In this document: one piece after another, positions 1 to 64,000 of the stretch
How the letters are laid out: each line of letters starts with the position of its first letter
Position numbering within the stretch: the first letter of the stretch is position 1
Origin: an uncultured Candidatus Saccharibacteria bacterium
Lineage (GTDB): Bacteria; Patescibacteriota; Minisyncoccia; Phycocordibacterales; CSBR16-119
Direction: 5' to 3'
Length of the DNA: 64,000 nt
NCBI GenBank assembly: GCA_964426385.1
Contig: CAYRQF010000004.1
Span: 12,573 to 76,572 of the forward strand
Position numbers and translations under genes: made by a program
The notes under the pieces: model-generated
The model's input: the letters and a program-made list of their open reading frames with translations, nothing else
What the model was told of the DNA's origin: nothing
Databases searched by the model: none

Positions 1-154
1 CTCGACTATGTGTCGAGAGAGACGAAGCTGGAGCTGAAGAGGGGGAACGTACTAGTGAATCTCTCTCTCAGTGCAGATAAAGTTCCGATTCTCCCGCGAG
101 ATGACTCGTACAAATACGCCGTGGCGATAGGTCTCGCACTTGGCTAAATTATTG

Positions 155-226
155 TCCTCCCGGCAGGAATCGAACCTACATCAAGACCTTAGAAGAGTCC
201 TGTTCTATCCATTGAACTACGGGAGG
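155..226 (-). tRNA. tRNA-Arg (anticodon TCT)
   Basis: The reverse complement folds as a 72-nt cloverleaf. Acceptor CCTCCCG/CGGGAGG; D-stem GTTC/GAAC; anticodon stem GGACT/GGTCT with two G-U pairs; loop CTTCTAA (U33, anticodon UCU, A37); T-arm GTAGG-TTCGATT-CCTGC; discriminator A. CCA is not encoded. Confidence 0.8.
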
Positions 227-315
227 CTTGCGTGAAATGCATAATATCACAAATTTAATGGTGTTTCTACCGCTTTGCTTTTGAGTTGGTTAAGTGGTAA
301 ATTAGCAATGCTTAT

Positions 316-388
316 GCGCTCTTAGCTCAGTTGGTAGAGCAGTCCGTTTACACCGGAAAGGTCGGGGGTTCAAGTCCCTCAGGGCGCA
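316..388 (+). tRNA. tRNA-Val (anticodon TAC)
   Basis: 73-nt cloverleaf. Acceptor GCGCTCT/AGGGCGC; D-arm GCTC-AGTTGGTA-GAGC; anticodon stem GTCCG/CGGAA; loop TTTACAC (anticodon UAC); T-arm GGGGG-TTCAAGT-CCCTC; discriminator A. It is divergent from tRNA-Arg. Confidence 0.85.
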
Positions 389-431
389 CAAAATGTTTAA
401 TTTTACAGGGTTACCAAAAGGCGGGTCTTCT

Positions 432-1364
432 ATGGAGAGAAGTCCAAAGCAACTCTCCGAAGCAGTATTGTCGAATCTGGAACGAGTCGTATCAGAAGAG
501 ATGGAGCCTATAGATCCTGAGGACGTTGCTGAATCACTTGGAATTTCTTCTGAGGAGGTTGAATTAGATAAAAAATATGTTGAGGAAACAAAGGCCGGCA
601 TAGAGCACGGCAACGATTTGAATAAAGGAATCAAGGCTCTCAAGCTCGAATTGGATGGCATAGAGAGTAAGAGGATACTCGACTACAAAGAACGGCTAGG
701 TGAAGTGTTCGAGGGGTTTCTGTACAAGCACATTGGTGAAAGTCGAATATTTAAGAATGTCATTCTCCACAAAACTGCTGAGTATGACGACCTCCGAAAC
801 GGCGTTGATTTCGTAGCGGAATATGAAAATCCAAATAAGCCTAGTTCTTACATCGGACTTGCCATGGATGCATCTTTTTCGAGCTTTGAGCCGATTGTCG
901 CAAAAAAGATACAACGAAGTTTGGGAGATATCCAGAACAATACTCTCTCTGAAGTAAAGTATTTTCAATTCGATGCAGATTCAGAAGAGGGTAACCTCGG
1001 TATCCCGAGAGTTATCGTCGGCACAGATGAAAAACATGTAAAAGCCTTACTAGAAAAGTGGGACCTCAACGAAAAGGCAGAAGAAAAAGTTGTAAGTTTC
1101 GAGGAAAATCCCGTTTGGACTATTATGGCGCTACAGATAGTCGATCAACTAAAGATGTTTATTGGGGAGTCTGAGGCTCACGGACAAGAGAAGATCTCAA
1201 ATATATGCAGGATCTATTTGGCAGGATTGGAAAAATCCCTTAGAGACAACAAAGATCTTGTTAGTAATCATGAGTGGTTAGCAGATCAGGATAAGACACA
1301 TGTTTTGATAAAGAAGTTTTGCGATGACAGAATAAAAGAATTAGAAATGGAAAAGGCTGCTTAA
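432..1364 (+). CDS. hypothetical acidic protein
   Basis: Long ORF in frame with 393..1364. Start moved to the internal ATG at 432 because the first ATG lies only 5 nt after the tRNA-Val 3' end. I recognise no conserved motifs. Confidence 0.55.
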   Translation: MERSPKQLSEAVLSNLERVVSEEMEPIDPEDVAESLGISSEEVELDKKYVEETKAGIEHGNDLNKGIKALKLELDGIESKRILDYKERLGEVFEGFLYKHIGESRIFKNVILHKTAEYDDLRNGVDFVAEYENPNKPSSYIGLAMDASFSSFEPIVAKKIQRSLGDIQNNTLSEVKYFQFDADSEEGNLGIPRVIVGTDEKHVKALLEKWDLNEKAEEKVVSFEENPVWTIMALQIVDQLKMFIGESEAHGQEKISNICRIYLAGLEKSLRDNKDLVSNHEWLADQDKTHVLIKKFCDDRIKELEMEKAA

Positions 1365-1365
1365 G

Positions 1366-2100
1366 ATGAATCCAGAAATAATATTTGAAAATGACGCCTA
1401 TTTAGTAATAAACAAACCTCCCGGCTTGGTTGTTCATAGCGATGGTAAGACCGTCGAGAGAACGCTCGTTGATTGGGTGATCGAAAACTATCCCGAGATA
1501 GAAAACGTCGGTGAGCCGTTAATCATCCGTGGCAAAGACGAGGAAGAAACTATTATCAAACGTCCCGGTATCGTCCACCGCCTCGACCGCGAGACTTCTG
1601 GCGTGATGATTATCGTCAAAACTGACGAAGCCTTTCAGTTCTTCAAGAGCGCCTTCAAAGACCGAGATATATCGAAAACCTACAACGCTATCGTCTGGGG
1701 TCATGTGAAAGAAGATGATGGCATAATAGATGCGCCGATCGCTCGGTCCAAGAGCGACTTCCGCAAATGGTCAGCTCAGCGTGGAGCTAGGGGTCAGAAG
1801 AGAAATGCTGTGACCGAATATAAAGTCTTGTCTAGATTCATCGACGACGGTCAGAAATTCACATTGCTCGAGCTCAAACCTCAGACCGGCCGAACTCATC
1901 AGATTCGCGTCCATATGAAATACTTCAATCACCCGATAATATGTGACTCTCTGTATGGGGAAGGCAAGCCCAAGGTGCTCGGATTCACTCGGACAGCACT
2001 ACATTCTAGGAAGATAGAATTTGCTGACGTGGAGGGGGAGAATCAGGCCTTTGAGGCCCCATATCCTGACGACTTTCTGGAAACTATTGCGAAACTCTAG
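1366..2100 (+). CDS. RluA-family 23S rRNA pseudouridine synthase (RluD-like)
   Basis: Catalytic motif HRLDRETSGVMII and the C-terminal TGRTHQIRVH motif typical of the RluA family. Tightly packed after the upstream gene. Confidence 0.85.
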   Translation: MNPEIIFENDAYLVINKPPGLVVHSDGKTVERTLVDWVIENYPEIENVGEPLIIRGKDEEETIIKRPGIVHRLDRETSGVMIIVKTDEAFQFFKSAFKDRDISKTYNAIVWGHVKEDDGIIDAPIARSKSDFRKWSAQRGARGQKRNAVTEYKVLSRFIDDGQKFTLLELKPQTGRTHQIRVHMKYFNHPIICDSLYGEGKPKVLGFTRTALHSRKIEFADVEGENQAFEAPYPDDFLETIAKL

Positions 2101-2129
2101 CGCTTGTGTTAAAGTTCCCCGTATCTAAT

Positions 2130-2576
2130 ATGACAAAGACAACCATAAAACTATCGCCTGTAACCCACGAATCGGTCAAGAAGCTCGACGTTAAGTCTGG
2201 CGATACTGTTCGCGTTTGGTCTAAAATCCAGGAAAAGGGCAAAACTCGTCTTCAGGCTTTCGAAGGTCTCGTTCTAGCTCGTAAGCACGGCTCAGAAACA
2301 GGTGCCACTATCACTGTCCGCAAGGTCTCTAACGGCATCGGCGTAGAGCGAATCTTCCCGCTACACTCACCATCTATCGACCGTATCGAACTCGTGAAGA
2401 GGTCCAAGACCAAGCGTTCAAAACTCTACTTCCTCAAAGACAAGACAAACAAAGAAATCAGAAAGAAACTCAAAGCATTCGGCGTCGTAGTCTCTGACAA
2501 AGAAGAGGTTAAAGCTGAAGAGATGATGGACGAAGTAGTAGAGGCTCCAAAAGAAGAAACTCCTAAAGCTGAATAA
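2130..2576 (+). CDS. rplS: 50S ribosomal protein L19 (bL19) with Lys/Glu-rich C-terminal extension
   Basis: DVKSGDTVRV...RLQAFEGLVLARK...TITVRKVSNGIGVERIFPLHSP...LYFLK matches the bL19 consensus. Start chosen at the internal Met (MTKTT). Confidence 0.85.
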   Translation: MTKTTIKLSPVTHESVKKLDVKSGDTVRVWSKIQEKGKTRLQAFEGLVLARKHGSETGATITVRKVSNGIGVERIFPLHSPSIDRIELVKRSKTKRSKLYFLKDKTNKEIRKKLKAFGVVVSDKEEVKAEEMMDEVVEAPKEETPKAE

Positions 2577-2582
2577 AAGCCA

Positions 2583-2903
2583 CTCCGCAAAACATAAATT
2601 TTCTCACCCTGTGGATCGCAAGCGCACTCACGAAAAAACCGCCTGTAGGCGGATTTTTTCTGCGTGTTCGGGTCCTCGGGTTCTAAAATTTATGTTTTGC
2701 TCCGCTATGAGGTTACCGTCTCGACCCTTGGAAAAACACCGTTAAAAAACCAAAGTGGTTTGCTTTAGAAAACAGTTCTGTTCGAAGAAAGGCCTAAGCC
2801 TTTCTAGTTAACGGTTTTCTTGGCCAAAACCGCTTTGGTTTTAGGTGCTTTTACACTGGGTCTAGATTTTTTGTTACTTTTGCATCATGGCAAAAGTAAG
2901 GAG
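2583..2903. repeat. Copy 1 of a ~320-bp structured intergenic repeat family (palindromic A-module 2583-2712 plus multi-hairpin B-module)
   Basis: The outer stem gcaaaacataaatttt...aaaatttatgttttgc encloses CGCAAGCGC and an inner terminator-like hairpin. The B-module carries the hairpins gaaaggc-ctaa-gcctttc and acttttgc-atcatg-gcaaaagt. It shares order and about 75% identity with 11734-12047. Confidence 0.7.
2633..2662 (+). terminator. Rho-independent terminator after rplS (inside repeat copy 1)
   Basis: aaaaaaccgcctgtaggcggattttttctgcg: a GC stem followed by a T6 run. It is nearly identical to the terminator module after pnp at 8264. Confidence 0.7.
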
Positions 2904-2910
2904 AAGTCTT

Positions 2911-3831
2911 TTATTTCTTCCTCTTCGAGTGAAAATTCTTGTGCACTTGTCGAAGTTGAGTGTCGGTAACGTGGGTATAGATCTGAGTTGTGGCGATGTT
3001 GGCATGGCCGAGCATCATCTGGACTGAGCGGATATCAGCGCCGTTTCGGAGTAGGTCGGTCGCGTAGCTGTGGCGGAGTGTGTGTGGTGTAACTTTTTTG
3101 GATATGCCAGCAATAATGGCGTATTTTTTTACCAGTCTCTCTATCGAGCGAGGAGTGAGGCGCATCTCGCCCTTGGCATTTTTATTCTTGCCGAACTGGA
3201 TGAACATGGCGTCATCCATGTCTTTGCGGAGTTTCAAGTATGCCTTGATCGCACTTTTGGCTTCGTCGGACAGGAATACTACTCGGACTTTCTCGCCCTT
3301 GCCTCGGATAGAGAATTCGTCTTTGGTGAGATCTAGGTCGCGGTTGAGGCTAGCGAGCTCGGCGAGACGAAGTCCTGTGGAGAAGAATAGTTCGAGAATC
3401 GCTTTGTCTCGGAGCGCTGAGATATCTGCGCCCTTCGGGGCAGAGAGGAGTCTCTCGAGTTCAGTGTGTGACATGAGGTCGAGGCTTCTCTGGGCAGTCT
3501 TGGCGAGTTCGATCTTGTCTGGCGACATAGTGGTGACCCCGCGCTTCATCATGTACTTGAGGAAGCTCCTGAGCGCTATGAGGTGATAGTTCTGAGTGTT
3601 CTTCTTCATGCTCGCCGCAGTCTGTCCACGAACCTTCATACCAGACTGGCGGTTCAGGAAAAGACGAAACTCGCGAAGTTTGTTCTCGTCTATGTCGGCA
3701 GCATCACCAATCTTCGCAAAATCGAAAAACTTGGTTAGGTAGTGGTCGTAATTGCGAACAGTCCGGAGGGACAGACCTTTCTCGATCTCGACGTATTCGA
3801 GGAATTGTGTTTTGGCCTCGGCAATCTTCAT
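2911..3831 (-). CDS. tyrosine site-specific recombinase, XerC/XerD family
   Basis: The C-terminal catalytic region HTLRHSYATDLLRNGADIRSVQMMLGHANIATTQIYTHV (R-H-R-Y tetrad) together with the N-terminal core-binding domain. Confidence 0.9.
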   Translation of the reverse strand: MKIAEAKTQFLEYVEIEKGLSLRTVRNYDHYLTKFFDFAKIGDAADIDENKLREFRLFLNRQSGMKVRGQTAASMKKNTQNYHLIALRSFLKYMMKRGVTTMSPDKIELAKTAQRSLDLMSHTELERLLSAPKGADISALRDKAILELFFSTGLRLAELASLNRDLDLTKDEFSIRGKGEKVRVVFLSDEAKSAIKAYLKLRKDMDDAMFIQFGKNKNAKGEMRLTPRSIERLVKKYAIIAGISKKVTPHTLRHSYATDLLRNGADIRSVQMMLGHANIATTQIYTHVTDTQLRQVHKNFHSKRKK

Positions 3832-4412
3832 GCATGTATTATACCAAGCGTCGTAAAATAATGGAGATATGCACTAAGTTAGAGATTTGATGTTTGACTA
3901 AGACTTTCAAGAATAAGATAATTAATGAACCGAGGGCTCAGGGTTGGGTATCCGCAAAAGCGGAAGCTGCTCGGCTGACGAAAGGGCTTCTAAGCGAGAA
4001 CGTGGGCGTTCCACGTTCTCGCCTGGAGGACGCTCTTCCGATCATGTTCATTACTGGAGCTCTTGCTCCACCTATATCCACCGCTCTTGTCAGGGCGGTG
4101 TGTTTTTATTTGACAACATCCGTGATCTGGCAGAGAATACAACTATCCCTTAACAGTCCGTGCGATGGAGGGCTGACGATTGTGAAGTTGGTAGGTTGAG
4201 TGAACTCTTCTGAGCGAGCGGTGCGGGCCTGGATCAGGCTTGCGGAATAGGCTTTGGTGGAAGTTCTGAACTGCTGCCCCGGGTCCGTACCCTCACTTGG
4301 AAGAGAAGTTCTTTTGTCACATGCAAATACACGTCAAACCAAACGTTCCTCGAAGAAGACTGTGCTGTTCGCCTGTGAAAGCTGCCGCCCTCGGGCGGCT
4401 TTCGCGTTATAT

Positions 4413-4440
4413 TGACTTAATTATCCAGATATGTTACTAT
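4413..4440 (+). promoter_or_regulatory. sigma70-like promoter (TTGACT-16-TACTAT)
   Basis: Near-consensus -35 and -10 hexamers about 190 nt upstream of rpsO. Confidence 0.5.
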
Positions 4441-4630
4441 CTAGGGGTTCCAAAAGCTTGCCCGGACACCTATTATTTCATCATTTTGCTTTTTCAAAAT
4501 AATCTAATCAATATTTCGGGTGCAAGTAAGAAAACAGCCTAAAAATACCAATATTCTGGCAAAATAAAAGCCATGAAATAATTGGTGTAAGGGCTTGCGG
4601 AACATTTTTATATATAGTAATATCCGACAC

Positions 4631-4897
4631 ATGTTAACGACAGCCAAAAAAGCGAAAGTCATCAAGAAGGCCCAGATCCACGATAAGGATACAGGTTCTT
4701 CTAATGCACAGATTGCTATTCTTTCAGAAAGAATCAAGGAGCTATCCGACCATTTGAAAAAGCACAAAAAGGATAACCACTCTCGCAGAGGTCTAATCAA
4801 GCTCGTCGCTAAGCGCCGAAACCACTTGAAATTCCTCGAGAGAAATGACAAGGCTGCTTTCGAGCAGATCTCAAAAGAGCTCAAGCTTGCTAGCTAA
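4631..4897 (+). CDS. rpsO: 30S ribosomal protein S15 (uS15)
   Basis: DTGSSNAQIAILSERIKELSDHLKKHKKDNHSRRGLIKLVAKRR matches the uS15 consensus. The start is the internal Met of ORF 4595..4897. Confidence 0.9.
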   Translation: MLTTAKKAKVIKKAQIHDKDTGSSNAQIAILSERIKELSDHLKKHKKDNHSRRGLIKLVAKRRNHLKFLERNDKAAFEQISKELKLAS

Positions 4898-4950
4898 GCT
4901 CCTCTCTTAGACTTTTTCGCGGTATACTTTATTTAGATTTTCTAACGGGC

Positions 4951-5052
4951 TGCAAGCCCCCACACCTATATTTTGATTGCGCCGAAGGCGCGTTTATAAA
5001 ACTATAAAAATATAGGTGTGGGGGCAAGCAAAGGAACAATTTATTTTTTTTA
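4951..5052 (+). terminator. Large hairpin with inner hairpin and T-run downstream of rpsO (terminator/attenuator)
   Basis: A 21-bp perfect stem, gcaagcccccacacctatat...atataggtgtgggggcaagc, encloses the GCGCCGAAGGCGC hairpin and is followed by ttattttttttaat. Confidence 0.65.
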
Positions 5053-5091
5053 ATATTAATTTCTACGCATTTCTTTTGCGTACTATAGACT

Positions 5092-5697
5092 ATGAGTAAA
5101 ATCATTAAACACAAGGAACAGCGAGTCGGTGTATTCATCGACGCGCAGAACCTATATCACACGGCCAAGAATCTCTTCGGCCACAAAGTCAACTTCGGCA
5201 AAATAGTCGAAGATGCAGTAGCAGGTAGAAAACTCGTTCGAGCCATTTCCTATGTCATCACATCTGAATCTGGCGAAGAACAAGGGTTCTTCGACGCACT
5301 GAACAAAGCGGGCATCGAGACGAAAGCCAAGGACCTCCAGATATTTGCCGGTGGTGCCAAGAAAGCTGACTGGGATGTCGGACTCGCCGTCGACGCTATC
5401 ACTATGGCGCCGAAACTCGACGCCGTCATTCTGCTCTCCGGAGATGGAGACTTCATCCCGATGGTCCAGTATCTCCAGATCCACTCGGGTATCCAGGTAG
5501 AAGTCGCATCATTTGGTAAATCTTCTTCGCAGAAGCTTATCGAAGAATGTGATGACTTCATGGATCTCTCTGAGAATCCAGAGAAATATCTTATCGGATT
5601 CCGTAGCCGCCGTGTCCCACGTGGGGGCCGAGGCCGACCGGGAACCGACAAGCCGGCAACGTCCAATGTGACGATAAGTCCAGCGGTACCTAAGTAG
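5092..5697 (+). CDS. NYN-domain (LabA-like, PIN-like nuclease fold) protein with RGG-rich C-terminal tail
   Basis: VGVFIDAQNLYH...DWDVGLAVDAITMAPKLDAVILLSGDGDFIPMV matches the NYN/LabA (DUF88) signature. The C-terminus is RRVPRGGRGRPG. Confidence 0.7.
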   Translation: MSKIIKHKEQRVGVFIDAQNLYHTAKNLFGHKVNFGKIVEDAVAGRKLVRAISYVITSESGEEQGFFDALNKAGIETKAKDLQIFAGGAKKADWDVGLAVDAITMAPKLDAVILLSGDGDFIPMVQYLQIHSGIQVEVASFGKSSSQKLIEECDDFMDLSENPEKYLIGFRSRRVPRGGRGRPGTDKPATSNVTISPAVPK

Positions 5698-5730
5698 GAT
5701 TTAGGATTTAAGAAGTAAGATTTAAAAGCA

Positions 5731-5758
5731 AAAAGCCCAATTCGGGCTTTTTGCTTTT
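5731..5758 (+). terminator. Rho-independent terminator
   Basis: aaaaagcccaattcgggctttttgctttt. Confidence 0.7.
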
Positions 5759-5761
5759 GGT

Positions 5762-5789
5762 TTGACAGTCACTGAAATAAATATAATAT
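5762..5789 (+). promoter_or_regulatory. sigma70-like promoter upstream of the tRNA-Gly locus
   Basis: TTGACA at 5762 and TATAAT/TAATAT at 5782-5789, with a 14-16 nt spacer, about 12 nt before the tRNA 5' end. Confidence 0.45.
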
Positions 5790-5801
5790 ATTGTTCGAAA
5801 C

Positions 5802-5953
5802 GGCCCTTTAGCTCAGCCCGGGAGGTGACTTGATAGTCAAGGATCGTTGTTTGTGTACTAGTTAAGCAAACAGCATGAATTGCCAGTATTTTCACCAGAC
5901 AGAGCGCTCGACTGCCAGTTGAGAGGTCCCTAGTTCAAATCTGGGAAGGGCTA
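5802..5953 (+). tRNA. tRNA-Gly (anticodon GCC) interrupted by a ~80-nt insertion in the D-loop (possible intron or pseudogene)
   Basis: The acceptor GGCCCTT (5802-5808) pairs with AAGGGCT (5946-5952). The D-stem halves GCTC (5811-5814) and GAGC (5902-5905) are separated by 87 nt. The anticodon arm CTCGA-CTGCCAG-TTGAG (5907-5923; U33, GCC, A37) is intact, as is the T-arm CCTAG-TTCAAAT-CTGGG. The insert is closed by ggtga/tcacc. Confidence 0.6.
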
Positions 5954-5957
5954 CAAT

Positions 5958-5992
5958 GAAGTCCGCCATGAATGTGGCGGGCTTCCTTTTTT
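5958..5992 (+). terminator. Rho-independent terminator after tRNA-Gly
   Basis: aagtccgccatgaatgtggcgggcttcctttttt. Confidence 0.7.
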
Positions 5993-6104
5993 AGGAGAAA
6001 TCTCTATACTTTAGATATTAAAAGATTAACTAGTTTGCGTTTAGGCAGGTAGGATTGAAGCCATTGGTTTCAGTACTAAAGCCTAGACGGAAACTCATAA
6101 TTAG

Positions 6105-8219
6105 ATGAAAGAAAAGAAATTTAGTTTAGAGCTTGGGGGACAGAATATTGTCGCCACTTTTTCGGATTTTGCCGATCAGTCGAACGCTGTGTTCATGTCC
6201 TGCAACGACACGATCGTTCTAGTTACAGCAGTCATGTCCAAAGAAAAGAGCGATATGCCGTACTTCAACCTCACAGTCGACTATCTCGAGAAGTTCTATG
6301 CTTCGGGCAAGATTGGCGGAGGCAGGTTCATGAAGCGTGAAGGCAAGCCGACAGACGAGGCTATACTTGCTGGGCGTGTTATCGACCGCACCATCCGTCC
6401 ACTCTTCGATCAGACTATGGAATACGGCGTTCAGATCATTGCTACAGTCCTGTCTATGGATGACTCGATTGATCCAGGCATACTCGCCGTGAATGGTGCG
6501 TCTCTCATACTCTCAGTTTCCGAGATCCCATGGGCTGGCCCTGTCGGTGCAGTTAGACTCGGAGAGTTTGAGGGTAAAGTGCTCCTGAACTCATCTCAGA
6601 AAACTCGCCAAGCTGGTTTTGATTACGACCTCATCGTCTGTGGTAAGGATGGGCGGGTGAACATGGTTGAAGCTATCGCTTACCAGATCCCCGAGGACGT
6701 CATCGCTGCCGGACTAGCCAAGGCATCGACTGAGATAACGAAGCTTGAGAACTGGCAGAAGGAGATAGGCAAAGAGCTCGGCAAGACCAAGCGTGTCATC
6801 GAGAAAGAAAATGTTTCAGCTGAAGTTCTGGCAATATTTAATGACAAGATTGCCGGAGTGCTCAAAGACTACGTTATGACCGGCACTCCAGGTAAAGAAA
6901 AGATGGAGGAGATCAAGTCTGTTTGGAAAAAAGCTCTGAAGGACGCAATGCCTGATGCCAAATCTCTGAAGAAAGAGATGGAATACTTCGAAGAAGAGAT
7001 CAACAAGATTATTCACGATGAGGCTGTGCAGAATGACAAGCGTGCGGATGGTCGCAGGATGGATGAGGTGCGAGAACTCTTCGCCAAGGCTGGTGGATTC
7101 TCGTCACGTCTCCACGGAACAGGTATTTTCTATCGCGGAGGTACACACATCCTGACAGCGCTTACGCTCGGTGGTCCAGAAGACATGCAGCTCGTTGATG
7201 GCATGGAGGTAGAAGAGGACAAGCGCTTCATGCATCACTATAACTTCCCACCGTACTCCGTCGGAGAAACTGGTCGGGCTGGATTCGTGAACCGCCGCGA
7301 GGTCGGCCACGGTGCACTCGCTGAGAAGGCTCTCGAAGTCGTGCTCCCGAACAAAGAAGATTTCCCCTATACTATCCGTCTCGTGTCAGAAGCTCTAGCC
7401 TCGAATGGTTCGACATCTCAGGCGTCCATCTGCGCCTCTACTCTCGCTCTCATGGACGGCGGTGTGCCGATCAAGGCGCCAGTCGCCGGCATCGCTATGG
7501 GACTCATGTACAAGGATGAACAGAACTACAAAGTCCTGACTGACATCCAGGGCCCTGAGGATCACCACGGTGACATGGACTTCAAGGCGGCCGGTACTGA
7601 GAAGGGTGTCACAGCCATCCAGCTCGATGTGAAGGTGGAGGGTGTCAGTCTAAAAATTCTCGGTGAAGCACTCGAGCAGTCTAAAAAGGCTCGTATGCAG
7701 ATACTCGAGGTTATCAAGGCGGCTATTCCAGAACCACGCAAAGAGATTAGTCCATTCGCACCGAAGATTGTCGTGACGAAAATCGCTCCATCAAAGATCG
7801 GCCTCGTTATCGGTGGAGGTGGCAAGACAATCAACGAGATTCGCGAGAAGACTGGTACCGAGATCACTATCGAGGACGACGGAACAGTCTACATCACCGG
7901 ACTTGCTGATGGACCAGAGCGTGCCAAGAAGATAATCGAAGACATGGTCTTCGAGTGGCCGATAGGTTCTGTTACTAGTGGGGAAGTTGTCGGTATCAAG
8001 GAATTCGGTGCGTTCGTCAAAATGATGAATGGGCAGGAAGGTATGGCACACATCTCTGAACTTGCAGACTTCCGTGTAGAGAAAGTAGAGGATTACCTCA
8101 AGCTAGGCCAGATAATCCCAGTCAAAGTTGTAAAGATAGAGAACGGCAAGATTGGGCTCTCAATCAAGCAAGCACAGAAAGACTTCCTGACAAAAAAGAG
8201 CTCCGAAAAACCTGTTTAG
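6105..8219 (+). CDS. pnp: polynucleotide phosphorylase (PNPase)
   Basis: Two RNase PH-like domains, the RLHGTGIFYRGGTHILTALTLGG motif, a KH domain (GLVIGGGGKTINEIREKTG) and an S1 domain at the C-terminus. It follows rpsO, as in the canonical operon. Confidence 0.95.
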   Translation: MKEKKFSLELGGQNIVATFSDFADQSNAVFMSCNDTIVLVTAVMSKEKSDMPYFNLTVDYLEKFYASGKIGGGRFMKREGKPTDEAILAGRVIDRTIRPLFDQTMEYGVQIIATVLSMDDSIDPGILAVNGASLILSVSEIPWAGPVGAVRLGEFEGKVLLNSSQKTRQAGFDYDLIVCGKDGRVNMVEAIAYQIPEDVIAAGLAKASTEITKLENWQKEIGKELGKTKRVIEKENVSAEVLAIFNDKIAGVLKDYVMTGTPGKEKMEEIKSVWKKALKDAMPDAKSLKKEMEYFEEEINKIIHDEAVQNDKRADGRRMDEVRELFAKAGGFSSRLHGTGIFYRGGTHILTALTLGGPEDMQLVDGMEVEEDKRFMHHYNFPPYSVGETGRAGFVNRREVGHGALAEKALEVVLPNKEDFPYTIRLVSEALASNGSTSQASICASTLALMDGGVPIKAPVAGIAMGLMYKDEQNYKVLTDIQGPEDHHGDMDFKAAGTEKGVTAIQLDVKVEGVSLKILGEALEQSKKARMQILEVIKAAIPEPRKEISPFAPKIVVTKIAPSKIGLVIGGGGKTINEIREKTGTEITIEDDGTVYITGLADGPERAKKIIEDMVFEWPIGSVTSGEVVGIKEFGAFVKMMNGQEGMAHISELADFRVEKVEDYLKLGQIIPVKVVKIENGKIGLSIKQAQKDFLTKKSSEKPV

Positions 8220-8263
8220 AAATGCGCGCGTTCTCGCTTGTAAACGGCGAGCCGCTCAGTCTA

Positions 8264-8298
8264 GAAAAAATCCGCCCTTCAAAAGGCGGATTTTTTCT
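8264..8298 (+). terminator. Rho-independent terminator after pnp
   Basis: aaaaaatccgcccttcaaaaggcggattttttctgc. Confidence 0.75.
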
Positions 8299-8397
8299 GC
8301 TAAGTCATTTCTAAACAGGTTTTTACTTCGTAGAGAGTCGCCACTTTCCCCCTAGAAGCTAGTCACTAGTCACTAGAACCCTGATATAATTATCACC

Positions 8398-9336
8398 ATG
8401 GCTGACGAACCAACTGATATAAGTAAGGCTTTGGAAAAAGCTGATGAGAGCATTACAACCAAGAATGCTTTGGCGACTAAGCACGCCAAGCAGACAGGTG
8501 AGGTTCGTACGTACGCGACCGATATCGGCGAGATGATGAAGAAGGAAAAAGGCTCCGTTATCAAGATAGCTCTGGCTGAGCAGAAACGTCGCGACGAGTA
8601 CAAGAAAAAGACTGACCCGACCGCAACTCGTAATATTGTCGTTGTTATGCTCGGATTCATCCTCATCGTCGGTGGCATAATGATATTCATTTACACTGTG
8701 ATGAATAGGGCGAGACCTGTAGAGGTGACGAGCTTCGTAACCACACTTCCAAGCTTCATATTTACCGAGAACCAGGTTCAGATCGATGTGACAGAACTCA
8801 ACCGCACAGAGCTCATCGCTGCTATCCGGGCACAGGTGAACAACACCACCCTCGGCGCCGAGACCATTAACAATTTGTTTGTTTCATATCGTGGGGTGAA
8901 CGGACAGGCTCAGATCCCATCGACCTTATTCCTACAGAAACTCGGCGTGGAGATCCCTGATACGTTGGCGCTGAATCTGTATCCAGAATTTTCCCTGGGC
9001 GTATATAGTCTGCCTAGAGGCAATGACCTGTTTATGATATTGCGGGTCAAGGATTTTAATGAGGCGTTCAGTGCAATGCGTGAATGGGAGTCATACATGC
9101 TGACAGAGATGGTCAGGCTATACAGTATCGATACGAAAGATTATGGCAAGGAGATATTTACCAAGGATTTCGAGAACGAGACTATATATAACAAGGAGGC
9201 TAGGATACTCAAGGACGAAGACGGCAAAGCCATACTTTCATACATATTCCTCGATACTCGTACCGTTATGATAACCACTCAGACTGACTCAGTGGGAGAG
9301 GTGATAAAAAGGTTGAATCTACAGACTATTAAGTAG
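8398..9336 (+). CDS. hypothetical single-pass membrane protein
   Basis: Charged N-terminus, then the TM helix IVVVMLGFILIVGGIMIFIYTVM, then an extracytoplasmic domain. TATAAT lies 11 nt upstream of the ATG. Confidence 0.6.
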   Translation: MADEPTDISKALEKADESITTKNALATKHAKQTGEVRTYATDIGEMMKKEKGSVIKIALAEQKRRDEYKKKTDPTATRNIVVVMLGFILIVGGIMIFIYTVMNRARPVEVTSFVTTLPSFIFTENQVQIDVTELNRTELIAAIRAQVNNTTLGAETINNLFVSYRGVNGQAQIPSTLFLQKLGVEIPDTLALNLYPEFSLGVYSLPRGNDLFMILRVKDFNEAFSAMREWESYMLTEMVRLYSIDTKDYGKEIFTKDFENETIYNKEARILKDEDGKAILSYIFLDTRTVMITTQTDSVGEVIKRLNLQTIK

Positions 9337-9366
9337 CTGATAGCTTTTAGCGTATAGCTTATAGAA

Positions 9367-9729
9367 ATGAACGAGACTATTAAATCTCACAAAGAATTGA
9401 TCGTTTGGTAAAAAGCCTTTGAGCTGACTAAAATGATCTATAGGTTGAGTGAGAAATTACCATCAAAGGAAAACTTTAGTCTACAGAATCAAATTAGAAG
9501 AGCTGCCGTGTCCATACCGTCAAACATTGCCGAAGGTCGAAATAGAAAAACTGCGAAGGATTTCCTGCAATTCCTTCGTTTCGCCTTTGGTTCCGTCGCT
9601 GAAGTAGACACTCAGTTGCTTCTGATGAAAGATCTGTATGGAATTAGTTCAAAAGAATGTGATGAATTACTAATAGAGGTAAGCAAGATGCTCAGGTCAA
9701 TGATCGTTAAGCTAGAAGCAAAAAGCTAG
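9367..9729 (+). pseudogene. four-helix-bundle protein (TIGR02436 / Avd-like / 23S-rRNA-IVS-protein family) interrupted by an in-frame TAA at the conserved Gln codon
   Basis: The translation MNETIKSHKELIVW*KAFELTKMIYRLSEKLP...QIRRAAVSIPSNIAEG...FLQFLRFAFGSVAEVDTQL matches the family motif LIVWQKA...RRAAVSIPSNIAEG throughout. The stop at 9419-9421 replaces CAA. The ORF-track call 9433..9729 is the remnant downstream of the stop. Confidence 0.7.
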
Positions 9730-9761
9730 ACGCTATAAGCTACTGTGTTAAAATAGTCACT

Positions 9762-10115
9762 ATGGACATACAAACATTAAGAAGCAAGCTATTAGAAGAA
9801 CGCGCTCAGCTCGAGAAAGAACTCGGCGATCTCGGTGTTCGGGATCCAGAGACGGGTGATTGGGGGGTTGTAGGTGAGCCTGACGGCGAAGAAGCTGACA
9901 AGAACGATATGGGAGACCGTGACGAAGAGTTCGCAACGAAAGCCAATACTCTCGGTCAGTTAGAGCTCCGATATAAAGACGTTAATGACGCATTGGTCAA
10001 TATCGAAAAGAATGATGGTTCATACGGCAAATGTACAATCTCTGGCGAGATGATCGAAGAAGATCGCCTGATGGCGAATCCTGCTGCCAAGACCTGTAAG
10101 GCGCACATGGATTAG
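9762..10115 (+). CDS. DksA/TraR-family-like protein (acidic coiled-coil, degenerate C-terminal zinc finger)
   Basis: The C-terminal GKCTISGEMIEEDRLMANPAAKTCKAH resembles the DksA/TraR C4 finger but has only Cys-x-Cys-x2-His remaining. The N-terminus is an acidic coiled-coil. Confidence 0.5.
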   Translation: MDIQTLRSKLLEERAQLEKELGDLGVRDPETGDWGVVGEPDGEEADKNDMGDRDEEFATKANTLGQLELRYKDVNDALVNIEKNDGSYGKCTISGEMIEEDRLMANPAAKTCKAHMD

Positions 10116-10142
10116 TGAGTCTGTAGGTAATAGTTGTAGAAA

Positions 10143-10171
10143 GAAAAATCCCGGAAGGGGCTTTTCTTTTT
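10143..10171 (+). terminator. Rho-independent terminator
   Basis: aaaaatcccggaaggggcttttctttttc. Confidence 0.7.
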
Positions 10172-10228
10172 CACAACTTTTCTTAAATCTTAATTCCTAA
10201 ATCTTAGATCTCTTGTTAAAATTTATTT

Positions 10229-11728
10229 ATGTCGTTTTCTCGTGTTTACTCGGCACAAATAAATATTTTAGATGGTCAGCTTATCACCGTCGAGACGGAT
10301 ATTTCTCGCGGACTTCATAATTTTGCCATCGTCGGACTCGCGGATAAAGCCGTGGAGGAAGCACGTGATCGTGTCGGGTCTGCAATCAAAAACTCAGGCC
10401 TGAAATCTCCGAAACAATCGAATCAGAAAATCGTCGTTTCGCTCTCACCGGCGAATGTGAAAAAAGAAGGTTCGTATTTTGATCTCGCTATCGCTCTCGG
10501 GTACATGCTCTCGAATGATGAGATCAAATTCGACCCTGAGGGTCGGATATTTCTCGGAGAGCTCGCACTAAATGGGGAACTGAAGCCGGTCAAAGGAGTG
10601 CTATCACTCGTAAAGTCCGCCAAGGCTTTAGGCTTTCGGGAAGTTTATGTCCCAACACAGAATGCCAAAGAAGCAGCGCTGATCGAGGGTATACAGATAT
10701 TTCCTGTTAAAAATCTGAAAGAGGTCGTGGAACACTTGAGTGCCGACAAGCCGTTCTGCATAGACTGTCAGCCTGTAACACCTATCGTATACGGAGAGCG
10801 CAAATTTGCTATAGATTTTGCCGACGTCCGAGGTCAGGAGCTCGCCAAGCGCGGGCTCGAGATCGCGGCAGCTGGTGGGCACAACATCGCTATGTATGGC
10901 CCGCCAGGCACAGGGAAAACTATGCTCGCTAGGGCATTCTCATCCATACTTCCCGGATTATCCAAAGAAGATATCCTAGAAGTCACTGCGATACATAGTA
11001 TCGTCGGCATACTCGAAGACTCACTAGTGACAGAGACGCCTTTTCGCTCACCGCACTCGACCAGTAGTTACGTGTCAGTTATCGGTGGCGGAACATTCCC
11101 GAAGCCTGGAGAAGTAACGCTCGCACACAAAGGCGTTTTATTTCTAGACGAATTCCCGGAGTTCGATCGTCGTGTGCTCGAGTCCCTGCGTCAGCCACTC
11201 GAGGACCGTGTAGTGAACATCGCCCGCGCTAGAGGCTCTGCTACGTATCCAACCAATTTCATCCTCATTGCCGCTATGAATCCACCACCAGCGAATGCCA
11301 GTGCTGCCGAGATCGTACGATATCGGAAAAAGATTTCAGGGCCGATTATGGACCGTATCGATATGTGGGTGAACGTCGTGAATATCGATTATGACAAGCT
11401 CGGGAGCAAAGAGCGCGAGGGTGAGCTGAGTGAAAATATTAAAAAGAGAGTGGTGACTGCTCGTGATAAACAGAAGGCGAGACTAGGGCAGTCTCGTGCA
11501 CGGACGAATGCTGAGATGGGAGTCAAAGATATCGACAAGCTCATCACGCTCGGGAAAGATGTAAAGGATATCCTGAATACCACAGCCAAGAAACTGAATC
11601 TATCAGCGAGAGCGTATCATAGAGTTATCAAGCTCGCTCGGACGATAGCGGATCTAGATGCTAAGGAGGAGATACAGATGAAGCATGTACTAGAGGCGCT
11701 TCAATACCGACCGAGAGAGATGGCGTAG
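10229..11728 (+). CDS. comM: YifB/ComM-family Mg-chelatase-like AAA+ ATPase
   Basis: N-terminal Lon-like domain, Walker A GPPGTGKT, and a C-terminal ChlI-like domain. The length and layout are typical of ComM/YifB. Confidence 0.9.
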   Translation: MSFSRVYSAQINILDGQLITVETDISRGLHNFAIVGLADKAVEEARDRVGSAIKNSGLKSPKQSNQKIVVSLSPANVKKEGSYFDLAIALGYMLSNDEIKFDPEGRIFLGELALNGELKPVKGVLSLVKSAKALGFREVYVPTQNAKEAALIEGIQIFPVKNLKEVVEHLSADKPFCIDCQPVTPIVYGERKFAIDFADVRGQELAKRGLEIAAAGGHNIAMYGPPGTGKTMLARAFSSILPGLSKEDILEVTAIHSIVGILEDSLVTETPFRSPHSTSSYVSVIGGGTFPKPGEVTLAHKGVLFLDEFPEFDRRVLESLRQPLEDRVVNIARARGSATYPTNFILIAAMNPPPANASAAEIVRYRKKISGPIMDRIDMWVNVVNIDYDKLGSKEREGELSENIKKRVVTARDKQKARLGQSRARTNAEMGVKDIDKLITLGKDVKDILNTTAKKLNLSARAYHRVIKLARTIADLDAKEEIQMKHVLEALQYRPREMA

Positions 11729-11733
11729 AAGGG

Positions 11734-12047
11734 CGCTCCGCAAAACATAAGCTTTCTCAAACCCTCGAAGACGCAAGCGCCGGCTTTTGCCTAAAACGGC
11801 AAAACCGGTTACGTTCTCGGATTTTCGAAAGCTTATATTTTGCTCCGCTACGAGGGAGACGGGATGACCCTTGTAAAAACATCGTCAAGAAACCAGGATG
11901 TTTTGCTTTAGAAGGCCGTATTGTCTGAACAAAGCCAAAGCTTTGTGAGTTTACGGCTCTTCTTAGCCAAAAACATTCTGGTTTTAGGTGTTTTTACACT
12001 GGGTCTTGGGCTTTTGTTACTTTTGCCCCAAGGCAAAAGTAAGAGAG
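11734..12047. repeat. Copy 2 of the structured intergenic repeat family (A-module 11734-11860 plus B-module)
   Basis: The A-module is about 95% identical to 50143-50260. The B-module is about 75% identical to 2713-2903, with covarying hairpins caaagc-caa-gctttg and acttttgc-cccaag-gcaaaagt. Confidence 0.7.
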
Positions 12048-12120
12048 GTGGCCATAAAATATCCAAACCTTTATATTATTTTTTGCAGATGGCTTAAACT
12101 TATACTTATGACGCTAATCA

Positions 12121-12149
12121 TAGTAAAAATCCCCGAACGGGGATTTTTA
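12121..12149 (-). terminator. Rho-independent terminator of the M23 peptidase gene
   Basis: aaaaatccccgaacggggattttt lies directly after the stop codon on the minus strand. Confidence 0.7.
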
Positions 12150-13178
12150 CTAGTACATCGCATCGGCTATAGCTCGACCGTTTATGCCAGATTTGCCTGG
12201 ACGAATCTCGAAGTGTAGATGAGGGCCTGTTGAGCGGCCGGTGTTTCCGACGGCGCCTATTACCTGACCTTTGGTGACCTTCTGTCCTTGTTTGACGTCT
12301 ATTCGTGACTGGTGAGCATACAGAGTCTGTGTACCGTTAGCGTGTCCGATGATAGTGAGATTACCGTATCCTCCGTTCCAGGCATTGCCACCTTTGACCA
12401 CCATGACGATACCGTCTGCCATGGCCTTGATCGGAGTACCAGTTTTCGCGGCGATATCTACGCCGTGGTGAGAGGCAGTGTGTTGACGGCTCTCGACGCC
12501 GACAACCGGTCTCGCATAGTAGCCTTTGCTCGAAACAGTCGTTTTAGAAGTTGTCTTCGTCGCTAATTTTACTGGCTCAGTGTCCTCTATCTCGCCTCTC
12601 GGGATGATGAGTGTGCTACCTGCCACCAACTGAGCACCTTCTTCTAGACCGTTGAATATGAGGATCTCGCCAACGTCTCCGCCGAAGTCTTTGGCAACTT
12701 TTTCTATAGTCACGCCAGGTCTGACAGTATATTTGACCCCGTTGATAGGGAGGATGATGATGGTGTCACCTTTTTTCACTGTACCTTTGAGAGGGATATT
12801 GTTTGCCCAGCGGATAGTGTTTGGGGAGATGTCGTACATCTCAGCGATAGCGGCTATCGTATCTCCATCCTTAACCGTATATACGGCGATGTCTTTTGAC
12901 GCGGACATGTTGGCGACTTCTGCCTCTGTGTCCGTGACTGGACTGAAGTTCGCTACGAGAGCAAAGTCTTCCGTCCTGATTTCGTCAGACCCACCTGTAG
13001 CACCGGTAGCGGCTGGCCGTATCCTCGAGCTTAGGAGTGTCACCGTCTGGGAGTTGTATGAGTTAGTCCGTGGTGAGTAGAGCGCTTCTTGTTCTGAAAG
13101 GGCGATGCCAGCACCGAGGAGAGGGCTCACCATGAATGTGGTCACCGCTACGACTGGACCAAAAGAAACATACGCCAA
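12150..13178 (-). CDS. M23-family metallopeptidase with two LysM domains
   Basis: LysM motifs YTVKDGDTIAAIAEMYDISPNTIRWANNI and YTVRPGVTIEKVAKDFGG. The M23 catalytic region contains HHGVDIA...GHANGTQTLYAHQS...GNTGRSTGPHLHFEIR. Confidence 0.9.
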   Translation of the reverse strand: MAYVSFGPVVAVTTFMVSPLLGAGIALSEQEALYSPRTNSYNSQTVTLLSSRIRPAATGATGGSDEIRTEDFALVANFSPVTDTEAEVANMSASKDIAVYTVKDGDTIAAIAEMYDISPNTIRWANNIPLKGTVKKGDTIIILPINGVKYTVRPGVTIEKVAKDFGGDVGEILIFNGLEEGAQLVAGSTLIIPRGEIEDTEPVKLATKTTSKTTVSSKGYYARPVVGVESRQHTASHHGVDIAAKTGTPIKAMADGIVMVVKGGNAWNGGYGNLTIIGHANGTQTLYAHQSRIDVKQGQKVTKGQVIGAVGNTGRSTGPHLHFEIRPGKSGINGRAIADAMY

Positions 13179-13517
13179 TCTTTCGAAAAGCGATGTTTTA
13201 AGGACTTTTTTAACTCCGCCCGAGGTCTGCTTAGCGGGTGTGGAGTATTGTGAGTTGTTTTTTATAAGCCTATTTTAAAATCTTTGTCCTACGTAGTATG
13301 GGCGTAACTGGAAAGTGGCCGTCGGATTATAAAACAAAAATTTGGGACTACTCTCTCCCCCTGAGAGGGAATGAGAAGTTACCCATGAAGCTATCCTATC
13401 GGATGCCCGCTCTCGCGTCAACGCAAATGTGGATAACCATAAAACCTTGACTAGCAGTAAAGATTTGTGGTCCAGTAGTGTTATATTTAAAGGCTTTAAT
13501 GATATAATTGTTGGCGT

Positions 13518-16500
13518 ATGTCGTCTCGTGAAATACCACCAAATTCGGGGCCTAACCCTAGTGAGGGTTCTTCTGACTCCCCGGAGAAAAGCGAGTCGCG
13601 CCAACGAGAAGAAAACGAAAAGGCTACAATCGAATCCATTGTGGCAAAGAAAATGTCTGGCCAACCTCTTTCTGCTTCCGAAGAAGCTCAATACGGAACA
13701 AAGGATATTGCAAAAAAGGTAGACAAAGAAATCGTCCGGTTGTCAAAAGAAGCGATAAAGAGCACTAAACCTGATTTACCACCCGGTAGACAGAGAACAG
13801 GTAAACTAAAAGCAAATGGTGGTCTGGATTCCTTGGCGGCAGTTTCTCAGCGTATGAAAGACAAGCAGGAGCTTGAAAGAATACACGCAGAAGCACCAGA
13901 AGAGATAATAGAGGCCTTGCAAGATAGAGGGCTAAGTACGACTGGTACACCCGATCAATTAATAGAGCGCCTGCTTAACGCTGGGATAGATCTTGCAGAT
14001 TCTCCAGAAGAACATAAACCAGTTACTGTTCAGGTAGAGGCAAAGAAAGCCCCTGATATCAGAGCGCTAAATGCAGAGAGAAGGAAAAAAGAGGCGGAAT
14101 TGCGAAGTATCGGGCTATCAGTTAATCCTGTGGTGTCAGCAGAAGCAGCTGTCGAAGCTTCTACTTCCAGCGAAGCTGACAAGAATGAAAAAGTTGCTGA
14201 GATTGTCGGGAGTATCAAGGCCACTTTAGAAAAAGAATCAGTTCCTACTACCGAGCGACCTTCGGAGGTAAAGAAAGATTCTAAGCAGGAAAATATTATT
14301 CCTATAGAAGACCTCGCTCGGATGGAAAAGTTTGTTTTGCGCAGGAGAGCAGGTGCACCCATCGAAGAAGACGAAGTAAGACTATTTAATAAATACGAAA
14401 AGGAGATCAATACTCTCTTGTCTAAGCCAGAAGTAAAAAAGGAAGAATCAAAGAAGTCGGAACCTGAATCAAAGCCGCTAGTTCAAGAAAAAGTTACAGA
14501 CGAGCAGATCGGCGACGTTGCTCGAGCGATAGGTGTCGCTGGTGTTAAGGTTGAAAACCTTCCTGAGAATCAGAAGAGAATATATCAGGCCTATAAGGAT
14601 CGCATCGATGCCTTGGTTGTACGCATTAGTCCTCCGGATAAGGAGGCGGTAAAGAGTCTAGGAGGTGCTCAGAAGATAAACTTTTTCCGCGAGCAGACCA
14701 AAGCCGGAATTCTCCCGAAGAACGAGGAAAATGAAGACTTCTTGTATAAAAATTTTAATGAGATAGTAAATGATGATGAGACTAAGCTTGCTTACTTTGC
14801 AGCTGACTTCGTGGAAAATGGCGACAACCCTGAGCGTACCACTGAGAATCAAGTATTTATTAACCAGAATATTGACGCAATAAACGCCAAGATAAAAGAC
14901 TTCGGCGGAACGACGTTTTTCACTAAACAAGAAGCAGCTCCAGCACCCGTTGTTGCGCCAGAAGAAGCACCGAAGCCGCAGCAGCCAGAGAAGAAGAGTG
15001 TTTCGTTGGCAGAGCAGATCAAGGATTATGTATATAGATACACACACTGGGAGGACATGTCCTCACCAGAGGATAGGCAGTTTCATGCCGATAATGGTCC
15101 GGCGATCAACGAGGCGATTGCTGTATTTGCCAAGCAGGTAGAGGACCTAGCGAAGGATATGTTCATCAACGAGATGACTGAACAGCAGTTGTCTGCTGAA
15201 AAACTTAAATTTTATAAAGAGAATGAGCAGAATGTAGACATCGCGATCAGTAGGCTTGCCAAAGGCGAGAGGAATTTCGAGAAAAATGTCGCGGAGGTGC
15301 ATGCAAATGTAGTAGAAGATAAGAAAAGAATCGCGGGACTTATCAAGGATCCAGAAGTTCAAGAATTGATCACAAAGATGAATCTCGATATGCAGTACGT
15401 TTACAGCCTGTCGCCGGAGTTTTTCGACCTAGACTCGAACAAGCAAATCTATATCCTAGACAAGATCCGCCAGAAGATAAGCCTCGACGCTACATTTGAA
15501 GCAGAAGACCGAGTCAAGAAACAGCTCGGCCGAAAAGCGAAGTCACCACTCGATTGGTTTAATAAGAGAATTGAGCTACTCACCAAAGAATTCCAAGAGA
15601 CCAAGGCTCGTAGGGAGGTTATCGACGAGGCCAAGAATAGCGGCCTAGGAGATTATGCGGGAGATATAGAAGCGATGACTAAGCATGTCGCCAAATTAGA
15701 CATGAATATCAGCTACAGCGCTGAGGGTAAGCCGATACTTGAATATGTAAATCCAAAATCTTTCGAATGGGATCCGGAGTATATAAAAAGGTTCAAAAAA
15801 AGCGAGAGCCCTGTCGAGTATGTAAATAGATTCAATGAGGCTGCGACCGCAGTTTCGGAGATGCCCCACGAATGGAGCCAGCCAAATGCGAACATCATTG
15901 ACAAGATGAAGTACAAGAAAGCTTGGGCCAAGTATGAAGTACAGCGCGACATCCTGTTTGGTGCTGTCGTCGAACAGAAGAAAAAAGAAATTCCTGACAA
16001 CGAAGAAGAGGCCTCGAAGTCTGCGATGGAATGGATGACTATGATGAATAGCAAAGTCAGGATGAATCAGCTCCTGACAGAGTATCCTGAGATCGAGCAG
16101 TTCGAGAATAAAGGCCCTTCTTTTAATCCAGAGGATCTAAACTCCAAAGAATTCCAGTGGACAGGAAAGAAAGCATTGTTTGCCGCAGGATGGTTTACCA
16201 AGGATCTGGTTCGTGATAACTGGGCAGAAGTCTCTGCGGCTATTTTTGCCGGAGGACTCGGCGGGTTACTTGGCCTGCGCAAGAAATGGGTGGAATACGA
16301 TGATGCCGAAAAGAGAAAGAGATATGGCCAAGCTGTAGGGGGTAAGAATATAGAAAAGGGTATAAAAAAGTTTATAAATGCTGGCGAGACAGCGGATAGA
16401 CTTCAGTGGTTTTTAGACAAGATCGAGTCTCCAGAGCCTGGAGAAAATATAGAAAAGTTTGCCGAGCGACTCAAGAACCACCTAGCGATAATAGACGAGC

Positions 16501-19040
16501 GAATCTCTTCCGGAAGAGTAAACTACGGCGACAAAAAAGAATCCCTCATAAATAAGATAAAGATTATCGAGAAGATGGCCGAAGCTCAGACGAAACTTTT
16601 CACTATGGGGCAGTTCAATGAGGTCGTCGAGAGCCAGAGTATGTTCAACAAGTTTAGCGTAACTATGAATAAGTGGCTTCCTGAGGCGGTAACGAACTTC
16701 TTCGATAAGCATGGTGATAATTCTAAATCAAACGACAGACTCGCCGATAGGTTCGATCGATCCCAGAAAGATAGCCAAGCCATGAAGGCAAAAGCCGCGC
16801 AGCTAACGCTCGCATTTGGCAAAGGTGCCGCGCTGGCGGCGACGGCATTCGGCGCTGGTTGGTTGGTGAGAGAGGGGTGGGACCTCATCGGTTCTGGTCC
16901 CGCTATACCAGGCAGAACAAATGATTTGATAGACGGTAGTGAGGGGGGCGGAAACGAGGTTCCTCGAACACCTACTCCTGGCGTGCCTGGTAGGCCGGCA
17001 GTTCCAGAGGGATATATTCCTGAGGCAGATAGGGAAACAGTTCCATCAGTACTCGATACAGTGCCTAAACCGCCGAGTTCGTCTGTGCTCGACAATGTAC
17101 CTAAACCACCAGAGCCTGGCGCAACTGTCGTAATAGAGGAAACTCCAGAGCCGAAAGCCCCCGAAGCAACAGACTCAACTCCAAAATCTCCGGAGACTAA
17201 GTCTCGGATGAAAGAAGTTCTCGGAACTCGAGATGACGGTCATTTGGATCTAGCGGAGATGAAGAAGAATTTCCAGATATCCAAAGACGCTTCAGGTGGG
17301 TTCGACATCGACATAAAGAACATTAACGATTTCGACAAGGTCAAAGCTTATATCAAGAATCCGATAAAGTTCGTAGATTTTTCACAGACTGACTTACCGG
17401 CAAATCTAGAGAAACCTCAGTGGGGTATCCAAGCCATGATCAGCGCCAAAGGTGAGATCAAGGAATTCTTGGCGACACAGCAGTATCTAGAAGAACTAGA
17501 GAAAGCCGATCCTAAATCTGGAGATATACCAGCACTCAAAGAGCACATGAAAGTCATGGGCGGGGAGATCAGAGCCAAGATGGCAGAATTCTACAGGAAG
17601 AATGCTGGGAAGGTTATAGAAGGAAAACTATTCAAGCCTTTCGAAGACTGGGTAGGGCCGACATCGGCTATTCCTAGCAGTATGGATGATGCGACCGCAA
17701 GTCTCGATGGTGGAGGCGGGTTCATCCCGCCAGAACCAGAGCAGGAATACACTGTCTATGATCCGAGCGAAACACCAAAGGTGCCTAGTCCTGAACCCGT
17801 CTCAACAGATACATCCGCTGGTCAAGAAGTCGTGACGTCACCACCCGCGCAGACCTATGAAGTCTGGACTCCTCCCGCGCCTGTCACAGAAGCGCCTACA
17901 CCTGTCGAAGCTCCGACTGAGTATAAAGTTTACGATTCAGGATTGGCACCTGAGTCAGTGGCGCCGACACCCGAACCTCAGCCTGAACCTGCGACAGAGT
18001 ATACGGTTTACAATCCAGGCATGGCGCCGGAAACTTCACCCGCCACTCCAACGCCAGAACCAGAACAGAAATACACCGTCTATGACCCTTCTGAAAAGAT
18101 AGCACCAGAGGTTACTAAAACAGCTAGTGGAGAGTACTCCCTCGAGAAAACTCCTACGAGTCGTGTCATAGAGGTAGACAATGAATACATGAAAGGCAAG
18201 ATAACTCTTGTTGAGGACAAGAGCGGAGTAGTAAAAGAAATATACGATGTAACTACTAAAGATCTTGATCCGGACAAATATTTCGTTGAAAATTGGAAGG
18301 ACGGCTTAACTGCAAAAGAAATCGAAGACAAAGAGATATTCTTGAGAGCGTATCTTAATAACCAAGATATGATAGTCGGCCAAGTTGTGGAGGAAGGAGA
18401 TAAGTTCTATAACGCTGTGGATGCCAGAGTCGATCTTTCGTTTGAAAAGATCAAAGACGTGCTGAAGACTGAACACATGATTGCTGAAGAGGCAGACACT
18501 CCAGAGGTTGCTTCGGGTAATGTTTCGGAGGCGACCATCTCGAAAGAGGAAATGGACGTTGCCAAAGAATCCGGCGTCGAAGTCGAAGAAGCACCTCGGC
18601 CTATCGAGAGTACTCAACATGGTGAGTTAAAAGGCGAATACGTCTCAGAACTTCAGACTTCTCCGACTGAGAGAGTTATCAGCTTTAACAATCCTGACGG
18701 TGAAGTCCGTGGACAGATTCAAATAGTGTATGACGAGAAAACTGGAGAGGTTGAGGGTGTTAAATACAGTAAAGACACGGGAAGCCTCTTCTCTGTTAGG
18801 CAGGAGGTTGTTTGGGCAGAGCATATGGAGGATAATTGGCGTAATAATCTCGGTACCAGGTCATCAATGGGGGTAGAGATCGAGGCTAAAAGATACATAA
18901 GATACAAGGGTATACTGCAGTCCTGTGGTTTCAAACCAGGTACTCCAGAGTATAAATACTTTAACGGGGAGTTAGAGGCTATCATCAAAAAGTCTGGCAA
19001 ATTCATCAAAGAAGAAACCATTTTCCCTTCAAAGGGCTAA
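13518..19040 (+). CDS. giant (1840 aa) hypothetical protein with SAP-like motif, Lys/Glu-rich coiled regions, a Gly/Ala hydrophobic segment and tandem Pro-rich 'EYTVYDP' repeats
   Basis: Uninterrupted 5.5-kb ORF. SAP-like IIEALQDRGLSTTGTPDQLIERLLNAGI near the N-terminus. Five repeats of the form (E/Q)(Y)(T/K)VYD(P/S)...PxPEP at aa ~1420-1560. No N-terminal signal peptide. Confidence 0.7.
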   Translation: MSSREIPPNSGPNPSEGSSDSPEKSESRQREENEKATIESIVAKKMSGQPLSASEEAQYGTKDIAKKVDKEIVRLSKEAIKSTKPDLPPGRQRTGKLKANGGLDSLAAVSQRMKDKQELERIHAEAPEEIIEALQDRGLSTTGTPDQLIERLLNAGIDLADSPEEHKPVTVQVEAKKAPDIRALNAERRKKEAELRSIGLSVNPVVSAEAAVEASTSSEADKNEKVAEIVGSIKATLEKESVPTTERPSEVKKDSKQENIIPIEDLARMEKFVLRRRAGAPIEEDEVRLFNKYEKEINTLLSKPEVKKEESKKSEPESKPLVQEKVTDEQIGDVARAIGVAGVKVENLPENQKRIYQAYKDRIDALVVRISPPDKEAVKSLGGAQKINFFREQTKAGILPKNEENEDFLYKNFNEIVNDDETKLAYFAADFVENGDNPERTTENQVFINQNIDAINAKIKDFGGTTFFTKQEAAPAPVVAPEEAPKPQQPEKKSVSLAEQIKDYVYRYTHWEDMSSPEDRQFHADNGPAINEAIAVFAKQVEDLAKDMFINEMTEQQLSAEKLKFYKENEQNVDIAISRLAKGERNFEKNVAEVHANVVEDKKRIAGLIKDPEVQELITKMNLDMQYVYSLSPEFFDLDSNKQIYILDKIRQKISLDATFEAEDRVKKQLGRKAKSPLDWFNKRIELLTKEFQETKARREVIDEAKNSGLGDYAGDIEAMTKHVAKLDMNISYSAEGKPILEYVNPKSFEWDPEYIKRFKKSESPVEYVNRFNEAATAVSEMPHEWSQPNANIIDKMKYKKAWAKYEVQRDILFGAVVEQKKKEIPDNEEEASKSAMEWMTMMNSKVRMNQLLTEYPEIEQFENKGPSFNPEDLNSKEFQWTGKKALFAAGWFTKDLVRDNWAEVSAAIFAGGLGGLLGLRKKWVEYDDAEKRKRYGQAVGGKNIEKGIKKFINAGETADRLQWFLDKIESPEPGENIEKFAERLKNHLAIIDERISSGRVNYGDKKESLINKIKIIEKMAEAQTKLFTMGQFNEVVESQSMFNKFSVTMNKWLPEAVTNFFDKHGDNSKSNDRLADRFDRSQKDSQAMKAKAAQLTLAFGKGAALAATAFGAGWLVREGWDLIGSGPAIPGRTNDLIDGSEGGGNEVPRTPTPGVPGRPAVPEGYIPEADRETVPSVLDTVPKPPSSSVLDNVPKPPEPGATVVIEETPEPKAPEATDSTPKSPETKSRMKEVLGTRDDGHLDLAEMKKNFQISKDASGGFDIDIKNINDFDKVKAYIKNPIKFVDFSQTDLPANLEKPQWGIQAMISAKGEIKEFLATQQYLEELEKADPKSGDIPALKEHMKVMGGEIRAKMAEFYRKNAGKVIEGKLFKPFEDWVGPTSAIPSSMDDATASLDGGGGFIPPEPEQEYTVYDPSETPKVPSPEPVSTDTSAGQEVVTSPPAQTYEVWTPPAPVTEAPTPVEAPTEYKVYDSGLAPESVAPTPEPQPEPATEYTVYNPGMAPETSPATPTPEPEQKYTVYDPSEKIAPEVTKTASGEYSLEKTPTSRVIEVDNEYMKGKITLVEDKSGVVKEIYDVTTKDLDPDKYFVENWKDGLTAKEIEDKEIFLRAYLNNQDMIVGQVVEEGDKFYNAVDARVDLSFEKIKDVLKTEHMIAEEADTPEVASGNVSEATISKEEMDVAKESGVEVEEAPRPIESTQHGELKGEYVSELQTSPTERVISFNNPDGEVRGQIQIVYDEKTGEVEGVKYSKDTGSLFSVRQEVVWAEHMEDNWRNNLGTRSSMGVEIEAKRYIRYKGILQSCGFKPGTPEYKYFNGELEAIIKKSGKFIKEETIFPSKG

Positions 19041-19066
19041 GCGCTTTTGTGTTATAGTGTCTACTT

Positions 19067-21007
19067 ATGGACTATCTGAGTGGACTAAATGAGAGGCAAA
19101 AAGAGGCGGTGCTCCACAAGGACGGCGCGCTTTTGATTGTAGCCGGAGCTGGAGCCGGCAAGACGAAAACTATCACTCATCGTATCGCTTATCTCATCGA
19201 GCAGGGGGTTGTTCCGGAGTCTATACTCGCCGTTACTTTCACCAACAAAGCTGCCAAAGAGATGCAGGAGCGGGTGCAGTCGCTCGTTGATTTCTCAGGT
19301 TATCCTGGTCGACCGGTTATCTGTACGTTTCACTCGCTCGGTGTACGGATCATCAAGGATAATGCCAAACTTCTAGGTCTCAGTCGTCATTTTGCCATCC
19401 TCGACGACTCGGATTCGATGTCCATTATCAAAGAATCCATGAAAGAGCTCGGGCTCGACACGAAGACTAGTTCTCCGCGACTCATTCGTAGCGTCATCTC
19501 AAAGAACAAGAACAATTTTGTAAGTCCAGACGAGTTCGCTCAGAATATCAAGTCTCATGTAGGGCAAATCACACTCTCAGTGTGGCGTAAGTATGAGGAG
19601 AAGAAATCAAAAGAGGGCGGTCTAGATTTTGACGATCTGTTACTCAAGACAGTGCTCATCCTCGAGAAGCACCCAGAAGTATTGGCGGGATATCAGGACA
19701 GGTTTCGCTACATCCATATCGACGAGTATCAGGATACGAACAAAGTTCAGTATATGTTGACGAAAATGCTCGCCGACAAGTATGGCAACATATGCGTCGT
19801 GGGCGACAGTGATCAAAATATCTACAGTTGGCGCGGAGCTGACATCGTTAACATCCTCAATTTCGAAGAAGACTATCCGAATGCGAAAGTTGTACTTCTC
19901 GAAGAGAATTATCGCTCGACTAAAAATATCCTCGGGGTGGCGAATGCCATCATAAAGAAGAACGTCCAGCGTAAGGAGAAGAATCTTTTTACTGAGAACA
20001 AAGAAGGGGAGCTCATATCTATATTCGAAGCATATAACGACCGACTTGAGGCTGAGTTTATAGCCGAACGCATCGTAGCTCTCGTTGACCAGGGGACGAA
20101 GTGCGAAGATATCGCGGTACTGTATCGGGCGAATTTTCAATCTCGAATACTAGAAGAACAGATGCTGCTCTACAGCGTTCCTTATCAGGTGCTCGGAGTT
20201 AAGTTTTTTGACCGCAAAGAAGTCAAAGACGTTCTGTCATACTTACGATTATCGCTTAATAGAGATTCTATTTCCGATTTGCGCCGAGCTATCGCATATC
20301 CGAAAAGGGGACTCGGTCCGACAACTCTGGCAAAAATAGTCACAGGCAAGAGTGCCGAACTACCAGCTAAGACTCTGCAGAAAGTAAACGAGTTTTATGA
20401 GTCTCTCGACAAGATTCGTGAGTACAGTGAGAGCCATCTACCATCAGAAACTATCAAATACATCATAAAAGCTTCCGGTATCGAGGCAGATCTGACGAAG
20501 AGTCGCACCGAAGAGGACCTCGAGCGTCTAGAAAACATCAAGGAAATAGTGACTTTCGCGGCAAAATACGATTCATTTCCACCACTCGAGGGTGTCGAGA
20601 AGCTCCTCGAAGAGTCTGCTCTGGTATCTGACCAAGACTCGCTCTCGGTTGAGTCAGAGGCTAGGAAGGAGAAGAACAAGCGTGGAGTGAAGCTCATGAC
20701 CGTGCATGCATCCAAAGGTCTAGAGTTCGAATATGTTTTCATTGTCGGTCTCGAGCATGAACTGTTTCCGCACGTCCGCGAGGGTGGCACTGATGCTGAT
20801 ATGGAAGAAGAGCGTCGATTGTTCTATGTCGCGGTAACTCGAGCCAAGGAGAAGCTCTTCCTTTCGTATGCGACACTCCGAATGCTGTTCGGCGAGACTA
20901 GACTTCAGGCTCCTTCGTCGTTTCTCCAGGATGTGCCGATGGATCTAGTCATCCGCGAGGAGAGGGAGTCGAGCGGGTTTGGTAATAATGTCGTGTACCT
21001 CGATTAG
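19067..21007 (+). CDS. pcrA: UvrD/PcrA-family ATP-dependent DNA helicase
   Basis: Helicase motifs Walker A AGAGAGKTKTITHRIAYL, CTFHSLG, and DEYQDTN (motif II), plus the C-terminal VTRAK. Confidence 0.9.
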   Translation: MDYLSGLNERQKEAVLHKDGALLIVAGAGAGKTKTITHRIAYLIEQGVVPESILAVTFTNKAAKEMQERVQSLVDFSGYPGRPVICTFHSLGVRIIKDNAKLLGLSRHFAILDDSDSMSIIKESMKELGLDTKTSSPRLIRSVISKNKNNFVSPDEFAQNIKSHVGQITLSVWRKYEEKKSKEGGLDFDDLLLKTVLILEKHPEVLAGYQDRFRYIHIDEYQDTNKVQYMLTKMLADKYGNICVVGDSDQNIYSWRGADIVNILNFEEDYPNAKVVLLEENYRSTKNILGVANAIIKKNVQRKEKNLFTENKEGELISIFEAYNDRLEAEFIAERIVALVDQGTKCEDIAVLYRANFQSRILEEQMLLYSVPYQVLGVKFFDRKEVKDVLSYLRLSLNRDSISDLRRAIAYPKRGLGPTTLAKIVTGKSAELPAKTLQKVNEFYESLDKIREYSESHLPSETIKYIIKASGIEADLTKSRTEEDLERLENIKEIVTFAAKYDSFPPLEGVEKLLEESALVSDQDSLSVESEARKEKNKRGVKLMTVHASKGLEFEYVFIVGLEHELFPHVREGGTDADMEEERRLFYVAVTRAKEKLFLSYATLRMLFGETRLQAPSSFLQDVPMDLVIREERESSGFGNNVVYLD

Positions 21008-21056
21008 GTACACGACGAGGTTATAGGAAATAGGTCTTAGGTTATAGAATAAACAT

Positions 21057-21866
21057 ATGAGAGCAAAGAAATCCCTCGGACAAAATTTTTTAAAATCAGC
21101 GAAAGCCCTAGGTGATATTGTGCGTGCCGGAAATGTCTCTCTAGGCGACATGGTTCTCGAAATCGGACCAGGGAAGGGGGCTCTCACCGAGAAACTCCTA
21201 GAAACAGGCGCAAAAGTTTTTGCAATTGAAAAAGATCGTGAACTGGTTCCTTTGCTTGCGGAGAAGTTCGCTACTTACATCGATTCTGGTAAACTAACTA
21301 TTGTCGAGGCAGATATTCTAGAATTCAATCCATTAGACTACAAACTACTTACTACAAACTACAAACTCATCGGCAACATTCCGTACTATATCACTGGTGC
21401 TATTATTCGGAAATTCCTGGAGTCAGATTACCAGCCGACTCTTGCGGTGTTCCTAGTCCAAAAAGAGGTTGCTGAACGGGTCATCGCCCGAGATAGCAAG
21501 GAGTCCATCCTGTCGCTGTCAGTCAAAGCCTATGGCAAGCCGAACATGATAGGTAAGGTTTCAAAGCGGTATTTTGCCCCAGAGCCGAAAGTAGACTCGG
21601 CCATCCTCCTCATAGCCGATATCAATAAAGATAATTTTAAAAACGTTAGAGAGATTGATTTTTTCAGCGTGGTAAAAACTGCCTTCGGGCAGAAAAGGAA
21701 GACTTTAGTTAAAAACCTCGAGAATCTGGGCCTAAATAAGGAAATAATCATGAAAAGCCTCACAGGTAATGGCGTCCCTGACAAAGCTAGGGCCGAAGAT
21801 CTATCTATAGAGACATTTATACAGCTGAGTAAATCCCTCTTTCCCCAAAACGGCACACGGAAATAG
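21057..21866 (+). CDS. rsmA: 16S rRNA (adenine1518/1519-N6)-dimethyltransferase
   Basis: KSLGQNFLKS...VLEIGPGKGALTEKLLE matches the KsgA/RsmA SAM-binding signature. Confidence 0.9.
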   Translation: MRAKKSLGQNFLKSAKALGDIVRAGNVSLGDMVLEIGPGKGALTEKLLETGAKVFAIEKDRELVPLLAEKFATYIDSGKLTIVEADILEFNPLDYKLLTTNYKLIGNIPYYITGAIIRKFLESDYQPTLAVFLVQKEVAERVIARDSKESILSLSVKAYGKPNMIGKVSKRYFAPEPKVDSAILLIADINKDNFKNVREIDFFSVVKTAFGQKRKTLVKNLENLGLNKEIIMKSLTGNGVPDKARAEDLSIETFIQLSKSLFPQNGTRK

Positions 21867-21889
21867 CCAGAAGGATATATAATCAAAGG

Positions 21890-22252
21890 GTGAAATATAT
21901 AAGACCAGTATTAATTATTTCTCTTGTAGTCATTCCGGCAATCACATTTGCATTTTCGCTATCACCATTGAAACCTCTGGGTGGTAAAATCATAACAGCT
22001 CCTACGCCTGGAGTTTCGTGTCCAGCCGGTAAACAACCAGGCAGTCCTTTTACTGTTGTTCCAGCAGGTAGTGGGCCATCTTGGCTTTTGGTTGGGGACT
22101 ATCATCCTATTTCAAACCACTTTATGTTAGCGCCCAACGAATGGATACTAGGGCTTTATATAGCAACTCCTTTACCGGAATGCACAACACAGTCACTACC
22201 TCCAGTACCGGTAAGTGGCTACAGAACATTCTTTAACGGAACTTCGCGTTAA
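21890..22252 (+). CDS. small secreted hypothetical protein (first gene of secretion-like cluster)
   Basis: N-terminal signal peptide MKYIRPVLIISLVVIPAITFA and a Pro/Gly-rich mature region. Confidence 0.5.
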   Translation: MKYIRPVLIISLVVIPAITFAFSLSPLKPLGGKIITAPTPGVSCPAGKQPGSPFTVVPAGSGPSWLLVGDYHPISNHFMLAPNEWILGLYIATPLPECTTQSLPPVPVSGYRTFFNGTSR

Positions 22253-22261
22253 TACTTAGCC

Positions 22262-23167
22262 ATGATTTCAAAATACCTCCCAAGTAAGAAATTCGTCAAA
22301 GTCATGGGCGTGGTAATAATTACCGGCGTCGTGATTTTGGCGGTAGCTATGCTCGTCAGTCGTCGGCAAACTTTTGAGAATAAAAACGATGAGTCTCTAT
22401 TTCTCGTTGAGGGTGCAATAGAGAATTTTTATAACACAGATACGGATAAGGACGGAGTCTATGATTGGGAAGAGGGTCTGTGGGGAACGGATCCATTCAA
22501 TAAAGACACTGACAGTGACGGGGTGACAGACGGAGAAGAGATCGGTTCTAACAAAGAAGAGATACGCGAGAAGAATAATCTCGGGGGGGAGGTCACCGCC
22601 TCTGAGGACTTGAATCAGACTGAGATATTTGCTCGGCAACTATTCTCAGCAGCATCACTTGCCGGACAGCAAGGCGGCCTTTCTCAGGAGTCTATGGAGG
22701 CGTTCTCTAAATCTTTTGGTGGTGCCATTTCCGACTCCAAGATAAAAGATCCTTTCACATTGTCTGATCTAAAGCTTACAGCCGTGAGTCCTGTCGACTA
22801 CAAGACCAGCCTCGGTGAAGCTTTTGACCCATACTTGCAAGCCGGGATTAATCCACTCAACGTTATATATAGATTCTCTAATGGCGACACTGCAGTTTCT
22901 GGAGATATAGATCAGCTTTCGGAGATTTATAACGGTATCTCGAATTCTTTGCTTGCGATTCCAACACCGCATAACGCCGCTGGCATCCAGTTGTCTTTGA
23001 TAAACACAACAGCAAAACTCTCTTTGGCATTTATAAACATGAAACACATAGAAGATGATCCGATACTCGCCGTCGTTGGTTTCTATCAGTATCAGGAATA
23101 CTCAGTAGAGCTCGAGAATACCCTCGAAAAATTGAAGAGTTATTTTAACTCAAGTGGTATAATCTAA
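22262..23167 (+). CDS. membrane-anchored hypothetical protein with Asp-rich Ca-binding-like repeats
   Basis: N-terminal TM segment. DTDKDGVYDWEE...DTDSDGVTDGEE resembles thrombospondin-type-3/dockerin-like DxDxDG motifs. Confidence 0.55.
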   Translation: MISKYLPSKKFVKVMGVVIITGVVILAVAMLVSRRQTFENKNDESLFLVEGAIENFYNTDTDKDGVYDWEEGLWGTDPFNKDTDSDGVTDGEEIGSNKEEIREKNNLGGEVTASEDLNQTEIFARQLFSAASLAGQQGGLSQESMEAFSKSFGGAISDSKIKDPFTLSDLKLTAVSPVDYKTSLGEAFDPYLQAGINPLNVIYRFSNGDTAVSGDIDQLSEIYNGISNSLLAIPTPHNAAGIQLSLINTTAKLSLAFINMKHIEDDPILAVVGFYQYQEYSVELENTLEKLKSYFNSSGII

Positions 23168-23176
23168 TCGTATTTT

Positions 23177-25465
23177 ATGAAATTCGCAATTAAGCTACTC
23201 AAGAAAACATTCTGCCTCGTCCTGATTGCATCACTGTTCAGTCAGACTGCGCTAGTTTTTTCTCCTGAGTATGTGGAGGCTCAAGGGGTGGGCGGGGGCG
23301 CCTCAGGACAGGTTAGCACAGGCTTCGGAGCCTCGGGCATAATAGGTACCGCTCTAAACTGTTCAGGTGTGATGGATAAGCTGGCCGGCGCACTCAGCGG
23401 CCTGTTCAAAGTTACTGTAAAAGAAGTGCCTGTAGGGGATAATACAAACAACACTAAAGAGGGTTGCCTTGACAGTATCGCTCACGAAATCGTCGTCCGT
23501 ATCATGGATAAGATAACTCTAGCTACTGTTGATTGGATCAATAATGGTTTCGAGGGTCAGCCACTTTTCCTAGAAGACCCTCAGAAATTCTTTGAAAACG
23601 TGGCCGCTCGCGAGATTAACTCTCTGACCGGTTGGTTTACAGCTAGCCCAGAGGGCTACCCGTTCGGGCAGATTGTTATGACAACAATACTTACGAATCT
23701 ACAATCACAGTTCTCCCAGAACGTTCAGTTCTCACTGAACGAAGTATTGGCACATGGAACATATGAAGATTTCAGATTCAATTTCAATGTCGGCGGATGG
23801 GCCGGCTATTCAGCTTTTTATAAACCAAATAACAACCCTTTTGGTAACTATTTACTTGTTAACCGAGAACTCGGTAGGAAGATCGGAGGGACGACTATTA
23901 CTGTCGGTGACAACTATAGTAAACAGATTCAGCAGTCTGGAGGATTCTTGAATCAGAGAAAGTGTGTAGTGTCAGGAACAGGTAACAACGACTATATCCC
24001 AGAAGACGATGAGTCAGGGTACCATATACCATCAGGTGGCATGCCTACGATCGCCCTCTGGGAGTTCTTGATTGGCGCCGATCAGGGTACACCGGCATTT
24101 CAGAGCGTTTACGACCAACTCCAGCCGGGATTCACTGGACCACTCACCGCACAGGCCACAGACGTTCAGGCTCAGATAGAAAACTATGAACTACGCAGTA
24201 CATGTCGCGAGTGGAAAACTATTACGCCAGGCAAGGTGGTTTCAGATCAGCTGACATCCGCACTCAACATACCTACGAATCAGTTGATACAGGCCGACGA
24301 GGTCAGTGAGAACCTCGCGCTCATTTTCGACGCGTTACTACTTCAGTTGGTAAACACAGGACTACGATCCCTCGACGGGGATGATCCTTCTACGAACGTT
24401 GCGTTGGCACAGGTCCAGGGCTTACAGCCAGGGCAGGTTTCAAACGGTCAGACCCCTCCTCCATCGGTTGATACAATAACTGGAACAGGATATTCACAAG
24501 AGCCATTAGTTCTGGTGCAACAGTCCTATATTCAGCAGGCTCAGCAAGCTATGCCAGTTCTGGATAATTTAATACGTAAGATTAAAGCTTTGGATTATTG
24601 TGTACCCGGACCGCACCCTTCTTGGGTTGATGAGGCTCAGCAAAACTTAGAGAATTCATTACTCAGTGTCGGGGCTTTTGCCTCCAGTAACCCAGACCCT
24701 CAGGACGCCGAAGATGAGAATCAAGATTACTACGCTAGCGTTATCCAGAGTCTAACCGGTATAACAATAGAACAAAGCCCGGCGATGCATAACCATACTC
24801 AGTTTATGGATTTTATGAACAACCTTTACGCAAAATATTCCGAAAAGATGCTAAATCCTAGTGACGCTGGATATAATCGATTCTTGACCCCGCCTTCTAC
24901 CAGAATATTCCTGGAAAATCTATTGAATGAGATGCAGGTTTACCAAGCCTCGTATGATGATCTAAATGAATATCTTAATAACATTACCTCATATTTACCA
25001 ACACTTATATCTATAGAGGCAACTATAAATAACATCGCACAGACTAACGGTGGAATAGTTGATCCGACCAACCCACAGGTTCAGGCGCAGATATCATTGT
25101 TTGAGAGTATCAATAGTCATTTCGCCACGGAAGCACAGCTCAGTGATTTGCAGACAAATTACGTATTGTTCCAGAACAGGGAGACCACAGTAAACAGTCA
25201 TTTGGATAGCTGTATAACCGAAACGGTGGTTGGGCCATACAATAATCCGAATAATAGGGTGGCTTATCCAGCTGCGATATTCCCATATGTACACAGTGTC
25301 TCATTGGTACCACTTCCGGGCCCGAACGACAGCTTCTTCGATGGAATTCAATTTGCTGGCAATACAAACAACGGCAACATAGATGTTACTTTTGGTGGGG
25401 TCAATATCAATGCAGGTGCGACACTTGACACATTCGAAGACCAGGTTCTCCAGTCCATCTACTAG
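23177..25465 (+). CDS. large secreted hypothetical protein (762 aa, Gln/Asn-rich)
   Basis: Signal peptide MKFAIKLLKKTFCLVLIASLFSQTALVFSPEYVEA. No recognisable catalytic motifs. Confidence 0.6.
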   Translation: MKFAIKLLKKTFCLVLIASLFSQTALVFSPEYVEAQGVGGGASGQVSTGFGASGIIGTALNCSGVMDKLAGALSGLFKVTVKEVPVGDNTNNTKEGCLDSIAHEIVVRIMDKITLATVDWINNGFEGQPLFLEDPQKFFENVAAREINSLTGWFTASPEGYPFGQIVMTTILTNLQSQFSQNVQFSLNEVLAHGTYEDFRFNFNVGGWAGYSAFYKPNNNPFGNYLLVNRELGRKIGGTTITVGDNYSKQIQQSGGFLNQRKCVVSGTGNNDYIPEDDESGYHIPSGGMPTIALWEFLIGADQGTPAFQSVYDQLQPGFTGPLTAQATDVQAQIENYELRSTCREWKTITPGKVVSDQLTSALNIPTNQLIQADEVSENLALIFDALLLQLVNTGLRSLDGDDPSTNVALAQVQGLQPGQVSNGQTPPPSVDTITGTGYSQEPLVLVQQSYIQQAQQAMPVLDNLIRKIKALDYCVPGPHPSWVDEAQQNLENSLLSVGAFASSNPDPQDAEDENQDYYASVIQSLTGITIEQSPAMHNHTQFMDFMNNLYAKYSEKMLNPSDAGYNRFLTPPSTRIFLENLLNEMQVYQASYDDLNEYLNNITSYLPTLISIEATINNIAQTNGGIVDPTNPQVQAQISLFESINSHFATEAQLSDLQTNYVLFQNRETTVNSHLDSCITETVVGPYNNPNNRVAYPAAIFPYVHSVSLVPLPGPNDSFFDGIQFAGNTNNGNIDVTFGGVNINAGATLDTFEDQVLQSIY

Positions 25466-25543
25466 CGTGGTATTTACACACATATTTTACCTAGAACCAC
25501 TTGGCCAGGTGGTATAATCTGGTCATTGCACTAGGCAGTTTAT

Positions 25544-27709
25544 TTGCGCCTTTTTATAATGAAGAAATTTTTCCTCTCACTCATTATCGGGTTACTCATA
25601 TTTGGTCCTGTTACGGGGTCCGTGCCTTTGGCGCACGCTCAAGTGAATCCGAGCGAGAACCCTTATCAGAGTTATGAGAACGAAGTAGGTGAGTGCTGGG
25701 CACTGAACAAGGGTATCGACATAGGCATGTGTTTCGCCTGGGTTATGTACTTCTTCGCTTGGATCACCAGTAGCTTCGCCGAGCTTACTGCTATGCTCAT
25801 GGACTACTTCCTAGCGTACTCTCTCGATAGTGGGTCATATAGTGGAGCCAACAATCAGTTCGTGGAGATGGGTTGGTCTATCATCAGAGATATCGCGAAC
25901 ATTTTCTTCATATTTACACTTCTCTATATCGCCATCCGTCATATATTGCAGATGGGCGGGAGCGATACGAAAAAACTGCTCACGAGTCTCATCATCGCGG
26001 CGCTACTCATCAACTTCAGTTTGTTTTTTACCAAAGTCATCATCGACAGTAGCAACATTTTAGCCAGGGCGTTCTATAACAATATCGTGGTAGAGAATGA
26101 TGACAACCTCGACCATAAATCCATTTCTCAAGCACTCGTTTCTCAGGTGAACCCGCAGAAACTCATATCATCAGACATGTTCAAGCCGGTCCCAGCTCCA
26201 GGAAGACTTCCGACCGAGCCTGATGCCGGATGGCTCATCACAATATTTTTCCTTGCGACCATCGTGAACATCGCTATGGCTTGGATATTCCTGAGTACAT
26301 TTTTGCTATTTATAGCGCGCGTTATCGGACTCTGGTTCATGATGATATTCTCGCCGATTGCTCTCGCTTCCAGGGCTATTCCCGGAGCTGAGGGTATGCT
26401 CGGGGATTTTGGTTGGAGTGGTTGGATCAAGAGCACACTCAAACTCGCTTTCATGGCGCCGATATTCGTGTTCTTCCTTTTCCTCCTCACGATGTTTTTG
26501 AACGTTGCGCTCCAGTCAGTTACGGTAGAGGTGGACCAGAGCACGATGCAACGCATCATGTCTGTGCTCATTCCTTTCATGGCTATTATCATCATTATGA
26601 CAAAGGCCAAAGACACTGCTACTGAGATGGCCGGAACGTTCGGTCAGGCAGTATTGAGTGGTGTCGGTAAACTTGCCGGGTTCGCAGTCGGCGCTGCGGG
26701 TGTCGGTCTTGCGGGAACGGCAATGGTAGCTAGGGGAACCATCGGCCGTGCCGCCACTGCCGCCGCTGGCAGTAGGAGTTTCCAAGAAGCTGCATCAAAG
26801 AACAAATACTTTCTTGCTAAAAGTTTGTATAAGGGGGCTCAAGCCGCTTCAAAGGGAAGTATGGACGCGAGAAATAGTACTGGCTTTAGGAGAACTACAG
26901 GTTTGCTAGCCTCAGGCTTGGCAGCGGCTGGTATTGCAACCAAAGCAGACCTTGGAAAAGGTACTACAAGAGGTGGGTACTCACAGCGGTTAGAAGAATA
27001 TCAAAAGAAGAAAGAGAAATTCAAGGAAGATCTCAAGTCTTCGGATCATGATACTTTTAGTGTTACTGATCCTAGAGATCCAACCAAAACCCTTACAACA
27101 TCAGTCATTCAAGCCGAAACCGAATTTTTGAAAGCTCAGAATGAAGCAAAGAGAAAAGACGAAAATAAAAATATAAAAAGTGCTACTATCGGCAACCCAA
27201 GGGAGGATGTCGTTAAAGATTATGATGGTTGGGTAAAAGAAAAAGAAAAAGCCGAAAAAGCCCAGAAACAAGCAGAGATCGATTTTGCAAACGTTCAGAG
27301 GGACCCAGCTTCAACACTTGTGCAAAAAGATGCTGCAAGGGTAAAGAAAGACTATTTTACCGACAGGCATGCTGAAATTAGAGGTGTGGTAAAAGGAATA
27401 GAGGAAAACTGGGAAACTGAGGAGAAGATCTTCAAGGGAATCAAGAGAGAGCAGACCAAACATGACACTAAGGTGTTACAACAATACGCCGAGTCCGTTA
27501 AACCAGTCTCACTCGACACATCTTCTCTTGGCGCAGGTATAAAAACTGGCAGTATGGTTGCACTGGCGCAACTATATGGTTTGGCAAATGGATCAGAAGG
27601 CACATACGTTGCAGGAAGAAGTGCAGCTTCTGCAGAACTTGCACGTTCTGCCGAGAAGGAGGAGAAGAAAGCTCAGGCTGAGGCGAAAAAAGACGACAAG
27701 AAAACATAA
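25544..27709 (+). CDS. polytopic membrane protein, putative VirB6/TrbL-like channel component with Lys-rich cytoplasmic tail
   Basis: Signal/TM segment followed by at least six hydrophobic helices over aa 60-400, then a long hydrophilic KE-rich C-terminus. The size and topology fit TrbL/VirB6. It lies two genes upstream of the VirB4-like ATPase. Confidence 0.45.
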   Translation: MRLFIMKKFFLSLIIGLLIFGPVTGSVPLAHAQVNPSENPYQSYENEVGECWALNKGIDIGMCFAWVMYFFAWITSSFAELTAMLMDYFLAYSLDSGSYSGANNQFVEMGWSIIRDIANIFFIFTLLYIAIRHILQMGGSDTKKLLTSLIIAALLINFSLFFTKVIIDSSNILARAFYNNIVVENDDNLDHKSISQALVSQVNPQKLISSDMFKPVPAPGRLPTEPDAGWLITIFFLATIVNIAMAWIFLSTFLLFIARVIGLWFMMIFSPIALASRAIPGAEGMLGDFGWSGWIKSTLKLAFMAPIFVFFLFLLTMFLNVALQSVTVEVDQSTMQRIMSVLIPFMAIIIIMTKAKDTATEMAGTFGQAVLSGVGKLAGFAVGAAGVGLAGTAMVARGTIGRAATAAAGSRSFQEAASKNKYFLAKSLYKGAQAASKGSMDARNSTGFRRTTGLLASGLAAAGIATKADLGKGTTRGGYSQRLEEYQKKKEKFKEDLKSSDHDTFSVTDPRDPTKTLTTSVIQAETEFLKAQNEAKRKDENKNIKSATIGNPREDVVKDYDGWVKEKEKAEKAQKQAEIDFANVQRDPASTLVQKDAARVKKDYFTDRHAEIRGVVKGIEENWETEEKIFKGIKREQTKHDTKVLQQYAESVKPVSLDTSSLGAGIKTGSMVALAQLYGLANGSEGTYVAGRSAASAELARSAEKEEKKAQAEAKKDDKKT

Positions 27710-27717
27710 GTAAATCT

Positions 27718-28353
27718 ATGGATCTAGAATTCAAGAAAAAAATAGAAGAGCGCATGAAACAGCTTCCCTCTGTCCTGGCCAAGGCCATCAAGGCTTCGAA
27801 CTGGGAGAGTATCGTTTTCGATATTGGTCGCAGACACTCGCTTCATGTCGACGACATCGGCGACCTACAGAACGAACTTATCCTCGTCCTAACTGGCATC
27901 GTTCATCCTGACGAATTCCGTCATATTGTCATCAGTGAGATCGGTATCCCCGAAGACAAAGCCGACGTTATCATCGAAGAGATCAACGACCAAGTAAACG
28001 AGAAGATAAAAAACGAACTGAAGTCCATTATGGACGACGCAGACGAAGACAAAACTGTCGATACCGAGAGCGGGGAACTTGCTGGGTCTGAGAAGGAAGT
28101 CCTTAGAGATAGTGGTATCCGCCTCGGAGATGACGTCGATGAGACGGCGAATCAGCACACTCCTCCGGTAGCAGACGGTGTAGAAGCGCCGACTGTCGCA
28201 GTGCAGGCTCCGAAACCAGAACCAAAGCCTGTGAATCCAGTAACTGCGAAAATTATCGCCGAGCCTCAGGTGTTCAAGACTCGCATCTCTCCGGCAGAAG
28301 TCGGTGAGGCCGGCAGGGGATTCAGTGATCCTTACCGCGAGCCAGTAGAATAA
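27718..28353 (+). CDS. hypothetical acidic protein
   Basis: ORF in an operon-like arrangement, separated by an 8-nt gap from the VirB6-like gene. Confidence 0.5.
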   Translation: MDLEFKKKIEERMKQLPSVLAKAIKASNWESIVFDIGRRHSLHVDDIGDLQNELILVLTGIVHPDEFRHIVISEIGIPEDKADVIIEEINDQVNEKIKNELKSIMDDADEDKTVDTESGELAGSEKEVLRDSGIRLGDDVDETANQHTPPVADGVEAPTVAVQAPKPEPKPVNPVTAKIIAEPQVFKTRISPAEVGEAGRGFSDPYREPVE

Positions 28354-28447
28354 TTAGCTGATGGCTTATAGCTGTTAGCTTATAGAGAAATAATAAATTC
28401 CTAAAAGCTAAACGCTATCCGCTATAAGCTCGTGTTATAATACATTC
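28354..28447 (+). promoter_or_regulatory. Conserved promoter/operator module (copy A): GCTTATAGC palindromes followed by the extended -10 TGTTATAAT
   Basis: atggcttatagctgttagcttatagag...cctaaaagc...cgctataagctcgtgttataata is shared with 31695-31790. Related half-copies lie at 9337-9366 and 9730-9761. Confidence 0.55.
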
Positions 28448-28867
28448 ATGCGATTCCAAGTTCCGCAATTTATTGATATTGAAGACAAGATTTTTGGACC
28501 TTTTACGTTCAAGCAGTTTGTCTATCTCGCGGGAGGGGCTGGATCAGCCTATGCTATCTGGAAGCTCTTGCCGACACTTATCGCAGTTTTCCTCGTGCTC
28601 CCTATAATCGGGCTCGCTCTCGCGCTGACATTTTATAAAGTGAACGGCAAGCCATTTATCGAAGTCTTACAGGCCTATGCTTCGTATTCGACAAAGAGCA
28701 AGCTTTTTATTTGGAAACAGAGAAAGATTGAGAAAAAGAAGAAATTTGCCGAAGCTCCGAAGGAGAGTCGTCATCCGATGTCTAACATCCCTAGACTTAC
28801 CGAGAGCAGGCTGTCGGATATTTCATGGAGTTTGGATGTGCTCGATATGGAGAAGCGCGATAAATAA
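28448..28867 (+). CDS. small two-TM membrane protein (possible VirB3/TcpE-like component)
   Basis: Hydrophobic hairpin FVYLAGGAGSAYAIWKLLPTLIAVFLVLPIIGLALALTFY. A small membrane protein immediately upstream of VirB4 is typical of type IV secretion loci. Confidence 0.35.
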   Translation: MRFQVPQFIDIEDKIFGPFTFKQFVYLAGGAGSAYAIWKLLPTLIAVFLVLPIIGLALALTFYKVNGKPFIEVLQAYASYSTKSKLFIWKQRKIEKKKKFAEAPKESRHPMSNIPRLTESRLSDISWSLDVLDMEKRDK

Positions 28868-28975
28868 TCCCAAAACTGATTTTACTACCACAAAATGATA
28901 ATTTTAAATCACAACACAAAATTGGTCGGATCAGAATTTATTAGCATGATCAAAAATCAGTAACGGGACAAGTAT

Positions 28976-29626
28976 ATGGCATTAAACGCTAAAGCATCAC
29001 AAGATTTTGTTCCGATCAAAGCCATCCAAGATGGTGTGGTGGTCCTCAAGGATGGGGGACTTCGTGCCATTCTTATGGCGTCATCTGTTAACTTGTCGCT
29101 CAAGTCCGAGGATGAACAGACAGCGATCATCATGCAGTTTCAGAATTTTCTGAACACCCTCGATTTTTCACTGCAGATTTGCGTCCAGTCGAGAAAGTTT
29201 AATATTACTTCGTATGTAGGACTTCTCGAAGAGAGACTCAAGGAGCAATCCGAGCCACTTCTCAAGATTCAGACTGAGGAATATATCAAGTTCATCAAAG
29301 AATTTACCGAGTCGACGAACATCATGACGAAACACTTCTTCCTGGTCATCCCGCTCCAGCCACTCCAGTCAGTTAGTGGGTCAGCTACGGGACTCCTGGA
29401 TAAGGTTTTGCCGACTAATAAGAAAGAAAACTTGGCGGAGAAGGAGAAAGCTTTTAGTGAGGAGCGTTCCCAGCTCGAACAGAGAGTCGCCCTGACCGTT
29501 CAGGGGCTTTCGCGATTGGGTATCAGAACTGTTCAGCTCAAAACCGAAGACGAGGTCGAGCTTTTTTACCGAGTGTTCAATCCCGGAGATGCCGAGAGTG
29601 CTATCGATATAACCAAAGGACAATAA
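28976..29626 (+). CDS. hypothetical protein, translationally coupled to the VirB4-like ATPase
   Basis: Its stop TAA is separated by a single nucleotide from the next ATG (caaTAAtATG). Confidence 0.5.
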   Translation: MALNAKASQDFVPIKAIQDGVVVLKDGGLRAILMASSVNLSLKSEDEQTAIIMQFQNFLNTLDFSLQICVQSRKFNITSYVGLLEERLKEQSEPLLKIQTEEYIKFIKEFTESTNIMTKHFFLVIPLQPLQSVSGSATGLLDKVLPTNKKENLAEKEKAFSEERSQLEQRVALTVQGLSRLGIRTVQLKTEDEVELFYRVFNPGDAESAIDITKGQ

Positions 29627-29627
29627 T

Positions 29628-31694
29628 ATGGGAATATTTGATCTTATAAAAGGAACAAAGTCGTCCAAGAATCCGAAGAGGGAAATAATGCCCGTACTGC
29701 CGGAGGAGATTTATAAGGCGGCAACACTGGAGCTCCAGGATATTCTCGCGCCGTCTGCACTCAAAATCTCGCCAAAAGCTCTGAACCTCGGCGATAAAAT
29801 CGCACGTACATACTTCGTCATTTCTTATCCTAGATTTCTCTCAGATAACTGGTTCACCCCGATCATCAACCTCGATAAAATATTTGATATCGCTATCCAT
29901 ATCCATCCTCTCGATACGAACACCATACTCAGGAAATTCCAGAAGAAAGTTGCCGAAGTCCAAAGCCAGGTCAACGTTCGCGAATCCAAAGGTCTCGTCC
30001 GTGACCCTGTCCTCGATACTGCATATCAGGATCTCGAGGGGTTACGCGACAGTCTCCAGCAGGCTCAGGACAAAATGTTCGATGTCGGGCTCTATATTAC
30101 AGTCTACGCAGACTCGATGCAGGAGCTTTCGAAGATAGAGAATGAGATCAAGTCTATACTAGAGGCCAAGCTCGTGTATATCAAGCCGGCACTCTTCCAG
30201 CAGGACGTCGGGTTCGCCTCTGTCGCACCACTCGCAACGGATTTCCTCGCCGTTCATCAGAAGATGAACACAGAACCGCTATCTTCGATATTCCCATTCG
30301 TTTCTTTCGACCTGTCTTCTGACAAAGGGATTCTCTATGGTATCAACCGTCACAACTCTAGTCTTATTATTTTCGATCGCTTCTCTCTAGAGAACTATAA
30401 CTCGGTTACTTTTGCCAAGTCCGGTTCTGGTAAGTCATACTCGACCAAGCTAGAAATCCTCCGAACACTCATGTTTGACTCAGAAGTCATCGTTATCGAC
30501 CCTGAGAGAGAATACGAGTACCTATCCGAGGCCATCGGTGGACGGTATTTCAATATCTCGCTCTCATCTGAGCACCATATCAACCCTTTTGACCTACCGA
30601 TACCAACCGAAGACGAGACTCCAGAGGATGTACTCCGCGCTAACACTATCCAGCTCGTGGGAATGTTTCGTATCATGCTCGGAGGGCTAACTCCGGAGGA
30701 GGATGCGATTATCGACAAGGCAGTGACCGAGACATATGCGCTCAAAGACATTACTTCTGACTCGGATTTTGCGAATATCGAGCCACCACTGCTATCGGAC
30801 TTCGAGATGGTTCTGTCGGGTATCGATGGATCAGAGTCCATCATGACTCGTCTTACTAAGTACACAAAGGGTTCGTGGAAAAATTTCATCAACCAGCCGA
30901 CAAACGTCGACATCAACAAGCGATTTATCGTCTTCTCCGTACGAGACATGGAGGATGACCTAAAACCTGTCGCCATGTATATCGTTACGCACTTCATATG
31001 GAACGCCGTCAGGAAGAATCTGAAGAAACGTCTCCTTATCGTCGACGAGGCCTGGTGGATGATGAAGTCAGAAGATACGGCGTCTTTCCTCTACTCTATC
31101 GCCAAGCGTGGACGCAAATATTTCCTCGGACTCTCAACTATCACTCAGGACGTTAACGACTTCGTGGCGTCTCAGTATGGTATGGCTATCGTCACGAACT
31201 CATCTATGCAACTACTTCTCAAGCAGTCTACTAGTTCAGCAGATGCACTACAGAAAGTGTTCAACCTGACCGATGAAGAGAAGTATCTTTTGCTCGAGTC
31301 AGAGGTAGGAGAGGGTATATTTTTCGCTGGATTGAAACACGTAGCCATAAAAATCATTGCCTCCTATACCGAAGATCAGATCATAACCTCAGATCCATCA
31401 CAGGTGCTCGCTATAAAAAAAGCCAAAGAGGAGTTCCGTGAGGGTGAGAAGGCTTTTCAGCAAGGAGAAACCGAGAGGATTCAAGGAGCGATCGATAGCC
31501 AACCAAAAGACGAGTATATTCCGTCCCAACAGCCAGAACCTGTAAGTCTAGAAAAAGAAATAGGGGATTCGCCAGAAGTTCTGACTCCTACACCAGATAA
31601 AAAGCCAAAAAACGAATCCGACAGTCTCGAAAGCTTCAGCGATGGGTTAGACAAAGAAATCGACGATCTCGAGAAGATGTTTAAAGACTACTAA
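29628..31694 (+). CDS. VirB4/TraE/TcpF-family type IV secretion ATPase (Gram-positive type)
   Basis: N-terminal FVISYPRFLSDNWFTPIINLD motif, Walker A FAKSGSGKSYST, the ...VIVIDPEREYEYL segment, and Walker B LLIVDEAWWMM. Confidence 0.8.
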   Translation: MGIFDLIKGTKSSKNPKREIMPVLPEEIYKAATLELQDILAPSALKISPKALNLGDKIARTYFVISYPRFLSDNWFTPIINLDKIFDIAIHIHPLDTNTILRKFQKKVAEVQSQVNVRESKGLVRDPVLDTAYQDLEGLRDSLQQAQDKMFDVGLYITVYADSMQELSKIENEIKSILEAKLVYIKPALFQQDVGFASVAPLATDFLAVHQKMNTEPLSSIFPFVSFDLSSDKGILYGINRHNSSLIIFDRFSLENYNSVTFAKSGSGKSYSTKLEILRTLMFDSEVIVIDPEREYEYLSEAIGGRYFNISLSSEHHINPFDLPIPTEDETPEDVLRANTIQLVGMFRIMLGGLTPEEDAIIDKAVTETYALKDITSDSDFANIEPPLLSDFEMVLSGIDGSESIMTRLTKYTKGSWKNFINQPTNVDINKRFIVFSVRDMEDDLKPVAMYIVTHFIWNAVRKNLKKRLLIVDEAWWMMKSEDTASFLYSIAKRGRKYFLGLSTITQDVNDFVASQYGMAIVTNSSMQLLLKQSTSSADALQKVFNLTDEEKYLLLESEVGEGIFFAGLKHVAIKIIASYTEDQIITSDPSQVLAIKKAKEEFREGEKAFQQGETERIQGAIDSQPKDEYIPSQQPEPVSLEKEIGDSPEVLTPTPDKKPKNESDSLESFSDGLDKEIDDLEKMFKDY

Positions 31695-31790
31695 CAGAGC
31701 TTACAGCGTATGGCTGTTAGCTTATAGAAATTCCACAAAATACCTAAAAGCAATAAGCTATACGCTAAAAGCTCGTGTTATAATATTTCC
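31695..31790 (+). promoter_or_regulatory. Conserved promoter/operator module (copy B)
   Basis: atggctgttagcttatagaa...cctaaaagcaataagctatacgctaaaagctcgtgttataata is homologous to 28354-28447. Confidence 0.55.
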
Positions 31791-32384
31791 ATGCCAAATA
31801 CCAAAAATGATGATGGGAATTCTATAAACCAGAATGATAAGACTACGCTCCATGGAGCTGGAGTCGACCTATCCGACACACCAGTCGAACCAGAGTCAGA
31901 AGGTGAAAAGATTGTCGACATAGACGGATCGATTCCTTTGGGGAGTGACCCAGATCTAGAGAAGTCCGGAGTCAAATTTGTAGAGGCCGATGTGCCTGTA
32001 ACAGACCTATCAGCGTTAGCCGAGAAAAAGGCCAAGACCGTAAGCTCAGCCGCCAAAGACCTCGAAGCAGAATTCCGGTCTGAGCTTGCTGATTTTAAGG
32101 GACCACTCAAGCCTGATGGTGAGAAAGCCGTTATGGAAAAAAGCGGAACACTGCGATCGATGCTTACTTTGGTCCGGGAGAAGCTCGGTCTGAAGAAGAA
32201 GACAGTAAAGTCAGAACTCGAGAGTCTAAAAAAGATGAAAGATGCTATCACCAAAGACATCACAACGATAAAAGAGCTCGAAGAGTCCGAAAACAAGATC
32301 AATACAGAGCTTGGTAAAATCGATGAGATAAAGAAAGAAGTAGAGGAGATAGAGAAGGACTTGGCGGATGATCTAAATAAATAA
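31791..32384 (+). CDS. hypothetical acidic coiled-coil protein
   Basis: K/E-rich heptad-like C-terminal half. Confidence 0.5.
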   Translation: MPNTKNDDGNSINQNDKTTLHGAGVDLSDTPVEPESEGEKIVDIDGSIPLGSDPDLEKSGVKFVEADVPVTDLSALAEKKAKTVSSAAKDLEAEFRSELADFKGPLKPDGEKAVMEKSGTLRSMLTLVREKLGLKKKTVKSELESLKKMKDAITKDITTIKELEESENKINTELGKIDEIKKEVEEIEKDLADDLNK

Positions 32385-32388
32385 AATC

Positions 32389-33375
32389 ATGAAGGCTTTG
32401 CAAATTATAAAATTGAGTGTAGTCGGATATATTTTTCTTGCACCTCTTTTTATATTTGCTCAAATGCCAGGTATAGAACAATCTTTTAGTTTGTCTTTTT
32501 CTCCACAGAACCCTAGCCCTGGAGAGTTGGTAACATTTGGGGTTTCCGCATATGAGTTCAATATAGATTTAGCAAACATCGTTTGGAGTGTCGATGGCAA
32601 ATCCGTTAAATCAGGTAAGGGGGTCAAAGGATTCACGTTTGAAGCCCCTGCCAATGGTAAATCTAGCACCATCTCTGTTGTGGTGTCGCCAGCCACTGGG
32701 ACCCCTATAGAGAAAAGCATAACCATTTCTCCTGCAGACATCGATCTCATATATGAGGTAATGGATGGTTACGTCCCGCCTTTCTACCGAGGAAAGATAC
32801 TGCCGATAAAACAGAGTCAGATCAAGGTGGTGGCTCTCCCGAACGTGAAGACGATGACAGGTGGGACAGCTAAAGCAAAAGATTTCGTATATACATGGCG
32901 CAAGGATAGTGAGAACCTCCCAGGACAGTCAGGGTTTGGACGCAGTAGTGTTACTTTTGTAAATGAGATACTCGACCGTGGAAATACTCTCGAGGTCTCA
33001 GCGACAAACGGTCTCAAGAAAGTTGACGGGGCGATAGTTATTAATTATCTCGAGCCGGAAATACTTTTTTATGAATATGACATATTGACCGGAGTTAAAT
33101 ACCAGCGAGCATTTAGGTCAGGAGAGAATATTAAGCAGCCAAAACTTAGCATCATTGCAGAGCCGTACTTTCTGTCACGGGACTTTATGCCGAACAAGGA
33201 TATCGCGGGCACTTGGATGCTAAATGGTCAGAAGGCTACTCCTGTCGCCAAGAACAATCTTATTATCAATACCAGCGCAACGTCTGGCAAAGTCGATATA
33301 AGTTTCGAGTATAACGAGGCGAAACGACTGTTTCGTAGTTTTAAGAAATCACTGAGTCTTAACTTGGTCAACTAG
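32389..33375 (+). CDS. secreted hypothetical protein
   Basis: Signal peptide/TM IIKLSVVGYIFLAPLFIFAQ. The composition is beta-rich. Confidence 0.55.
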   Translation: MKALQIIKLSVVGYIFLAPLFIFAQMPGIEQSFSLSFSPQNPSPGELVTFGVSAYEFNIDLANIVWSVDGKSVKSGKGVKGFTFEAPANGKSSTISVVVSPATGTPIEKSITISPADIDLIYEVMDGYVPPFYRGKILPIKQSQIKVVALPNVKTMTGGTAKAKDFVYTWRKDSENLPGQSGFGRSSVTFVNEILDRGNTLEVSATNGLKKVDGAIVINYLEPEILFYEYDILTGVKYQRAFRSGENIKQPKLSIIAEPYFLSRDFMPNKDIAGTWMLNGQKATPVAKNNLIINTSATSGKVDISFEYNEAKRLFRSFKKSLSLNLVN

Positions 33376-33377
33376 CA

Positions 33378-34958
33378 ATGCAGAGCTCACTAAAGAAAAT
33401 TTTTATACTTTCCACTATACTCCTCATCGCAGGATTCATTTTCTCTAGGCCGGTATCTGCTCAGAACGCGAACTGCAACGTCATCGATGCGGACATACGA
33501 CATAACATTACGAATGTTTTAGATCCATCGGGGGACGAAGACGGAGATGGCGAAACTAACTTCCAGGAGGAATTCTTTGTCGACGGTAATCCGCCCCTCG
33601 TATATCTCGATATAAAAACCCTCGGTTGTATAGACACTGACGATGTCTACGATATGCAGCTTTCTCTGACAGAGACAGATATACCACCAGTTATAGATCC
33701 TAACGATAACGTCGACGATATCATTGAACTGGACGATTGGGAAATAAACGTCGAAGACAATAATGACTTTACTGTAGTTTATCTCGCGGGGGAAGATGAG
33801 TGCGGAGGAGGTGGAGAGCCAGATTGTCAGTACCATATCGAGACAGACGATGGAAATTCTTCTAATGATCCTTGGAGCGGTCTTTGGTACAGTTGCGATG
33901 TTACCTGCGAAGAAGATTGGGCATACATAGGTATGATTCCTTACGGTCAGAACCACCCTCAGGATACAGCAGGGAATAATACTAATACGAATACTAGCCT
34001 AGGTACCTTGGCGTCAGATGCATACCTCGCACCTCTCCCAGGACTTGAGGGGCAACCCGGAACACTGAACGGTTTCCTCGAGGGACTATTCCAGGTGCTC
34101 ATAGTCGTGGCCGGACTTCTCGCCATGATTATGCTCGTAGTTGGAGCCATAACATATCTATCGAGTGATGCGTTTAGTGGCAAGACTGAGGGCAAAGACA
34201 TGATGTTGTCTGCGGTATTCGGCCTCATTCTCGCACTTGGCGCCTGGGTTATCATAAACGCCATCAATCCGAACCTCGCATCAAATCTCGGTATCACTAT
34301 CCCAGTCGCAAGACTGTCTATGCTTGAAGGAGATTCAGCCGTTTACTCTCCCGGGGCGACAAGCTCAGAAGGTGGAACAATTACAGGGTTCAGTTTGCCC
34401 ACAGATATCGGGCTCTATTGCCCGCTTTCGGGTGGATCAGGGCAAGTGCCGGCTATTATCGACAGCTTCGTCGGTAAGGTGGCATATCGATGGGGAGGTA
34501 AGGGCGGCCCTTTGCCAGCTGGACAGAATTACCCACTCAGTCCTTTTGAGACAGAGAACCCCTTTAAGTGTACAGATGATACGGGTGCGCAGGTTCCATG
34601 TAATACGTTCTGTCCGTCAGGAAATGCTTGTTTAGATTGCTCAGGATTTACGAACCATGTTAGGAAATGTGCTGGACTTCCATACTTTGCAACGGGGACA
34701 TACGGCATGACCCAGGAAGCCTCAGCCGAAACAGTTGAGATGAATACGCTTAACGCTACTGGTACACAGATAGGGAGCTATGTTTTGGTCCCGGGCGATA
34801 TACTTGTTTGGAATGGTCACGTCGTCATCTATTATGGTAATGGCAAGATAGCAGAATCTTCTGGAGGTACTCAGGGTCGCGCCAAGAACGGTAACGTGAA
34901 CCTGTCTAGTATCAAGAAATACAAGAACAAGATAACGCATATAATAAAAGTCCAATAA
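33378..34958 (+). CDS. secreted protein with pilin-like double-TM hairpin and C-terminal NlpC/P60 (C40) cell-wall hydrolase domain
   Basis: Signal peptide. Mid-protein hydrophobic hairpin LFQVLIVVAGLLAMIMLVVGAITYL...MMLSAVFGLILALGAWVIINAI resembling VirB2/TrbC pilins. C-terminal YRWGGKG...LDCSGFTNHV...GDILVWNGHVVIY carries the NlpC/P60 Cys-His signature. Confidence 0.6.
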   Translation: MQSSLKKIFILSTILLIAGFIFSRPVSAQNANCNVIDADIRHNITNVLDPSGDEDGDGETNFQEEFFVDGNPPLVYLDIKTLGCIDTDDVYDMQLSLTETDIPPVIDPNDNVDDIIELDDWEINVEDNNDFTVVYLAGEDECGGGGEPDCQYHIETDDGNSSNDPWSGLWYSCDVTCEEDWAYIGMIPYGQNHPQDTAGNNTNTNTSLGTLASDAYLAPLPGLEGQPGTLNGFLEGLFQVLIVVAGLLAMIMLVVGAITYLSSDAFSGKTEGKDMMLSAVFGLILALGAWVIINAINPNLASNLGITIPVARLSMLEGDSAVYSPGATSSEGGTITGFSLPTDIGLYCPLSGGSGQVPAIIDSFVGKVAYRWGGKGGPLPAGQNYPLSPFETENPFKCTDDTGAQVPCNTFCPSGNACLDCSGFTNHVRKCAGLPYFATGTYGMTQEASAETVEMNTLNATGTQIGSYVLVPGDILVWNGHVVIYYGNGKIAESSGGTQGRAKNGNVNLSSIKKYKNKITHIIKVQ

Positions 34959-34962
34959 TCTC

Positions 34963-36588
34963 ATGCAAAACAAAAAACTTTTCAAAATTCTAGGACTCAT
35001 CGCACTTTTTCTCCTCATTATTTTCTCATGGGTGGTTATACGCGATGCCCAAAGGAAAAAGATTCTTAACACTCCGACACCGACAGGACTCGAGAATCCT
35101 TTTGGTGTGAGTCCTGACGGAGAAGGGTTTCCTCGAAGCGGGGAGGACGATGTCGACATCGGTACTCCCGATGAGACACCAGTAACAGGGGGGACTACAG
35201 GGACTAGCGTCATAGTTGTCGAGGATAATCCGGCCCTCAAACAACTATATACGAAACCCGTCGCGGGATTCACTTTCTGGAACGAAGAGCGAGAGCTACC
35301 AGAGGAACTCTCGACGACACCATCCGCATCGGTTGTCGAGGTTTATGATTTCTCAGGCTACAAAACAGTACGATTCGGCGACAAAGCTGACGAGATAGTG
35401 ACTATCAAGACTGTATTAAATAGGCAGACTCCAAGCCCGGGTCTCATCATCGACAGCAATTACGACACAGACATGAAGAACGCCGTCGTAGATTTCCAGA
35501 ACAGAAATGGTCTCGGAGGAGATGGTGTAATTGGGCCAAAGACTTATGCCAAATTCAATAGTTTTCAGGGTATCACCACGTTCTCTTCTGTAAAGAAGCC
35601 GATAAACACAGAGACGGTACCGATGGTTCGCTTCGTTGATGCCGGATCGGGCATCATGTCTGATCAAGCAATTCGAAAAGCAGAAGAGGTGCGCAAGATT
35701 ACTACGGTGTCGGTTCCCAGGGTAGCTGAAGCATTCTTTGATAATACAAAAAATAACGTTGTGATGAGATATGTCAAAGATAATGTCATCCAGACTTATG
35801 TAGCCAAACTTACTTTTGCCAAGATTGACCCCAACCTCACCTGGGCTGAGAAGGAGGCCATAACCAAGATTGCCGAGGTTACGGGCGAGTTTCTACCAGA
35901 GAACATCGACACTGTCGCGATGTCTCGCGACAAAAAGAGTTTGTTTTACATGACGCGAGTCGGTAGTGGTTCAGCCGGGCTCGTATATAACTTTTCGAGT
36001 AAGACCAAGAAGCAGGTATTCGACTCACCACTTCGAGAGTGGCTCATCGACTGGGGTAATGATATAAAAGTAAATCTCACAACAAAGGCTTCAGGTCAGG
36101 CTCTCGGGTATTCGTTTGTTCTCGACACGAAGACGGGTTCTTTCTCTAAGACTCTCGGAGGGGCAAACGGGCTCACGACTCTAATGAGTCCAGATGGTAA
36201 GAAGGTTCTGTACGCTGAAGCAACTGGAGGAAGCCTTTCTACATATGTCACCGAGCTCAGTACTGGCAAGAAAACTTCCATATCTCCATCTGCCATGCCA
36301 GAGAAGTGTGTTTGGACACGAGACTCAAAAGCCATATACTGTGCCGCCCCGATCAAGAGCGTATCGTTTGCCTATCCCGACGATTGGTATAAGGGAAAGG
36401 TAAGCTTCAGTGATGCACTGTGGATGATCGACGCTACAGACTATGTCGGTAACATAGAGTATGATTTCAAATCAAAAAACGGCGTTGATGTGGACGCCAT
36501 GAATCTCCAGCTCCGGGATGAGGAGGACTACATAGGCTTCATCAACAAGAAAGATGGAAGTCTCTGGGGACTAGATTTATCGAGATAG
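34963..36588 (+). CDS. exported protein with peptidoglycan-binding (PG_binding_1-like) motif and TolB-like beta-propeller region
   Basis: N-terminal TM. NYDTDMKNAVVDFQNRNGLGGDGVIGPKTYAKF matches the PG-binding helical-bundle motif. C-terminal repeats such as SPDGKKVLYAEATGGSLSTYV resemble TolB/WD40-like blades. Confidence 0.5.
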   Translation: MQNKKLFKILGLIALFLLIIFSWVVIRDAQRKKILNTPTPTGLENPFGVSPDGEGFPRSGEDDVDIGTPDETPVTGGTTGTSVIVVEDNPALKQLYTKPVAGFTFWNEERELPEELSTTPSASVVEVYDFSGYKTVRFGDKADEIVTIKTVLNRQTPSPGLIIDSNYDTDMKNAVVDFQNRNGLGGDGVIGPKTYAKFNSFQGITTFSSVKKPINTETVPMVRFVDAGSGIMSDQAIRKAEEVRKITTVSVPRVAEAFFDNTKNNVVMRYVKDNVIQTYVAKLTFAKIDPNLTWAEKEAITKIAEVTGEFLPENIDTVAMSRDKKSLFYMTRVGSGSAGLVYNFSSKTKKQVFDSPLREWLIDWGNDIKVNLTTKASGQALGYSFVLDTKTGSFSKTLGGANGLTTLMSPDGKKVLYAEATGGSLSTYVTELSTGKKTSISPSAMPEKCVWTRDSKAIYCAAPIKSVSFAYPDDWYKGKVSFSDALWMIDATDYVGNIEYDFKSKNGVDVDAMNLQLRDEEDYIGFINKKDGSLWGLDLSR

Positions 36589-36613
36589 ATTTAAGATTTA
36601 GGAAGTAGGATTT

Positions 36614-36648
36614 AAGAAGAAACCCGCCATTGGCGGGTTTCTTCTTCT
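36614..36648. terminator. bidirectional Rho-independent terminator between convergent genes
   Basis: gaaacccgccattggcgggtttcttcttc, flanked by gatttaag/cttaaatc repeat arms. Confidence 0.7.
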
Positions 36649-36670
36649 CTTAAATCTTAAATCCTAATTC

Positions 36671-37261
36671 TTACTTCTTAGTTACAGGCTTGATCATTAT
36701 CTTGTCTACGATTCCGTATTTCTTGGATTCTTCGGCATCCATCCAGAAGTCACGGTCTACGTCTTTGGCCACCTTCTCTTCTTTTTGGCCAGTTGCTACT
36801 GAGAGCATCTTTATCATCTTGTTCTTAATCTTGATGATATTCTCTGCTGTGATGAGGATATCTGACGCTTGACCTGATACTCCACCGAGAGGTTGATGGA
36901 TTAACACTTCGGCATTCGGGAGGATGAACCTTTTGCCCTTCTGACCCTGGGAAAGTATCCAGGCTCCCATCGAGGCGGCGACACCGACACAGATGGTGCT
37001 GACCTCAGGTTTGATGTGGTTCATCGTGTCTACGATAGCCATACCTGCGGAAACAGATCCACCGGGGGAGTTGATGTATAGGCTTATTTCTTTCTTCGGG
37101 TCCTCTGACTCGAGGAATAGCATCTGGGCGACAATCGTATTCGCCATCTGATCATTCACCTCGCCAGTCAGGAATATGATGCGCTCGCGTAGGAGTCTCG
37201 AGTAGATGTCGTATGCCCGTTCTCCGAAAGGGGACTTCTCGATCACTGTTGGGATTAGCAT
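36671..37261 (-). CDS. clpP: ATP-dependent Clp protease proteolytic subunit
   Basis: Catalytic-triad context [14 protein letters not shown]...AASMGAWIL...HQPLGG, and the classic position downstream of tig. Confidence 0.95.
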
Positions 37262-37298
37262 ATTGTTCTATGTTAGCTTGTAATAAGATGATTTTACA

Positions 37299-38318
37299 CT
37301 ATTTCAGCGCTTCTAGGAATTTGAAGACCTCTTCGTTCTGTAGCACTGATTCGATATACATACGAGCATTCATCGGGTCCGCATCGGGGTATGTTTCAAC
37401 TACTTTCTTCACCTCAGCGTCGACAATAGATTTGTCAGCATGTATATTCTCAGCTTTGGCGATTTCTCCAACGACGAGTTGGAGTTTGGCGCGCTTCTCG
37501 GCATCTTTCTGCCATTCCTTTTGTAGCTCCTCCTCAGTCTTGTTTAGGTTTTTGAGGTAGTCGTCGTATTTCAGCCCCATACCTTCGATATCAGACTTCA
37601 TCTTGTGGGTCATCTTATGGAGTTCAGTGTCAATGAGAACTTCAGGAACATCGATGTCAGTCTTCTCGATGATTCCCTCGATAATCTGGAGACGTCGCTT
37701 GTCCTTTTCCTTCGCCTCTTTCTCATCCTGCATGTTGTTACGAATCTTTTTCTTGAAGTCTTCTAGGTTGTCGAAGCCGCCGAGGGATTTTACATACTCG
37801 TCATCAAGGTCGAGTAGGGCAGTATCAGGTGTGATCTCGACACCTTTCTGTTCAGACTTTGTGCGCATGATTCTGGCCTGCTTCATGACTGCTTCAAATT
37901 CGGCGTCTGTAACCTCCGTTGAGAAATCTTTCTTGTTAACTTCCTTGGTGATGCTCTTGTAGTCAGGGAGCTTCATCTCTGGCAATGTCGCAACGATTAT
38001 CGTATAACCGAGCGGGTTACCTGGGGCAAGTTTTGTGATACTTATCTTTGGGTAACCGATAGCATCGATATTGTTATCAGATAGAATTTTTGGGAAATGT
38101 TTCGCTAGGGCGAGTTGCGCCATCTCTTCGAGGATTACGATATCGCCGAGTTTCTGGATGAGCATCGCCTCTGGGGCATGACCCTTGCGGAAACCGTCAA
38201 TGTCGATATTCTCACCGAGCTTTTTTATCGCTCGCGGACGGAACTTTTCGAATTCCGCAGTTTCTATTTCTCCCTTTATTTCAACAAGGGATTTTGGCAG
38301 TTTATTTATTTCTGGCAT
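37299..38318 (-). CDS. tig: trigger factor (reduced form, apparently lacking the central PPIase domain)
   Basis: N-terminal ribosome-binding signature GFRKGHAPE. The tig-clpP synteny is canonical. It is 339 aa against the ~430 aa typical of bacteria. Confidence 0.75.
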   Translation of the reverse strand: MPEINKLPKSLVEIKGEIETAEFEKFRPRAIKKLGENIDIDGFRKGHAPEAMLIQKLGDIVILEEMAQLALAKHFPKILSDNNIDAIGYPKISITKLAPGNPLGYTIIVATLPEMKLPDYKSITKEVNKKDFSTEVTDAEFEAVMKQARIMRTKSEQKGVEITPDTALLDLDDEYVKSLGGFDNLEDFKKKIRNNMQDEKEAKEKDKRRLQIIEGIIEKTDIDVPEVLIDTELHKMTHKMKSDIEGMGLKYDDYLKNLNKTEEELQKEWQKDAEKRAKLQLVVGEIAKAENIHADKSIVDAEVKKVVETYPDADPMNARMYIESVLQNEEVFKFLEALK

Positions 38319-38323
38319 GTTAA

Positions 38324-38908
38324 TTAAGAGAGTTTCGGCGCGTAATCTTTTTGGTAACGCTCAGCACACTCCTTTATTACTTTAATAGCTTCTTCCGGAC
38401 CGTGAAATGTCTCCACAACTCCAGTACCTGGCTTCTTCATTGCCTTGTAATTTTCCCAATAATATTTTGTTTCTTTCTCCCAGTATTCTCCTAGGTCTTT
38501 ATAGCTTTGAATGTGGTCAGAACGTTTGTCGTCGTTTAAAACTGCGATAATTTTGTCATCAACCTCGCCACCATCGATGAACTTCATCACTCCGATTACT
38601 CGTATCTCAACCAATGATCCAGGAACAAGAGGCTCGGTAATGTTTACAATCTCAACGTCTAGCGGGTCGCCGTCAAAATCCCACGTTGCTGGAATCGCAC
38701 CATACGTGAAAGGGTAGGCGAGAGAAGAGTATCCGACACGATCAAGTTTAAGCTGACCGCTTTCTGTGATAATTTCATATTTGTTGATGCTTCCAGCAGA
38801 AACTTCAACAATCGTATTTGCAATTCCTTTTGCCTCGTCTGCAAATGGTGGTAGAACATGAAGAAGGTTAAGCATGTATTTAGATGGTTTGTGGTCTATG
38901 TTTGCCAT
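38324..38908 (-). CDS. ppa: inorganic pyrophosphatase (family I)
   Basis: DGDPLDV motif and the surrounding conserved Asp/Glu/Lys residues typical of family I PPases. Confidence 0.9.
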   Translation of the reverse strand: MANIDHKPSKYMLNLLHVLPPFADEAKGIANTIVEVSAGSINKYEIITESGQLKLDRVGYSSLAYPFTYGAIPATWDFDGDPLDVEIVNITEPLVPGSLVEIRVIGVMKFIDGGEVDDKIIAVLNDDKRSDHIQSYKDLGEYWEKETKYYWENYKAMKKPGTGVVETFHGPEEAIKVIKECAERYQKDYAPKLS

Positions 38909-38930
38909 ATTTATATAATTAAATTAATAA

Positions 38931-40187
38931 TTATGCTTCTTTGTTTTCTTCAGGAGTGTCGGATTCTGGAGTGGCTGTAACTTCTTCAGCTACCTCCTCA
39001 GTCTTTTCTTCAACCACTGGTGCTGGCTTCTCAGTACCTTTGATATCGATGCGATATCCAGTGAGCTTGGCTGCGAGACGCACGTTCTGTCCGCCCTTGC
39101 CGATGGCGAGTGATAACTGGTCATCTGCGACTTCGATCGAGGCGATTTTCTCTTCTTCTTTGAGTTCGATACCAGTGATTTTCGCCGGAGATAGGGAAGA
39201 TGCGACAAATTCCTGAGGATTCTCGCTCCATTCTATGATGTCTATTTTCTCTCCGCCGAGCTCGTTCATAACTGTGGTGACACGCACACCCTTCTGTCCT
39301 ACACATGCTCCAATAGGGTCGATATTGTTGTCGTTTGAGAATACGGCAATCTTTGATCGGCTACCAGCTTCGCGGGCGATAGACTTGATCTCGACGACAC
39401 CGTTCGCTATTTCAGGTGATTCGATGGCAAATAGAGCTTCTAGGAATCGTGGGTGTGATCTCGATAGTTCTAGATTTACACCACGGTTCGTGTCTTCGAC
39501 AGCGACAAGGTATGCTCGGATACGCTGACCCTGCATGAATCTCTCGCCAAATATCTGTTCATCTCGTCCGAGAACGCCAGTCGCTCGATTGAAGTCGACG
39601 TAGACTACTCCGCGTTCGATTTTCGATACCATACCTGAAACTATTTCACCTTCTTTGTCTCCATACTCCTCCATAACAGCACCTCGTTCTGCTTCTCGGA
39701 TGCGCTGGATGATGACCTGCTTGGCAGTTTGGGCAGCGATGCGACCGAAATCCTCCTTCATATCGAGAGGGAAGACGATCTCTTCGCCGAGGGCTGCATC
39801 TTTCTTGATTTTCTTCGCATCTTCTATGAGCATGTGCTTCTCAGGGTTAAAAACTGCTCGTTCGTCTTCGCCCGGCGCGCTCTCAGTTTCTATGGGACCC
39901 TTGTTTCTAGAATCTCGGCGATCATCAGGGTCGACAAAGTCATGTTCCTCGCCTTCTGCGAGGAAACGTACAGTAGATTCGTCAACTACTATCTTTACCT
40001 GGTAGAAATCCATACTTCCGGTGTCTAGGTCTAGGTTTACGCGGATGATTTGGCCTTTCTTGCCGTAGTCTTTCTTATAAGCGGCAGCCAAAGATTGCTC
40101 GATAGCATCGATTATCTTGTCTCGAGGAATCTTGCGTTCTTCTTCGAGCTGTAGGAGGGCGGATTTTAATGTCTTTAGATCTAACAT
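38931..40187 (-). CDS. nusA: transcription termination/antitermination factor NusA
   Basis: N-terminal domain, S1 domain and two KH domains ([48 protein letters not shown]), with an acidic C-terminus. Confidence 0.9.
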
Positions 40188-40473
40188 ATTTAATTTTCTT
40201 ATATTTTTCCTCGCACGACGTCGAGGGTTTTTAACAAAAAAGTCCGGGGGAATCCCAGGACAATCACAAACATATATTAGTATTTCCGGCTCATTTTGTC
40301 AAAGTGTACACCTAGGCCTCCGTTTAGATGGGTAAGTATCGGCAACACATTTTTAAAACAGTGGAAAGTTTGTTGTGCCGGTTTATCCACAACAACGTGA
40401 GCATCTAGACGTAATGTCTAGAGCGAGGTGTTATTATGTTGGTATAAATTAAAAGTAAATTTCTTCTTATATT

Positions 40474-40767
40474 ATGAATCCTCAAAATGCGCAAAAGGTT
40501 AATTGGTGGTTCTACATCATCTTGTTCGTCATTGTCGCCATAGTTATCGTTCTCATCGTAGACAAGCGTCGCCAGACCACTAGCGGTATTCCTCAGTCAA
40601 AATATGACAAAGTCATAGCAGAGTTGCGCAAGCAGTCCGGTGACAGCACTGTAGTATCTCCAGAAGAGCAAGCCAGAGTCATGGCAGAGCTTCGCTCTGA
40701 CTCACAAGCAAAATCAGTATCGGCAGAAGACCAGGCTAAAGTATTAAATGAATTAAGGGCTAATTAG
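40474..40767 (+). CDS. small single-pass membrane protein
   Basis: TM WWFYIILFVIVAIVIVLIV, then repeated AELR(K/S) motifs. Confidence 0.5.
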   Translation: MNPQNAQKVNWWFYIILFVIVAIVIVLIVDKRRQTTSGIPQSKYDKVIAELRKQSGDSTVVSPEEQARVMAELRSDSQAKSVSAEDQAKVLNELRAN

Positions 40768-40783
40768 TTAGAAACCGTAGACC

Positions 40784-43138
40784 ATGACTTTATTGAAAAC
40801 AAAAGCAAAAATTTTAGTATTAATTTCGCTCGTTTTCATATCTGTTTTTACCATAATCCGTTCTACCGGCACCGCAGAGGCGCAAAATGTTGCCCTAGAA
40901 CCTGGAGACGTTAGCGGTTTCGCCTGGATGGGTCAGAATATAGTAGATGGCGTCGCGACTCCTCAGGGGGGCGGAGGCTGGCTGGCACTCAATTGTAAGC
41001 CGACCGACTGTGACAGTGGTGCATGGGGTGTCAAAATGAATCTTGAGGAAGGTCCAAACAAGGGTAAGTTCACCGGCCAAGCTTGGAGTTCAAATTACGG
41101 TTGGTTGTCGTTTGATGAGAGTGATGTAGCGTCGTGTATCGGCCATACGCCTGGGGTTAGTCCAAATTCAGTAAAGGCGGATATCATCAGTGGGGTAGAT
41201 GAGGCTCCGATGAGAGGCTGGGCCAAGTTCGTTGCCGGTGATGCGCAGACTGACGGATGGGATGGCTGTGTCGCATTTGATGGGTCTCCATTTATAAGGA
41301 CATTTGTAGACATGAACAACGGCTTTATCCACGGCTGGGCTTGGGGTGGTAGTGTTGTTGGATGGATAAGCTTTAATAATCCTGAGTGTCAGTATTGCAA
41401 TACAGCCGTTGTTCTATCAGCTGCCCCCCAAATAACTTTCTGGGCAACCCCGGCCTCTATAAATACCGGCGGAAGTTCTACATTAAATTGGACGAGTACA
41501 GTAATTAGCGGAAACTATGTTGCATCATGCGAAGAGTATGGTAATACAAGCAACTACAGCCATTGGACAAGCACGGGAATGCCGACCGCTGCCAACGTGG
41601 GAGATATCAGTGTAGCTGACGGCAATCTACCCGCAGGATCACATCCGATAAACAATATTAGTGCCACGACTACATATAGTATCAAGTGTAAAGATAAATA
41701 CGGCGCTATTTTACCAGAGAGGTTTGCAACAGTTACTGTAAATCCTTCGGCAACAACTCTAGATCTTACTGTTTCGAGCCCTACCCTTCAGATCGGTAGT
41801 GGAAACTATGATGAAATACTGAAGTGGACATCCAATAATCCGACTGCATTACATTCTTGTGTAGGTCAGTTCTACAGAGCTTCGAACTTTACCCCAGCAA
41901 TGTCACAGAACCTAACTGGATGGACAGGAATCGCTCTTCCTTCACCAGTTCAAAATAATTACACCGCCGTTAGAGACGCCGCCGTTGGGCCGAACCAGTT
42001 CGCCACAAAAGCCGCAGGAGTATTCAGCGCTGCACCCAACATCAGGTTCATATTCAGTATTAGTTGCCAAGATTCTTCTAATGGAGATGCTTTAGTTTAT
42101 GATTCTGCTCAGGTTCAAATGATCGGTGGTACAACGTGTACTGATCCGGCTGCTGCAAATAATGGTGGACCACTCCCATGTATGTATCGAGCGTGTACTG
42201 ACCCTCTGGCAAACAATGACGTCGCTCCCGGACCTACGATTATCTCGGACAATACACTGTGTACGTATGATAGCAATCCTGGTTCTCCGAGAATATCCCT
42301 TAGTGTCGATCCTCAAATCTTCTATACTAACGCCACAGACTTCGATGTGAACCTCTCGTGGACAGCGACAGCTCCTGTAAACAACTGTGTCGGATCGTTC
42401 ACTATTGAAGACGGCAGTCCTGCCTGGGATAGTCTGCCGGGTTGGACATCTGGAATTACTGGCGGTAACGGCACGCTCCCTGAGCCTAACCTGACAGTTG
42501 CTAGCTGGACTCAGCAGAATGTCGCCTTCAACAACCTTTTGTCTAATGAAGCTGACATTCCGATGACCTACACGTTCCGTCTAGAGTGTGAAGATCCTGG
42601 AGGAGGTCCTGACCCTGCCGATACGGCATCTGTGACACTATTGCCTTGGACACCTATATATGAGCCACCACAAGTCAATCTCTTCATCCAGTCGCCAAAT
42701 GTTGATCCAGTGCCAAGTATTCAAGATACACAGGATCCTCAAGGGTTCAAGAAAGAGATAATCTCAAGTACGGTTGGATACCCTGCGGTGGTACTTAGAT
42801 GGCAAGATTTGAACACTAGCGTCTGTTCTGCATCCTCCGCAATGTATGATGATGCGACGGGTACGAATATAATAGGCTCAAATGCTGACTGGAACGGACA
42901 AATTGCACAAGACTTTGATCCAACCAATAACACAGCCACTCTCGATATCACTGCTCCGGCAGTCTTGCATCCGACTAAGTTCATCATTACCTGTATTCCT
43001 GATGATCCAGCATATCAACCGCCTAACGTTCCATCGCTTCCTACGGCTTGGGTTTGTGTAGGACTCTCTGGTAAGCCATTCCCCGCATGTTCTGTTACGG
43101 GTAGTGGAGGAGGAACTCCGACATACATCGAGATTTAG
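40784..43138 (+). CDS. large secreted Cys/Trp/Gly-rich hypothetical protein (784 aa)
   Basis: Signal peptide. Repeated motifs of the form G(F/Y)AW...GW(L/I)SF (GFAWMGQNIVDG, AWSSNYGWLSFD, GWAWGGSVVGWISFN). Many Cys residues. Confidence 0.6.
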   Translation: MTLLKTKAKILVLISLVFISVFTIIRSTGTAEAQNVALEPGDVSGFAWMGQNIVDGVATPQGGGGWLALNCKPTDCDSGAWGVKMNLEEGPNKGKFTGQAWSSNYGWLSFDESDVASCIGHTPGVSPNSVKADIISGVDEAPMRGWAKFVAGDAQTDGWDGCVAFDGSPFIRTFVDMNNGFIHGWAWGGSVVGWISFNNPECQYCNTAVVLSAAPQITFWATPASINTGGSSTLNWTSTVISGNYVASCEEYGNTSNYSHWTSTGMPTAANVGDISVADGNLPAGSHPINNISATTTYSIKCKDKYGAILPERFATVTVNPSATTLDLTVSSPTLQIGSGNYDEILKWTSNNPTALHSCVGQFYRASNFTPAMSQNLTGWTGIALPSPVQNNYTAVRDAAVGPNQFATKAAGVFSAAPNIRFIFSISCQDSSNGDALVYDSAQVQMIGGTTCTDPAAANNGGPLPCMYRACTDPLANNDVAPGPTIISDNTLCTYDSNPGSPRISLSVDPQIFYTNATDFDVNLSWTATAPVNNCVGSFTIEDGSPAWDSLPGWTSGITGGNGTLPEPNLTVASWTQQNVAFNNLLSNEADIPMTYTFRLECEDPGGGPDPADTASVTLLPWTPIYEPPQVNLFIQSPNVDPVPSIQDTQDPQGFKKEIISSTVGYPAVVLRWQDLNTSVCSASSAMYDDATGTNIIGSNADWNGQIAQDFDPTNNTATLDITAPAVLHPTKFIITCIPDDPAYQPPNVPSLPTAWVCVGLSGKPFPACSVTGSGGGTPTYIEI

Positions 43139-43147
43139 TGAAAAAAT

Positions 43148-43184
43148 AAACAAAACGCTCGGAATCATCCGAGTGTTTTGTTTT
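43148..43184 (+). terminator. Rho-independent terminator
   Basis: aaacaaaacgctcggaatcatccgagtgttttgtttt. Confidence 0.6.
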
Positions 43185-43307
43185 GACCAGAGGGTTTTCC
43201 ACATTGAGAATAGTAACTGTCAATTTATCCGTAAGGTAGGTGGTATCATATAAGGAGCAACAAATTATATTTTTATTATTTTATTAATTGTTTTTATTTT
43301 ATAAATT

Positions 43308-46300
43308 ATGTCATTTCTAAGAAGTAAGATTTTCGTAGCAATATTCTCGATGCTCGCCATGGTGATCCAGCCATATGCAGTTTTTGCCCAAGACTTCAGC
43401 TGGACTGAGCCATCTGGTCCACCTCTAGACAACAACGTCGCTCCGCCAGTAAACGTCGGACCTGTTGGTCAGACAAAGGATGGCGAGTTCTTCATAATGA
43501 AACAGGGAGGTAACGGTTTTGCCGTGCCTTTCTCTAGTGCATCTTTCGGAACGTATCTGCCTGGTATATTTGGTGGTCCTGCTATCGACTACCCGTCGAC
43601 AGTAAATATTTACGGCAATCTCCTTTACCGTCCAGATGGTACAGCCGGCGCTACTCCACCGGCGGGGCAAGTCCTCAGTACAGGTGTTAACGGCTATGCG
43701 AAATGGGTAGACCCTGCGACTCTCGTCGGTTCTGGATCAACGCTACCGACATGTACTGCTAATCAGGTTCTACAAGTAAACCAGACTGGAACATGGAGCT
43801 GTGGTACGGGTGCTACTAGCGCTACTTTACCAGTCGGAACAAATGGTCAGACACTTCGATATAATTCTACGATGGCACAATGGGAGCCAACCAGTGTTGT
43901 AACCGTAACGGGAACTGGTCCAGCCGTTGTCGGTGTCGGTAGTGGCGCAGGCAATAGTACTGGTGTGATCAACATCATGACCAGCTCGACCGTACCAAAT
44001 GCTCACATTGAGGTGGCGAGTCCAAGTATTATGCTCCGACCAGGGAGTTCTCCTATTCAGGCTGGACAGGTCCTCACTTCTACTACGACTCAGGGTCACA
44101 TCGGCTGGGTAGACCCGATCACTCTCCTCGGATCGCTACTACCTAACGGTACATCAGGACAAACTTTTGTTCACAATGGCACTAACTGGACCGCGACAGA
44201 TAAGCTTACGCATTCTCAGGCATCAGTAGCTATTCCAGCTCCATATGAAGGAGACTTCAATCCAGACGGATTCATGAGTAAGATTACAAACGATGTGTTT
44301 ATGCTAGACACCGCGAAGGCTAGCTTGGGAAGAGCGGGGCAAGGGTATGTCAATATATATGGACAGAATGCTGGCGCTCTCTCGAACAATTTTACGTTCA
44401 CACCGATGGTTGGTCAGACTCAAAATGTAAACTTTTTTAGTGATAATGTTAAATTTGCCGGACCATTTCAGAATAATCAGTGGGATAGCAAGTTAGGCAG
44501 ACTATTGTTTTCCAAGGATGACGAGGGTTCAATCAAATGGTCACGAGGACTTGAATATCAAGAGGATTTCGAAGGCATGTACAACATTTTCGGGGTAGTG
44601 GATGACGCAGACGATGCTGACGATATTCCACTTCTTTGGAGTGAGGGCCTTACATTCCTTCAGGGAGATACGACTATCGACGGACTAACAACTATCAATA
44701 ATGATTTGGTGGTTTCTACAGAAGGGGATTTGTTCCTTGAGGGTGTTAATTATCCTTCTGCTAGTGACAATGTAAAACATCTCTGTTTACGTATGAGTGA
44801 CAAGCAGGTCGTTCGTTGCGAACCACAGAATGTGATTGGAGAGGTCCCGCAAACTGAGACAAGAACAGGAATATTTACAGAAACTTTCGGTCCAGGTTCT
44901 GGTCCTGGGGTGTCCTTCCCTAGACCTAACCAGGCCCCTGGTGATGTGACAGTCAAGATCTGTGGTGCAGGAGGTGGAGGTGGAGGTGGAGGAAGAGGTT
45001 GGGAAGATGGTAGTGAGAACGGCCACGGTGGAGGTGGAGGTGGAGGTGGAGGAAAAGGTGACTGTATAACAACAGATATTACCGGACTTTCTGGAACTGA
45101 ACTAACATGGAATATCGGAAGTGGTGGAACTGGAGGTAGTCCTGGCAATATTGATGTTGTTTATCAGCCACAACCATCACAGACGAATGCTGATACTTCT
45201 GCCTCGAGTGGTCAGCCTGGTGCGGGAACACAAGTCTCTTATGAAGGAAATCAGATAGGTAGTGTTTTGGGTGGTGCCGGGGGTTATGCTGGTGCTAATG
45301 CATCCGGATCTGGTCCAGGTGTCGGTGGAAGTGGTGGATCAAGTAATATAAATATAGCTACAGCTGGGTGGCATAAAGGTTCTAATGGACAGATTAGTAC
45401 AGATAACGCTACAGAAATGGGTCAGGGTGGTGTCGGTGGAAAAGGAGAGAATAATGTCACTGGCCAAGGAGGTAACGGTGGATCAGGCGGACAACCTTTT
45501 AGCGGTTCTCAGTTCGGTAATGCTGGTCAACAGGGTGCTTCTGGTTATGGTGGTGGAGGCGGTGGTGGAGGCTCAGGTAAATGGTATGACTATCTATATA
45601 GTTTAAGTAACCAACAGAACCAGGATAACGCAATACGAAACCACGGCGGTTGGGGTGGTAACGGTGGAAGTGGATATGTTCAGCTTACATACTATGTTTA
45701 CATCGAGGAGCCAGCGGCACCTACAAGTGAAGAATTCTTGGCTAGCGGTTCATTTGATCTATCACAGATACCAACCGACGATCCTAACCTAGATGTTACA
45801 TTTGAAGTTTGGGGTGCGGGCGGAGGTGGCGGAGGTGCAGGTACAGCAACCCCTCCAAGTGGTAGTTATGTAAGACGTGGGGGTGGCGGAGGCGCTGGCG
45901 GATACGGAACTATAACTGTAGACAGATCAGCACTTCCGAACACAGGCACCCTCGCTATTACAGTCGGAAATGGTGGAACAGCGGGTACAATCACAACTTC
46001 TGGAGGTAATGGCGGACAGACTGTGGTAGCAGGAGCAATGTCTATAACTGTTGAAGGAGGAGAAGGTGGAAGTAAGAAAGTTTATGGTCAAACATGTGCT
46101 CCAGTTATTGCACAGGGTGGTGACACTATCTCTGGTGCGGCGTTGACCGCCGGTGGTGACGGTGGTTCATGCGGAGAACCTGCCGTGAATCCACCACCAA
46201 CTGGTTATGGAGGTGGAGGAGTACAGAGTGTTGGCGGATACGGTGGCGGAGGTGTTGGAGCATCAGTTAATTACTTGGGTGCACAGACCGTGGCCCCACA

Positions 46301-46337
46301 GCCTGGCCAGGGAGGACGAGTCTACATCTCCTGGTAA
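43308..46337 (+). CDS. large secreted glycine-rich hypothetical protein (1009 aa) with poly-Gly tracts
   Basis: Signal peptide MSFLRSKIFVAIFSMLAMVIQPYAVFA. Runs of 8-10 consecutive Gly and G-G-x-G repeats, with Thr/Ser/Asn-rich spacers. Ends ...GGRVYISW. Confidence 0.65.
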   Translation: MSFLRSKIFVAIFSMLAMVIQPYAVFAQDFSWTEPSGPPLDNNVAPPVNVGPVGQTKDGEFFIMKQGGNGFAVPFSSASFGTYLPGIFGGPAIDYPSTVNIYGNLLYRPDGTAGATPPAGQVLSTGVNGYAKWVDPATLVGSGSTLPTCTANQVLQVNQTGTWSCGTGATSATLPVGTNGQTLRYNSTMAQWEPTSVVTVTGTGPAVVGVGSGAGNSTGVINIMTSSTVPNAHIEVASPSIMLRPGSSPIQAGQVLTSTTTQGHIGWVDPITLLGSLLPNGTSGQTFVHNGTNWTATDKLTHSQASVAIPAPYEGDFNPDGFMSKITNDVFMLDTAKASLGRAGQGYVNIYGQNAGALSNNFTFTPMVGQTQNVNFFSDNVKFAGPFQNNQWDSKLGRLLFSKDDEGSIKWSRGLEYQEDFEGMYNIFGVVDDADDADDIPLLWSEGLTFLQGDTTIDGLTTINNDLVVSTEGDLFLEGVNYPSASDNVKHLCLRMSDKQVVRCEPQNVIGEVPQTETRTGIFTETFGPGSGPGVSFPRPNQAPGDVTVKICGAGGGGGGGGRGWEDGSENGHGGGGGGGGGKGDCITTDITGLSGTELTWNIGSGGTGGSPGNIDVVYQPQPSQTNADTSASSGQPGAGTQVSYEGNQIGSVLGGAGGYAGANASGSGPGVGGSGGSSNINIATAGWHKGSNGQISTDNATEMGQGGVGGKGENNVTGQGGNGGSGGQPFSGSQFGNAGQQGASGYGGGGGGGGSGKWYDYLYSLSNQQNQDNAIRNHGGWGGNGGSGYVQLTYYVYIEEPAAPTSEEFLASGSFDLSQIPTDDPNLDVTFEVWGAGGGGGGAGTATPPSGSYVRRGGGGGAGGYGTITVDRSALPNTGTLAITVGNGGTAGTITTSGGNGGQTVVAGAMSITVEGGEGGSKKVYGQTCAPVIAQGGDTISGAALTAGGDGGSCGEPAVNPPPTGYGGGGVQSVGGYGGGGVGASVNYLGAQTVAPQPGQGGRVYISW

Positions 46338-46363
46338 TTAAAGAAAAACATTATTAATAACAG

Positions 46364-46392
46364 CAAAAAACCCGGACAGCCGGGTTTTTTGC
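46364..46392 (+). terminator. Rho-independent terminator
   Basis: aaaaaacccggacagccgggttttttgc. Confidence 0.75.
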
Positions 46393-46404
46393 TACAATAT
46401 TGGA

Positions 46405-47172
46405 ATGATAAAAAAGCAAAAAGTTCTCGTCGTAGGAAACTGGAAAGCCAATCCTGACACTCTGAAGCTTGCTAAAGATAACCTGACAGCGGTCAAGAAG
46501 ATTAGCGCTAGAAACAAGAACGTTGATATCGTCATATGTCCTCCTGTTATATTTCTCGAAAGTCTAAAGAGTAACTCTCGGCCTATCACGCTAGGCGCGC
46601 AGGATATCTTTACCGAACCAAGCGGGCCGTTTACCGGATACATCGGCTACGAGGCTCTCCGTGACACCAAAGTTAAGTACGCTATCATCGGCCATTCTGA
46701 GCGCCGTGAATCTGGTGAGAGTGATGGAGATATAAACAGGAAGATCAAAACGGCTTTGTCTATCGGTATCACACCGATAGTCTGCGTCGGCGAGAAACAC
46801 CGTGACGCCAACCTCGAGTATTTGAGTTATCTGAAAACACAGCTTCACTCAGCCTTCAAAGAAGTCGCGAAATCATCTGTTCAGAAAATAGTTATTGCCT
46901 ACGAGCCTATATGGGCGATAGGGAAACATGCCAAGCGAGATGCTAAGCCGTCCGAAATTGAAGAGATGGTGATATTCATAAGGAGGGTTATAGGAGATAT
47001 TTATCATACTAAAAGCGTTCCACCAATACGTATCATTTACGGAGGCTCAGTCAGTCCAAATAACGTAGCTGACATATATATAAGTTCTCATGTTGATGGA
47101 TTCTTGGTTGGTCGTGCAAGCCTCACCCCAAAAATATTTGGTGAGATTATCGATAAAGTAAGCAAACTATAA
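46405..47172 (+). CDS. tpiA: triosephosphate isomerase
   Basis: VVGNWKAN, AIIGHSERR, and IAYEPIWAIG with the catalytic Glu. Confidence 0.9.
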   Translation: MIKKQKVLVVGNWKANPDTLKLAKDNLTAVKKISARNKNVDIVICPPVIFLESLKSNSRPITLGAQDIFTEPSGPFTGYIGYEALRDTKVKYAIIGHSERRESGESDGDINRKIKTALSIGITPIVCVGEKHRDANLEYLSYLKTQLHSAFKEVAKSSVQKIVIAYEPIWAIGKHAKRDAKPSEIEEMVIFIRRVIGDIYHTKSVPPIRIIYGGSVSPNNVADIYISSHVDGFLVGRASLTPKIFGEIIDKVSKL

Positions 47173-48173
47173 TGAAAAGCATCAGAGAAGTCACAGACTT
47201 AACAGAAAAAATCGTGCTTCTGCGCGTCGACTTCAACGTGCCAGTAGGGGACGATGGTGTTGTCGATGAGAGTGAGGACTTTCGTATCCGAAGGACTCTC
47301 GGAACTATCGAATATCTTGAGAATATAGGTGCGCGCATAATAATCATTAGCCATATTGATGAGGAGAGTGGGAGCACCACATTGCTTCCCGTCTATAACT
47401 ATCTGATGGGTCACTTTAAATTAGCATTCGCTCGAAACATAGCTGATGCCAAGACTTTTATCGGGAGTGTACAGATAGTACTCCTAGAAAATATTCGACA
47501 GTATGAGGGCGAGAAGATAAACGATCCGGAATTCGCCGCCGAGCTCGCAGGATTAGGGCATATATATGTGAATGAGGCTTTCTCGGTCTCTCATCGGGAG
47601 CACGCATCTATAGTCGGGTTGCCAAAACTGATGCCAAGTTATGCCGGACTTAACATGATAGAGGAAGTGAAAAATCTTTCATATGTATTAGGAAAGCCGG
47701 AACAGCCCTACATCGCTCTCGTTGGTGGAGCGAAACTTGAGAGTAAACGTCCTGTGATAGATAAACTCATGAGTGTGGCCGATGAAGTTCTAGTGGGCGG
47801 TAGGATAGGGCTCGATTGGTCCGAGGAGTTGCCGGACAACGTCTGTCTACCAAAGGATTACACGGAAGATGAGCTAGATATCGGACCTCAGACAATCGAA
47901 AGCTACAAGGAGTTGATAAAACTTTCAAAGACAGTGCTCTGGGCGGGGCCGATGGGTCAGTTCGAGCAGGAAGGGAACGAAAAGGGTACTAGAGCTGTAG
48001 CCGAAGCTATAATTTCCTCTGGAGCATACTCAGTAGTTGGTGGCGGTGATACTGCCAAGGCTCTAGCCAAGTTCGGACTTCTCGAAAAATTTACCTTTGT
48101 TTCTACTGGCGGTGGGGCAGTGCTTGAGTATATTGCTAACGGCACGCTTCCAGGTATAGAGGCCCTCGGATAG
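47172..48173 (+). CDS. pgk: phosphoglycerate kinase (short form)
   Basis: N-terminal LRVDFNVP, a SHI(D) region, and C-terminal STGGGAVLEYIANGTLPGIEAL. Its start overlaps the tpiA stop (TAATG). Confidence 0.8.
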   Translation: MKSIREVTDLTEKIVLLRVDFNVPVGDDGVVDESEDFRIRRTLGTIEYLENIGARIIIISHIDEESGSTTLLPVYNYLMGHFKLAFARNIADAKTFIGSVQIVLLENIRQYEGEKINDPEFAAELAGLGHIYVNEAFSVSHREHASIVGLPKLMPSYAGLNMIEEVKNLSYVLGKPEQPYIALVGGAKLESKRPVIDKLMSVADEVLVGGRIGLDWSEELPDNVCLPKDYTEDELDIGPQTIESYKELIKLSKTVLWAGPMGQFEQEGNEKGTRAVAEAIISSGAYSVVGGGDTAKALAKFGLLEKFTFVSTGGGAVLEYIANGTLPGIEALG

Positions 48174-48254
48174 ATTTCCACAGTGGATTACTAGAAATAG
48201 GTCTATAATTACTGGGTCTAAGTTTTATAACTAATTATTATTTGGTTTTGAAAA

Positions 48255-48983
48255 ATGAAAAAATCTAAACTCACAGAAAAAAGGATGCTGATAGGCCTAA
48301 TAGCCCTTCTCTTTGTTGTAACATTCGTACACACCATAGGGATATTGAATATCTCTGAAGAGGTATCTAATGTACCAGCTGATTCTCAAAAAGCTCAGGT
48401 CGCAACGCTCTCAATTTGTCTTCAGGTGACACCACTATATAACATAGTGGAACCAGGAGAATATGTTACAGAGGGTCTGTATCCTGCGGTTACAACCTAT
48501 ATGTACTTCAATATTAAAAATCTTTGTACTGCTACTATAAATATCTTCAATCCTGGAGTGGGGTACACTACTCCTACTTTACAGAACCTTCAAACCAGGC
48601 AAGCAAACGGAAACCCGATGAATATATTAAGTCCCCAGCACCCCAACTATAATATTAACTACTACGCTGAGTTCGTAGAGTGCTTTAATTGTAGTAACGG
48701 AACTTTGACATACCCTTCTACTGCCGTGGGTACGCCTCCGACCGTGTATGTCCATCCTATTGCCCCTCAACAGACACGTACTATCATATTTACTAATGTT
48801 ACAGGGATGACGGACGTATCTGAGTGGCCTATCAGAGTTGCACCGAAAGCTATAAAGTGGATAGCTCAGAGTGCTCTTACAAACGGACAGGTTCAGCAGG
48901 GTGAAATTATTACAACTCCGATTCCTGCGACAAATGCAGCTACTTGGGCGAGTGATTTCATCGAGCCAGCTTACGAGCAGTAA
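48255..48983 (+). CDS. secreted/membrane-anchored hypothetical protein
   Basis: N-terminal TM KRMLIGLIALLFVVTFVHTIGIL. Thr/Asn-rich. Confidence 0.5.
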   Translation: MKKSKLTEKRMLIGLIALLFVVTFVHTIGILNISEEVSNVPADSQKAQVATLSICLQVTPLYNIVEPGEYVTEGLYPAVTTYMYFNIKNLCTATINIFNPGVGYTTPTLQNLQTRQANGNPMNILSPQHPNYNINYYAEFVECFNCSNGTLTYPSTAVGTPPTVYVHPIAPQQTRTIIFTNVTGMTDVSEWPIRVAPKAIKWIAQSALTNGQVQQGEIITTPIPATNAATWASDFIEPAYEQ

Positions 48984-49001
48984 AATATAGGATAAACGAA
49001 C

Positions 49002-49033
49002 AAGGACCCCTCCATCGGAGGGGTCCTTTCGTT
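49002..49033. terminator. bidirectional terminator between convergent genes
   Basis: caaggacccctccatcggaggggtcctttcgtt. Confidence 0.7.
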
Positions 49034-49054
49034 GCGAGGCGTGCAACTAACGTG

Positions 49055-50071
49055 CTAGTGCTTCACTATGCGTTGAGGTGTCTCATTCCCAACCCTGCAT
49101 AGGTACATCCCCACTGGGAGATCTCGGAGAGACACGACTCCGTTTGAGGGTGTTACTCCGAGCCAAACGGTCTTGCCACTCATGTCTGAGATAACTAGAT
49201 GCTCGGGACGGCCTGAGTTACTGACGGTAATAACATCATCGAATGGGTTTGGAAACACCACTGTCTGATGTATTGCTTGATCAGCAATCTCGGTGCTGAT
49301 GTCTCCAGCGGTGAAGCAAGGAGATTGATCGGTTGCAACCACTCCGGACATGCTTGGTCCGAATTCTCCAGCGATGCTATCCTCGGTGTGTATCAAGCTG
49401 GCTTCAGCTCGAAGCTCTACGAGGGATCCACTGTAGTCAAAAACGAAAGTGTGGTGATCGGACAGATCGCTCGACTGAGGCTGACGCTCAGATGCGATGA
49501 CGGAATCGTCGGAGCATCTTACCAGTCGAACCTCTACTTCGGACTTCTTGTATCCGCAGTCGTAGAACATATTGGGGGCGAGGTTCCAGTCTTCGGCGTG
49601 TACATCAACAGTGATCTGGTCGCCTGAGATGACTGGCGACTGCTCAATGTTGAAGTATGACGGCGGACTGTATACTCGTCCACCCATGGGGTCGTAGCTA
49701 CTTTCATAGTAAGCCGTATTTTCGCCGGGGTTAAAGATGGCGAAAGCAACGTTTACGTTGTAGTGTGTGCCCCAAGGAAAAATGGGGAAGTACTCCAGTG
49801 TGATCGAGTCAACACCCGGTTCGTAGATCGTTCGAATGACTGAATGCAGGGTTTGGCCGTTCAGTGTGGCGGAAATGGTCTTGGGTCCGGCATCAGTCCA
49901 GCACGTCTCGAAAACGAACCACACTTTGTAGGGCTCAAGACTGAGACCTCCGATGGGATTCTCAGTCGAGGCGCACGGCGAGTAGAGGGGGCGGACTGGT
50001 GCGATGCACTGTCCGAAACTGGTGGGAATGAGGGCGCAAAGAAGCGCTAGGGTGACAAAGAGCTTTTTCAT
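49055..50071 (-). CDS. secreted protein with C-terminal T9SS-type sorting domain (Por_Secre_tail-like)
   Basis: Signal peptide MKKLFVTLALLCALIPTSFGQ. The C-terminal ~70 aa, VVFPNPFDDVITVSNSGRPEHLVISDMSGKTVWLGV...LPVGMYLCRVGNETPQRIVKH, match the Bacteroidota T9SS C-terminal-domain consensus. Confidence 0.65.
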   Translation of the reverse strand: MKKLFVTLALLCALIPTSFGQCIAPVRPLYSPCASTENPIGGLSLEPYKVWFVFETCWTDAGPKTISATLNGQTLHSVIRTIYEPGVDSITLEYFPIFPWGTHYNVNVAFAIFNPGENTAYYESSYDPMGGRVYSPPSYFNIEQSPVISGDQITVDVHAEDWNLAPNMFYDCGYKKSEVEVRLVRCSDDSVIASERQPQSSDLSDHHTFVFDYSGSLVELRAEASLIHTEDSIAGEFGPSMSGVVATDQSPCFTAGDISTEIADQAIHQTVVFPNPFDDVITVSNSGRPEHLVISDMSGKTVWLGVTPSNGVVSLRDLPVGMYLCRVGNETPQRIVKH

Positions 50072-50142
50072 GGGTCAGGAGTTTTGGTCTGAGGTTTCGT
50101 TCGGACTATACCACGAAAGACTATAATAGTCAAATAGGGCTA

Positions 50143-50260
50143 CGCAAAATGTAAGCTTTCTCAAATCCTCGAAGACGCAAGCGCCGGCTTTTGCCTAAAA
50201 CGGCAAAACCGGTTACGTTCTCGGATTTTCGAAAGCTTACATTTTGCTCCGCAGAGAGGG
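50143..50260. repeat. Copy 3 (A-module only) of the structured palindromic repeat family
   Basis: The outer stem gcaaaatgtaagctttc...gaaagcttacattttgc pairs perfectly and carries compensatory CA-to-TG/AT-to-CA changes relative to copy 2. The 72-nt core is identical to copy 2. Confidence 0.7.
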
Positions 50261-50268
50261 AGTTATTT

Positions 50269-50667
50269 TTAGAGATAAGCCTTTATTTTTTGGGCTATTT
50301 GCTCCTTTTCTCCCTCCTCATACTTTTTGATAGGGGATTCTGGAATAGGCTCGTCATTTGACCTGGGTATCAAGTGTATATGAAGATGATCTGGTACACC
50401 GATCCCGACTATCTCTACCTGTACATAATCACACCCAATACTTGAAATCATGGCAGTAATAATTTCTTTGGACTTTATAATCAAATACTTCAGTAAATCG
50501 TCTGGAACAAACTGAATACGGCCGACTTTTTCTTTGGGCACAAGAAGCAGATGACCCTTGGATTGTGGGCTAATATCTATAAAGGCTAGACATTTATCAT
50601 CCTCATAGACTTTGGTGGCCGGTATCTCGCCATCAATAATTTTCTCAAAAACGGTTTTCATACCCAC
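50269..50667 (-). CDS. HIT-family (histidine triad) nucleotide hydrolase
   Basis: HLHIHLIP histidine-triad motif. About 130 aa, typical of HINT proteins. Confidence 0.85.
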   Translation of the reverse strand: MGMKTVFEKIIDGEIPATKVYEDDKCLAFIDISPQSKGHLLLVPKEKVGRIQFVPDDLLKYLIIKSKEIITAMISSIGCDYVQVEIVGIGVPDHLHIHLIPRSNDEPIPESPIKKYEEGEKEQIAQKIKAYL

Positions 50668-50684
50668 AATTGTAACATGCTACA

Positions 50685-52397
50685 ATGACGTTCATGCCTT
50701 TGAAGCCTATCCCTAAAAAAGTTGAAAAAGAGCTCGAAAAATACCCACCTCTGACTCAGAGACTTCTTTTTAATCGCGGGATTGTGACGAAAGAAGAGGC
50801 TGAGACATTCATGAATCCTTCGTACGAGGACCATGTCTACGATCCGTTCCTTATGTCTCGACTCGAGGAGGCTGTGGATCGGATATACGTAGCAGTGAAG
50901 AGTGACGAAAAGATTTCCATATTTGCAGATTATGACTGCGATGGCATACCGGGAGCCGTTGTCATGAATGACTTTTTCCATCTCATAAAATATGAGAATT
51001 TTGAAATATATATTCCTGACAGACACAAAGAGGGTTATGGCTTAAACCGTATGGCACTCCAAGATATAGCTGATAGGGGAGGTAGCCTCGTTATCACAGT
51101 AGACCTCGGTATTACAGCCGTTGACGATGTTGAGTTTGCCAAGAGTCTCGGGTTGTTTGTCATCGTGACCGACCATCACCTTCCTCAGGATGTTTTGCCG
51201 GATACTCTAGTTGTGAATCCGAAACAACCAGGAGATACATATCCAGATAACATGCTCTGCGGGGCAGGGGTGGCGTTCAAAGTAGTTCAGGGATTTGTAA
51301 AAAAATACGGCGAAGAGTTCGGGGTGAAAGAAAGTGCACTCAAGTGGATGCTCGACATGGTCGGACTCGCGACACTAGCCGATATGGTACCGCTCCGCGA
51401 TGAGAATAGGGCGCTCGCATACTACGGTCTCAAGGTCCTGAGACAGACTAGACGGCCTGGACTACTCCAGTTATTACGCCGAGTAAATATTGACCCTCGA
51501 ACGCTACAAGAAGAAGACCTGACATTTTCTATATGCCCGAAACTTAACGCCGCATCTAGGATGGATACACCGATGCGAGCATTCGAACTCCTAGCGGCGA
51601 ATGATGATGGAACCGCCGGGCTCAAAGCCATGCATCTAACGAAAATGAACGATGAGCGCAAGACTCTGGTTGCAACCATGATGCGAAGCGTCAAGAAAAC
51701 GTTCGCTCATCCAGAGCGTATAGATAGGTCTGTCATAGTCATCGGGGATCCAACTTGGCGGGCGGGGGTGCTCGGACTAGTTGCGGGAAAAATTGTCGAT
51801 GAGTTCAAGAAGCCAGCGTTCGTCTGGGGTCTCGAGGGTGGGACGGTCATCAAGGGCTCGTGTCGCTCTGACGGTACAGTTAACCTTGTCGACATGATGA
51901 AGTGCCTACCTGCAAATGGGTTACTCGAGTTCGGCGGACATGCTGGCGCTGGGGGATTCTCTGTTTCTTATGAAGAGATTCATTTCCTAGAGGAGCGTCT
52001 AGTCGAGGCCTATGACAAAACAAAAATCGCGAAAGTTGATAGTGCTGAGGGGGTAGAGATTGATACAGAACTAACACTCGACGAGGTAAACGAGAGAACC
52101 TGGAACGAGATTGAGAAGCTTGCGCCGTTCGGTGCCGCGAATCCGAAACCGGTATTCCTCCTCCGCGATATCGAAGTGAGAGATATAAAAATATTCGGCA
52201 AAGCCAAGGATCACCTCGAGCTATCATTTCTTGATTCGAACGAAAGGCGAGTGAAAGCTATCAGCTTCTTCAAGTCTCCAAGTGACTACGGTGACAAGGT
52301 TAAGTTGGGGGCGAAGATTAATCTCTATGCCAATATGGAAAAATCAGTTTTTGGGTATAAGAAGGAGATAAGGCTTCGGATAATCGAAATAAAGTAA
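50685..52397 (+). CDS. recJ: single-stranded-DNA-specific exonuclease RecJ
   Basis: DHH-family motifs ADYDCDGIP, ITVDLG and VIVTDHHLP, followed by a DHHA1-like region. Confidence 0.85.
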   Translation: MTFMPLKPIPKKVEKELEKYPPLTQRLLFNRGIVTKEEAETFMNPSYEDHVYDPFLMSRLEEAVDRIYVAVKSDEKISIFADYDCDGIPGAVVMNDFFHLIKYENFEIYIPDRHKEGYGLNRMALQDIADRGGSLVITVDLGITAVDDVEFAKSLGLFVIVTDHHLPQDVLPDTLVVNPKQPGDTYPDNMLCGAGVAFKVVQGFVKKYGEEFGVKESALKWMLDMVGLATLADMVPLRDENRALAYYGLKVLRQTRRPGLLQLLRRVNIDPRTLQEEDLTFSICPKLNAASRMDTPMRAFELLAANDDGTAGLKAMHLTKMNDERKTLVATMMRSVKKTFAHPERIDRSVIVIGDPTWRAGVLGLVAGKIVDEFKKPAFVWGLEGGTVIKGSCRSDGTVNLVDMMKCLPANGLLEFGGHAGAGGFSVSYEEIHFLEERLVEAYDKTKIAKVDSAEGVEIDTELTLDEVNERTWNEIEKLAPFGAANPKPVFLLRDIEVRDIKIFGKAKDHLELSFLDSNERRVKAISFFKSPSDYGDKVKLGAKINLYANMEKSVFGYKKEIRLRIIEIK

Positions 52398-52398
52398 A

Positions 52399-52430
52399 AG
52401 AAAACCCCTCAACTGAGGGGTTTTCTTTTG
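52399..52430. terminator. bidirectional terminator between recJ and rplT
   Basis: aaagaaaacccctcaactgaggggttttcttttgg. Confidence 0.75.
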
Positions 52431-52436
52431 GTTAGA

Positions 52437-52784
52437 CTACTTGTTTACTGAGTCAAATATTCTCTTGAATGCTTCTGGGTGATTCACTGCGATATCGGCT
52501 AGGACTTTGCGATCGAGGCCAACGTTGTGTTTCTTGAGGGCAGCGATGAATCGTGAGTATGTCATGCCGAGTGGTCTGACAGCAGCGTTTAGCTTGGCCT
52601 GCCAGAGAGCTCTGGCATCAGCCTTCTTGTCCTTTCTGTGGGCGAAAGCATGGTATCCAGCGTGCTTGATGGCAACCTTTGCCTCACGCTCTTTGGTTGA
52701 ACGACCGAAACGATAGCCTTTGACCTTGGCCAGGACATTCTTTCTCCTCTTTAATGAAATTGTTCCTCTTTTTACTCTTGGCAT
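52437..52784 (-). CDS. rplT: 50S ribosomal protein L20
   Basis: MPRVKRG...KRRKNVLAKVKGYRFGRS matches the bL20 N-terminus. Confidence 0.9.
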   Translation of the reverse strand: MPRVKRGTISLKRRKNVLAKVKGYRFGRSTKEREAKVAIKHAGYHAFAHRKDKKADARALWQAKLNAAVRPLGMTYSRFIAALKKHNVGLDRKVLADIAVNHPEAFKRIFDSVNK

Positions 52785-52787
52785 ATA

Positions 52788-53039
52788 TTATTTGTTATCG
52801 GCAGCAGCTCTCGCCGGTGCATCCTTGTTAACTCTCGGCTTTCGGACTTTGATGTTTAGGTGAGGGAAGTATCGTCCGCGGTCTTTGTTCGAGAGTGTGA
52901 AGTCGATGGCCGTCTTGCCCTGGAGCTGTTTTCGGCGCTTCTGTTTCGCATTGAAATGGTTAAATCCCGGCTTTCGAGCTTTAAGCTTGCCGTTCTTTGT
53001 TATTCGTATTCTTTTTGTAAGTGATTTCTTTGTTTTCAT
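52788..53039 (-). CDS. rpmI: 50S ribosomal protein L35
   Basis: MKTKKSLTKRIRITKNGKLKARKPGFNHFNAKQKRRKQL is basic and bL35-like. It sits in the canonical infC-rpmI-rplT order. Confidence 0.75.
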   Translation of the reverse strand: MKTKKSLTKRIRITKNGKLKARKPGFNHFNAKQKRRKQLQGKTAIDFTLSNKDRGRYFPHLNIKVRKPRVNKDAPARAAADNK

Positions 53040-53043
53040 AAAT

Positions 53044-53565
53044 TTAGTTCTTTTTGGTGTTGTCTCTCTCGAGAGTGACCATCATACCGCGAGGGCTCGG
53101 CTTCATCGGTTCGGCTATCTTGTAAGTTGCGGTGATGAGGTTCAGGACTCTGTCCAGACGCTCCTTCTTGAAATTCTGCTCGGTGTACTTCGAGCGTCCT
53201 ACGAGGTAGAGCTCCACTTTGACTCGATGTCCTTCTTCTAGCCATTCAGAGGCTTTTTTTGCCTTTAGCTCCAGGTCATTCTCGCCAGTTGCGATCTTGA
53301 TCTGGATGGATTTGGTCTCAGTCTTGTGGGCTTTCGACTTGGCTTCTTTCAGTTTCTTGTTTTGTTCGTACTGAAATTTACCATAATCCATTATTTTTGC
53401 AATAGGCGGGACGGCGGTCGCAGTAATCTCGATGAGATCGAGTCCACGTTCTTCGGCGAGCGCTATGGCATCTTTGGTCTTCATCACGCCGAGTTTCGCG
53501 TCCTCGTCGCCGATGAGTCTGACCTCCAGACTCCTTATTTCATTGTTTATTCGGTTTCGGATCAA
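53044..53565 (-). CDS. infC: translation initiation factor IF-3
   Basis: INNEIRSLEVRLIGDEDAKLGVM...GLDLIEITATAVPPIAKIMDYGKFQY matches IF3 N- and C-terminal domain consensus. Confidence 0.9.
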   Translation of the reverse strand: MIRNRINNEIRSLEVRLIGDEDAKLGVMKTKDAIALAEERGLDLIEITATAVPPIAKIMDYGKFQYEQNKKLKEAKSKAHKTETKSIQIKIATGENDLELKAKKASEWLEEGHRVKVELYLVGRSKYTEQNFKKERLDRVLNLITATYKIAEPMKPSPRGMMVTLERDNTKKN

Positions 53566-53690
53566 TTCTTTATTCTAGTTCTTACTTATGATTAAGTCCT
53601 CGAATTCTAGCTTATATATATAGTATCGTCAATCATTTCAGGCTTTTTTGGCCTTGTGTTAAAAAAGCATGTCTAGGCTAGGGCAAAACC

Positions 53691-53719
53691 TTGACTTCAT
53701 ATTATCTTTTATATAGTAT
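53691..53719 (+). promoter_or_regulatory. sigma70-like promoter upstream of tuf (TTGACT-17-TAGTAT)
   Basis: ttgacttcatattatcttttatatagtat, roughly 170 nt upstream of the tuf start. Confidence 0.55.
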
Positions 53720-53890
53720 GTCCTTACGCTAATTGTGTGACGAGGGTGGTTAATATCCCGCTAAACTAAGGCGGGCTAAATTTATCCGGAGTTTCACGTA
53801 TAGCCTATTATTAAAATTAGTATGTTGGTGGGTCTAATCTAAGAGCGTGTTCTCGTGTTTTAGGTTACGTTCATCAACCAATGTAATTAT

Positions 53891-55090
<1,200 letters not shown>

Positions 55091-55113
55091 CGATTCTTAA
55101 TAGTTCATTAAAT

Positions 55114-55464
55114 ATGGCGACTAAAAAAGCACAATCAAAGACTAAAAAGGCAAGCGATAAAGTAGTGCTTAGGATTCGCGTCCGGGCTTACGAGAACAAG
55201 ATTCTCGATAACTCTGTGAAGCAGATCATTGATACGGCTATGCGCCACGATGCCGGAGTATTGGGCCCAGTGCCTCTTCCGACAGAGATCAAGAAGTACA
55301 CCGTGAATAGCTCACCGTTCGTTTATAAAGATGCGCGAGAACAATTCGAGATCAGGACGCATAAACGTCTTATCGACATCTTGAACCCATCACCGAAAAC
55401 GATCGAGGCTCTCACCAACCTAAACCTTCCTTCAGGCGTCGAGATCGATGTGAAAATGGTCTAA
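55114..55464 (+). CDS. rpsJ: 30S ribosomal protein S10
   Basis: [37 protein letters not shown] matches uS10. Confidence 0.9.
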
Positions 55465-55539
55465 TTAATAGACTAATCAACCGGTTACAATGCCCACGAG
55501 CCGCGTTTGACGCGGTCCGGGGTAACTTAACTAAATATC

Positions 55540-56163
55540 ATGAAATTCATTCTTGGAAAAAAAATAAATATGACTCAGTTCTTCGATGAGGACGGCAAGG
55601 TTTTCCCTGCGACCCTTGTCGATGCTGGACCAATCAAGGTTGTCCAGAGGAAGACTGTCGAGCAGGACGGCTATGAGGCTATCCAGTTCGGCTATGGCGA
55701 AGTAAAGGAGGCGAGAGTCAACAAGGCGGCCAAAGGCCACTTCAAGGATCTCGGTAACTACAGACACCTCAAAGAGTACCGTCTCAAAGGCCCCGAGTCT
55801 TCTGACCTTAAGGTCGGAGACACTCTAGACGCTGGAGTCTTCACCGCTGGCGACACTGTCGTTGTGACAGGCGTTTCCAAGGGTAAGGGCTTCCAGGGTG
55901 TGGTCAAACGTCACGGTTTCAAAGGTGGACGACGCTCTCATGGACAGAAGCACTCTGAGCGCGAACCAGGAACTATCTCCGGAGGCGGAGGACGTGCCGG
56001 AGGTCGCGTGGCCAAAGGTCTACGCATGGGGGGACGCATGGGTGGCGATATCGTCACTGTGAAGAATCTCAAGGTACTCGCCATCGATACTGAAAACAGC
56101 AAGATTCTAGTTAAGGGAGCAATCCCTGGTCGACGTGGAACACTCGTAACCATAATAGGCTAA
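55540..56163 (+). CDS. rplC: 50S ribosomal protein L3
   Basis: uL3 consensus KTVEQDGYEAIQFGYGE...GFQGVVKRHGFKGG. Confidence 0.9.
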   Translation: MKFILGKKINMTQFFDEDGKVFPATLVDAGPIKVVQRKTVEQDGYEAIQFGYGEVKEARVNKAAKGHFKDLGNYRHLKEYRLKGPESSDLKVGDTLDAGVFTAGDTVVVTGVSKGKGFQGVVKRHGFKGGRRSHGQKHSEREPGTISGGGGRAGGRVAKGLRMGGRMGGDIVTVKNLKVLAIDTENSKILVKGAIPGRRGTLVTIIG

Positions 56164-56172
56164 TACAAATAT

Positions 56173-56838
56173 ATGGAAGCAAAAATCTACAACAAAAGCG
56201 GAAAGGAAGCGGGAACGATAGAGATCCCGGCTGAAATATTTGGCCTTACATGGAACGCCGACTTGGTTCACCAGGTCTACACGTCACAGAACTCTAATGC
56301 TCGTGCTAACACTGCGAAGACCAAGGATCGTTCCGAAGTCTCTGGTACAGGCAAGAAGCCTTGGAAGCAGAAGGGAACAGGACGTGCCCGACACGGCTCG
56401 AAGCGTTCTCCGATCTGGGTCAAAGGAGGTATCACATTCGGTCCTTCTCCTGAACGAAACTACAAGAAGAAAATCAACAAGAAGATGAACGCCAAAGCTC
56501 TCTTTACTGTGCTCTCTGAGAAGCTCCGAAACGGACAGGTTCTGTTCGTCGACAGTATCGCGCCTGGAGCGATGAAGACAAAAGAGGCATCGAAAATCAT
56601 GCAGGCTCTCGGTGATGTTACAGGATTCGAGAGGCTCAAAGGCTCAAAGAAGGTCGTTGCCCATGTCGCCATGGACAAGACTGACGAAGTAGTCACAAAG
56701 AGCTTCAACAACATCCCTAACGTTGCGATTGAAGAGATCCGAAACCTTAGCGTTACCGACCTCTTGAACCACCGATACCTATTAATAGTCAACCCAAAGG
56801 CGTCAATCGAGATCCTCGGGGCTAAATTAGCGAAATAA
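56173..56838 (+). CDS. rplD: 50S ribosomal protein L4
   Basis: uL4 motif KPWKQKGTGRARHGS. Confidence 0.9.
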   Translation: MEAKIYNKSGKEAGTIEIPAEIFGLTWNADLVHQVYTSQNSNARANTAKTKDRSEVSGTGKKPWKQKGTGRARHGSKRSPIWVKGGITFGPSPERNYKKKINKKMNAKALFTVLSEKLRNGQVLFVDSIAPGAMKTKEASKIMQALGDVTGFERLKGSKKVVAHVAMDKTDEVVTKSFNNIPNVAIEEIRNLSVTDLLNHRYLLIVNPKASIEILGAKLAK

Positions 56839-56839
56839 T

Positions 56840-57244
56840 ATGGGAATATTTTCTAAAAAAGAAGGCGATAAACCTGTAGTAAAGAAAGCTGTAACCAAGA
56901 AGCCTGCCGTAAAGGCTGAGCCGAAGGCTGTGGTCGCTAAGGCGCCGAAGGTGAGTGGCAAAGTCTCTGTCAATGCGGCGAAGATTCTAAAGAATCCTCG
57001 CATCACTGAGAAAGCTGCGCACATCTCTGATAACCGAGTGTACACATTCGACGTTTTTCCTGGAGCTTCAAAGATTGATATCGCTAAAGCCGTCGCATCC
57101 GTATATGGTGTCGTGCCAGTACGAGTGAACGTTTCAGCTATCGCCAAGAAGCAGGTCCTACGAAGAGGCAGACTAGGGGTAAAGGGCGGAGGAAGGAAGG
57201 CTTACGTATACCTCAAAAAAGGGGACAAGATAGAATTTATTTAA
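56840..57244 (+). CDS. rplW: 50S ribosomal protein L23 with Lys/Ala-rich N-terminal extension
   Basis: uL23 core ILKNPRITEKAAHISDNRVYTFDV...AKAVASVYGVVPVRVNV. Confidence 0.85.
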   Translation: MGIFSKKEGDKPVVKKAVTKKPAVKAEPKAVVAKAPKVSGKVSVNAAKILKNPRITEKAAHISDNRVYTFDVFPGASKIDIAKAVASVYGVVPVRVNVSAIAKKQVLRRGRLGVKGGGRKAYVYLKKGDKIEFI

Positions 57245-57299
57245 TTAATTTAAGCAGTCTGAGAACCACAACAGTTACTCATTATAGATTGCAGATACC

Positions 57300-58154
57300 A
57301 TGAAAAAGTATAAACCAACATCAGCAGGTAGACGAGGCATGACGGTAGTAACATACCGAGGCGTGCTTACGAAATCTGCTCGAAACAAGAAGTTGACGAC
57401 TGGAGGCAAGCGCCACGTCGGTCGCAACAATCAGGGTCGCATCACAACGCCTCACAAGGGTGGAGGACACAAGCGTGCGTATCGAGAAGTTGACTTCAAA
57501 TACAACAAGATCGATATCCCGGCTACATTTACGACTGTCGAATACGATCCGAACCGCAATGCGTTCATCTCACTCGCAGTCTACGCCGATGGTGAGAAGC
57601 GATATGTCATCTTCCCGAAGGGTGCCAAGGTTGGAGACAAGTTTGTCGTTAGTAAGTCTGCTGAGCCGAAAGTCGGCAACAGGCTTCCTCTCGTGAACAT
57701 CCCAGTCGGTACATTTATCTACAACGTTGAACTGAAAACTAACGGTGGAGCGAAACTTGGCCGAGGGGCTGGAGCATTCCTCCAGGTCGTCGCTCATGAT
57801 GAAGGCAAAACTTTCATCAAGATGCCATCGACCGAAGTCCGTAAGGTCCCATCGACATGCTGGGCATCAGTCGGTGAAGTTTCGAACTCCGAATGGAAAC
57901 TCACGAACTTCGGTAAAGCCGGACGTTCACGCTGGAAGGGAATTCGTCCGACAGTGCGTGGTTCTGCCATGAGTCCAGTGGATCACCCACACGGCGGAGG
58001 AGAGGGTCGTCAGGGAATCGGACTTCGCCGAGGACCAAAGACTCGTCACGGAAAACTCGCCTACGGTGTCAAAACACGAAAGTCCAAGAAATACTCAAAC
58101 AACTTCGTTGTTACTCGCCGAAAGACAAAGCGAAATCAACAGACAGTTATGTAA
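57300..58154 (+). CDS. rplB: 50S ribosomal protein L2
   Basis: uL2 motifs GRNNQGRITTPHKGGGHKR, ...GGAKLGRGAG..., and SPVDHPHGGGEGR. Confidence 0.95.
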   Translation: MKKYKPTSAGRRGMTVVTYRGVLTKSARNKKLTTGGKRHVGRNNQGRITTPHKGGGHKRAYREVDFKYNKIDIPATFTTVEYDPNRNAFISLAVYADGEKRYVIFPKGAKVGDKFVVSKSAEPKVGNRLPLVNIPVGTFIYNVELKTNGGAKLGRGAGAFLQVVAHDEGKTFIKMPSTEVRKVPSTCWASVGEVSNSEWKLTNFGKAGRSRWKGIRPTVRGSAMSPVDHPHGGGEGRQGIGLRRGPKTRHGKLAYGVKTRKSKKYSNNFVVTRRKTKRNQQTVM

Positions 58155-58157
58155 TAA

Positions 58158-58193
58158 AAGCAAAGCCCCGAGAAATCGGGGCTTTGCTTTTGT
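58158..58193 (+). terminator. Rho-independent terminator directly after rplB (interrupts the S10 operon)
   Basis: aaagcaaagccccgagaaatcggggctttgcttttgtg. Confidence 0.7.
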
Positions 58194-58249
58194 GTTGACA
58201 AATAAGGGTTTTTGATGTAATATCCCGCCGAACCAACATAGATAGAACC

Positions 58250-59326
58250 ATGACAAACAGCAAATGGGCCTTACGGCTTGGGAAGCTGGTCGTCATGATC
58301 ATGCTTCTCTCTAATGTCGGATTTTTCAGAGGGGTTGTGGGTTGGGTAAACAGCGACAACAATAGCCCAGCCATTGTTGCCTATGATGAGCTCCGTAAAA
58401 AGGGCGGCGTCAGGGCGACAATCGCAGCTGAGCATCTGACCAACGAATATCTGCGTAACAAGCTCGACTCGGTTGTGAGTCTGGTCCGGAATGGGCATGT
58501 CTATACCATCCGCGATTACTTCATCGACTATCGAGATGTGCAGGACTACGCCGCCCTTAATTCCCCTTGGAACAACTGCCCGCTCGGCCTCTGTGAGATA
58601 CAGAATCAGGTGAGGGTAAGTGGTAGCGAGCCAAACAGGGAGGAAGTGGATCGGGCGCGTGAGGAGATCCTCGGAATGAAGGAGCCAAAATCCACCCCGA
58701 TCAACTGGTCGCGGGTCACAGACTGGCTGCTTCGGCAGTACCTTATGGGACTTTTGCCGGCACTGCTTATGTGCCTCATTCTTGCCCGTCAGGGACGGAT
58801 CAGCTTCAGCTTCCGAAAGTCTCCGGTATCAGCGCTCGCTTATCTGGCCTTGTGGCCGATCAATCTCGGTGCGTGCATCATCGCTGCGTTCCAAGACATC
58901 GACCGTGAGGCGCGGTTGCGCACCGAGAAGGATTCGCTTTTCTCCAAGCTATCAGGTCTGGAGGAAGAATTCCTGAACGGACTGCGGGACCGCTCTGGTC
59001 GCGAAGAGTTGCTGAGCGCACGCCGTGCACATCACAGCTATATCTTCGCAATCATCGCGGTACTCGTCATGAGAGTCGTTCCAGTTGTAGCCCAGAATGT
59101 TTCGGAAACGGAACACAAGACTACGATTGAGATGGCGTATCATGACCCTCCAGATAGTTGGAGTAGCGAGGTGGGGGATTCTGAAGACCCGATGTGTATC
59201 TTTGCGTTCGAGCGTTTCATTGCTGAAGCCAAAAGGCGTTTTGTCTGGTGGCCGAGTAGTGCGTTCGATATATTGGTTGGTTTCAACAGGGACGTTCATC
59301 ACGTTCCGTTGAGTGACACAGTCTGA
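58250..59326 (+). CDS. hypothetical polytopic membrane protein (island gene)
   Basis: Several hydrophobic helices. GC appears locally higher than in the flanking ribosomal genes. Confidence 0.5.
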   Translation: MTNSKWALRLGKLVVMIMLLSNVGFFRGVVGWVNSDNNSPAIVAYDELRKKGGVRATIAAEHLTNEYLRNKLDSVVSLVRNGHVYTIRDYFIDYRDVQDYAALNSPWNNCPLGLCEIQNQVRVSGSEPNREEVDRAREEILGMKEPKSTPINWSRVTDWLLRQYLMGLLPALLMCLILARQGRISFSFRKSPVSALAYLALWPINLGACIIAAFQDIDREARLRTEKDSLFSKLSGLEEEFLNGLRDRSGREELLSARRAHHSYIFAIIAVLVMRVVPVVAQNVSETEHKTTIEMAYHDPPDSWSSEVGDSEDPMCIFAFERFIAEAKRRFVWWPSSAFDILVGFNRDVHHVPLSDTV

Positions 59327-59358
59327 TAAAGCTGTGTTCAACTCAACCAACCAAAAAC

Positions 59359-60213
59359 GTGAAGAAAAACAAAAGGAATTTCTTGGCACTCTCCGCACTT
59401 CTCGTGCTGTCAGTAGCCAAGGCCCAGATAGAGAACGTGAATCTCGGTAACGATTCGAGCTTTGTGCTCGATCGAGTGTATGCCGGAATGCTCGGAGCCA
59501 ACAACTTCTCGATCGATAGCGTTTATCGAACGGGTTTCGTCGGCTTTCGAGTTGGCGCATCTGCGAGGCTTCGTGTGTCCAAAGCAGTGTCAGTCATATC
59601 CTTCATCACCGAAGACATGACCAACGTCGGCAATAGTATCGGAGGCTCCGGCTTCCTGGTGCGAGTGCAGATGGACACGAGCTTATACATGGCCATCGGT
59701 TTCGGTCCGCAGGTAAGTACGTTCCTACAACGCCCTCATCCTGCGACTGCTGGCGGTCAGTTCGAGACGTTTACCCATCGGGCGATACCGGGACCTGGTC
59801 CTGGGATTCGCTTGGTCAAGACGATCGGCAAGACCAGTCTGCTCGGAAGCGTCGCCATGATCGACGACGATCCGGAATACCAAGTGGGTGTTCTATTCGC
59901 TGGACTGCGAGCGTCTGTTTGGCACCGAGCTGACAGTCTGTGGGGAACTGCAGTTACATACGAGCATGATCGCTTCAAGACAATCCTCGTCGTACGCGAT
60001 GATCTGCTGGCGTGCGTGACCACGGTCAATCTGCCGAACAAGTACATTGTCTACGCTGACGCCGGTATGACAACAGACCACTACACTGTTGTTCGTGCAG
60101 AGGCAGGCATACTACGAACTTTCGAAGCAAAAGCGTATATCAAGGGTCTATTCGGCCTCGGGTATGCGCATGAGCTTCGAAGCGCGCGAGGTTACATCTT
60201 CGTTACGCTATGA
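59359..60213 (+). CDS. secreted beta-rich hypothetical protein, possibly porin/OMP-like (island gene)
   Basis: Signal peptide MKKNKRNFLALSALLVLSVAKAQ. Alternating hydrophobic pattern with Gly/Tyr-rich strands. Confidence 0.45.
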   Translation: MKKNKRNFLALSALLVLSVAKAQIENVNLGNDSSFVLDRVYAGMLGANNFSIDSVYRTGFVGFRVGASARLRVSKAVSVISFITEDMTNVGNSIGGSGFLVRVQMDTSLYMAIGFGPQVSTFLQRPHPATAGGQFETFTHRAIPGPGPGIRLVKTIGKTSLLGSVAMIDDDPEYQVGVLFAGLRASVWHRADSLWGTAVTYEHDRFKTILVVRDDLLACVTTVNLPNKYIVYADAGMTTDHYTVVRAEAGILRTFEAKAYIKGLFGLGYAHELRSARGYIFVTL

Positions 60214-60305
60214 ACATTCGACGCAAGCTGCCGCCGTCCCTTTGGGATTGCGGCAGCTTTTGCATTCAGGTGGTATAATTTAGGTATTAGAAATATCATA
60301 TTTAT

Positions 60306-60809
60306 ATGAAGAATAATAATGTCGTCATAGGGCTTCTGGTTGTTGTTATTGTGATTTTGGCGCTTATCGCTTTCAAGAAACCAGCGAATGCTCCGGTTGA
60401 TACTCCGGACGAAAATACCGGTGAGACAGAACTCGATGGAACAAAGCTTTATCGAGGTGAAGGATTTTCATTCCGACATGATAAGCTCGCAAGTGTTCGA
60501 GTCGAAGGTGCAGGAACTTATGCGCCTCTATATACAATCTCTAGATCTGATGATGGAGGAGCGGCAGACCATCTCAGCTTCTTTCCAGCAGGAATGCCGA
60601 GTTTGAGTGAGTACAATCCATGCGGGGAGATGGAGGTTAAGAGTATGACTATCGGAGATAAACTATTTTCTTATTGTGACAGCAAAGCTGAACCAATGCG
60701 TACTTATATTTACAAAGATGGAGAGAAGGCCTTGATGATTAATGTAAACATGACAGGGGATAAGCCAGCTACTGGCTACATTGATCTCGCTTCGATTGAT
60801 CTGAAATAA
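60306..60809 (+). CDS. membrane-anchored hypothetical protein
   Basis: N-terminal TM VVIGLLVVVIVILALIAF. Confidence 0.5.
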   Translation: MKNNNVVIGLLVVVIVILALIAFKKPANAPVDTPDENTGETELDGTKLYRGEGFSFRHDKLASVRVEGAGTYAPLYTISRSDDGGAADHLSFFPAGMPSLSEYNPCGEMEVKSMTIGDKLFSYCDSKAEPMRTYIYKDGEKALMINVNMTGDKPATGYIDLASIDLK

Positions 60810-60818
60810 TAACTCTAG

Positions 60819-60851
60819 CAAAACCCCTCAAACGAGGGGTTTTGCTTTTTC
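60819..60851 (+). terminator. Rho-independent terminator
   Basis: aaaacccctcaaacgaggggttttgcttttt. Confidence 0.75.
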
Positions 60852-60891
60852 AGGCGGGGAAGTATAGACTCGTGACAAACACGAACAACAC

Positions 60892-61863
60892 ATGAGCACC
60901 ATCACTCTTCCAAACACACTGCTGCGTTCAGAGCTGAAACTACCGGGCGTCATAGACGTCTATCGTGGCAAAGTCCGAGACGTTTACCACCTAAAAGGCG
61001 ATATGATCGTCATGGTGGCGAGCGATCGACTGAGCGCCTTTGATGTTGTGATGCCGCGAGGTATTCCGCACAAAGGCCAGACATTGACCGAGATCAGCTG
61101 GGAAATGCTGCGGACAAGCTCGGTTCCTCAATGGGCGATGCATTCGCCTGACCCCTGTGTGATCGTTGGCGTTCGCACTACGCCGATCAAGGTTGAGATG
61201 GTCGTTCGCGACCGACTCACGGGGAGTTGGTGGCGGAAATACCAACAGGGTATACGTGAGATCGGTGGCTACAAGCTTCGAGACGGGATGAAGGAATTCG
61301 ATCGTTTCGAGGATGATGGCCCCATCATCACACCGAGCACAAAGGCCGATGAAGGGCATGATGAGGATATCAGCCCTGATGAGATCATTGCTCAAGGTTT
61401 GTGCACTGGGGATCAGTGGGACAAGATGTGTCTCTACTCCCTTGAGCTCTTCCGTGAAGGCACGCGCATTGCGCTCCAGCGCAAACTTGTCTTGGTGGAT
61501 ACCAAGTACGAGTTCGGCTTGGATCCGACTGGCAACGTGATCTTGATCGATGAGATCAATACCCCTGACAGCTCGCGATACTTCCATCACGAAGGTTTCG
61601 ACGTGGCGATCGCTGATGGCAAAACTCCCAAGCATCTTTCCAAGGAGTTCGTACGTCAGTGGCTTATCAGCCAGGGCTTCCAGGGCAAGGAGGGGCAGAA
61701 AATGCCCGAACTCACCGATGGATGGGTTATGCTTGTGAGCGAGCGATACGCCGAGCTCTTCGGCTGCATCATGGGCAAACCCTTTGAGCCTGCATCAACT
61801 GAGGATATCAATGCTCGCATCCAGAGCAACCTCAACCGGTACTTCAATTCCATGCGGGGCTAG
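60892..61863 (+). CDS. purC: phosphoribosylaminoimidazole-succinocarboxamide (SAICAR) synthase
   Basis: VYRGKVRDVY, ASDRLSAFD and LVLVDTKYEFGLDPTGNVILIDEINTPDSSRY match PurC conserved blocks. Confidence 0.8.
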   Translation: MSTITLPNTLLRSELKLPGVIDVYRGKVRDVYHLKGDMIVMVASDRLSAFDVVMPRGIPHKGQTLTEISWEMLRTSSVPQWAMHSPDPCVIVGVRTTPIKVEMVVRDRLTGSWWRKYQQGIREIGGYKLRDGMKEFDRFEDDGPIITPSTKADEGHDEDISPDEIIAQGLCTGDQWDKMCLYSLELFREGTRIALQRKLVLVDTKYEFGLDPTGNVILIDEINTPDSSRYFHHEGFDVAIADGKTPKHLSKEFVRQWLISQGFQGKEGQKMPELTDGWVMLVSERYAELFGCIMGKPFEPASTEDINARIQSNLNRYFNSMRG

Positions 61864-61889
61864 CCAAGCTCAAACAGAACATTCGTTAG

Positions 61890-61925
61890 TCGCCCCTGGC
61901 CATCCGGCCGGGGGCGCTTTCGTTT
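61890..61925 (+). terminator. Rho-independent terminator after purC
   Basis: cgcccctggccatccggccgggggcgctttcgttt. Confidence 0.55.
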
Positions 61926-61934
61926 AAGTCCCGT

Positions 61935-61963
61935 TTGACAGGGGAAACCCCATCTGCTAGTAT
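61935..61963 (+). promoter_or_regulatory. near-consensus sigma70 promoter (TTGACA-17-TAGTAT) driving rpsS-rplV-rpsC-rplP
   Basis: ttgacaggggaaaccccatctgctagtat, about 120 nt upstream of rpsS. This implies the 3' half of the S10 cluster is transcribed separately. Confidence 0.6.
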
Positions 61964-62082
61964 GAACGACATTCGCGCCTAAGGCCCGAATTTTTTGAAA
62001 ATGAAATAGCAGATGGCAGTGAAGCTCTGGACTGTTCCAGAGACGAACGACCTAGCCATGCACTAATGATTTTCGTATACAC

Positions 62083-62445
62083 ATGACAAGATCACTTAAA
62101 AAAGGTCCATATATAGACGCAAAGCTTCTCAAGAAGATTGCGGACAAAAAACCCCAAGAAACAGGGGTTATTAATACTTGGGCTAGAAGCTCTCAGATAG
62201 CACCAGAAATGATCGGCTTTTCTTTTGGCGTTCATAACGGCAAGGACCACATCAAGGTATTCGTAACAGAAGACATGGTAGGGCACCGATTGGGCGAATT
62301 CTCTCCGACCCGCAAGTTCCACCGCCACGGAGGTAAGCTCATGAAAGAGCTGGAACAGAAGAAGAAAGAGGGCGAGGTCGCTGCAGCCCAGGCTGCCAAG
62401 TCAGCAGCTGATGCCGGAGCCGCTAAAGCACCTGCTAAGAAATAA
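62083..62445 (+). CDS. rpsS: 30S ribosomal protein S19 with Ala/Lys-rich C-terminal extension
   Basis: uS19 core [16 protein letters not shown]...[24 protein letters not shown]. Confidence 0.9.
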
Positions 62446-62453
62446 AAACTGAT

Positions 62454-62918
62454 ATGAAAGCTATTCTTAAAAACTACCGCCAGTCACCACGAAAAGTTCG
62501 CCTCGTTGCGAAGGCTGTTCGTGGCAAGTCTGCGTCACAGGCTGCTATGATTCTCGACTTCATGCCGAAGCGCGCAGCTGACCCTATCAAGAAACTCATC
62601 GACTCTGCTGTCGCTAACGCTCGCGTCAATAATGGTATTGATATAGCTGACCTTGTGGTTAAAAACATCGAGATCAATCAGGGTGTCACACTCAAGCGTT
62701 ACCGCCCACGAGCTCGTGGTTCAGCGTACCGCATCAACAAGCGAACAAGCCATATCGTGGTAACCTTGGAATCAAAGGCAGGTTCAGCGGCAGGAGAGGC
62801 TGCGGCTACACCTGTAGCGAAGACTTCTACTGCGAAACCTGCCAAGGCCGTAGCGAAGAAGGCTGCAGCAAAGAAAGCCCCAGCAAAGAAGGCTGTGGTT
62901 AAGAAATCAACGAAATAA
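62454..62918 (+). CDS. rplV: 50S ribosomal protein L22 with Ala/Lys-rich C-terminal extension
   Basis: uL22 core ...SPRKVRLVAKAVRGKSASQAAMILDFMPKRAA...INQGVTLKRYRPRARGSAYRINKRTSHI. Confidence 0.9.
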   Translation: MKAILKNYRQSPRKVRLVAKAVRGKSASQAAMILDFMPKRAADPIKKLIDSAVANARVNNGIDIADLVVKNIEINQGVTLKRYRPRARGSAYRINKRTSHIVVTLESKAGSAAGEAAATPVAKTSTAKPAKAVAKKAAAKKAPAKKAVVKKSTK

Positions 62919-62919
62919 T

Positions 62920-63612
62920 ATGTCAAAGAAAGTTAACCCATATTCACATAGACTAGTAGTTCTCCGAGATTGGAAATCTCGCTGGTTTTCAACTGGCAAG
63001 AAATTCGCCGAGACTCTAAAGTCTGACATCCTCATCCGAGAATTCTTGACCAAGAAACTCCGAGCTGCATACCTATCTTGCGTCGAGATCGAACGATCTC
63101 GCAAAGCGACTCGCATCATCATCAAAACTGCTCGCCCAGGTCTCATCATCGGACGTTCCGGAGAGGGTGCCAAGAAAATCCGCGAGGATCTCGTTGCTAT
63201 GCTCAAGAAGAAGAACATCATCGTTCCTGAGGACATGAAGATAGACATCCAAGAAGTTACGAGTCCTGATGCTGATGCGCAGATCGTTGCTTACACTATT
63301 GTCGAAGGACTCGAGAAGCGTCTTCCTTTCCGTCGTGTCATCAAACAGACTCTCGAGAAAGTCATGGCCTCTAGGGAGGTCAAAGGTGCCCGTATCGTCG
63401 TCTCAGGACGACTCAACGGTGCTGACATGGCTCGCCGAGAAGAGGTCAAGCAGGGATCTATCCCACTACAGACTATCCGTGCCGATGTCGACTTTGCTCG
63501 TGAGCGCGCAGTTCTCTCATACGGAACTCTCGGTATCCGCGTTTGGATATACCGTGGCGAAGTGTTTGAGAAGGATCGATTGGCTGCTATGAATGCGAAT
63601 AATAGGAATTAA
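62920..63612 (+). CDS. rpsC: 30S ribosomal protein S3
   Basis: uS3 KH domain plus the C-terminal domain RPGLIIGRSGEGAKKIRE...GRLNGADMARRE. Confidence 0.9.
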   Translation: MSKKVNPYSHRLVVLRDWKSRWFSTGKKFAETLKSDILIREFLTKKLRAAYLSCVEIERSRKATRIIIKTARPGLIIGRSGEGAKKIREDLVAMLKKKNIIVPEDMKIDIQEVTSPDADAQIVAYTIVEGLEKRLPFRRVIKQTLEKVMASREVKGARIVVSGRLNGADMARREEVKQGSIPLQTIRADVDFARERAVLSYGTLGIRVWIYRGEVFEKDRLAAMNANNRN

Positions 63613-63622
63613 TTAGATCTAT

Positions 63623-64000
63623 ATGTTATTCCCAAAGAAAGTAAAATATAGAAAGTGGCAGACAGCCAGGAAGAACCCGATCAAGCGGGAGCGTCCTGAT
63701 ACTCGTGGAACAGAGATTAACTTCGGTTCTTATGGTCTCAAGGCCGAGAGTATGGCTCGTGTTACTTCAGCTCAGATCGAGTCAGCTCGAAAGGCTATGG
63801 TTAGACACCTGACCAAGGAAGGCAAGTCTTGGATTCGTATTTTCCCTGATCGACCAGTTACAGCTAAAGCTGCCGAAGTGGGTATGGGTAAAGGAAAAGG
63901 AGACCTTAAAGGTTACTGTTTCGAAGTTCACCCAGGACGCGTCATTTTCGAGGTGGACGGTGCGACGGTCGCTATCTGCAAGGAGGCTCTACGAAAGGCT
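63623..64000 (+). CDS. rplP: 50S ribosomal protein L16 (3' end truncated by window)
   Basis: MLFPKKVKYRKWQ...SWIRIFPDRPVTAKAAEVGMGKGKG is uL16. The ORF runs off the window edge. Confidence 0.85.
   Translation, partial: MLFPKKVKYRKWQTARKNPIKRERPDTRGTEINFGSYGLKAESMARVTSAQIESARKAMVRHLTKEGKSWIRIFPDRPVTAKAAEVGMGKGKGDLKGYCFEVHPGRVIFEVDGATVAICKEALRKA

Follow-up and report, generated by a model that had tools for sequence, protein, structure and literature searches.

Palindromic repeats bearing putative terminators downstream of genes in one small Paceibacteria clade, a probable mosaic of miniature DNA elements

In the 64,000-nucleotide stretch of DNA analyzed here (the window), the spacer that separates the convergent genes rplS (2106-2576) and that encoding a XerD-like recombinase (2911-3831) consists entirely of element sequence. 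This composite (2577-2910, unstranded) comprises three units, termed A, B and C, with its outermost inverted repeats, AAAAGCCACTCC and GGAGAAGTCTTTT, abutting both stop codons. The first copy of A, found downstream of rplS (2583-2705, plus strand), begins with CTCC, continues as a palindrome running from GCAAAACATAAATTTTC to TAAAATTTATGTTTTGC and ends with TCCGC. Its apex, AAAAAACCGCC-TGTA-GGCGGATTTTTT, resembles a bidirectional terminator. The inner hairpin at 2639-2652 scores as terminator-like on both strands and, as read from the sequence, has the features of a bidirectional intrinsic terminator.

A second copy of A (11736-11848, plus strand) is located downstream of comM (10229-11728), with a LysM/M23 peptidase gene (12150-13178) facing it, while a third (50140-50252, plus strand) has neither B nor C attached. 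A preliminary description of this DNA had placed the first two copies after the stop codons of rplS and comM, as is indeed the case, and the third merely upstream of a gene. Although copy 3 does lie upstream of a promoter-like site of the gene at 49055-50071, it also falls downstream of the minus-strand HIT gene (50269-50667), whose stop codon is 7 nt away, in a position matching that of an element located, in the more distant genome L023, between PGK and HIT (9316-9460). Upstream of copy 3, the region 48255-50071 contains a 242-aa ORF and a gene encoding a secreted protein whose C-terminal tail is Por/T9SS-like. In the corresponding L023 region (8190-9872), the element comes right after the stop codon of PGK. 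In the close strain L022, the 242-aa ORF and the secreted protein-encoding gene are present, without HIT and without the element. L022 was considered as a clean empty site for copy 3 and dropped, as the HIT gene is missing there too.

Reading and alignment confirmed that the three loci share a palindromic A-module. When both strands were searched for the arm sequence GCAAAAYRTAARYTTTC, it was found only at 2587-2700, 11740-11843 and 50144-50247. Upon allowing up to three mismatches, nine matches were obtained, six of which correspond to A-module arms (shuffle mean, 2.2). Copies 2 and 3 are 96% identical, despite their unrelated flanks and a distance of 38 kb, and copy 3 differs from copy 2 by an identical two-base change in both arms. 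Copy 1 shares 61-65% identity with the other two and differs in its interior, while CGCAAGCGC is common to all three. The T-tract at the apex of copies 2 and 3 is weak. The motif CTCCGC, previously said to border each copy on both sides, does so for copies 1 and 2 and to the right of copy 3, whereas CTACGC is found to the left of copy 3. Relative to shuffled sequences, both strands of the composites fold with z values of -8.4 to -9.9. Among the ORFs of the window, no conserved ORF was found within the elements, in agreement with the earlier view that they encode no protein.

Within the window, B and C accompany A solely at copies 1 and 2, again as had been described for B. The B-module (approximately 2706-2868 and 11849-12011, both on the plus strand) comprises a short linker hairpin and then a hairpin of some 140 nt, running from GACCC at 2723 to GGGTC at 2862 in the first copy and from GACCC at 11866 to GGGTC at 12005 in the second. 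The two are 75% identical, and each is followed by a C hairpin on the plus strand, namely, GTTACTTTTGC-ATCATG-GCAAAAGTAAG at 2873-2900 and GTTACTTTTGC-N6-GCAAAAGTAAG at 12016-12043; by chance, zero matches to the latter pattern are expected in the window. Both in the window and in the related strain L015, the order is terminator, then B, then C, in the sense of the upstream gene. Compensatory pairs account for 17 of 70 in B and C, and in the three related copies available, mismatches are mainly G-U on one strand (approximately 12-17 versus 3), with the consensus fold reaching -83.9 kcal/mol on the G-U-rich strand and -68.4 kcal/mol on the other. Such a strand bias, coming from three related sequences only, is suggestive, although not conclusive, and would be compatible with a transcript as well as with a single-stranded DNA intermediate. 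Assignment of B as 6S RNA was dropped, as it lacks the central bubble and its conservation does not extend beyond the species. As a separate observation, the C hairpin (CTTACTTTTGCCTTGGCGCAAAAGTAACAAAAAC in L015, 1561-1600) resembles a hairpin, AGTTACTTTTGCCCTTGGCGGCAAAAGTAACCAAAAAC, in two unrelated and visibly GC-rich IMG/VR contigs (L005, 2321-2360; L006, 7514-7553). The likeness extends beyond the arms used as query and may reflect coincidence or a shared motif.

The family had originally been thought to comprise three copies. A fourth element of the same architecture yet with different arms was, however, detected after pnp (8201-8331, plus strand), and at least 12 more exist in five related genomes. 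The pnp-associated element reads CTCCG, arms AAAAACCTGTTTAGAAATG, a hairpin X with a TGTAAAC loop, a terminator delimited by AGAAAAAATCCGCCCTT and AAGGCGGATTTTTTCT, and ACTTCG. The pnp reading frame (6105-8219) stops 19 nt inside this element, at a TAG in the left arm, so that the C-terminal residues of PNPase are element-encoded. Exact removal of the element (CTCCG to ACTTCG) would yield an in-frame TAG directly after the GAG of pnp. In L014, pnp likewise terminates within the element sequence CTCCGCGTAA.

Across the window, a stop codon followed by 6-7 nt and CTCC is confined to the four gene ends bordering elements, including that of xerD. The other gene ends examined, be they those of convergent pairs or operons, present plain terminators (i.e., A-tract, stem and T-tract), and many genes run directly into the next. 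The possibility that CTCCGC serves as a DNA-uptake sequence was also considered and rejected, since, judged by eye among the matches listed for a looser motif, it does not appear over-represented in the window (approximately 31 occurrences of CTCCGC expected by chance).

Several additional features of the window were noted. Between xerD and rpsO (3832-4640), some 800 nt contain no convincing ORF. This gap includes promoter-like sites at 3894, 4110 and 4412 and strong terminator hairpins at 4079-4100 and 4374-4406, returned zero Rfam matches and may contain unannotated small RNAs. A second and unrelated family of palindromic repeats, with arms CCCCCACACCTAYWTTTTGAT, occurs after rpsO (4951-5030) and at 4465-4589, as well as in at least two related genomes (L013, 78-157 and 7071-7136; L019, 4525-4661). 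Arrays of the AT-rich motifs GATTTAAG and GGATTTAAGA, with the complement TAAATCTTAA, are arranged symmetrically around ordinary terminators at several gene ends (5698-5760, 10177-10211 and 36586-36680; in L012, approximately 5860-5940 on the minus strand). Repeated motifs of the AGCTTATAGC type are found just upstream of TGTTATAAT-like -10 boxes (9330-9365, 9706-9762, 28351-28451 and 31693-31794). Similar motifs occur in L014 and L015, and these may represent a shared promoter or operator module. Finally, the region 22262-36588 contains a type IV secretion-like cluster, including a TraG/VirB4-type ATPase, a T4SS pilin with an NlpC/P60 domain, a PG-binding protein and many ORFs without a Pfam match, while GGA/GGT-rich tandem repeats are found at 44958-45848, within a 1009-aa protein with a Gly_rich_2 domain.

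Judged from the names attached to homologs, the source organism belongs to the Patescibacteria, close to Nomurabacteria/Paceibacteria. Syntenic loci from related genomes were retrieved via homologs of XerD, ComM and RecJ. When these are included, at least 16 A-class elements are counted in six genomes, and the A-module of the window emerges as a single subfamily within a wider class dispersed across a clade of relatives. Members are found after rplS, pnp and M23 in L014, together with a minimal hairpin after comM; after pnp, a gene encoding a 310-aa product and comM in L016; after rplS, NYN, pnp and comM in L019; after a PG-binding protein-encoding gene and PGK in L023; and after comM in L012. 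In general, a stop codon is followed after 2-7 nt by CTYCG(C), then by a palindrome of 105-160 nt and by another CTYCG(C), after which TAR-RAGGG frequently occurs. The palindrome arms are 17-25 bp long, start with GCAAA(N)C and enclose one or two inner hairpins. Usually there are two, one presenting a TGTAAAC loop and the other corresponding to an A-tract/GC-stem/T-tract terminator with CCTTCAAAAGG at the apex. A bidirectional terminator was also read by eye in the 8201 element and in most of the relatives. In versions found between convergent genes, the second core is inverted (GCGGAGC, which differs from GCTCCGC only in the central TCC/GGA) and the entire element forms one long hairpin.

These hairpins are maintained by compensatory changes. 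Arms are 89% complementary within their own element, as compared to 41% with the arms of other elements, and left arms share 42% identity between elements, with only some 10 nt being conserved at each end (CTCCGCAAA and TTTGCTCCGC). In a five-member alignment of the X-T subfamily, compensatory double changes were seen in 17 of 46 pairs.

The elements are gained, lost and replaced between close strains, and the same body is found at unrelated sites and in both orientations. The comM site offers three states among strains whose ComM proteins are 96-100% identical, namely, A of type 2 with B and C in the window, A of type 1, with an interior like that of window copy 1, in L012, and B and C alone, inverted on the opposite strand and without A, in L015, a 97%-identical strain. 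In L012, where XerD is 98% identical, a plain 32-nt terminator separates the rplS and xerD stop codons, and the spacer after pnp is similarly plain and lacks an A-class element. No A-class element was found in the 21.5 kb of synteny with the outgroup (ComM 74% identical), where plain bidirectional terminators follow comM and pnp; in all, plain terminators stand in place of elements in this outgroup and in two close strains. Nearest-neighbor comparison revealed that the closest relative of most elements lies at a non-orthologous site, with only the L014 and L019 rplS elements being mutual orthologous best matches. The bodies of the L019 NYN and L023 PG-binding elements are approximately 90% identical and oppositely oriented, with the CTYCGC flanks retaining the polarity of the upstream gene. 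In L016, one element adjoins a right-end remnant of another, as in a mosaic, and an arms-only form is present in L014. Moreover, short-read Logan contigs from the same strain end exactly inside elements, as would be expected were dispersed repeats to break short-read assembly.

The rplS-xerD junction behaves as an insertion hot spot beside the XerD-like gene. In relatives, it contains differing accessory genes, encoding GIY-YIG, ParE-like and YafQ-like toxins and unknown ORFs (L013, 1119-2307; L014, 10919-12800; L016, 372-1192; L019, 2218-3563).

Database searches offered no known counterpart. Rfam 15 matches in the window were limited to two tRNAs, with the best sub-threshold scores over the elements being 12-23 bits (E 0.2-9) when gathering and permissive thresholds were applied. 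Collections were scanned with a two-arm pattern specific to one subfamily (GCAAAANNTAANNTTTC-N55-85-AAANNTTANNTTTTGC). For that subfamily, this yielded one AT-rich chance match, in a Treponema MAG, among genome contigs, five unrelated palindromes among metagenome contigs and zero matches among viral contigs. A broader viral scan (CTCCGCAAA-N85-115-TTTGCTCCGC) gave 21 matches, approximately the number expected by chance, none of them palindromic. A blastn search of phage and plasmid collections with copy 2 returned no match. A literature search on palindromic repeats and terminators in Patescibacteria encountered no report of such elements; TIGR-Tas arrays, being tandem arrays of approximately 36-nt guides, are a different thing.

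Taken together, it is probable that the loci represent a mosaic of miniature palindromic DNA elements of the MITE, REP-BIME or ERIC sort, each carrying its own terminator. On the best reading, they form a new family within a well-known type of element and do not represent a new RNA gene. Judged from the loci compared, the family appears to be restricted to one small Paceibacteria (CPR) clade. Unit A (105-160 bp) consists of 17-25 bp terminal inverted repeats around a hairpin interior, usually including a putative bidirectional intrinsic terminator, and flanked by CTYCG(C). The B hairpin (some 140 nt) and the 28-nt C hairpin are separate modules able to stand beside A or alone, in either orientation, and the loci are therefore mosaics. 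The elements occupy the ordinary terminator position in a very short post-stop spacer, at times providing the last codons and the stop codon themselves, and would be tolerated after genes because each brings a terminator. Copies would move, or be copied, as DNA between terminator sites, through an enzyme or recombination, and at the RNA level could serve as terminators or 3'-end hairpins.

Of the two possibilities raised in the preliminary description, that of a miniature mobile element gained ground, given presence or absence between near-identical strains, re-occupation of sites and near-identical copies at unrelated sites, in both orientations. Size and copy number are those of a MITE (A, 105-160 bp; A+B+C, some 330 bp; non-coding; four A-class copies in 64 kb), and the terminal inverted repeats proposed as a mark of such elements are clear (17-25 bp arms). 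Target-site duplication, the other proposed mark, is more equivocal, as a flanking direct repeat exists yet is always of the same sequence. CTYCG(C) flanks nearly every element, with both copies at the L019 NYN element being the variant CTTCGC. This constant repeat can be read as a target duplication of 3-7 bp at a favored CTCCGC site, as a recombination crossover core or as part of the element. The CTCCGC core is absent from the element-free L012 sites after rplS and after pnp. Since more distant relatives bear elements at these positions, the L012 sites may have arisen by deletion and need not be virgin. Across all loci, no uninterrupted target (i.e., 5' flank, one core and 3' flank) was found. 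Neither the 64 kb window nor the Pfam listings of some 190 kb of related loci include a transposase, HUH nuclease or reverse transcriptase, and neither revealed an autonomous element sharing these ends. The sole recombinase in the window is the 306-aa XerD-like protein, which is conserved across the clade, outgroup included. Counting against mobility is the low copy number, with four A-class elements in 64 kb. Likewise, the occupancy of the rplS, pnp, comM and PGK/HIT sites across the clade fits long residence with gene conversion as well as it does repeated insertion.

The behavior of the elements appears analogous to that of several known repeats, with no sequence relationship apparent. ERIC/IRU elements of the Enterobacteriaceae are imperfect palindromes of some 127 bp, found in transcribed intergenic spacers, non-coding and without a known transposase, which vary in presence between strains and in size through internal insertions and deletions. 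As compared to that description, the elements considered here are alike in palindrome size class, spacer location, lack of coding and strain-dependent presence. They differ in the inner intrinsic terminator, the constant 5-7 nt direct repeat, the placement 2-7 nt after a stop codon and the CPR lineage. REP/BIME and REPINs of E. coli and Pseudomonas are mosaic extragenic palindromes, often between convergent genes, that act as terminators or mRNA 3' stabilizers. REP units measure 20-40 nt, carry a conserved GTAG-type 5' head and are associated with a RAYT (Y1) gene that has REPs on both sides. Here too, the units are palindromic and mosaic, and copies within a genome are more alike than are orthologous ones, but the heads are CTCCGCAAA, the locus listings include no Y1_Tnp-type gene and copy number is far lower. 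Correia elements of Neisseria, RUP and other MITEs are 100-160 bp long, have terminal inverted repeats and lie near gene ends, serving as terminators or RNase III substrates. The present elements resemble them in size, terminal inverted repeats, gene-end location and presence/absence polymorphism. Whereas Correia elements generate a TA duplication and have a fixed consensus, the arms seen here diverge freely past approximately the first 8 nt, and the flank is a constant CTYCG(C). Integron attC sites share the location just after a stop codon, the imperfect palindrome of variable length and the conservation of the ends only. Their ends, however, are inverse RYYYAAC/GTTRRRY, while GCAAAAC/GTTTTGC lack YYY/RRR, and the conserved flanks here are direct repeats; no integron integrase or cassette array was found, with the neighbors being the core genes rplS, pnp, comM and PGK. 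Finally, true inverted repeats with direct-repeat flanks distinguish the elements from IS200/IS605 PATEs, as do the lack of tnpA or tnpB among the genes seen and of a match to the Rfam HEARO family. In the literature searched, such repeats are not described for the phylum.

The alternative that the elements are a structured non-coding or cis-acting RNA family, with the transcript acting as a 3'-UTR stabilizer, RNase III target or small RNA, is considered unlikely. The very stable folds, the many compensatory pairs, the conserved TGTAAAC and CCTTCAAAAGG loops and the fixed position 2-7 nt past stop codons would all be accommodated, as would, for B and C only, the one-strand G-U bias, the better fold on that strand and the order of B then C in the sense of the upstream gene. 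Yet Rfam offered no match even at permissive thresholds, the antisense strand of A-class elements is the more stable in 10 of 16 cases and G-U pairs are few (19 versus 32). This absence of a sense-strand folding bias, together with the rarity of G-U pairs, points to a true DNA palindrome rather than to a strand-specific RNA. The body can, moreover, be inverted relative to the gene, elements are missing from the outgroup and two close strains, and a transcript that stopped at the inner terminator would leave the outer arms unpaired in the finished RNA. As such, the earlier suggestion of a structured non-coding RNA was not borne out for the A-module.

It is likewise improbable that the elements are immobile, with resident terminators having grown palindromic arms in place by template-switch (quasi-palindrome) repair, to be homogenized by gene conversion. 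This would explain why the positions after rplS, pnp, comM and PGK are filled clade-wide, why the L014 and L019 rplS elements are mutual best matches and why no transposase was found, while the two-base change in both arms of copy 3 relative to copy 2 is what one-step palindrome correction would give. It is difficult to reconcile with an approximately 90%-identical body being found, oppositely oriented, at unrelated sites of different genomes, with the 96% identity of copies 2 and 3 in unrelated surroundings or with the presence of B and C on the other strand in L015. In addition, 7-25 bp of shared homology is short for RecA-driven conversion.

Less probable still is that these are site-specific recombination cassettes, in which the 7-nt GCTCCGC is the crossover core and a tyrosine recombinase, such as the XerD-like protein, moves, swaps and flips the elements. 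An excised or junction form would then read arm-GCTCCGC-arm, like a lox, dif or attP site. The direct-repeat core around inverted arms, keeping its polarity whichever way the body is oriented, the inverted GCGGAGC core of the convergent-gene versions, the re-occupation of the same sites by different family members and the inserted genes at the rplS-xerD junction of relatives are in keeping with such recombination. Still, a single core was not retained at the element-free L012 sites, the XerD-like protein is a housekeeping gene product conserved clade-wide and in the outgroup, no junction or tandem form was observed and DNA circles of 110-160 bp are physically unfavorable. The related idea that A-class elements are portable terminators moving without a transposase, with a host tyrosine recombinase, for example the single XerD-like enzyme, inserting, swapping and flipping the cassettes, is similarly quite doubtful; were it true, recombinase-moved cassettes would exist in a genome otherwise almost without mobile-element machinery. 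Least convincing, and very unlikely, is that an HUH (Y1) enzyme, encoded at another place in the genome, moves these as single-strand hairpin elements akin to IS200/IS605 PATEs or REP/REPIN-RAYT, for while the conservation of the ends alone (CTCCGCAAA and TTTGCTCCGC), with the rest merely pairing, as in structure-specific recognition, the REPIN-like size and long imperfect hairpin, and a B/C G-T bias compatible with a single-stranded DNA intermediate could all be so understood, no Y1 transposase or RAYT was present at any locus examined, a GTAG-type head is absent, the ends are true terminal inverted repeats rather than distinct left-end and right-end hairpins, and IS200/IS605 elements are not known to make flanking direct repeats, which the elements here possess.

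If the loci are indeed a mosaic of miniature DNA elements that carry their own terminators, they are of interest given that CPR/Patescibacteria genomes are small, tightly packed and usually described as poor in mobile DNA. Here, a terminator-replacing repeat family turns over between strains whose neighboring proteins are 96-100% identical. Repeats that break short-read assemblies would explain contig ends in these MAGs, and the same repeats could be used as strain-level markers. The family would also offer a tractable case of non-autonomous elements that persist by carrying a useful part, namely, a terminator, with the constant and polar direct repeat providing a concrete handle on the mobilizing enzyme.

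Follow-up and report, generated by a model that had tools for sequence, protein, structure and literature searches.

What does a bacterium make from a gene that has every part of a glycine-anticodon tRNA and also a D-loop of 87 nt: an interrupted tRNA, a broken one, or an RNA that keeps its extra segment? The gene lies on the forward strand at 5802-5953 of the window (the whole stretch of 64,000 nucleotides analysed here), forms a full cloverleaf with anticodon GCC, and would specify a tRNA-like RNA of 152 nt. A sequence-only reading had called it a tRNA-Gly(GCC) gene with a structured D-loop insertion, organised like an intron or else recently disrupted, and had held the site to be atypical for bacteria. 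On the site it was right. Interrupted bacterial tRNA genes are known almost exclusively as carriers of group I introns in the anticodon loop, and a literature search for inserts in the D-loop of bacterial tRNAs found none, the phrases "expanded D-loop" and "extended D-loop" leading to papers on the D-loops of DNA recombination and of mitochondria. The parts of the gene are as follows.

5802..5823, forward strand: 5' segment, tRNA positions 1-21 (acceptor 5' strand, U8, A9, D-stem GCTC, D-loop AGCCCGGGA)
5802-5808 / 5946-5952, forward strand: acceptor stem, 7/7 pairs, including G1·U72
Between acceptor and D-stem, forward strand: U8 and A9, by sequence reading
5811-5814 / 5902-5905, forward strand: D-stem, GCTC / GAGC, strands 87 nt apart
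5824..5901, forward strand: insert of 78 nt at the 3' edge of the D-loop, placed by deletion scan, folds and composition
5902..5953, forward strand: 3' segment, tRNA positions 22-73 (from the 3' strand of the D-stem through anticodon arm, variable loop and T-arm to the 3' strand of the acceptor and the discriminator A)
5907-5923, forward strand: anticodon arm, loop CUGCCAG, anticodon GCC at 5914-5916
5924-5928, forward strand: variable loop, AGGTC
5929-5945, forward strand: T-arm, loop TTCAAAT
5953, forward strand: discriminator A

The coordinates and cloverleaf parts given in the sequence-only reading all proved accurate, as did the 87-nt separation of the two D-stem halves and the view that an insertion of about 80 nt in the D-loop is the only architectural defect. 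By sequence reading and by a strict cloverleaf detector, 21 of 21 stem pairs form (7/7, 4/4, 5/5 and 5/5), and the bases of tertiary contacts and other conserved positions are all kept: U8, A14, G15:C48, G18, G19, A21, U33, A37, G53, T54, T55, C56, A58 and C61, with A14, G15, G18 and G19 carried by the D-loop segment AGCCCGGGA. The tRNA body contains GGCCCTTTAGCTCAGCCCGGGAGAGCGCTCGACTGCCAG... and encodes no CCA; the ordinary tRNA-Arg and tRNA-Val genes of the window likewise lack CCA, and an A-CAA trailer is common to them and the tRNA-like gene. In folds, C32 and G38 are able to pair, which gives a smaller anticodon loop.

Standard tools pass over this gene. ARAGORN at default settings reported neither a tRNA nor a tmRNA at the locus, Rfam at gathering scores reported nothing, and the Rfam tRNA model (RF00005) scored 21.7 bits against a threshold of 29, with the match confined to the 3' part. 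ARAGORN's intron mode, a check proposed in the sequence-only reading, did return a call over the same span, a tRNA-Val(cac) with a 56-nt intron; we rejected it as spurious for its mismatched D and anticodon stems, the real anticodon arm having been taken for a long variable arm. When 74-86 nt were deleted inside the D-loop, ARAGORN called tRNA-Gly(GCC) in 112 of 195 trial deletions, and deletion of exactly 5824-5901 leaves a textbook D-arm, GCTC-AGCCCGGGA-GAGC. The strict detector, which permits a D-loop of any length, found no hit in 5.12 Mb of shuffled window sequence; the cloverleaf arrangement is not due to chance. Its 744 hits in the sequences scanned had D-loops of 7-11 nt, with single cases at 4, 5 and 12 nt, and the outliers were the window locus, a locus designated L219, and artefacts of tandem tRNAs. 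Run on viral contigs, a generic pattern for D-loop interruption matched more than 120 times; its top candidates were rejected, all being pairs of adjacent tRNA genes.

Identity elements raise a separate question about the amino acid. Bacterial tRNA-Gly is specified by G1-C72, C2-G71 and U73, by C35 and C36 of the anticodon, and by the core triple (G10-Y25):G45 (PMC9976931). The anticodon GCC at 5914-5916 and the core, G5811-C5905 with G5925, agree with this set; the acceptor end has G1·U72, G2-C71 and A73 instead, where the tRNA-Gly(GCC) genes at L216, L217 and L219 have GCGGG(C/G)A...U73. The nearest tRNA bodies are those of Val, Ala, Ile and Met, with no Gly among the best 40. Of the earlier name, then, the anticodon stands, and the label "tRNA-Gly" looks doubtful for a molecule with no glycine identity at its acceptor end and a body nearest to those of Val/Ala/Ile/Met tRNAs.

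The insert directly follows G18-G19-G20-A21, and G/A repeats leave about 2 nt of doubt as to where its boundaries lie. Natural length variation in tRNAs falls in the same stretch of the D-loop, after G18-G19. In base composition the insert, at 40% G+C, stands apart from the flanking tRNA segments at 59%. Its helices are these.

5824-5828 / 5892-5896, forward strand: base helix, ggtga / tcacc, 5 bp
5829-5841, forward strand: hairpin cttga-tag-tcaag
5846-5854 / 5866-5874, forward strand: 9-bp hairpin, the longest helix of the insert

The first two had been pointed out in the sequence-only reading and are present where it placed them. Its word "structured" fits less well: against shuffles the minimum free energy of the whole RNA has a z-score of -0.84 and that of the insert one of -0.87, so that the insert gains no folding stability over shuffled sequence, and the optimal fold with the cloverleaf enforced (only 1.7 kcal/mol above the unconstrained minimum) keeps the 9-bp hairpin and loses the ggtga/tcacc closing helix. 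Neither the window nor 880 kb of related loci holds another copy of the insert, and an origin as a MITE or other repeat was rejected for lack of such a copy; the hallmarks of MITEs and small insertion elements are likewise missing from a segment that is single-copy, with inverted ends of 5 bp and a flanking repeat of at most 2 nt. A separate palindromic repeat of about 100 nt is present in the same lineage.

Could the insert be an intron? No Rfam group I, group II or self-cleaving ribozyme family matched at E<=10 in 5700-6050, while the same library scored a group I intron at L219, our positive control, at 95 bits. A group I core has about 100 nt and some ten helices (PMC4033280); at 78 nt the insert is shorter than that, and falls below the several hundred nucleotides of a six-domain group II intron with its domain V. 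Group I introns of tRNA genes sit in the anticodon loop, with a 5' exon ending in U and an intron ending in G (PMC13011429); here the insertion is in the D-loop and the 5' segment AGCCCGGGA is without U. The interrupted tRNA genes of Patescibacteria and other bacteria (PMC13011429, PMC4033280) do resemble ours in phylum, in being missed by tools of the ARAGORN and tRNAscan type, and in yielding a tRNA after in-silico removal. Their introns differ from this insert in having at least about 200 nt, a P1-P9 core, a match to RF00028 and a position in the anticodon loop between 33/34 and 36/37, whereas ours has 78 nt, a D-loop position and no RF00028 match. Bulge-helix-bulge introns of archaea and eukaryotes (PMC4033280) are a closer likeness in size (under 100 nt), in occupying sites outside the anticodon, the D-arm included, and in leaving the tRNA otherwise intact. 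These introns need the bulge-helix-bulge motif and an EndA/Sen endonuclease. For the motif hBHBh' (two 3-nt bulges around a 4-bp helix) we found no full candidate at any junction, against 0.83 expected in shuffles, and neither EndA nor RtcB was seen by Pfam among the roughly 37 open reading frames in these 64 kb of the genome; the host, too, is unlike the hosts of such introns, being bacterial and having promoters of sigma-70 type along with intrinsic terminators. The likeness to an intron suggested by the sequence-only reading thus failed on family matches, length, motif and folding energy (z-score -0.87). An intact cloverleaf with a short D-loop insert that is not group I fits none of the catalogued categories.

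A bacterial intervening sequence of a new kind, removed by self-catalysis or by proteins and with the ends rejoined into a 74-nt tRNA, is a reading we consider improbable. It would account for the ARAGORN-callable products of 74-86-nt deletions and the textbook D-arm left by the exact one, for the pairable ends of the insert (where a second lineage has a single substitution that keeps the pair), and for an insert AT-rich relative to its exons, as introns often are; Patescibacteria are, moreover, unusually rich in tRNA and rRNA introns (PMC13011429). Besides the absent ribozyme and bulge-helix-bulge matches, the sub-core length (PMC4033280) and the missing enzymes, it faces a closing helix of 5 bp that is disfavoured under the enforced cloverleaf, and its product would still be without the acceptor-end elements of glycine identity.

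An intervening sequence excised without religation would instead leave a two-piece tRNA held by its acceptor and D stems. In 23S rRNA, such sequences are excised by RNase III, and their base stems are long duplexes. The insert resembles them as strain-variable extra RNA in a stable RNA gene, with a helix at its base; it differs in that this helix has 5 bp and the host RNA is tRNA-shaped. Insertions are common in rRNA genes of the Candidate Phyla Radiation (CPR), one of the related tRNA-like genes (L217) itself lies within a 23S insertion, and a 5' piece severed in the D-loop would remain attached through the 11 bp of acceptor and D stem. RNase III substrates, however, need about two helical turns, and here the longest hairpin has 9 bp; fragmented tRNAs in bacteria are, to our knowledge, without precedent. 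We regard this route as very improbable.

Just as remote is the decay of a tandem duplication, by which the outer halves would come from two former copies and the insert would be the eroded 3' part of the first, a spacer and the 5' part of the second. The arithmetic is suggestive, 78 nt being a 74-nt tRNA plus a 4-nt spacer; true tandem pairs give apparent D-loops of 86-88 nt in the detector, and global alignment of the insert to a permuted tRNA reaches a borderline p = 0.055. Local alignment gives p = 0.84, though, with no recognisable tRNA element inside the insert, and neutral loss of the inner 78 nt would not have spared 21 of 21 outer pairs and the invariant bases.

The surroundings of the gene are informative in their own right.

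5092..5697, forward strand: NYN-domain (LabA/DUF88) ribonuclease-like gene (Pfam PF01936, E = 1e-34), the conserved left flank of the slot
5727..5759, forward strand: terminator-like hairpin of the NYN gene, AAAAAGCCC-aattc-GGGCTTTTT with a T-rich tail, by sequence reading
5762..5789, forward strand: sigma-70-type promoter, TTGACA-16 nt-TAATAT, by promoter scan with 10/12 consensus matches
5958..5995, forward strand: intrinsic terminator of the cassette, by terminator scan, with a 12-pair stem, 4-nt loop and T-run
5996..6104, forward strand: right flank of the slot, with the pnp promoter and a 5' leader that is kept in relatives without the cassette
6105..8219, forward strand: pnp, polynucleotide phosphorylase, with Pfam RNase_PH, KH and S1 domains

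The tRNA-like gene thus has transcription signals of its own. Its promoter is the sole promoter-like site in 5600-6150 and ends 12 nt upstream of tRNA position 1; the hairpin at 5727..5759 was not listed by the simple terminator scan. We tentatively take 5762-5995 to be a self-contained accessory RNA gene, made up of a predicted promoter, the 152-nt RNA and a terminator.

Relatives were found by means of pnp. The order integrase-S15-NYN-[slot]-pnp is kept in all close relatives, and the cassette itself occurs in two lineages, that of the window and a much more divergent one (L222/L223), at 98-99% identity against 80-88% for the flanking genes. L222 has an identical cassette terminator, the same promoter but for one spacer base, a 5' segment (5802..5823) without any difference, and the NYN terminator-like hairpin with another loop on the same stem. 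Its two substitutions in the RNA each preserve a pair: A5828G, in the insert, gives G·U, and T5931C turns U51·G63 into C-G and so improves the T-stem. Each of the 40 proposed pairs is a standard one in every row compared, with 19/19 kept in the insert; between the two lineages there are no compensatory changes and two one-sided ones in the whole RNA, one of them in the insert. The high-identity block, about 5700-6200, takes in spacer DNA without obvious function, and for that reason the identity reflects recent transfer and is no proof of selection on the RNA.

Elsewhere the slot varies from strain to strain. At least eight close relatives (L095, L087, L089, L091-L093, L224 and L226) lack the cassette, among them one with a 99% identical PNPase and one with a 94% identical NYN protein. 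The sequence-only reading had proposed comparing orthologous loci; in these relatives the position holds no tRNA, neither an uninterrupted nor a decayed tRNA-Gly, which makes the entire gene an optional cassette. In its place the slot is empty or holds unrelated units of promoter, cargo and terminator, from which intact expression cassettes appear to be its usual load. The cassette RNAs of L091-L093 matched no Rfam family at gathering scores or at E<=1 and have no tRNA-like acceptor/T-arm end. A recombination breakpoint lies at about 6005 in L095, and the best explanation for spread between lineages is homologous recombination by way of the flanking regions, which are conserved. Among 80 species representatives (PNPase identity at most 60%), which are too distant to inform on the cassette, the region upstream of pnp held no tRNA-Gly and no BLAST match to the tRNA halves or the insert. 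A pattern covering the 3' body found no uninterrupted allele in viral (IMG/VR) or JGI metagenome contigs.

This distribution bears on the rival that must be taken most seriously, although we think it rather unlikely: a non-functional accessory tRNA gene, possibly derived from a phage or other element, whose D-loop was broken by 78 nt of foreign DNA and which hitch-hikes in a recombination hot spot. Rejection by the standard detectors is what such a gene would show, as are the loss of acceptor-end glycine identity from a body that is not Gly-like (PMC9976931) and the C32/G38 pairing that can shrink the anticodon loop. The cassette is dispensable, and where the identity with L222 runs on into neutral-looking spacer no selection on the RNA is needed. 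The insert shows no thermodynamic or other structural signal and no match to an Rfam family, which counts against its being a functional domain; the patchy distribution and the odd identity set (G1·U72, G2-C71, A73, C32-G38) accord just as well with a remnant that has no function. Against decay stand the 21 cloverleaf pairs and tertiary-contact bases, intact in both lineages, the two substitutions that preserve pairing (one for the better), the intact promoter and terminator, the failure of the 3'-body pattern to find an uninterrupted allele in the viral and JGI contigs, an insert that is neither repeat nor MITE in the sequences scanned, and other slot occupants that resemble intact expression units.

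Two more tRNA-Gly(GCC) genes have a D-loop enlarged by a hairpin, L219 (24 nt) and L217 (36 nt). L217/L218 belong to Ca. Paceibacterota, the same phylum as the window. The L219 gene, which adjoins an intron-bearing 23S gene, scores 58 bits with the Rfam tRNA model, and as the mildest case it is the only one of the three which that model called; ARAGORN missed all three. A further locus from the metagenome scan, L220, was left out, being cut at a contig end and poor in its anticodon stem. These genes share with ours the CUGCCAG loop, the hairpin-enlarged D-loop and invisibility to ARAGORN. They differ in their glycine acceptor (GCGGGGA...U73), in far smaller expansions at other D-loop positions, and in lying in or beside 23S rRNA genes. 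The inserts of the window, L219 and L217 have no sequence similarity to one another, which makes these loci parallel cases and not one family. The L219 and L217 hairpins are too short for introns; D-loop expansions are therefore tolerated or recurrent in such genomes, L219 being without a confirmed taxon. It is a bolder and improbable extension that Patescibacteria harbour an unrecognised class of tRNA D-loop segments, from hairpins of 15-30 nt (L219, L217) to a three-helix domain of 78 nt, either spliced out by a mechanism not known from bacteria or retained as an additional arm on tRNAs that continue to be processed and charged; were the arm kept, such tRNAs could serve specialised tasks away from the ribosome or withstand toxins.

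Known RNAs that keep an extra domain offer partial parallels. tmRNA and YrlA mimic the acceptor/T-arm part of a tRNA and have a large non-tRNA domain in place of the anticodon arm, and YrlA works with PNPase. The window RNA is like them in joining a tRNA mimic to a large extra domain, from a gene that adjoins pnp, and unlike them in having its anticodon arm intact and the extra domain in the D-loop; ARAGORN found no tmRNA and Rfam no match at the locus, and the window has no Ro/TROVE gene. Staphylococci have non-proteinogenic tRNA-Gly isoacceptors that serve cell-wall synthesis. The window RNA resembles these (context in PMC9177973 and PMC9976931) as an extra species with a glycine anticodon and a deviant elbow that is not for the ribosome; the staphylococcal tRNAs have the usual length and an acceptor that retains glycine identity, and nothing ties the window RNA to Fem-type transferases.

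The explanation that we favour, with reserve, is an accessory tRNA-like RNA that retains its insert and has spread by recombination. On this account a Paceibacteria (CPR) chromosome would encode an RNA with a body of Val/Ala/Ile type and a GCC anticodon, and the foreign, AT-rich 78-nt segment would remain part of the mature RNA, forming an additional domain that juts out from the tRNA elbow. The insert is most likely retained, since no known excision pathway fits and no excision signal can be recognised. With its acceptor/T-arm half intact, the RNA should still be open to cleavage by RNase P, to trimming at the 3' end and to addition of CCA, while the bulky elbow and non-glycine acceptor end would make it unlikely to be charged by GlyRS or to decode normally on the ribosome. 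A domain of 80 nt at the elbow would probably clash with the ribosome and with elbow-binding factors, and we can accordingly name no concrete cellular role. The product may be a tRNA-like non-coding RNA or a specialised non-ribosomal tRNA; be it a tRNA-like RNA of unusual form or a broken tRNA, it is probably not the working glycine tRNA of the cell, its tRNA-Gly(GCC).

Expression of the RNA with the insert in place would show that the tRNA elbow is able to bear a whole extra domain, a new architecture beside tmRNA and the Y-RNA-like RNAs; if the insert is excised, bacteria have a new route of RNA processing. The NYN-pnp slot is a clear case of a chromosomal hot spot that swaps small promoter-to-terminator cassettes across lineages. 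Because a hidden GCC isoacceptor is invisible to surveys made at the level of amino acids, the tRNA repertoires of CPR bacteria may be under-called.

The interval 5802-5953 on the forward strand of the window reads as a full cloverleaf, composed of the elements listed here, in which 87 nt separate the two strands of the D-stem.

Elements of the tRNA-like locus (window coordinates, forward strand)
Acceptor stem: GGCCCTT / AAGGGCT, 7 of 7 pairs, the first pair being G·U
U8 and A9: both present in the 5802-5953 RNA
D-stem: GCTC 5811-5814 / GAGC 5902-5905
Anticodon arm: CTCGA-CTGCCAG-TTGAG, with GCC at 5914-5916
Variable loop: AGGTC
T-arm: CCTAG-TTCAAAT-CTGGG
Discriminator: A5953

ARAGORN with default settings and Rfam at gathering scores called the two ordinary tRNAs at the window start and not this locus; in a permissive Rfam scan the tRNA model covered its 3' two-thirds only, at 21.7 bits versus a threshold of 29. 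With 74-86 nt deleted from the D-loop, ARAGORN called tRNA-Gly(GCC) in 112 of 195 cases, and removal of exactly 5824-5901 (78 nt) leaves a textbook D-arm, GCTC-AGCCCGGGA-GAGC. These outcomes locate the insert downstream of G18-G19, at the D-loop's 3' edge, give or take about 2 nt at its boundaries. A strict cloverleaf search allowing any D-loop length, run on shuffled versions of the window totalling 5.12 Mb, made no match, which upholds the claim of the sequence-only reading that the cloverleaf is intact with its D-stem halves 87 nt apart. Over all comparison sequence this search gave 744 hits. Setting aside the window locus, the metagenomic locus L219 and artefacts from two adjacent tRNA genes, their D-loops spanned 7-11 nt, apart from one each of 4, 5 and 12 nt. 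All three tRNA-type genes of the window, at 154-226 (-), 316-389 (+) and 5802-5953 (+), lack an encoded CCA and have A73 followed by a shared CAA trailer, and in its missing CCA and adjoining CAA the tRNA-like gene resembles the window's tRNA-Arg and tRNA-Val.

A predicted promoter, TTGACA-16-TAATAT at 5762-5789 (10 of 12 consensus positions), and a 12-pair intrinsic terminator at 5958-5985 belong to the locus itself, which lies between genes for an NYN-domain protein (5092-5697) and polynucleotide phosphorylase (pnp, 6105-8219). Relatives of its PNPase assign the window to the Paceibacteria/Nomurabacteria group of the Patescibacteria, although even the closest species representative shows just 60% identity in that protein. 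The remaining window is ordinary CPR chromosome, with a T4SS-like cluster, ClpP, trigger factor, NusA, TIM, PGK, RecJ, EF-Tu and ribosomal proteins, and no gene for RtcB, EndA, Ro/TROVE, Fem-type proteins or GlyRS occurs among the approximately 37 window ORFs scanned. A member of the "23S rRNA intervening sequence protein" family (PF05635, in the existing annotation of L001, an identical contig) is encoded at 9433-9729, 1.2 kb beyond pnp, and showed no connection with the tRNA-like gene. At 13518-19040 and 22262-36588, ORFs without a Pfam match, one of 1840 aa and several of 200-760 aa, adjoin a TraG/VirB4-like ATPase and a T4SS-pilin-domain protein, a neighbourhood characteristic of surface or secretion clusters in CPR. 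Two non-ribosomal ORFs at 58250-60213 break the S10 ribosomal-protein operon right after L2 (57300-58154), occupying the expected place of S19 and L22; the first, of 358 aa, is membrane-like and has no Pfam family, and the second, of 284 aa, has a signal-peptide-like start.

The sequence-only reading had likened the insert to an intron. The tRNA introns of Patescibacteria belong to subgroup IA and lie at positions 33/34 to 36/37, and elsewhere one group II intron is known from a D-loop (PMC4033280; PMC13011429). Group I, group II and ribozyme families gave no Rfam match to the locus at E<=10; the same library, as a positive control, detected the group I intron of L219 at 95 bits. At 78 nt the insert is below the size of a group I core, and the 5' segment of the D-loop offers no U as an exon end. 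An exhaustive search for bulge-helix-bulge motifs over all junction combinations produced no full candidate, 0.83 being expected by chance. The base helix of the insert is 5 bp, and RNase III substrates are far longer. No known excision route fits the insert, and the likeness to an intron is not supported. ARAGORN in intron mode, proposed earlier as a check, returned "tRNA-Val(cac)" over the locus, a forced fold that we rejected. Excision by a new mechanism, which exact removal of the 78 nt would suit, is improbable in our estimation, and fragmentation of the RNA without religation even more so.

That the insertion is structured was borne out in part. The helices described do exist, together with an extra 9-bp hairpin at 5846-5874, but the folding energy is ordinary (MFE z-score -0.84 for the whole RNA, -0.87 for the insert alone). 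Enforcing the cloverleaf gives a fold only 1.7 kcal/mol above the unconstrained optimum, in which the 9-bp hairpin is retained and the ggtga/tcacc closing helix is absent. G+C content is 40% in the insert versus 59% in the tRNA segments. Neither the window nor 880 kb of related loci holds a further copy of the insert, and a MITE origin was rejected, copies and proper ends both being missing. Decay of a tandem duplication would account for an insert as long as one tRNA plus a 4-nt spacer; however, its similarity to a permuted tRNA is not significant (local p = 0.84, global p = 0.055), and neutral decay would not leave 21 of 21 outer-half pairs intact, so we give this origin very little credence.

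A metagenome scan using the 3' body only (GAGC-N6-CTGCCAG-N6-GGTC-N4-GTTCRAATC) recovered five loci, L216 to L220. L216 is a normal tRNA-Gly(GCC), and L220, which ends at a contig edge, was left out. In L219 the D-loop measures 24 nt and contains a TCTC-GAAA-GGGA hairpin; Rfam scores the gene at 58 bits, though ARAGORN missed it. The D-loop of L217 and L218, both situated within a Candidatus Paceibacterota 23S rRNA gene, is 36 nt long and includes a 7-bp hairpin.

Features of two loci with expanded D-loops
L219, 119-207, minus strand: tRNA-Gly(GCC)
L219, 1598-1905: group I intron
L217, 987-1086, minus strand: tRNA-Gly(GCC)-like gene, within the LSU rRNA hit at L217 1-2583

Artefacts aside, these loci and the window locus hold the only D-loops longer than 12 nt in 880 kb of CPR sequence, and all have GCC. 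Since their expansions are unlike in both position and sequence, these are parallel events. They show that hairpins too short for introns do occur in tRNA-gene D-loops in at least one Paceibacterota genome besides the host of the window, favouring retention of the insert over splicing. The L219 tRNA gene is just downstream of the intron-bearing 23S rRNA gene, with tRNA-Val(TAC) on its other side. The L217 gene, with a canonical glycine acceptor and one T-stem mismatch, forms part of an insertion of about 370 nt in the 23S gene, by eye at the helix-45 IVS site; upstream are a terminator-like hairpin and a GATAAT box. It may serve as an rRNA-fragmenting processing signal.

Glycine identity involves G1-C72, C2-G71, U73 in bacteria, C35/C36 and the (G10-Y25):G45 triple (PMC9976931). 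The assignment to tRNA-Gly(GCC) stands for the anticodon and core elements, triple included, and fails at the acceptor end, where the window RNA has G1·U72, G2-C71 and A73; in tRNA-Gly(GCC) genes from the metagenome scan this end is the canonical GCGGG(C/G)A...U73. The 40 sequences closest to the in-silico spliced RNA among 1305 ARAGORN-called tRNAs of the comparison sequence were Ala, Ile, Val, Met and a few others, with no Gly, and the nearest, a phage tRNA-Val, likewise has a G1·U72 acceptor. C32 and G38 are able to pair, narrowing the anticodon loop. Together, the acceptor end, the non-Gly neighbours and C32-G38 make ordinary charging by GlyRS doubtful.

An identical locus occurs in four other samples, on contigs with identical flanking proteins. 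Graded relatives keep the order integrase-S15-NYN-spacer-pnp, with a highly variable spacer.

The NYN-pnp slot in the window and in comparison contigs
Window, 5698-6104: tRNA-like gene with promoter and terminator
L087, 2501-2781 (PNPase identity 90-91%, with L089): terminator and pnp leader only
L089, 3551-3723: terminator and pnp leader only
L091, 3465-4000 (85-88%, with L092 and L093): unrelated unit of promoter, 250-470-nt RNA and terminator
L092, 2899-4000: unit of the same composition, unrelated
L093, 3387-4000: unit of the same composition, unrelated
L224, 3301-3971: gene for a 128-aa secreted protein

The RNAs of the L091-L093 units have no Rfam family and no tRNA-like end, and slot RNAs of relatives have no copies elsewhere in the comparison loci. 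The spacer is a hypervariable slot, empty or with unrelated cargo in different close relatives. At L092 3555-3655 the NYN 3' end and terminator region are duplicated, which suggests that cassettes may arrive along with a copy of the NYN-side flank. The pnp 5' leader at window 6040-6100 (…TTTAGGCAGGTAGGATTGAAG…CAGTACTAAAGCCTAGACGG…) is strongly conserved in relatives at 74-99% PNPase identity (L087, L089, L091, L095, L224); it looks to be a regulatory hairpin, perhaps one through which pnp is autoregulated as in E. coli. A REP/MITE-like palindromic repeat, roughly 100 nt long and containing the 16-nt inverted repeat CAAAATCTCCATTTCC..., recurs between genes in this lineage.

Copies of the palindromic repeat
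L087, 2501-2640
L095, 1549-1649
L092, 9555-9653
L093, 7220-7311
Window, 58162-58185: short match just past the L2 gene

Another contig, L072, shows the trace that integration of an element into a tRNA gene leaves behind: on its minus strand (8347-8566 in reverse-complement coordinates), the 5' end of tRNA-Arg(TCG) is partly duplicated (GCTCCTGTAGCTC), with the extra copy some 150 nt upstream of the complete gene.

In L095, whose PNPase is 99% identical, the cassette is absent, and the same sample also contains the cassette-bearing strain. Identity to the window is 97% from 6005 onward and 84-87% upstream, a step that marks a recombination breakpoint at the right edge of the cassette. L226 (NYN 94% identical) lacks the cassette within its visible 120 nt. 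In a second cassette-bearing lineage (L222/L223) the cassette is 98-99% identical, with NYN at 92% and flanking genes at 80-88% nucleotide identity. Its 152-nt RNA differs by two substitutions, A5828G, which turns an A-U of the ggtga/tcacc helix into G·U, and T5931C, which turns T-stem U51·G63 into C-G; proposed pairs are standard in every row (40/40), and none shows a compensatory double change. Spacer DNA without obvious function also falls in the high-identity block (about 5700-6200), and the simplest reading is that the whole spacer would have been transferred recently by homologous recombination via its conserved flanks. Selection on the RNA is compatible with these data, not proven by them. 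A recently disrupted, non-functional tRNA could also have been carried along in such a recombination hot spot, an explanation that we think rather unlikely, though it deserves serious weight.

The locus is a real, strain-variable tRNA-like gene, independently transcribed according to its predicted promoter and terminator, with a 78-nt D-loop insert that is outside every known intron class. Our tentative preference, held at somewhat short of even confidence, is that it would encode an accessory tRNA-like RNA that keeps the insert and, its acceptor/T-arm end being intact, is likely still processed, rather than an ordinary decoding tRNA-Gly.

Follow-up and report, generated by a model that had tools for sequence, protein, structure and literature searches.

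Two hairpin-forming repeat modules with conserved base pairing in intergenic regions of a Patescibacteria chromosome

The DNA analysed here is a single stretch of 64 kb (the window), in which a gap of 421 nt (11729-12149) separates the stop codon of comM, a gene for a YifB/ComM-type Mg-chelatase-like ATPase, from the stop codon of a gene for a LysM/M23 peptidase. ComM homologues place the host among the Patescibacteria/Paceibacteria (Candidate Phyla Radiation, CPR). From comM onwards the gap contains a palindromic module A (11735-11858) held between CTCCG(C) direct repeats, a module B/C of about 190 nt (11859-12049) composed of a long and a short hairpin, a segment designated as the tail, and a bidirectional intrinsic-terminator hairpin. 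Relatives of the window were represented by syntenic loci reached via ComM homologues, and are referred to by locus numbers (L). The terminator is the sole element of the gap that is also present in relatives without repeats, and in L024 a 27-nt gap at the comM locus holds this hairpin alone. The tail also occurs in L023, which is without B/C, and in L021 it is inverted jointly with B/C. Where intergenic gaps in the region are unusually long, most of them are filled by the repeats. The coordinates of the features are shown in Table 1.

Table 1 Features of the comM locus and further repeat copies in the window
Feature	Coordinates	Strand	Remarks
comM, YifB/ComM-type Mg-chelatase-like ATPase gene	10229-11728	+	stop codon 11726-11728
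LysM/M23 peptidase gene	12150-13178	-	convergent with comM
Left direct repeat GCTCCGC of module A copy A2	11735-11741	+	7 nt past comM stop codon
Module A palindrome (A2)	11740-11843	.	30-nt arms 11740-11769 and 11814-11843; apical hairpin 11780-11808
Right direct repeat GCTCCGC and mini-hairpin CTCC-N8-GGAG	11842-11858	+	linker GCTCCGCTACGAGGGAG
Module B, irregular 140-nt long hairpin	11866-12005	+	helices 1-4 of model R1
Module C, short hairpin	12010-12049	+	core 11-bp stem 12017-12027 with 12032-12042; variable loop
Tail between module C and terminator	12050-12120	+	direct sequence comparison
Bidirectional intrinsic-terminator hairpin	12121-12152	both	common to comM (+) and LysM/M23 peptidase gene (-)
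Module A copy 1 (A1)	2583-2712	+	6 nt past rplS stop codon
B/C of copy 1	2723-2906	+	B 2723-2862, C 2867-2906; 216 bits
A-type copy A4	8201-8337	+	overlaps PNPase stop codon
Solo A copy A3	50140-50262	+	7 nt from stop codon of HIT gene (-), orientation opposite to HIT gene

The arrangement beside comM, designated copy 2 (11734-12047), is one of two full copies that lie less than 10 kb apart within the window; copy 1 (2577-2910) is situated between rplS and an Xer-like tyrosine recombinase gene. In both, the order is long hairpin A, linker GCTCCGCTAYGAGG, 140-nt hairpin B and short hairpin C, and the copies are 77-80 % identical with the same architecture. The 427-nt comM intergenic region folds with -168.4 kcal/mol, compared with -106.4 ± 5.8 kcal/mol in shuffled sequences (z -10.7), the opposite strand folds overall about as well, and the folding of copy 1 gives a z of -11.0 against its shuffles. 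An earlier note on this DNA had located the hairpins correctly, with copy 2 inside the coordinates that it gave and copy 1 outside them, and had put the divergence between the copies at about 25 %; the measured difference is 20-23 %. Chance similarity or a plain segmental duplication of no structural meaning might be considered, since the window contains no more than two full copies, but is of next to negligible probability given the z of about -11, the failure of any of 500 shuffles to reach the observed covariation, and the retention of the fold by homologues elsewhere.

The base changes between the copies were compared hairpin by hairpin. In module B, GAAAGGC-CTAA-GCCTTTC of copy 1 (2787-2804) corresponds to CAAAGC-CAAA-GCTTTG of copy 2 (11931-11946), a compensatory change that had been described correctly. 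A local hairpin AAACATC...GATGTTT, also proposed earlier, was not borne out, with 7 of 7 pairs in copy 2 only and 5, 5, 3 and 4 of 7 pairs elsewhere; in the fold that is supported, AAACA(C/T)C has a more distant GGTG as its partner, and replacement of C by T produces a G.U wobble. The terminal hairpin ACTTTTGC-N6-GCAAAAGT does keep its stem as claimed, but invariance between the two window copies is by itself uninformative; GC-to-UA double changes occur in this stem in more distant copies (L038/L039). Set against shuffled and slid-register controls, the pairing of every module exceeded by far what chance would give, and the compensatory pairing first seen by eye is real and statistically solid. 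Its attribution to selection on structure rather than sequence was in part too strong: sequence does not vary across genera in the C stem or in several internal loops of B. Selection on structure is nevertheless supported, and is sharpened by a split between the modules, with the choice between an RNA and a DNA hairpin, left open earlier, falling on the RNA-like side for B/C and on the DNA-like side for A.

Module A was found in 16 copies across 8 genomes, ranging in size from 80 to 150 bp and including the window copies A1 to A4 together with those of L023, L025, L028, L031, L040 and L043. Every copy lies 0-12 nt from, or overlaps, a stop codon, and the neighbouring genes are rplS, pnp, comM, uvrD, an NYN-domain gene and a gene encoding 310 aa, with A3 beside a HIT gene. 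CT(C/T)CG(C) borders both sides of all 16 copies, and each is trailed by CTCCG(C)-loop-GAGG/GGAG. The A-type layout comprises a long outer stem around a terminator, constant CTCCG(C) borders and the trailing CTCC...GGAG mini-hairpin. The apex of A1 (stem 2639-2652) is a predicted bidirectional intrinsic terminator, and A4 is built as a three-way element, in which an inner hairpin is accompanied by a terminator-like one (8263-8298, judged by eye), so that both A1 and A4 carry bidirectional terminator hairpins directly behind stop codons. Terminator-like tips are frequent in module A, but many copies, among them A2, A3 and L031, have no terminator at the tip. The terminal inverted-repeat arms of A are 15-27 bp long, and the ends of B pair as well. 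The interior of A occurs in both orientations between the same flanks, that of A4 being the reverse complement of the copy at the L028 NYN locus. Copies from the same genome are more alike than copies from the same locus in relatives, as with A2 and A3 (93.5 % identical) and the ComM and NYN copies of L028 (82 % identical, inverted). Elsewhere in the window, a further terminator hairpin (36614-36646) lies within a longer imperfect palindrome of GATTTAAGA-like repeats (36587-36680), and similar 'aggatttaggatttaagaag' repeats trail the NYN gene (5694-5725).

The flanking CTCCG(C) repeats bear on how A might have arrived at its sites. With regard to a possible target-site duplication, the NYN copy of L028 has the variant CTTCGC on both of its flanks. 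The orthologous NYN site of L031 has a solo CTCCGCTTAAAAG, the only such site seen, and the clean empty comM and pnp sites are without the CTCCG motif. CTCCG(C) may be part of the element rather than a target duplication, because it is nearly constant and is missing from the empty comM and pnp sites. A role as a DNA uptake sequence was rejected, GCTCCGC being observed 7 times in the window against 6.6 expected.

In the basal stem of A, 15 of 16 pairs are changed on both sides among 15 copies. The proportion of paired cells is 94.2 %, compared with 62.6 ± 2.2 % in shuffles (0 of 500 reach the observed value), a percentage that is partly circular because the copies were ascertained by requiring the stem; the variety of pair types is not circular. 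The changes are nearly all from one Watson-Crick pair to another, with 66 double-change cells, 2 one-sided cells and 3 G.U cells, and both strands fold equally, without strand asymmetry. The double Watson-Crick swaps, the equal strands and the flipped interior fit a DNA palindrome, and module A looks like a DNA-level, MITE/SPRITE-like element. Ripley-type template switching is a proposed mechanism for the correction of quasi-palindromes, and template switching or arm copying in A could generate apparent compensation without selection on RNA.

Folded single-strand recombination sites offer another model for A. In integrons, attC sites function as a folded single strand, and A resembles them in keeping its structure while its sequence varies and in standing immediately after a stop codon. 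If A hairpins were sites of this kind (attC or CTX-phage attP-like), used by a tyrosine recombinase with CTCCG(C) as the crossover core, the identical 6-7-bp repeats at both junctions, the AAC...GTT at the stem base of some copies and the Xer-type gene that abuts copy 1 would all fall into place. The attC core RYYYAAC...GTTRRRY, however, is not conserved, the stem bases being GCAAAAC, GCAAAGC, GAAAGCC or GAAAAAC, with GCAAAGC or GAAAGCC in the L025 copies and thus no constant AAC/GTT. The genes upstream belong to the core housekeeping set (rplS, pnp, comM, uvrD) and are not cassettes, neither an integron integrase nor a cassette array is present, the sole recombinase in the window is of Xer type, and the Xer-like gene is also found in relatives without the elements. 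This model is considered very improbable. A resemblance of the CATAA...TTATG stem bases to a dif/Xer site was likewise rejected, as there is free covariation of these bases from copy to copy.

Module B/C was found in 5 copies in 4 genomes, at four non-orthologous places and in both orientations relative to the neighbouring genes. The copies are the two of the window and those of L021, L038 and L039, the last two of which are nearly identical. Covariance model R1 matches B/C without A in L021 (221 bits), L038 (111 bits) and L039 (73 bits), and detected no further B/C in about 300 kb of other related loci. In copy 1, B/C abuts the 3' end of the Xer-like gene (-, 2911-3831). In copy 2 it occupies the comM 3' UTR position upstream of the terminator, in copy 1 and L021 it lies just downstream of a terminator, and in L038/L039 it is antisense to both neighbours in an AT-rich stretch, with a terminator about 70 nt further on. 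Direct repeats were absent from the B/C junctions in comparisons of the window copy 2 locus, L021, L023 and L038/L039, and no conserved promoter was found when the upstream flanks were read directly. The C hairpin was rejected as an intrinsic terminator as no T-tract follows it on either strand, and coding potential was rejected as none of the short ORFs that cross the element is preserved from copy to copy; no reading frame is conserved because indels break the frames. A lone C-like hairpin, TTTTTGTTACTTTTTC-TATCAA-GAAAAAGTAAGGAG, without B, was seen on a viral-classed contig (L042 2308-2339; IMG/VR UViG 3300000059_000201) when the C-stem pattern TTTTGTTACTTTT-N10-AAAAGTAAG was run on viral contigs, and by rough estimate about 0.01-0.05 chance matches would be expected for its 22 specified bases.

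The fold of B/C was recovered in several alignments. In a MAFFT alignment of 3 sequences, 19 of 71 pairs are double-changed, compared with 8.1 ± 2.0 in shuffles (0 of 500) and 1-4 in slid registers. With all 5 copies placed on the model, double changes affect 33 of 71 pairs and 95.1 % of cells are paired against 80.4 ± 1.5 % in shuffles (0 of 500), and an independent alignment with MAFFT and RNAalifold arrived at the same fold, in which 24 of 61 pairs are compensated. Module B alone has 29 double-changed pairs among the 5 copies, in helices 1, 2 and 4, with a G.U:A.C ratio of 20:3. For the whole of B/C, the aligned strand has G.U and A.C cells at 29:3, against a composition-predicted ratio of 1.4:1 (p ~1e-4, for cells that are not fully independent), which indicates that the fold is selected on one strand, either as RNA or as one specific single strand of DNA; G.U pairs make up 8.8 %. 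The copies range from 43 % to 26 % GC, yet blocks in the loops and in the C stem stay invariant, and asymmetric bulges and loops are conserved. The B/C module fits a single-stranded, RNA-like fold.

These data also bear on the idea that the 'compensation' throughout is a mutational by-product of DNA palindromes, arising from quasi-palindrome template-switch correction or gene conversion of the arms. The changes in the A stems are of the kind expected from it, with their double swaps, their equal folding on both strands and an interior that flips between identical flanks. In B/C, the excess of G.U over A.C cells and the survival of the fold over large divergence speak against it, as do the asymmetric bulges and loops, because symmetric copying of arms would erase them. 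The idea is considered improbable.

The main rival to a mobile repeat for B/C is a genuine family of small-RNA genes, acting in trans or in cis and present in multiple copies, the fold of which would be kept for a cellular function of the RNA and the relocation of which was due to ordinary rearrangement and not to mobility. The strand-specific fold with its G.U pairs would suit such genes, as would the loops and C stem that stay invariant across genera despite the shift in GC content, and the L038/L039 element resembles a gene in that it is situated, divergently from the NYN gene, in an AT-rich region with a terminator about 70 nt later, an arrangement shared by window copy 2, where a terminator also follows about 70 nt after the element. 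Small-RNA genes would not, however, be expected at four non-orthologous places in both orientations among five copies, nor to be missing from most of the sampled relatives, to be without a conserved upstream promoter, or to occur as two 78 %-identical copies within 10 kb. A small-RNA gene family is judged unlikely.

The distribution of the modules among relatives is uneven. In genes, the relatives compared are about 83 % identical to the window at the nucleotide level, which makes them genus-level relatives and means that presence and absence might in part be due to deletions rather than insertions. The comM locus of L024, L038/L039 and L045-L050 holds nothing more than a bidirectional terminator, or the genes there overlap. 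In L023 this locus contains the tail and an A copy of another subtype, without B/C, and in L021 it is devoid of A and has both B/C and the tail in inverted orientation. At the rplS and pnp loci of L022, where A and B/C are missing, there are 30-nt terminators compared with 330 and 155 extra bases in the window. Solo A copies occur in the window at 50140 and 8201 and in L023, L025, L028, L031, L040 and L043, and B/C occurs without A in L021, L038 and L039; A and B/C are independent modules. An independent Logan contig, with 100 % identity to the window, has its ends within C of copy 1 and within A4, which is typical of the behaviour of repeats in assembly graphs, and such repeats break metagenome assemblies.

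Several families of small bacterial repeats share features with the modules. A high degree of folding, co-transcription and enrichment between convergent genes are known from BOX, RUP and SPRITE repeats (PMC3049150; review PMC3184786). BOX shares its transcripts with adjacent genes, and its mobilisation is believed to occur in trans (PMC3049150, PMC3184786). The present repeats are like pneumococcal BOX (boxA-boxB-boxC) in being modular, with separable and strongly base-paired sub-elements. They differ in that the A and C modules of BOX pair with each other whereas A, B and C here fold separately with no A-C pairing encountered, and there is no sequence similarity, the host phylum is different, and A and B/C separate in different genomes. 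The terminator feature of SPRITE-like repeats is found in the A1 apex and, by eye, in A4, but is missing in A2, A3 and C. With REP/BIME and REPIN sequences, which are mobilised by RAYT transposases and recognised as hairpins, the repeats have in common an extragenic palindrome behind genes, but REPs are GC-rich, 20-40 nt long, and have a GTAG head and a RAYT gene, whereas the present elements are AT-rich, 80-190 nt long, and have neither; no RAYT/Y1 transposase domain was found among the window proteins. REP-type extragenic palindromes can stabilise upstream mRNA (review PMC3184786).

Module A shares with MITEs (Correia, RUP, ERIC, Nezha) its terminal inverted repeats, flanking direct repeats, multiple copies, either orientation of the interior and variable presence among relatives. 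It differs in having an identical flanking repeat at every copy, where a variable target duplication would be expected, and no cognate insertion sequence was found in the 64-kb window. Module B/C is further from MITEs, as it is strand-specific and without terminal direct repeats and symmetric arms. Two additional long hairpin insertions relative to L022 (window 4460-4594 and 4951-5030) were noted separately; they share a terminal inverted-repeat core, CACACCTAT, and are flanked by the 6-bp direct repeats GCTTGC and GCAAGC, which are reverse complements of each other, and the empty sites in L022 carry single copies of the 6-bp repeat. These two insertions have the hallmarks of a classical MITE family, one that is separate from A and B/C.

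Taken as a whole, the locus is best explained, with moderate confidence, as a composite of two independent non-coding multi-copy modules, which are probably intergenic repeats of a non-autonomous type, selected for their structure, as in the MITE-like, REP, BOX, RUP, SPRITE and ERIC families. Such repeats would be mobile without encoding their own enzyme and would be spread in trans by one encoded elsewhere. They would be tolerated mainly just downstream of genes, where, as co-transcribed 3' UTR hairpins, they might shield the mRNA of the preceding gene or terminate it. Recognition would be of the hairpin itself, which would explain why the pairing is conserved and the sequence is not. Against this account speak the position of B/C beyond a terminator in copy 1 and L021, its antisense orientation in L038/L039, the lack of direct repeats at its junctions and its small number of copies. 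The window offers no candidate for the mobilising partner: among 44 ORFs scanned with Pfam there was no transposase, reverse transcriptase or HUH enzyme, and no TnpA, TnpB or IscB domains or IS200/IS605 remnants adjoin any of the 5 B/C copies. A more elaborate version, in which B/C is the RNA of an uncharacterised CPR mobility or targeting system (a retro-mobile ncRNA, or a stand-alone guide/bridge-like RNA that serves a recombinase encoded elsewhere) and the A borders mark insertion directed to stop codons, is decidedly improbable; if it were true, the strand-specific fold and invariant loops of B/C would be protein-recognition features, and the constant CTCCG(C) borders would reflect sequence-specific insertion aimed at the first bases after stop codons.

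Searches of Rfam with both copies, at gathering thresholds and with permissive E-values, gave no family, be it 6S RNA, HEARO/omega RNA, group II intron domains, ribozymes, riboswitches or any other, and at E<=10 or, on the repeat regions, E<=1 only chance-level hairpin matches were obtained. A 21-nt exact pattern of A run on genome contigs and a 20-nt exact pattern of B run on metagenome and viral contigs, both of which are too strain-specific, returned chance matches only, as checked by BLAST, and blastn against phage and plasmid collections gave no match. The present repeats are a new family within a familiar class, that of small structured intergenic repeats, rather than a system of a new kind. 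Members of this class are well known from Proteobacteria and Firmicutes, and a limited literature search found no earlier description of any in Patescibacteria/CPR. Patescibacteria have genomes of about 1 Mb that are thought to spare little room for selfish or regulatory non-coding DNA. A 190-nt fold, strong covariation and no Rfam family make B/C an obvious candidate from which to build a new model of an RNA or a mobile element. The occurrence of the DNA-like A and the RNA-like B/C at one locus indicates that compensatory changes alone do not reveal the selected molecule.

The remainder of the 64 kb is an ordinary CPR chromosome, with genes for ribosomal proteins, EF-Tu, PNPase and NusA, a type-IV-secretion-like cluster and large proteins without Pfam domains. 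An ORF of 1840 aa (13518-19040, +) has no Pfam domain, and its position is kept among relatives while its length is highly variable (1164-1972 aa). A 98-aa ORF of the 23S_rRNA_IVP/Avd-like four-helix-bundle family (9433-9729, +) is inserted relative to L022, is found at the same place in L040/L041 and has no reverse transcriptase nearby. An AGCT-rich block (gcttatagctgttagcttatag ... ctataagctcgtgttataat) is repeated at 28364-28440 and 31705-31785, directly upstream of two genes of the type-IV-secretion-like cluster, and the blocks resemble a shared promoter or operator. Only two tRNAs in the 64 kb reach gathering scores in Rfam. A tRNA-like gene at 5800-5955 (+), with an acceptor GGCCCTT...AAGGGCT, a T-arm CCTAGTTCAAATCTGGG and an anticodon loop CTGCCAG (possibly Gly-GCC), has a D-arm region apparently interrupted by an insert of about 80 nt; it was not called by ARAGORN, and the Rfam tRNA model matches its 3' part only (21.7 bits). 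In L038, a relative with 74 % ComM identity, ARAGORN calls two adjacent odd tRNAs downstream of pnp (8365-8531), one with a 2-base 'anticodon' and the other a tRNA-SeC(tca).

Follow-up and report, generated by a model that had tools for sequence, protein, structure and literature searches.

A strongly conserved chromosomal locus that very likely encodes a Patescibacteria type IV secretion system of the Paceibacteria form

Introduction

The Patescibacteria (CPR), ultra-small bacteria that cannot do without a host, account for much of bacterial diversity, and no type IV secretion system (T4SS) before theirs had been shown to be essential to the survival of its owner (PMC12857230). In Southlakia epibionticum, nearly all genes of the T4SS locus SEML1_0004-0019, including those for VirB4, PrgI, the pilin and the hydrolase, are essential for epibiotic growth; that essentiality is shown only for this species, a member of the class Saccharimonadia and not of the Paceibacteria (Wang et al. 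2023, PMC10633639). A survey by Quinonero-Coronel 2025 recovered a monophyletic Patescibacteria VirB4 clade in 2,407 of 3,035 genomes (~80 %); TrsD, PrgI, VirB6 and pilins are encoded close by, KsgA is often a neighbour, and there are hardly any relaxases (PMC12102498). Additionally, in Paceibacterales growing with methanogens, T4SS pilins rank with the unknown genes of highest expression (PMC10936435). The block of genes considered here lies within a 64 kb window, i.e. the whole stretch of DNA that was analysed, and it is very likely a chromosomal, vertically inherited Patescibacteria T4SS of the Paceibacteria form, descended from MPF_FATA conjugation machinery.

Gene layout and genomic context

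The block consists of 12 ORFs packed at 21890-36588 between KsgA and ClpP genes (Table 1), with intergenic gaps of 9, 9, 78, 8, 94, 108, 1, 96, 4, 2 and 4 nt from g1 through to g12. The products of 197, 328, 526 and 541 aa are the same in independent gene calls on identical metagenome contigs, and the ORF layout, the short gaps and these calls together bear out an earlier note on this DNA, which had described 12 co-directional, tightly spaced genes. By Pfam, one flank holds UvrD and KsgA, and the other ClpP, Tig, PPase and NusA; the UvrD/KsgA flank is also syntenic among the loci of relatives, and GC content is flat over the region.

Table 1. Genes of the cluster, with positions in the window
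Gene	Position	Strand	Length (aa)	Product
g1	21890..22252	+	120	Small secreted protein; one N-terminal hydrophobic segment
g2	22262..23167	+	301	Bitopic membrane protein, extracellular C-terminal domain
g3	23177..25465	+	762	Secreted protein; one N-terminal hydrophobic segment
g4	25544..27709	+	721	VirB6/TrbL-like polytopic membrane protein (putative)
g5	27718..28353	+	211	Cytoplasmic protein, no TM segment
g6	28448..28867	+	139	PrgI family (VirB3 equivalent), small, two TM segments
g7	28976..29626	+	216	TrsD-like, apparent detached N-terminal domain of VirB4
g8	29628..31694	+	688	VirB4 ATPase, Gram-positive/MPF_FATA type
g9	31791..32384	+	197	Acidic, charged protein
g10	32389..33375	+	328	Membrane-anchored or secreted protein, three predicted Ig-like beta-sandwich domains
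g11	33378..34958	+	526	Pilin hairpin plus NlpC/P60 fusion
g12	34963..36588	+	541	N-terminally anchored protein, PG_binding_1 plus C-terminal domain of ~330 aa

Six parts have testable T4SS homology, namely the VirB6/TrbL-like protein, PrgI/VirB3, the TrsD-like protein, VirB4, the VirB2-type pilin hairpin and NlpC/P60. About half of the parts do match T4SS families, contrary to the earlier view that most have no recognisable homology. The gene list of the earlier note holds for the most part, including its three secreted proteins (g1, g2 and g3, with one N-terminal hydrophobic segment apiece), but it omitted the cytoplasmic g5 and the TrsD-like g7. Hydrophobic-segment analysis makes six of the 12 products extracytoplasmic; the partners around the core are g2, g3, g10 and g12 outside the cytoplasm, and g5 within it. 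The assignments of g4, of the NlpC/P60 domain and of a propeller in g12 are putative, being drawn from homologues, motifs or weak matches, with own scores under the curated cutoffs.

Conservation across relatives

Relatives were taken as the best 80 of more than 577 in GTDB species genomes, which are Paceibacteria loci; all of these best 80 belong to Patescibacteria or unclassified MAGs, share 72-87 % VirB4 identity, as would be consistent with a place in the Patescibacteria VirB4 clade. Up to 80 Paceibacteria species (best 80 of more than 577) have these genes in the order uvrD-ksgA-g2-g3-g4-g5-g6-g7-VirB4-g10-g11-g12, such that 10 of the 12 cluster genes retain the same order and strand. Gene clustering is far beyond chance. 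The earlier note had asked whether the neighbours might prove not to be co-conserved in other genomes, and the synteny in up to 80 Paceibacteria species answers that they are; its inclusion of all 12 genes in one cluster stands for the ten conserved ones and falls for g1 and g9. Median identity over the best 80 of more than 577 is ~76 % for VirB4, in comparison to 50 % for KsgA and 53 % for UvrD, and surface components, at 27-35 %, diverge much faster than cytoplasmic ones, at 56-76 %.

The ATPase and the membrane core

The g8 product matches the NCBIfam conju_CD1110 VirB4 model at 4.5e-114 (382 bits, cutoff 325), VirB4_plasma at 2.5e-79 (under the curated cutoff) and the Pfam TraG P-loop at 4e-26. 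Its best match in the PDB is the VirB4 entry 4AG5 (1e-44), with TrwK next, and no FtsK or HerA chain is found there at E 0.001. Both Walker motifs are intact, A with AKSGSGKS (at 263) and B with LLIVDE (at 469), and an acidic extension of ~80 aa forms the C-terminus. The match over the CD1110 cutoff and the two motifs confirm what had been read from the letters as a Gram-positive-type VirB4 with intact Walker A/B. With g8 being a true MPF_FATA-type VirB4 and its neighbours co-conserved, the broader description of a T4SS-like envelope machine is sound as well.

The g8 product spans CD1110 positions 183-733, and g7 supplies the part of the model that g8 misses, matching VirB4_plasma positions 102-235 (1.7e-11), TrsD (4e-8) and CD1110 positions 2-118 (2e-6). 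The VirB4_plasma and TrsD scores fall under the whole-family cutoffs, as expected since g7 is a fragment. The stop of g7 and the start of g8 are 1 nt apart, and in 79 of 80 loci (best 80 of more than 577) g7 immediately precedes VirB4, with a median identity of 56 %. Judged from these alignments, VirB4 is encoded here in two parts, with the TrsD-like N-terminus in g7 and the ATPase itself in g8.

The small two-TM protein of the earlier description is g6, which matches Pfam PrgI (E 2.7e-10, 41 bits, cutoff 27), occurs in 76 of 80 loci at a median identity of 49 % (best 80 of more than 577) and is the membrane partner of VirB4. The g4 product has seven hydrophobic segments and a Lys/Glu/Ala-rich tail of ~300 aa with 14 % Lys, and it is found in 62-63 loci (best 80 of more than 577). 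It has no Pfam match itself and meets NCBIfam ICE_Mbov_0396_TM at 5e-4, under the cutoff; however, two of its database homologues (P0202 and P0203, E 1e-28) score 32.6 and 30.3 bits against Pfam TrbL/VirB6, where the cutoff is 25.9. It is by way of these homologues that g4 appears to be the polytopic VirB6/TrbL-like protein with a Lys-rich tail that had been named before. Lastly, g5 combines a helical module of ~100 aa, doubled in some homologues, with a linker that is disordered and, at the C-terminus, a DPYRExxE motif that hardly varies and of which D204, P205 and Y206 are kept in at least 90 % of the alignment; it has no match in Pfam, NCBIfam or the PDB, and is proposed to be an adaptor.

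A pilin hairpin joined to a wall hydrolase

The g11 product is built from a signal peptide, an acidic variable N-domain, a VirB2-type two-TM hairpin (~216-298, TM segments at 240-258 and 275-293) and an extracellular NlpC/P60 domain (~418-498). Residues 229-296 match Pfam T4SS_pilin (PF18895) at 27.5 bits, over the cutoff of 26.6, as do 36 of 41 syntenic g11 homologues, and the NCBIfam Mbov_0395 pilin-like model is matched at 3.8e-4, under its curated cutoff. The NlpC/P60 match, at 22 bits, is just under the Pfam cutoff of 23, and all of 13 homologues retain the catalytic pair Cys421 and His481. The fusion of a pilin-like TM region to NlpC/P60, as first read, is thereby supported on the pilin side by a score over the cutoff and on the hydrolase side by the invariant Cys/His pair. 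Within the window, g11 is the only match to a pilin-core HMM, and its pilin is a domain in a larger protein and not a free pilin. A classical VirB2 pilus may not form, given that the only hairpin sits inside a protein of 526 aa with large domains on both sides; the single VirB2-type hairpin of Paceibacteria may serve at the T4SS as a membrane or stalk anchor rather than as a pilus subunit.

The hydrolase head carried by the hairpin varies by species, with NlpC/P60, VanY/M15, YkuD, SLT, amidase and several unknown types, and these head types are interleaved on the VirB4 tree (without outgroups), along which VirB4 barely changes. Because the heads are interleaved on a near-constant VirB4, the hydrolase could be an offensive, host-wall-specific drill. 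A joint reading, in which the hairpin anchors an exchangeable peptidoglycan (PG)-cleaving head that drills the host wall while g5 replaces the coupling protein, is offered tentatively and as doubtful. If true, the hydrolase would set the host range, unlike a housekeeping VirB1 that opens its own wall, and the DPYRE-tailed g5 would stand in for the missing coupling protein.

Other envelope and accessory proteins

The g2 product has a TM segment at 14-32 and two DxDxDG calcium-binding-type repeats, at residues 60 and 82, in agreement with the secreted, DxDxDG-bearing protein of the earlier note. Its syntenic homologues occur in 31-32 loci (best 80 of more than 577), and in a PDB profile search only the Ca-repeat region was matched (7c7r, E 9e-4). 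In g3, the C-terminal half is modelled confidently as a long helical bundle, and the conserved N-terminal half is poorly modelled; binding modules of the F5/8 type C and Ig-like kinds occur in g3 homologues. It is possibly an adhesin-like or tip-like surface component. The g10 product is a conserved extracellular partner of the T4SS, from a family of more than 2,300 clusters without a Pfam model, and its predicted structure has an Ig-like fold and not an NTF2 fold. Neither g2 nor g10 matched VirB8, TraM or TcpC when searched as a profile against the sequences of the PDB, and a VirB8-like (NTF2) component was not found in the cluster by sequence.

The g12 product has a TM segment at 8-26 and PG_binding_1 at 143-197 (E 8e-9), and its conserved part, residues 213-541, is present in 70-72 loci (best 80 of more than 577). 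It has no PDB sequence match; among 36 homologues, six contain PG_binding_1 and four contain PD40 (best E 0.003). Hence, of the PG-binding plus beta-propeller protein proposed earlier, the PG-binding part is established, and the C-terminal domain is probably a beta-propeller, to which the PD40 matches point weakly. Two genes fall outside the conserved set. For g1, no tblastn match was obtained in 80 loci (best 80 of more than 577), and positional counterparts with a signal peptide and an FGGxI motif exist only in L003, L004, L007 and L018 (phmmer E 7e-5 against that of L007), a distribution that marks it as a sporadic accessory gene. For g9, the only homologue among the best 80 of more than 577 is in the closest relative, L001, and its family matches are all sub-threshold (Pfam Bacillus_HBL, 0.0016; NCBIfam sll0565, 0.006), so that it counts as a lineage-specific insertion.

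Origin, function and alternative explanations

That the cluster is a conjugative element, or a decaying remnant of one (a Tn916/CTn-type ICE) in the chromosome, is very improbable. Its best family matches are indeed conjugative VirB4, TrsD and the Mycoplasma ICE pilin and TM proteins, and a tyrosine recombinase lies at 2911-3831; however, this recombinase, the only one found, is Xer-like and sits 18 kb away, beyond PNPase and other core genes. Moreover, up to 80 species (best 80 of more than 577) share the gene order together with the flanking uvrD and ksgA, VirB4 is better conserved than either of those neighbours, GC content does not shift, and the published phylogeny gives a monophyletic clade with inheritance within classes (PMC12102498). 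A Pfam search of the larger ORFs, and a search for Walker A in the other annotated ORFs that lie outside the cluster, agree with the earlier note that neither a relaxase nor a coupling protein (T4CP, VirD4) is present in the 64 kb window, in which the only P-loop proteins are ComM-like, UvrD and VirB4. A 64 kb window without a relaxase or a second P-loop ATPase argues against a conjugative element, and, since the locus is also fixed among housekeeping genes and has no coupling protein nearby, the machine most probably does not conjugate. The synteny and the missing relaxase and T4CP essentially refute the idea of an element or remnant, and the machine for effectors, DNA uptake or cell-cell attachment that had been proposed is upheld, as regards its being chromosomal and non-conjugative, by the same evidence together with the housekeeping flanks. 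It is next to inconceivable that the genes are unrelated neighbours and the ATPase an FtsK/HerA-type enzyme with another role: the weak Pfam AAA_10 and HerA/DUF87 matches of g8 are expected of this ATPase superfamily, whereas VirB4-specific models score far higher, one of them (CD1110) over its curated cutoff, the PDB matches are solely VirB4 proteins, also settling the earlier note's question of whether the ATPase is FtsK/HerA, and synteny extends to 80 genomes (best 80 of more than 577).

For the favoured reading, a Patescibacteria T4SS, the conjugation machinery of single-membrane bacteria (MPF_FATA) would be the ancestor of the cluster. A VirB4 hexamer would dock on PrgI and VirB6 and power both assembly and transport via a membrane channel, the hairpin-anchored hydrolase would open peptidoglycan, and the Ig-like, PG-binding and helical proteins would form the wall-spanning, host-contacting part. 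The most likely outcome would be contact-dependent exchange of protein or another macromolecule with the host, in support of an epibiotic lifestyle; cargo and direction of transport are inferred, as no substrate, effector or coupling protein is identified. Such a machine might alternatively work inwards, like archaeal Ced or Helicobacter ComB, taking in host DNA, RNA or nucleotides that auxotrophic cells of this kind are unable to make. This import reading, which we consider doubtful, would suit a locus without coupling protein and relaxase, a weak match of g8 to the DNA-import ATPase CedB (2e-5), the ComM-like, RecJ and PNPase genes in the same window, and a 2026 preprint on a Minisyncoccota parasite feeding on host RNA, which reports tubular structures, perhaps pili of the T4SS, and connects VirB4 with the transfer of macromolecules (10.64898/2026.06.21.733656). 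The CedB match nevertheless reaches 23.5 bits against a cutoff of 700, with conjugative VirB4 families far higher, and no nucleic-acid-binding component was identified in the cluster. Furthermore, in Southlakia, comEC deletion ends competence but not viability while the T4SS is essential, and hence DNA uptake for transformation is not the essential role of the T4SS (PMC12857230). An attachment or wall-breaching organelle without substrate transfer, in which VirB4 just powers assembly of a surface structure made of the pilin hairpin, Ig-like and helical proteins while the hydrolase grips and opens the host envelope, is unlikely. It would accord with the extracytoplasmic half of the products, the binding modules of g3 homologues, the three Ig-like domains of g10, the species-dependent type of the hairpin-fused hydrolase and the faster divergence of surface parts, but the whole VirB6, VirB3 and VirB4 channel core is very highly conserved, beyond what an adhesin needs, and adhesion in Saccharibacteria is already served by type IV pili (PMC12857230).

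Comparison with known systems

With the MPF_FATA conjugative T4SSs (CD1110/Tn916-CTn, pGO1 Trs, pCF10 Prg/Pcf), the locus shares a VirB4 over the CD1110 cutoff, PrgI, a TrsD-like protein and an NlpC/P60-type hydrolase. Tn916 Orf14 and CD419 are hydrolases of this type (see also PMC12102498). As in MPF_FATA, the cluster showed no outer-membrane core genes of the VirB7/9/10 type. In contrast to those systems, the locus lies outside any mobile element and lacks a relaxase, a T4CP and an oriT context; its VirB4 is split, it has extra conserved envelope proteins, and it contains a pilin domain of VirB2 type, normally missing from Gram-positive systems (PMC12857230). The Mycoplasma ICE presents the same trio (Mbov_0395 pilin-like, Mbov_0396 TM, Mbov_0397 VirB4), with NCBIfam matches under curated cutoffs, but on a mobile ICE, and without wall hydrolase or PG-binding parts because its host is wall-less. 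The Ced and ComB import systems also have a chromosome-encoded VirB4-type ATPase without relaxase, yet g8 scores far under the CedB cutoff, the locus showed no CedA-like components, and the comEC result from Southlakia speaks against a role in DNA uptake.

The closest counterparts are the Patescibacteria T4SSs. Like that of Southlakia, the present system is chromosomal, without relaxase or local coupling protein, and has the core order VirB6-like, PrgI, TrsD-like, VirB4, wall hydrolase(s) and exported Ig-like protein(s), a PF18895 pilin domain and a VirB4 related to MPF_FATA; KsgA as neighbour is shared with the Paceibacteria T4SS (PMC12102498). The Southlakia locus differs in that its pilins, six in all, are small, free and encoded on the opposite strand, and in having a pair of VirB6-like giants, lysozyme-type hydrolases and an NTF2/VirB8-like protein, whereas the locus here has one pilin hairpin, embedded in a hydrolase protein, no NTF2-like protein found by sequence, and the extra genes g2, g3, g5 and g12, which have no equivalent in the published locus annotation and are reported without family- or structure-database match save for the g2 Ca-repeat region and the g12 PG_binding_1. 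Large partner families without a family model (g10, g3, g5 and g12) will have to be placed by structural models of the machine, and the detached VirB4 N-domain and the pilin hairpin with interchangeable wall hydrolases are testable leads. The earlier note considered the composition atypical of described T4SSs; it equals that of the published Patescibacteria T4SS, whose publication makes the claim of an undescribed composition out of date (PMC10633639, PMC12102498, PMC12857230). The cluster is another, strongly conserved case of that system and nothing categorically new, with new details in the species-variable hydrolase on a single pilin hairpin, the three-Ig-domain family and the DPYRE-ended cytoplasmic protein seen here, and it offers a clean, very well conserved reference layout for the Paceibacteria.

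Cluster layout and conservation across relatives

The twelve ORFs g1-g12 do form the tight co-directional cluster that the earlier note had described, all lying on the plus strand with intergenic gaps of 1 to 108 nt; the products of g9-g12 agree with those called independently on public metagenome contigs of identical sequence. Scans for promoters (24 against 24.6 expected) and terminators (15 against 13.9 expected) gave counts at chance and are thus uninformative on operon structure. Genes for UvrD/PcrA and KsgA/RsmA stand immediately upstream, and the 3' flank carries, on the opposite strand, core genes for ClpP, trigger factor, inorganic pyrophosphatase and NusA. GC content is flat over the whole window.

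Features of the cluster, its surroundings and related loci (L numbers denote loci of relatives from GTDB species genomes; other coordinates are those of the window)
Feature	Coordinates	Strand	Remark
g1-g12	21890-36588	+	120, 301, 762, 721, 211, 139, 216, 688, 197, 328, 526 and 541 aa
g1-type small secreted proteins	21890-22252; L003:348-761; L007:312-710; L018:248-661; L004:1526-2020		g1 and counterparts
g5	27718-28353	+	cytoplasmic
g7	28976-29626	+	TrsD-like
g8	29628-31694	+	VirB4
g10	32389-33375	+	three Ig-like domains
g11	33378-34958	+	pilin hairpin and hydrolase
g11 counterparts, examples	L009:11873-13717; L013:7688-8893; L032:12829-13878; L047:10717-12228		syntenic
Xer-like tyrosine recombinase	2911-3831	-	Phage_integrase and N-terminal SAM-like domain
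1840 aa ORF	13518-19040		upstream of uvrD
UvrD/PcrA	19067-21007		upstream of cluster
KsgA/RsmA	21057-21866		upstream of cluster
Two large ORFs	40784-46337		784 and 1009 aa
Por_Secre_tail protein	49055-50071	-	338 aa
Ribosomal protein L2	57300-58154
Apparent insertion	58250-61863		between L2 and S3
SAICAR synthetase	60892-61863
Ribosomal protein S3	62920-63612

More than 577 relatives of the VirB4 protein were found in GTDB species genomes, and the best 80 of these (72-87 % identity) all come from Patescibacteria-type MAGs with Paceibacteria, Nomurabacteria or Parcubacteria labels. Wherever the flank reaches, these 80 loci keep the one-strand order uvrD-ksgA-g2-g3-g4-g5-g6-g7-VirB4-g10-g11-g12, which excludes chance adjacency of the neighbours; the genes appear to be co-inherited vertically. 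Median identity over the 80 species is 76 % for VirB4, 56 % for g7 and 49 % for g6, falling to 35 % for g12, 34 % for g11, 33 % for g4 and 31 % for g10, and to about 26-28 % for g2, g3 and g5. Since KsgA and UvrD, the housekeeping neighbours (19067-21866), have medians of 50 and 53 %, the cytoplasmic motor is under stronger constraint than the adjoining genes, with the surface parts evolving fast.

The motor and channel proteins

The ATPase, g8, is a true VirB4, as had been proposed. It scores 382 bits against the NCBIfam model conju_CD1110 (cutoff 325), followed, with falling scores, by Mycoplasma-ICE VirB4, TraC and VirB4_CagE, and its solved relatives in the PDB are Thermoanaerobacter VirB4 (4AG5, 1e-44) and TrwK. 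Neither FtsK nor HerA chains reached E 0.001 in the PDB search, and such an identity was rejected on the basis of the VirB4 models, the PDB relatives and the synteny in related genomes. The nucleotide-binding motifs are intact (Walker A AKSGSGKS at 263, Walker B LLIVDE at 469). The ORF of g7 is separated from that of g8 by 1 nt and its product matches N-terminal positions of VirB4 models (2-118 of CD1110, 102-235 of VirB4_plasma) as well as TrsD, with g8 spanning CD1110 positions 183-733. That g7 might be a duplicate of the g8 N-terminus was rejected, direct BLASTP having found no similarity between them; judged by sequence, the two together constitute a split VirB4 in which g7 supplies the portion missing from g8. 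The split is retained in 79/80 loci.

The g6 product is a PrgI/VirB3 family protein, over the Pfam cutoff. Seven hydrophobic segments and a tail rich in Lys characterize the polytopic g4. Neither it nor 19 homologues from the loci had any match in Pfam; it matched a Mycoplasma ICE transmembrane protein below threshold, and a PDB profile search returned matches to its low-complexity tail only. Its VirB6-like assignment comes solely through more distant database homologues (E 1e-28), which exceed the Pfam TrbL/VirB6 cutoff. Homology to known T4SSs therewith covers motor and channel alike.

Extracytoplasmic proteins and other components

Six of the products are extracellular. PDB sequence-profile searches of g10, g3, g4, g12, g2 and g5 returned nothing informative; g2 is bitopic, with solved-structure matches confined to its two DxDxDG repeats. 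The g10 protein belongs to a family of uniform length that comprises 2,353 clusters at 50 % identity (E<=1e-30), and itself matched no Pfam or NCBIfam model. In g12, an N-terminal anchor is followed by PG_binding_1 and then by a C-terminal domain, about 330 aa long, that is conserved; the peptidoglycan-binding part of its original description is hence present, and the beta-propeller is suggested by weak PD40 matches in 4/36 homologues. The g5 protein lacks a transmembrane segment. Its helical module, about 100 aa long and tandemly duplicated in some homologues, is joined by a disordered linker to a terminal DPYRExxE that hardly varies; this tail resembles a docking peptide on an adaptor. A homologue of g9 occurs only in the closest relative and positional counterparts of g1 in four loci; neither is a conserved part of the cluster. 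Members of the g1 family carry a signal peptide and then an FGGxI motif, and turn up only sporadically, after ksgA and ahead of the first T4SS gene that is conserved. The partner families that lack annotation are modest leads deserving note.

A pilin hairpin with a variable hydrolase module

The g11 gene, second after VirB4, encodes a signal peptide and an acidic N-domain, then a two-TM hairpin that scores slightly over the Pfam cutoff for T4SS_pilin and, at the C-terminus, an NlpC/P60 domain slightly under its cutoff. The catalytic Cys421 and His481 of the latter are kept in 13/13 homologues of the NlpC/P60 type. By analogy with VirB2 topology, the domains on either side of the hairpin would be extracellular. 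A pilin-core HMM matched g11 alone in the window and exactly one gene in 69/73 loci, in proteins of 134 to 774 aa, most of them extended at the C-terminus by 120 aa or more. Pfam recognized T4SS_pilin in 36 of 41 syntenic homologues, and among these 41 the C-terminal modules were NlpC/P60 (12), VanY (6), YkuD (4), Peptidase_M15_4 (3), Amidase_5 (3) and SLT types (3); sequence clustering separated at least 10 unrelated C-domain groups plus singletons, some groups being without a Pfam match. The module types are interleaved on a quick VirB4 NJ tree, which is a rough guide only because VirB4 is so conserved, and free small pilins occur mainly in its more divergent branch. A limited literature search, in which PF18895 came up in two works only, found no published mention of a pilin-hydrolase fusion, and in the text of the 2025 survey (PMC12102498) the words fusion and fused occur only in a remark on VirB3-VirB4. 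The swapping of hydrolases behind the hairpin is a modest lead that likewise deserves note.

Other genes of the window

The 1840 aa ORF is highly charged and of low complexity, with two short Gly/Ala-rich hydrophobic patches (~905-925 and 1100-1117). No Pfam or NCBIfam model matched it, and the related loci did not show it, though their flanks may be too short to extend that far. Downstream of the cluster are two large ORFs almost without family match, Gly_rich_2 being the sole domain of the longer one, and a protein whose Por_Secre_tail domain, of the kind used for sorting in type IX secretion, is not expected of a CPR bacterium with one membrane. Between the genes for L2 and S3 lie ORFs of 358 and 284 aa without a Pfam match, as well as SAICAR synthetase, in what looks like an insertion into a usually compact ribosomal protein operon.

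Chromosomal setting and possible function

Among the larger ORFs of the window, Pfam revealed no relaxase; the proteins identified include PNPase, a ComM-like Mg-chelatase ATPase, an M23/LysM peptidase, TIM, PGK, RecJ, EF-Tu and ribosomal proteins. When annotated ORFs outside the cluster were scanned for Walker A motifs, no candidate coupling ATPase emerged, the only strict-motif P-loops being those of the ComM-like protein and UvrD and the others loose chance matches. The Xer-like recombinase, 18 kb upstream with core genes between, was judged unrelated to the T4SS. With neither relaxase nor coupling ATPase found and the core-gene flanks conserved, an integrative and conjugative element, or a remnant of one, is ruled out within the 64 kb, and the non-conjugative chromosomal setting that the earlier note had proposed is upheld.

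We favour contact-dependent exchange with a host over conjugation. Following established T4SS biology, VirB4 hexamers would dock on VirB3 and VirB6 and energize assembly and transfer, the hydrolase would open the peptidoglycan, and the Ig-like, PG-binding and helical proteins may form the wall-spanning, host-contacting part. A T4SS working inward, in an import role, is a less likely but live variant, and so, with slightly lower probability, is a role in attachment only.

Comparison with the Patescibacteria T4SS

The cluster is a further member of the Patescibacteria T4SS, with the Paceibacteria layout, and fits every defining feature tested. The T4SS-like reading of the earlier note is accordingly supported; the implied novelty of composition is not, the system being already published. 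The T4SS of Southlakia epibionticum is unusual: it is Gram-positive-like, includes pilins, lacks coupling and relaxase proteins (PMC10633639) and was essential in Tn-seq (Wang et al. 2023, PMC10633639). Its genes, in the order of transcription, encode a VirB6-like giant, then an NTF2-like protein, another large membrane protein, PrgI, an unannotated protein, VirB4 and a DD-peptidase-tailed giant; these are followed by a triple lysozyme/cysteine-peptidase protein and by Ig-like and prealbumin-like proteins that are exported (PMC10633639 Table S2). Six small, separate PF18895 pilins are encoded there on the opposite strand (PMC10633639 Table S2), whereas the window has a single pilin hairpin inside g11. 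More broadly, a monophyletic VirB4 clade nested in MPF_FATA was reported from 2,407/3,035 genomes (Quinonero-Coronel et al. 2025, PMC12102498). Among the virB4 neighbours in that survey, TrsD is the most abundant, then PrgI, VirB6 and VirB2-like pilins; KsgA is frequent, relaxases are nearly absent, and CD419-type hydrolases are tied to virB4 chiefly in Paceibacteria (PMC12102498).
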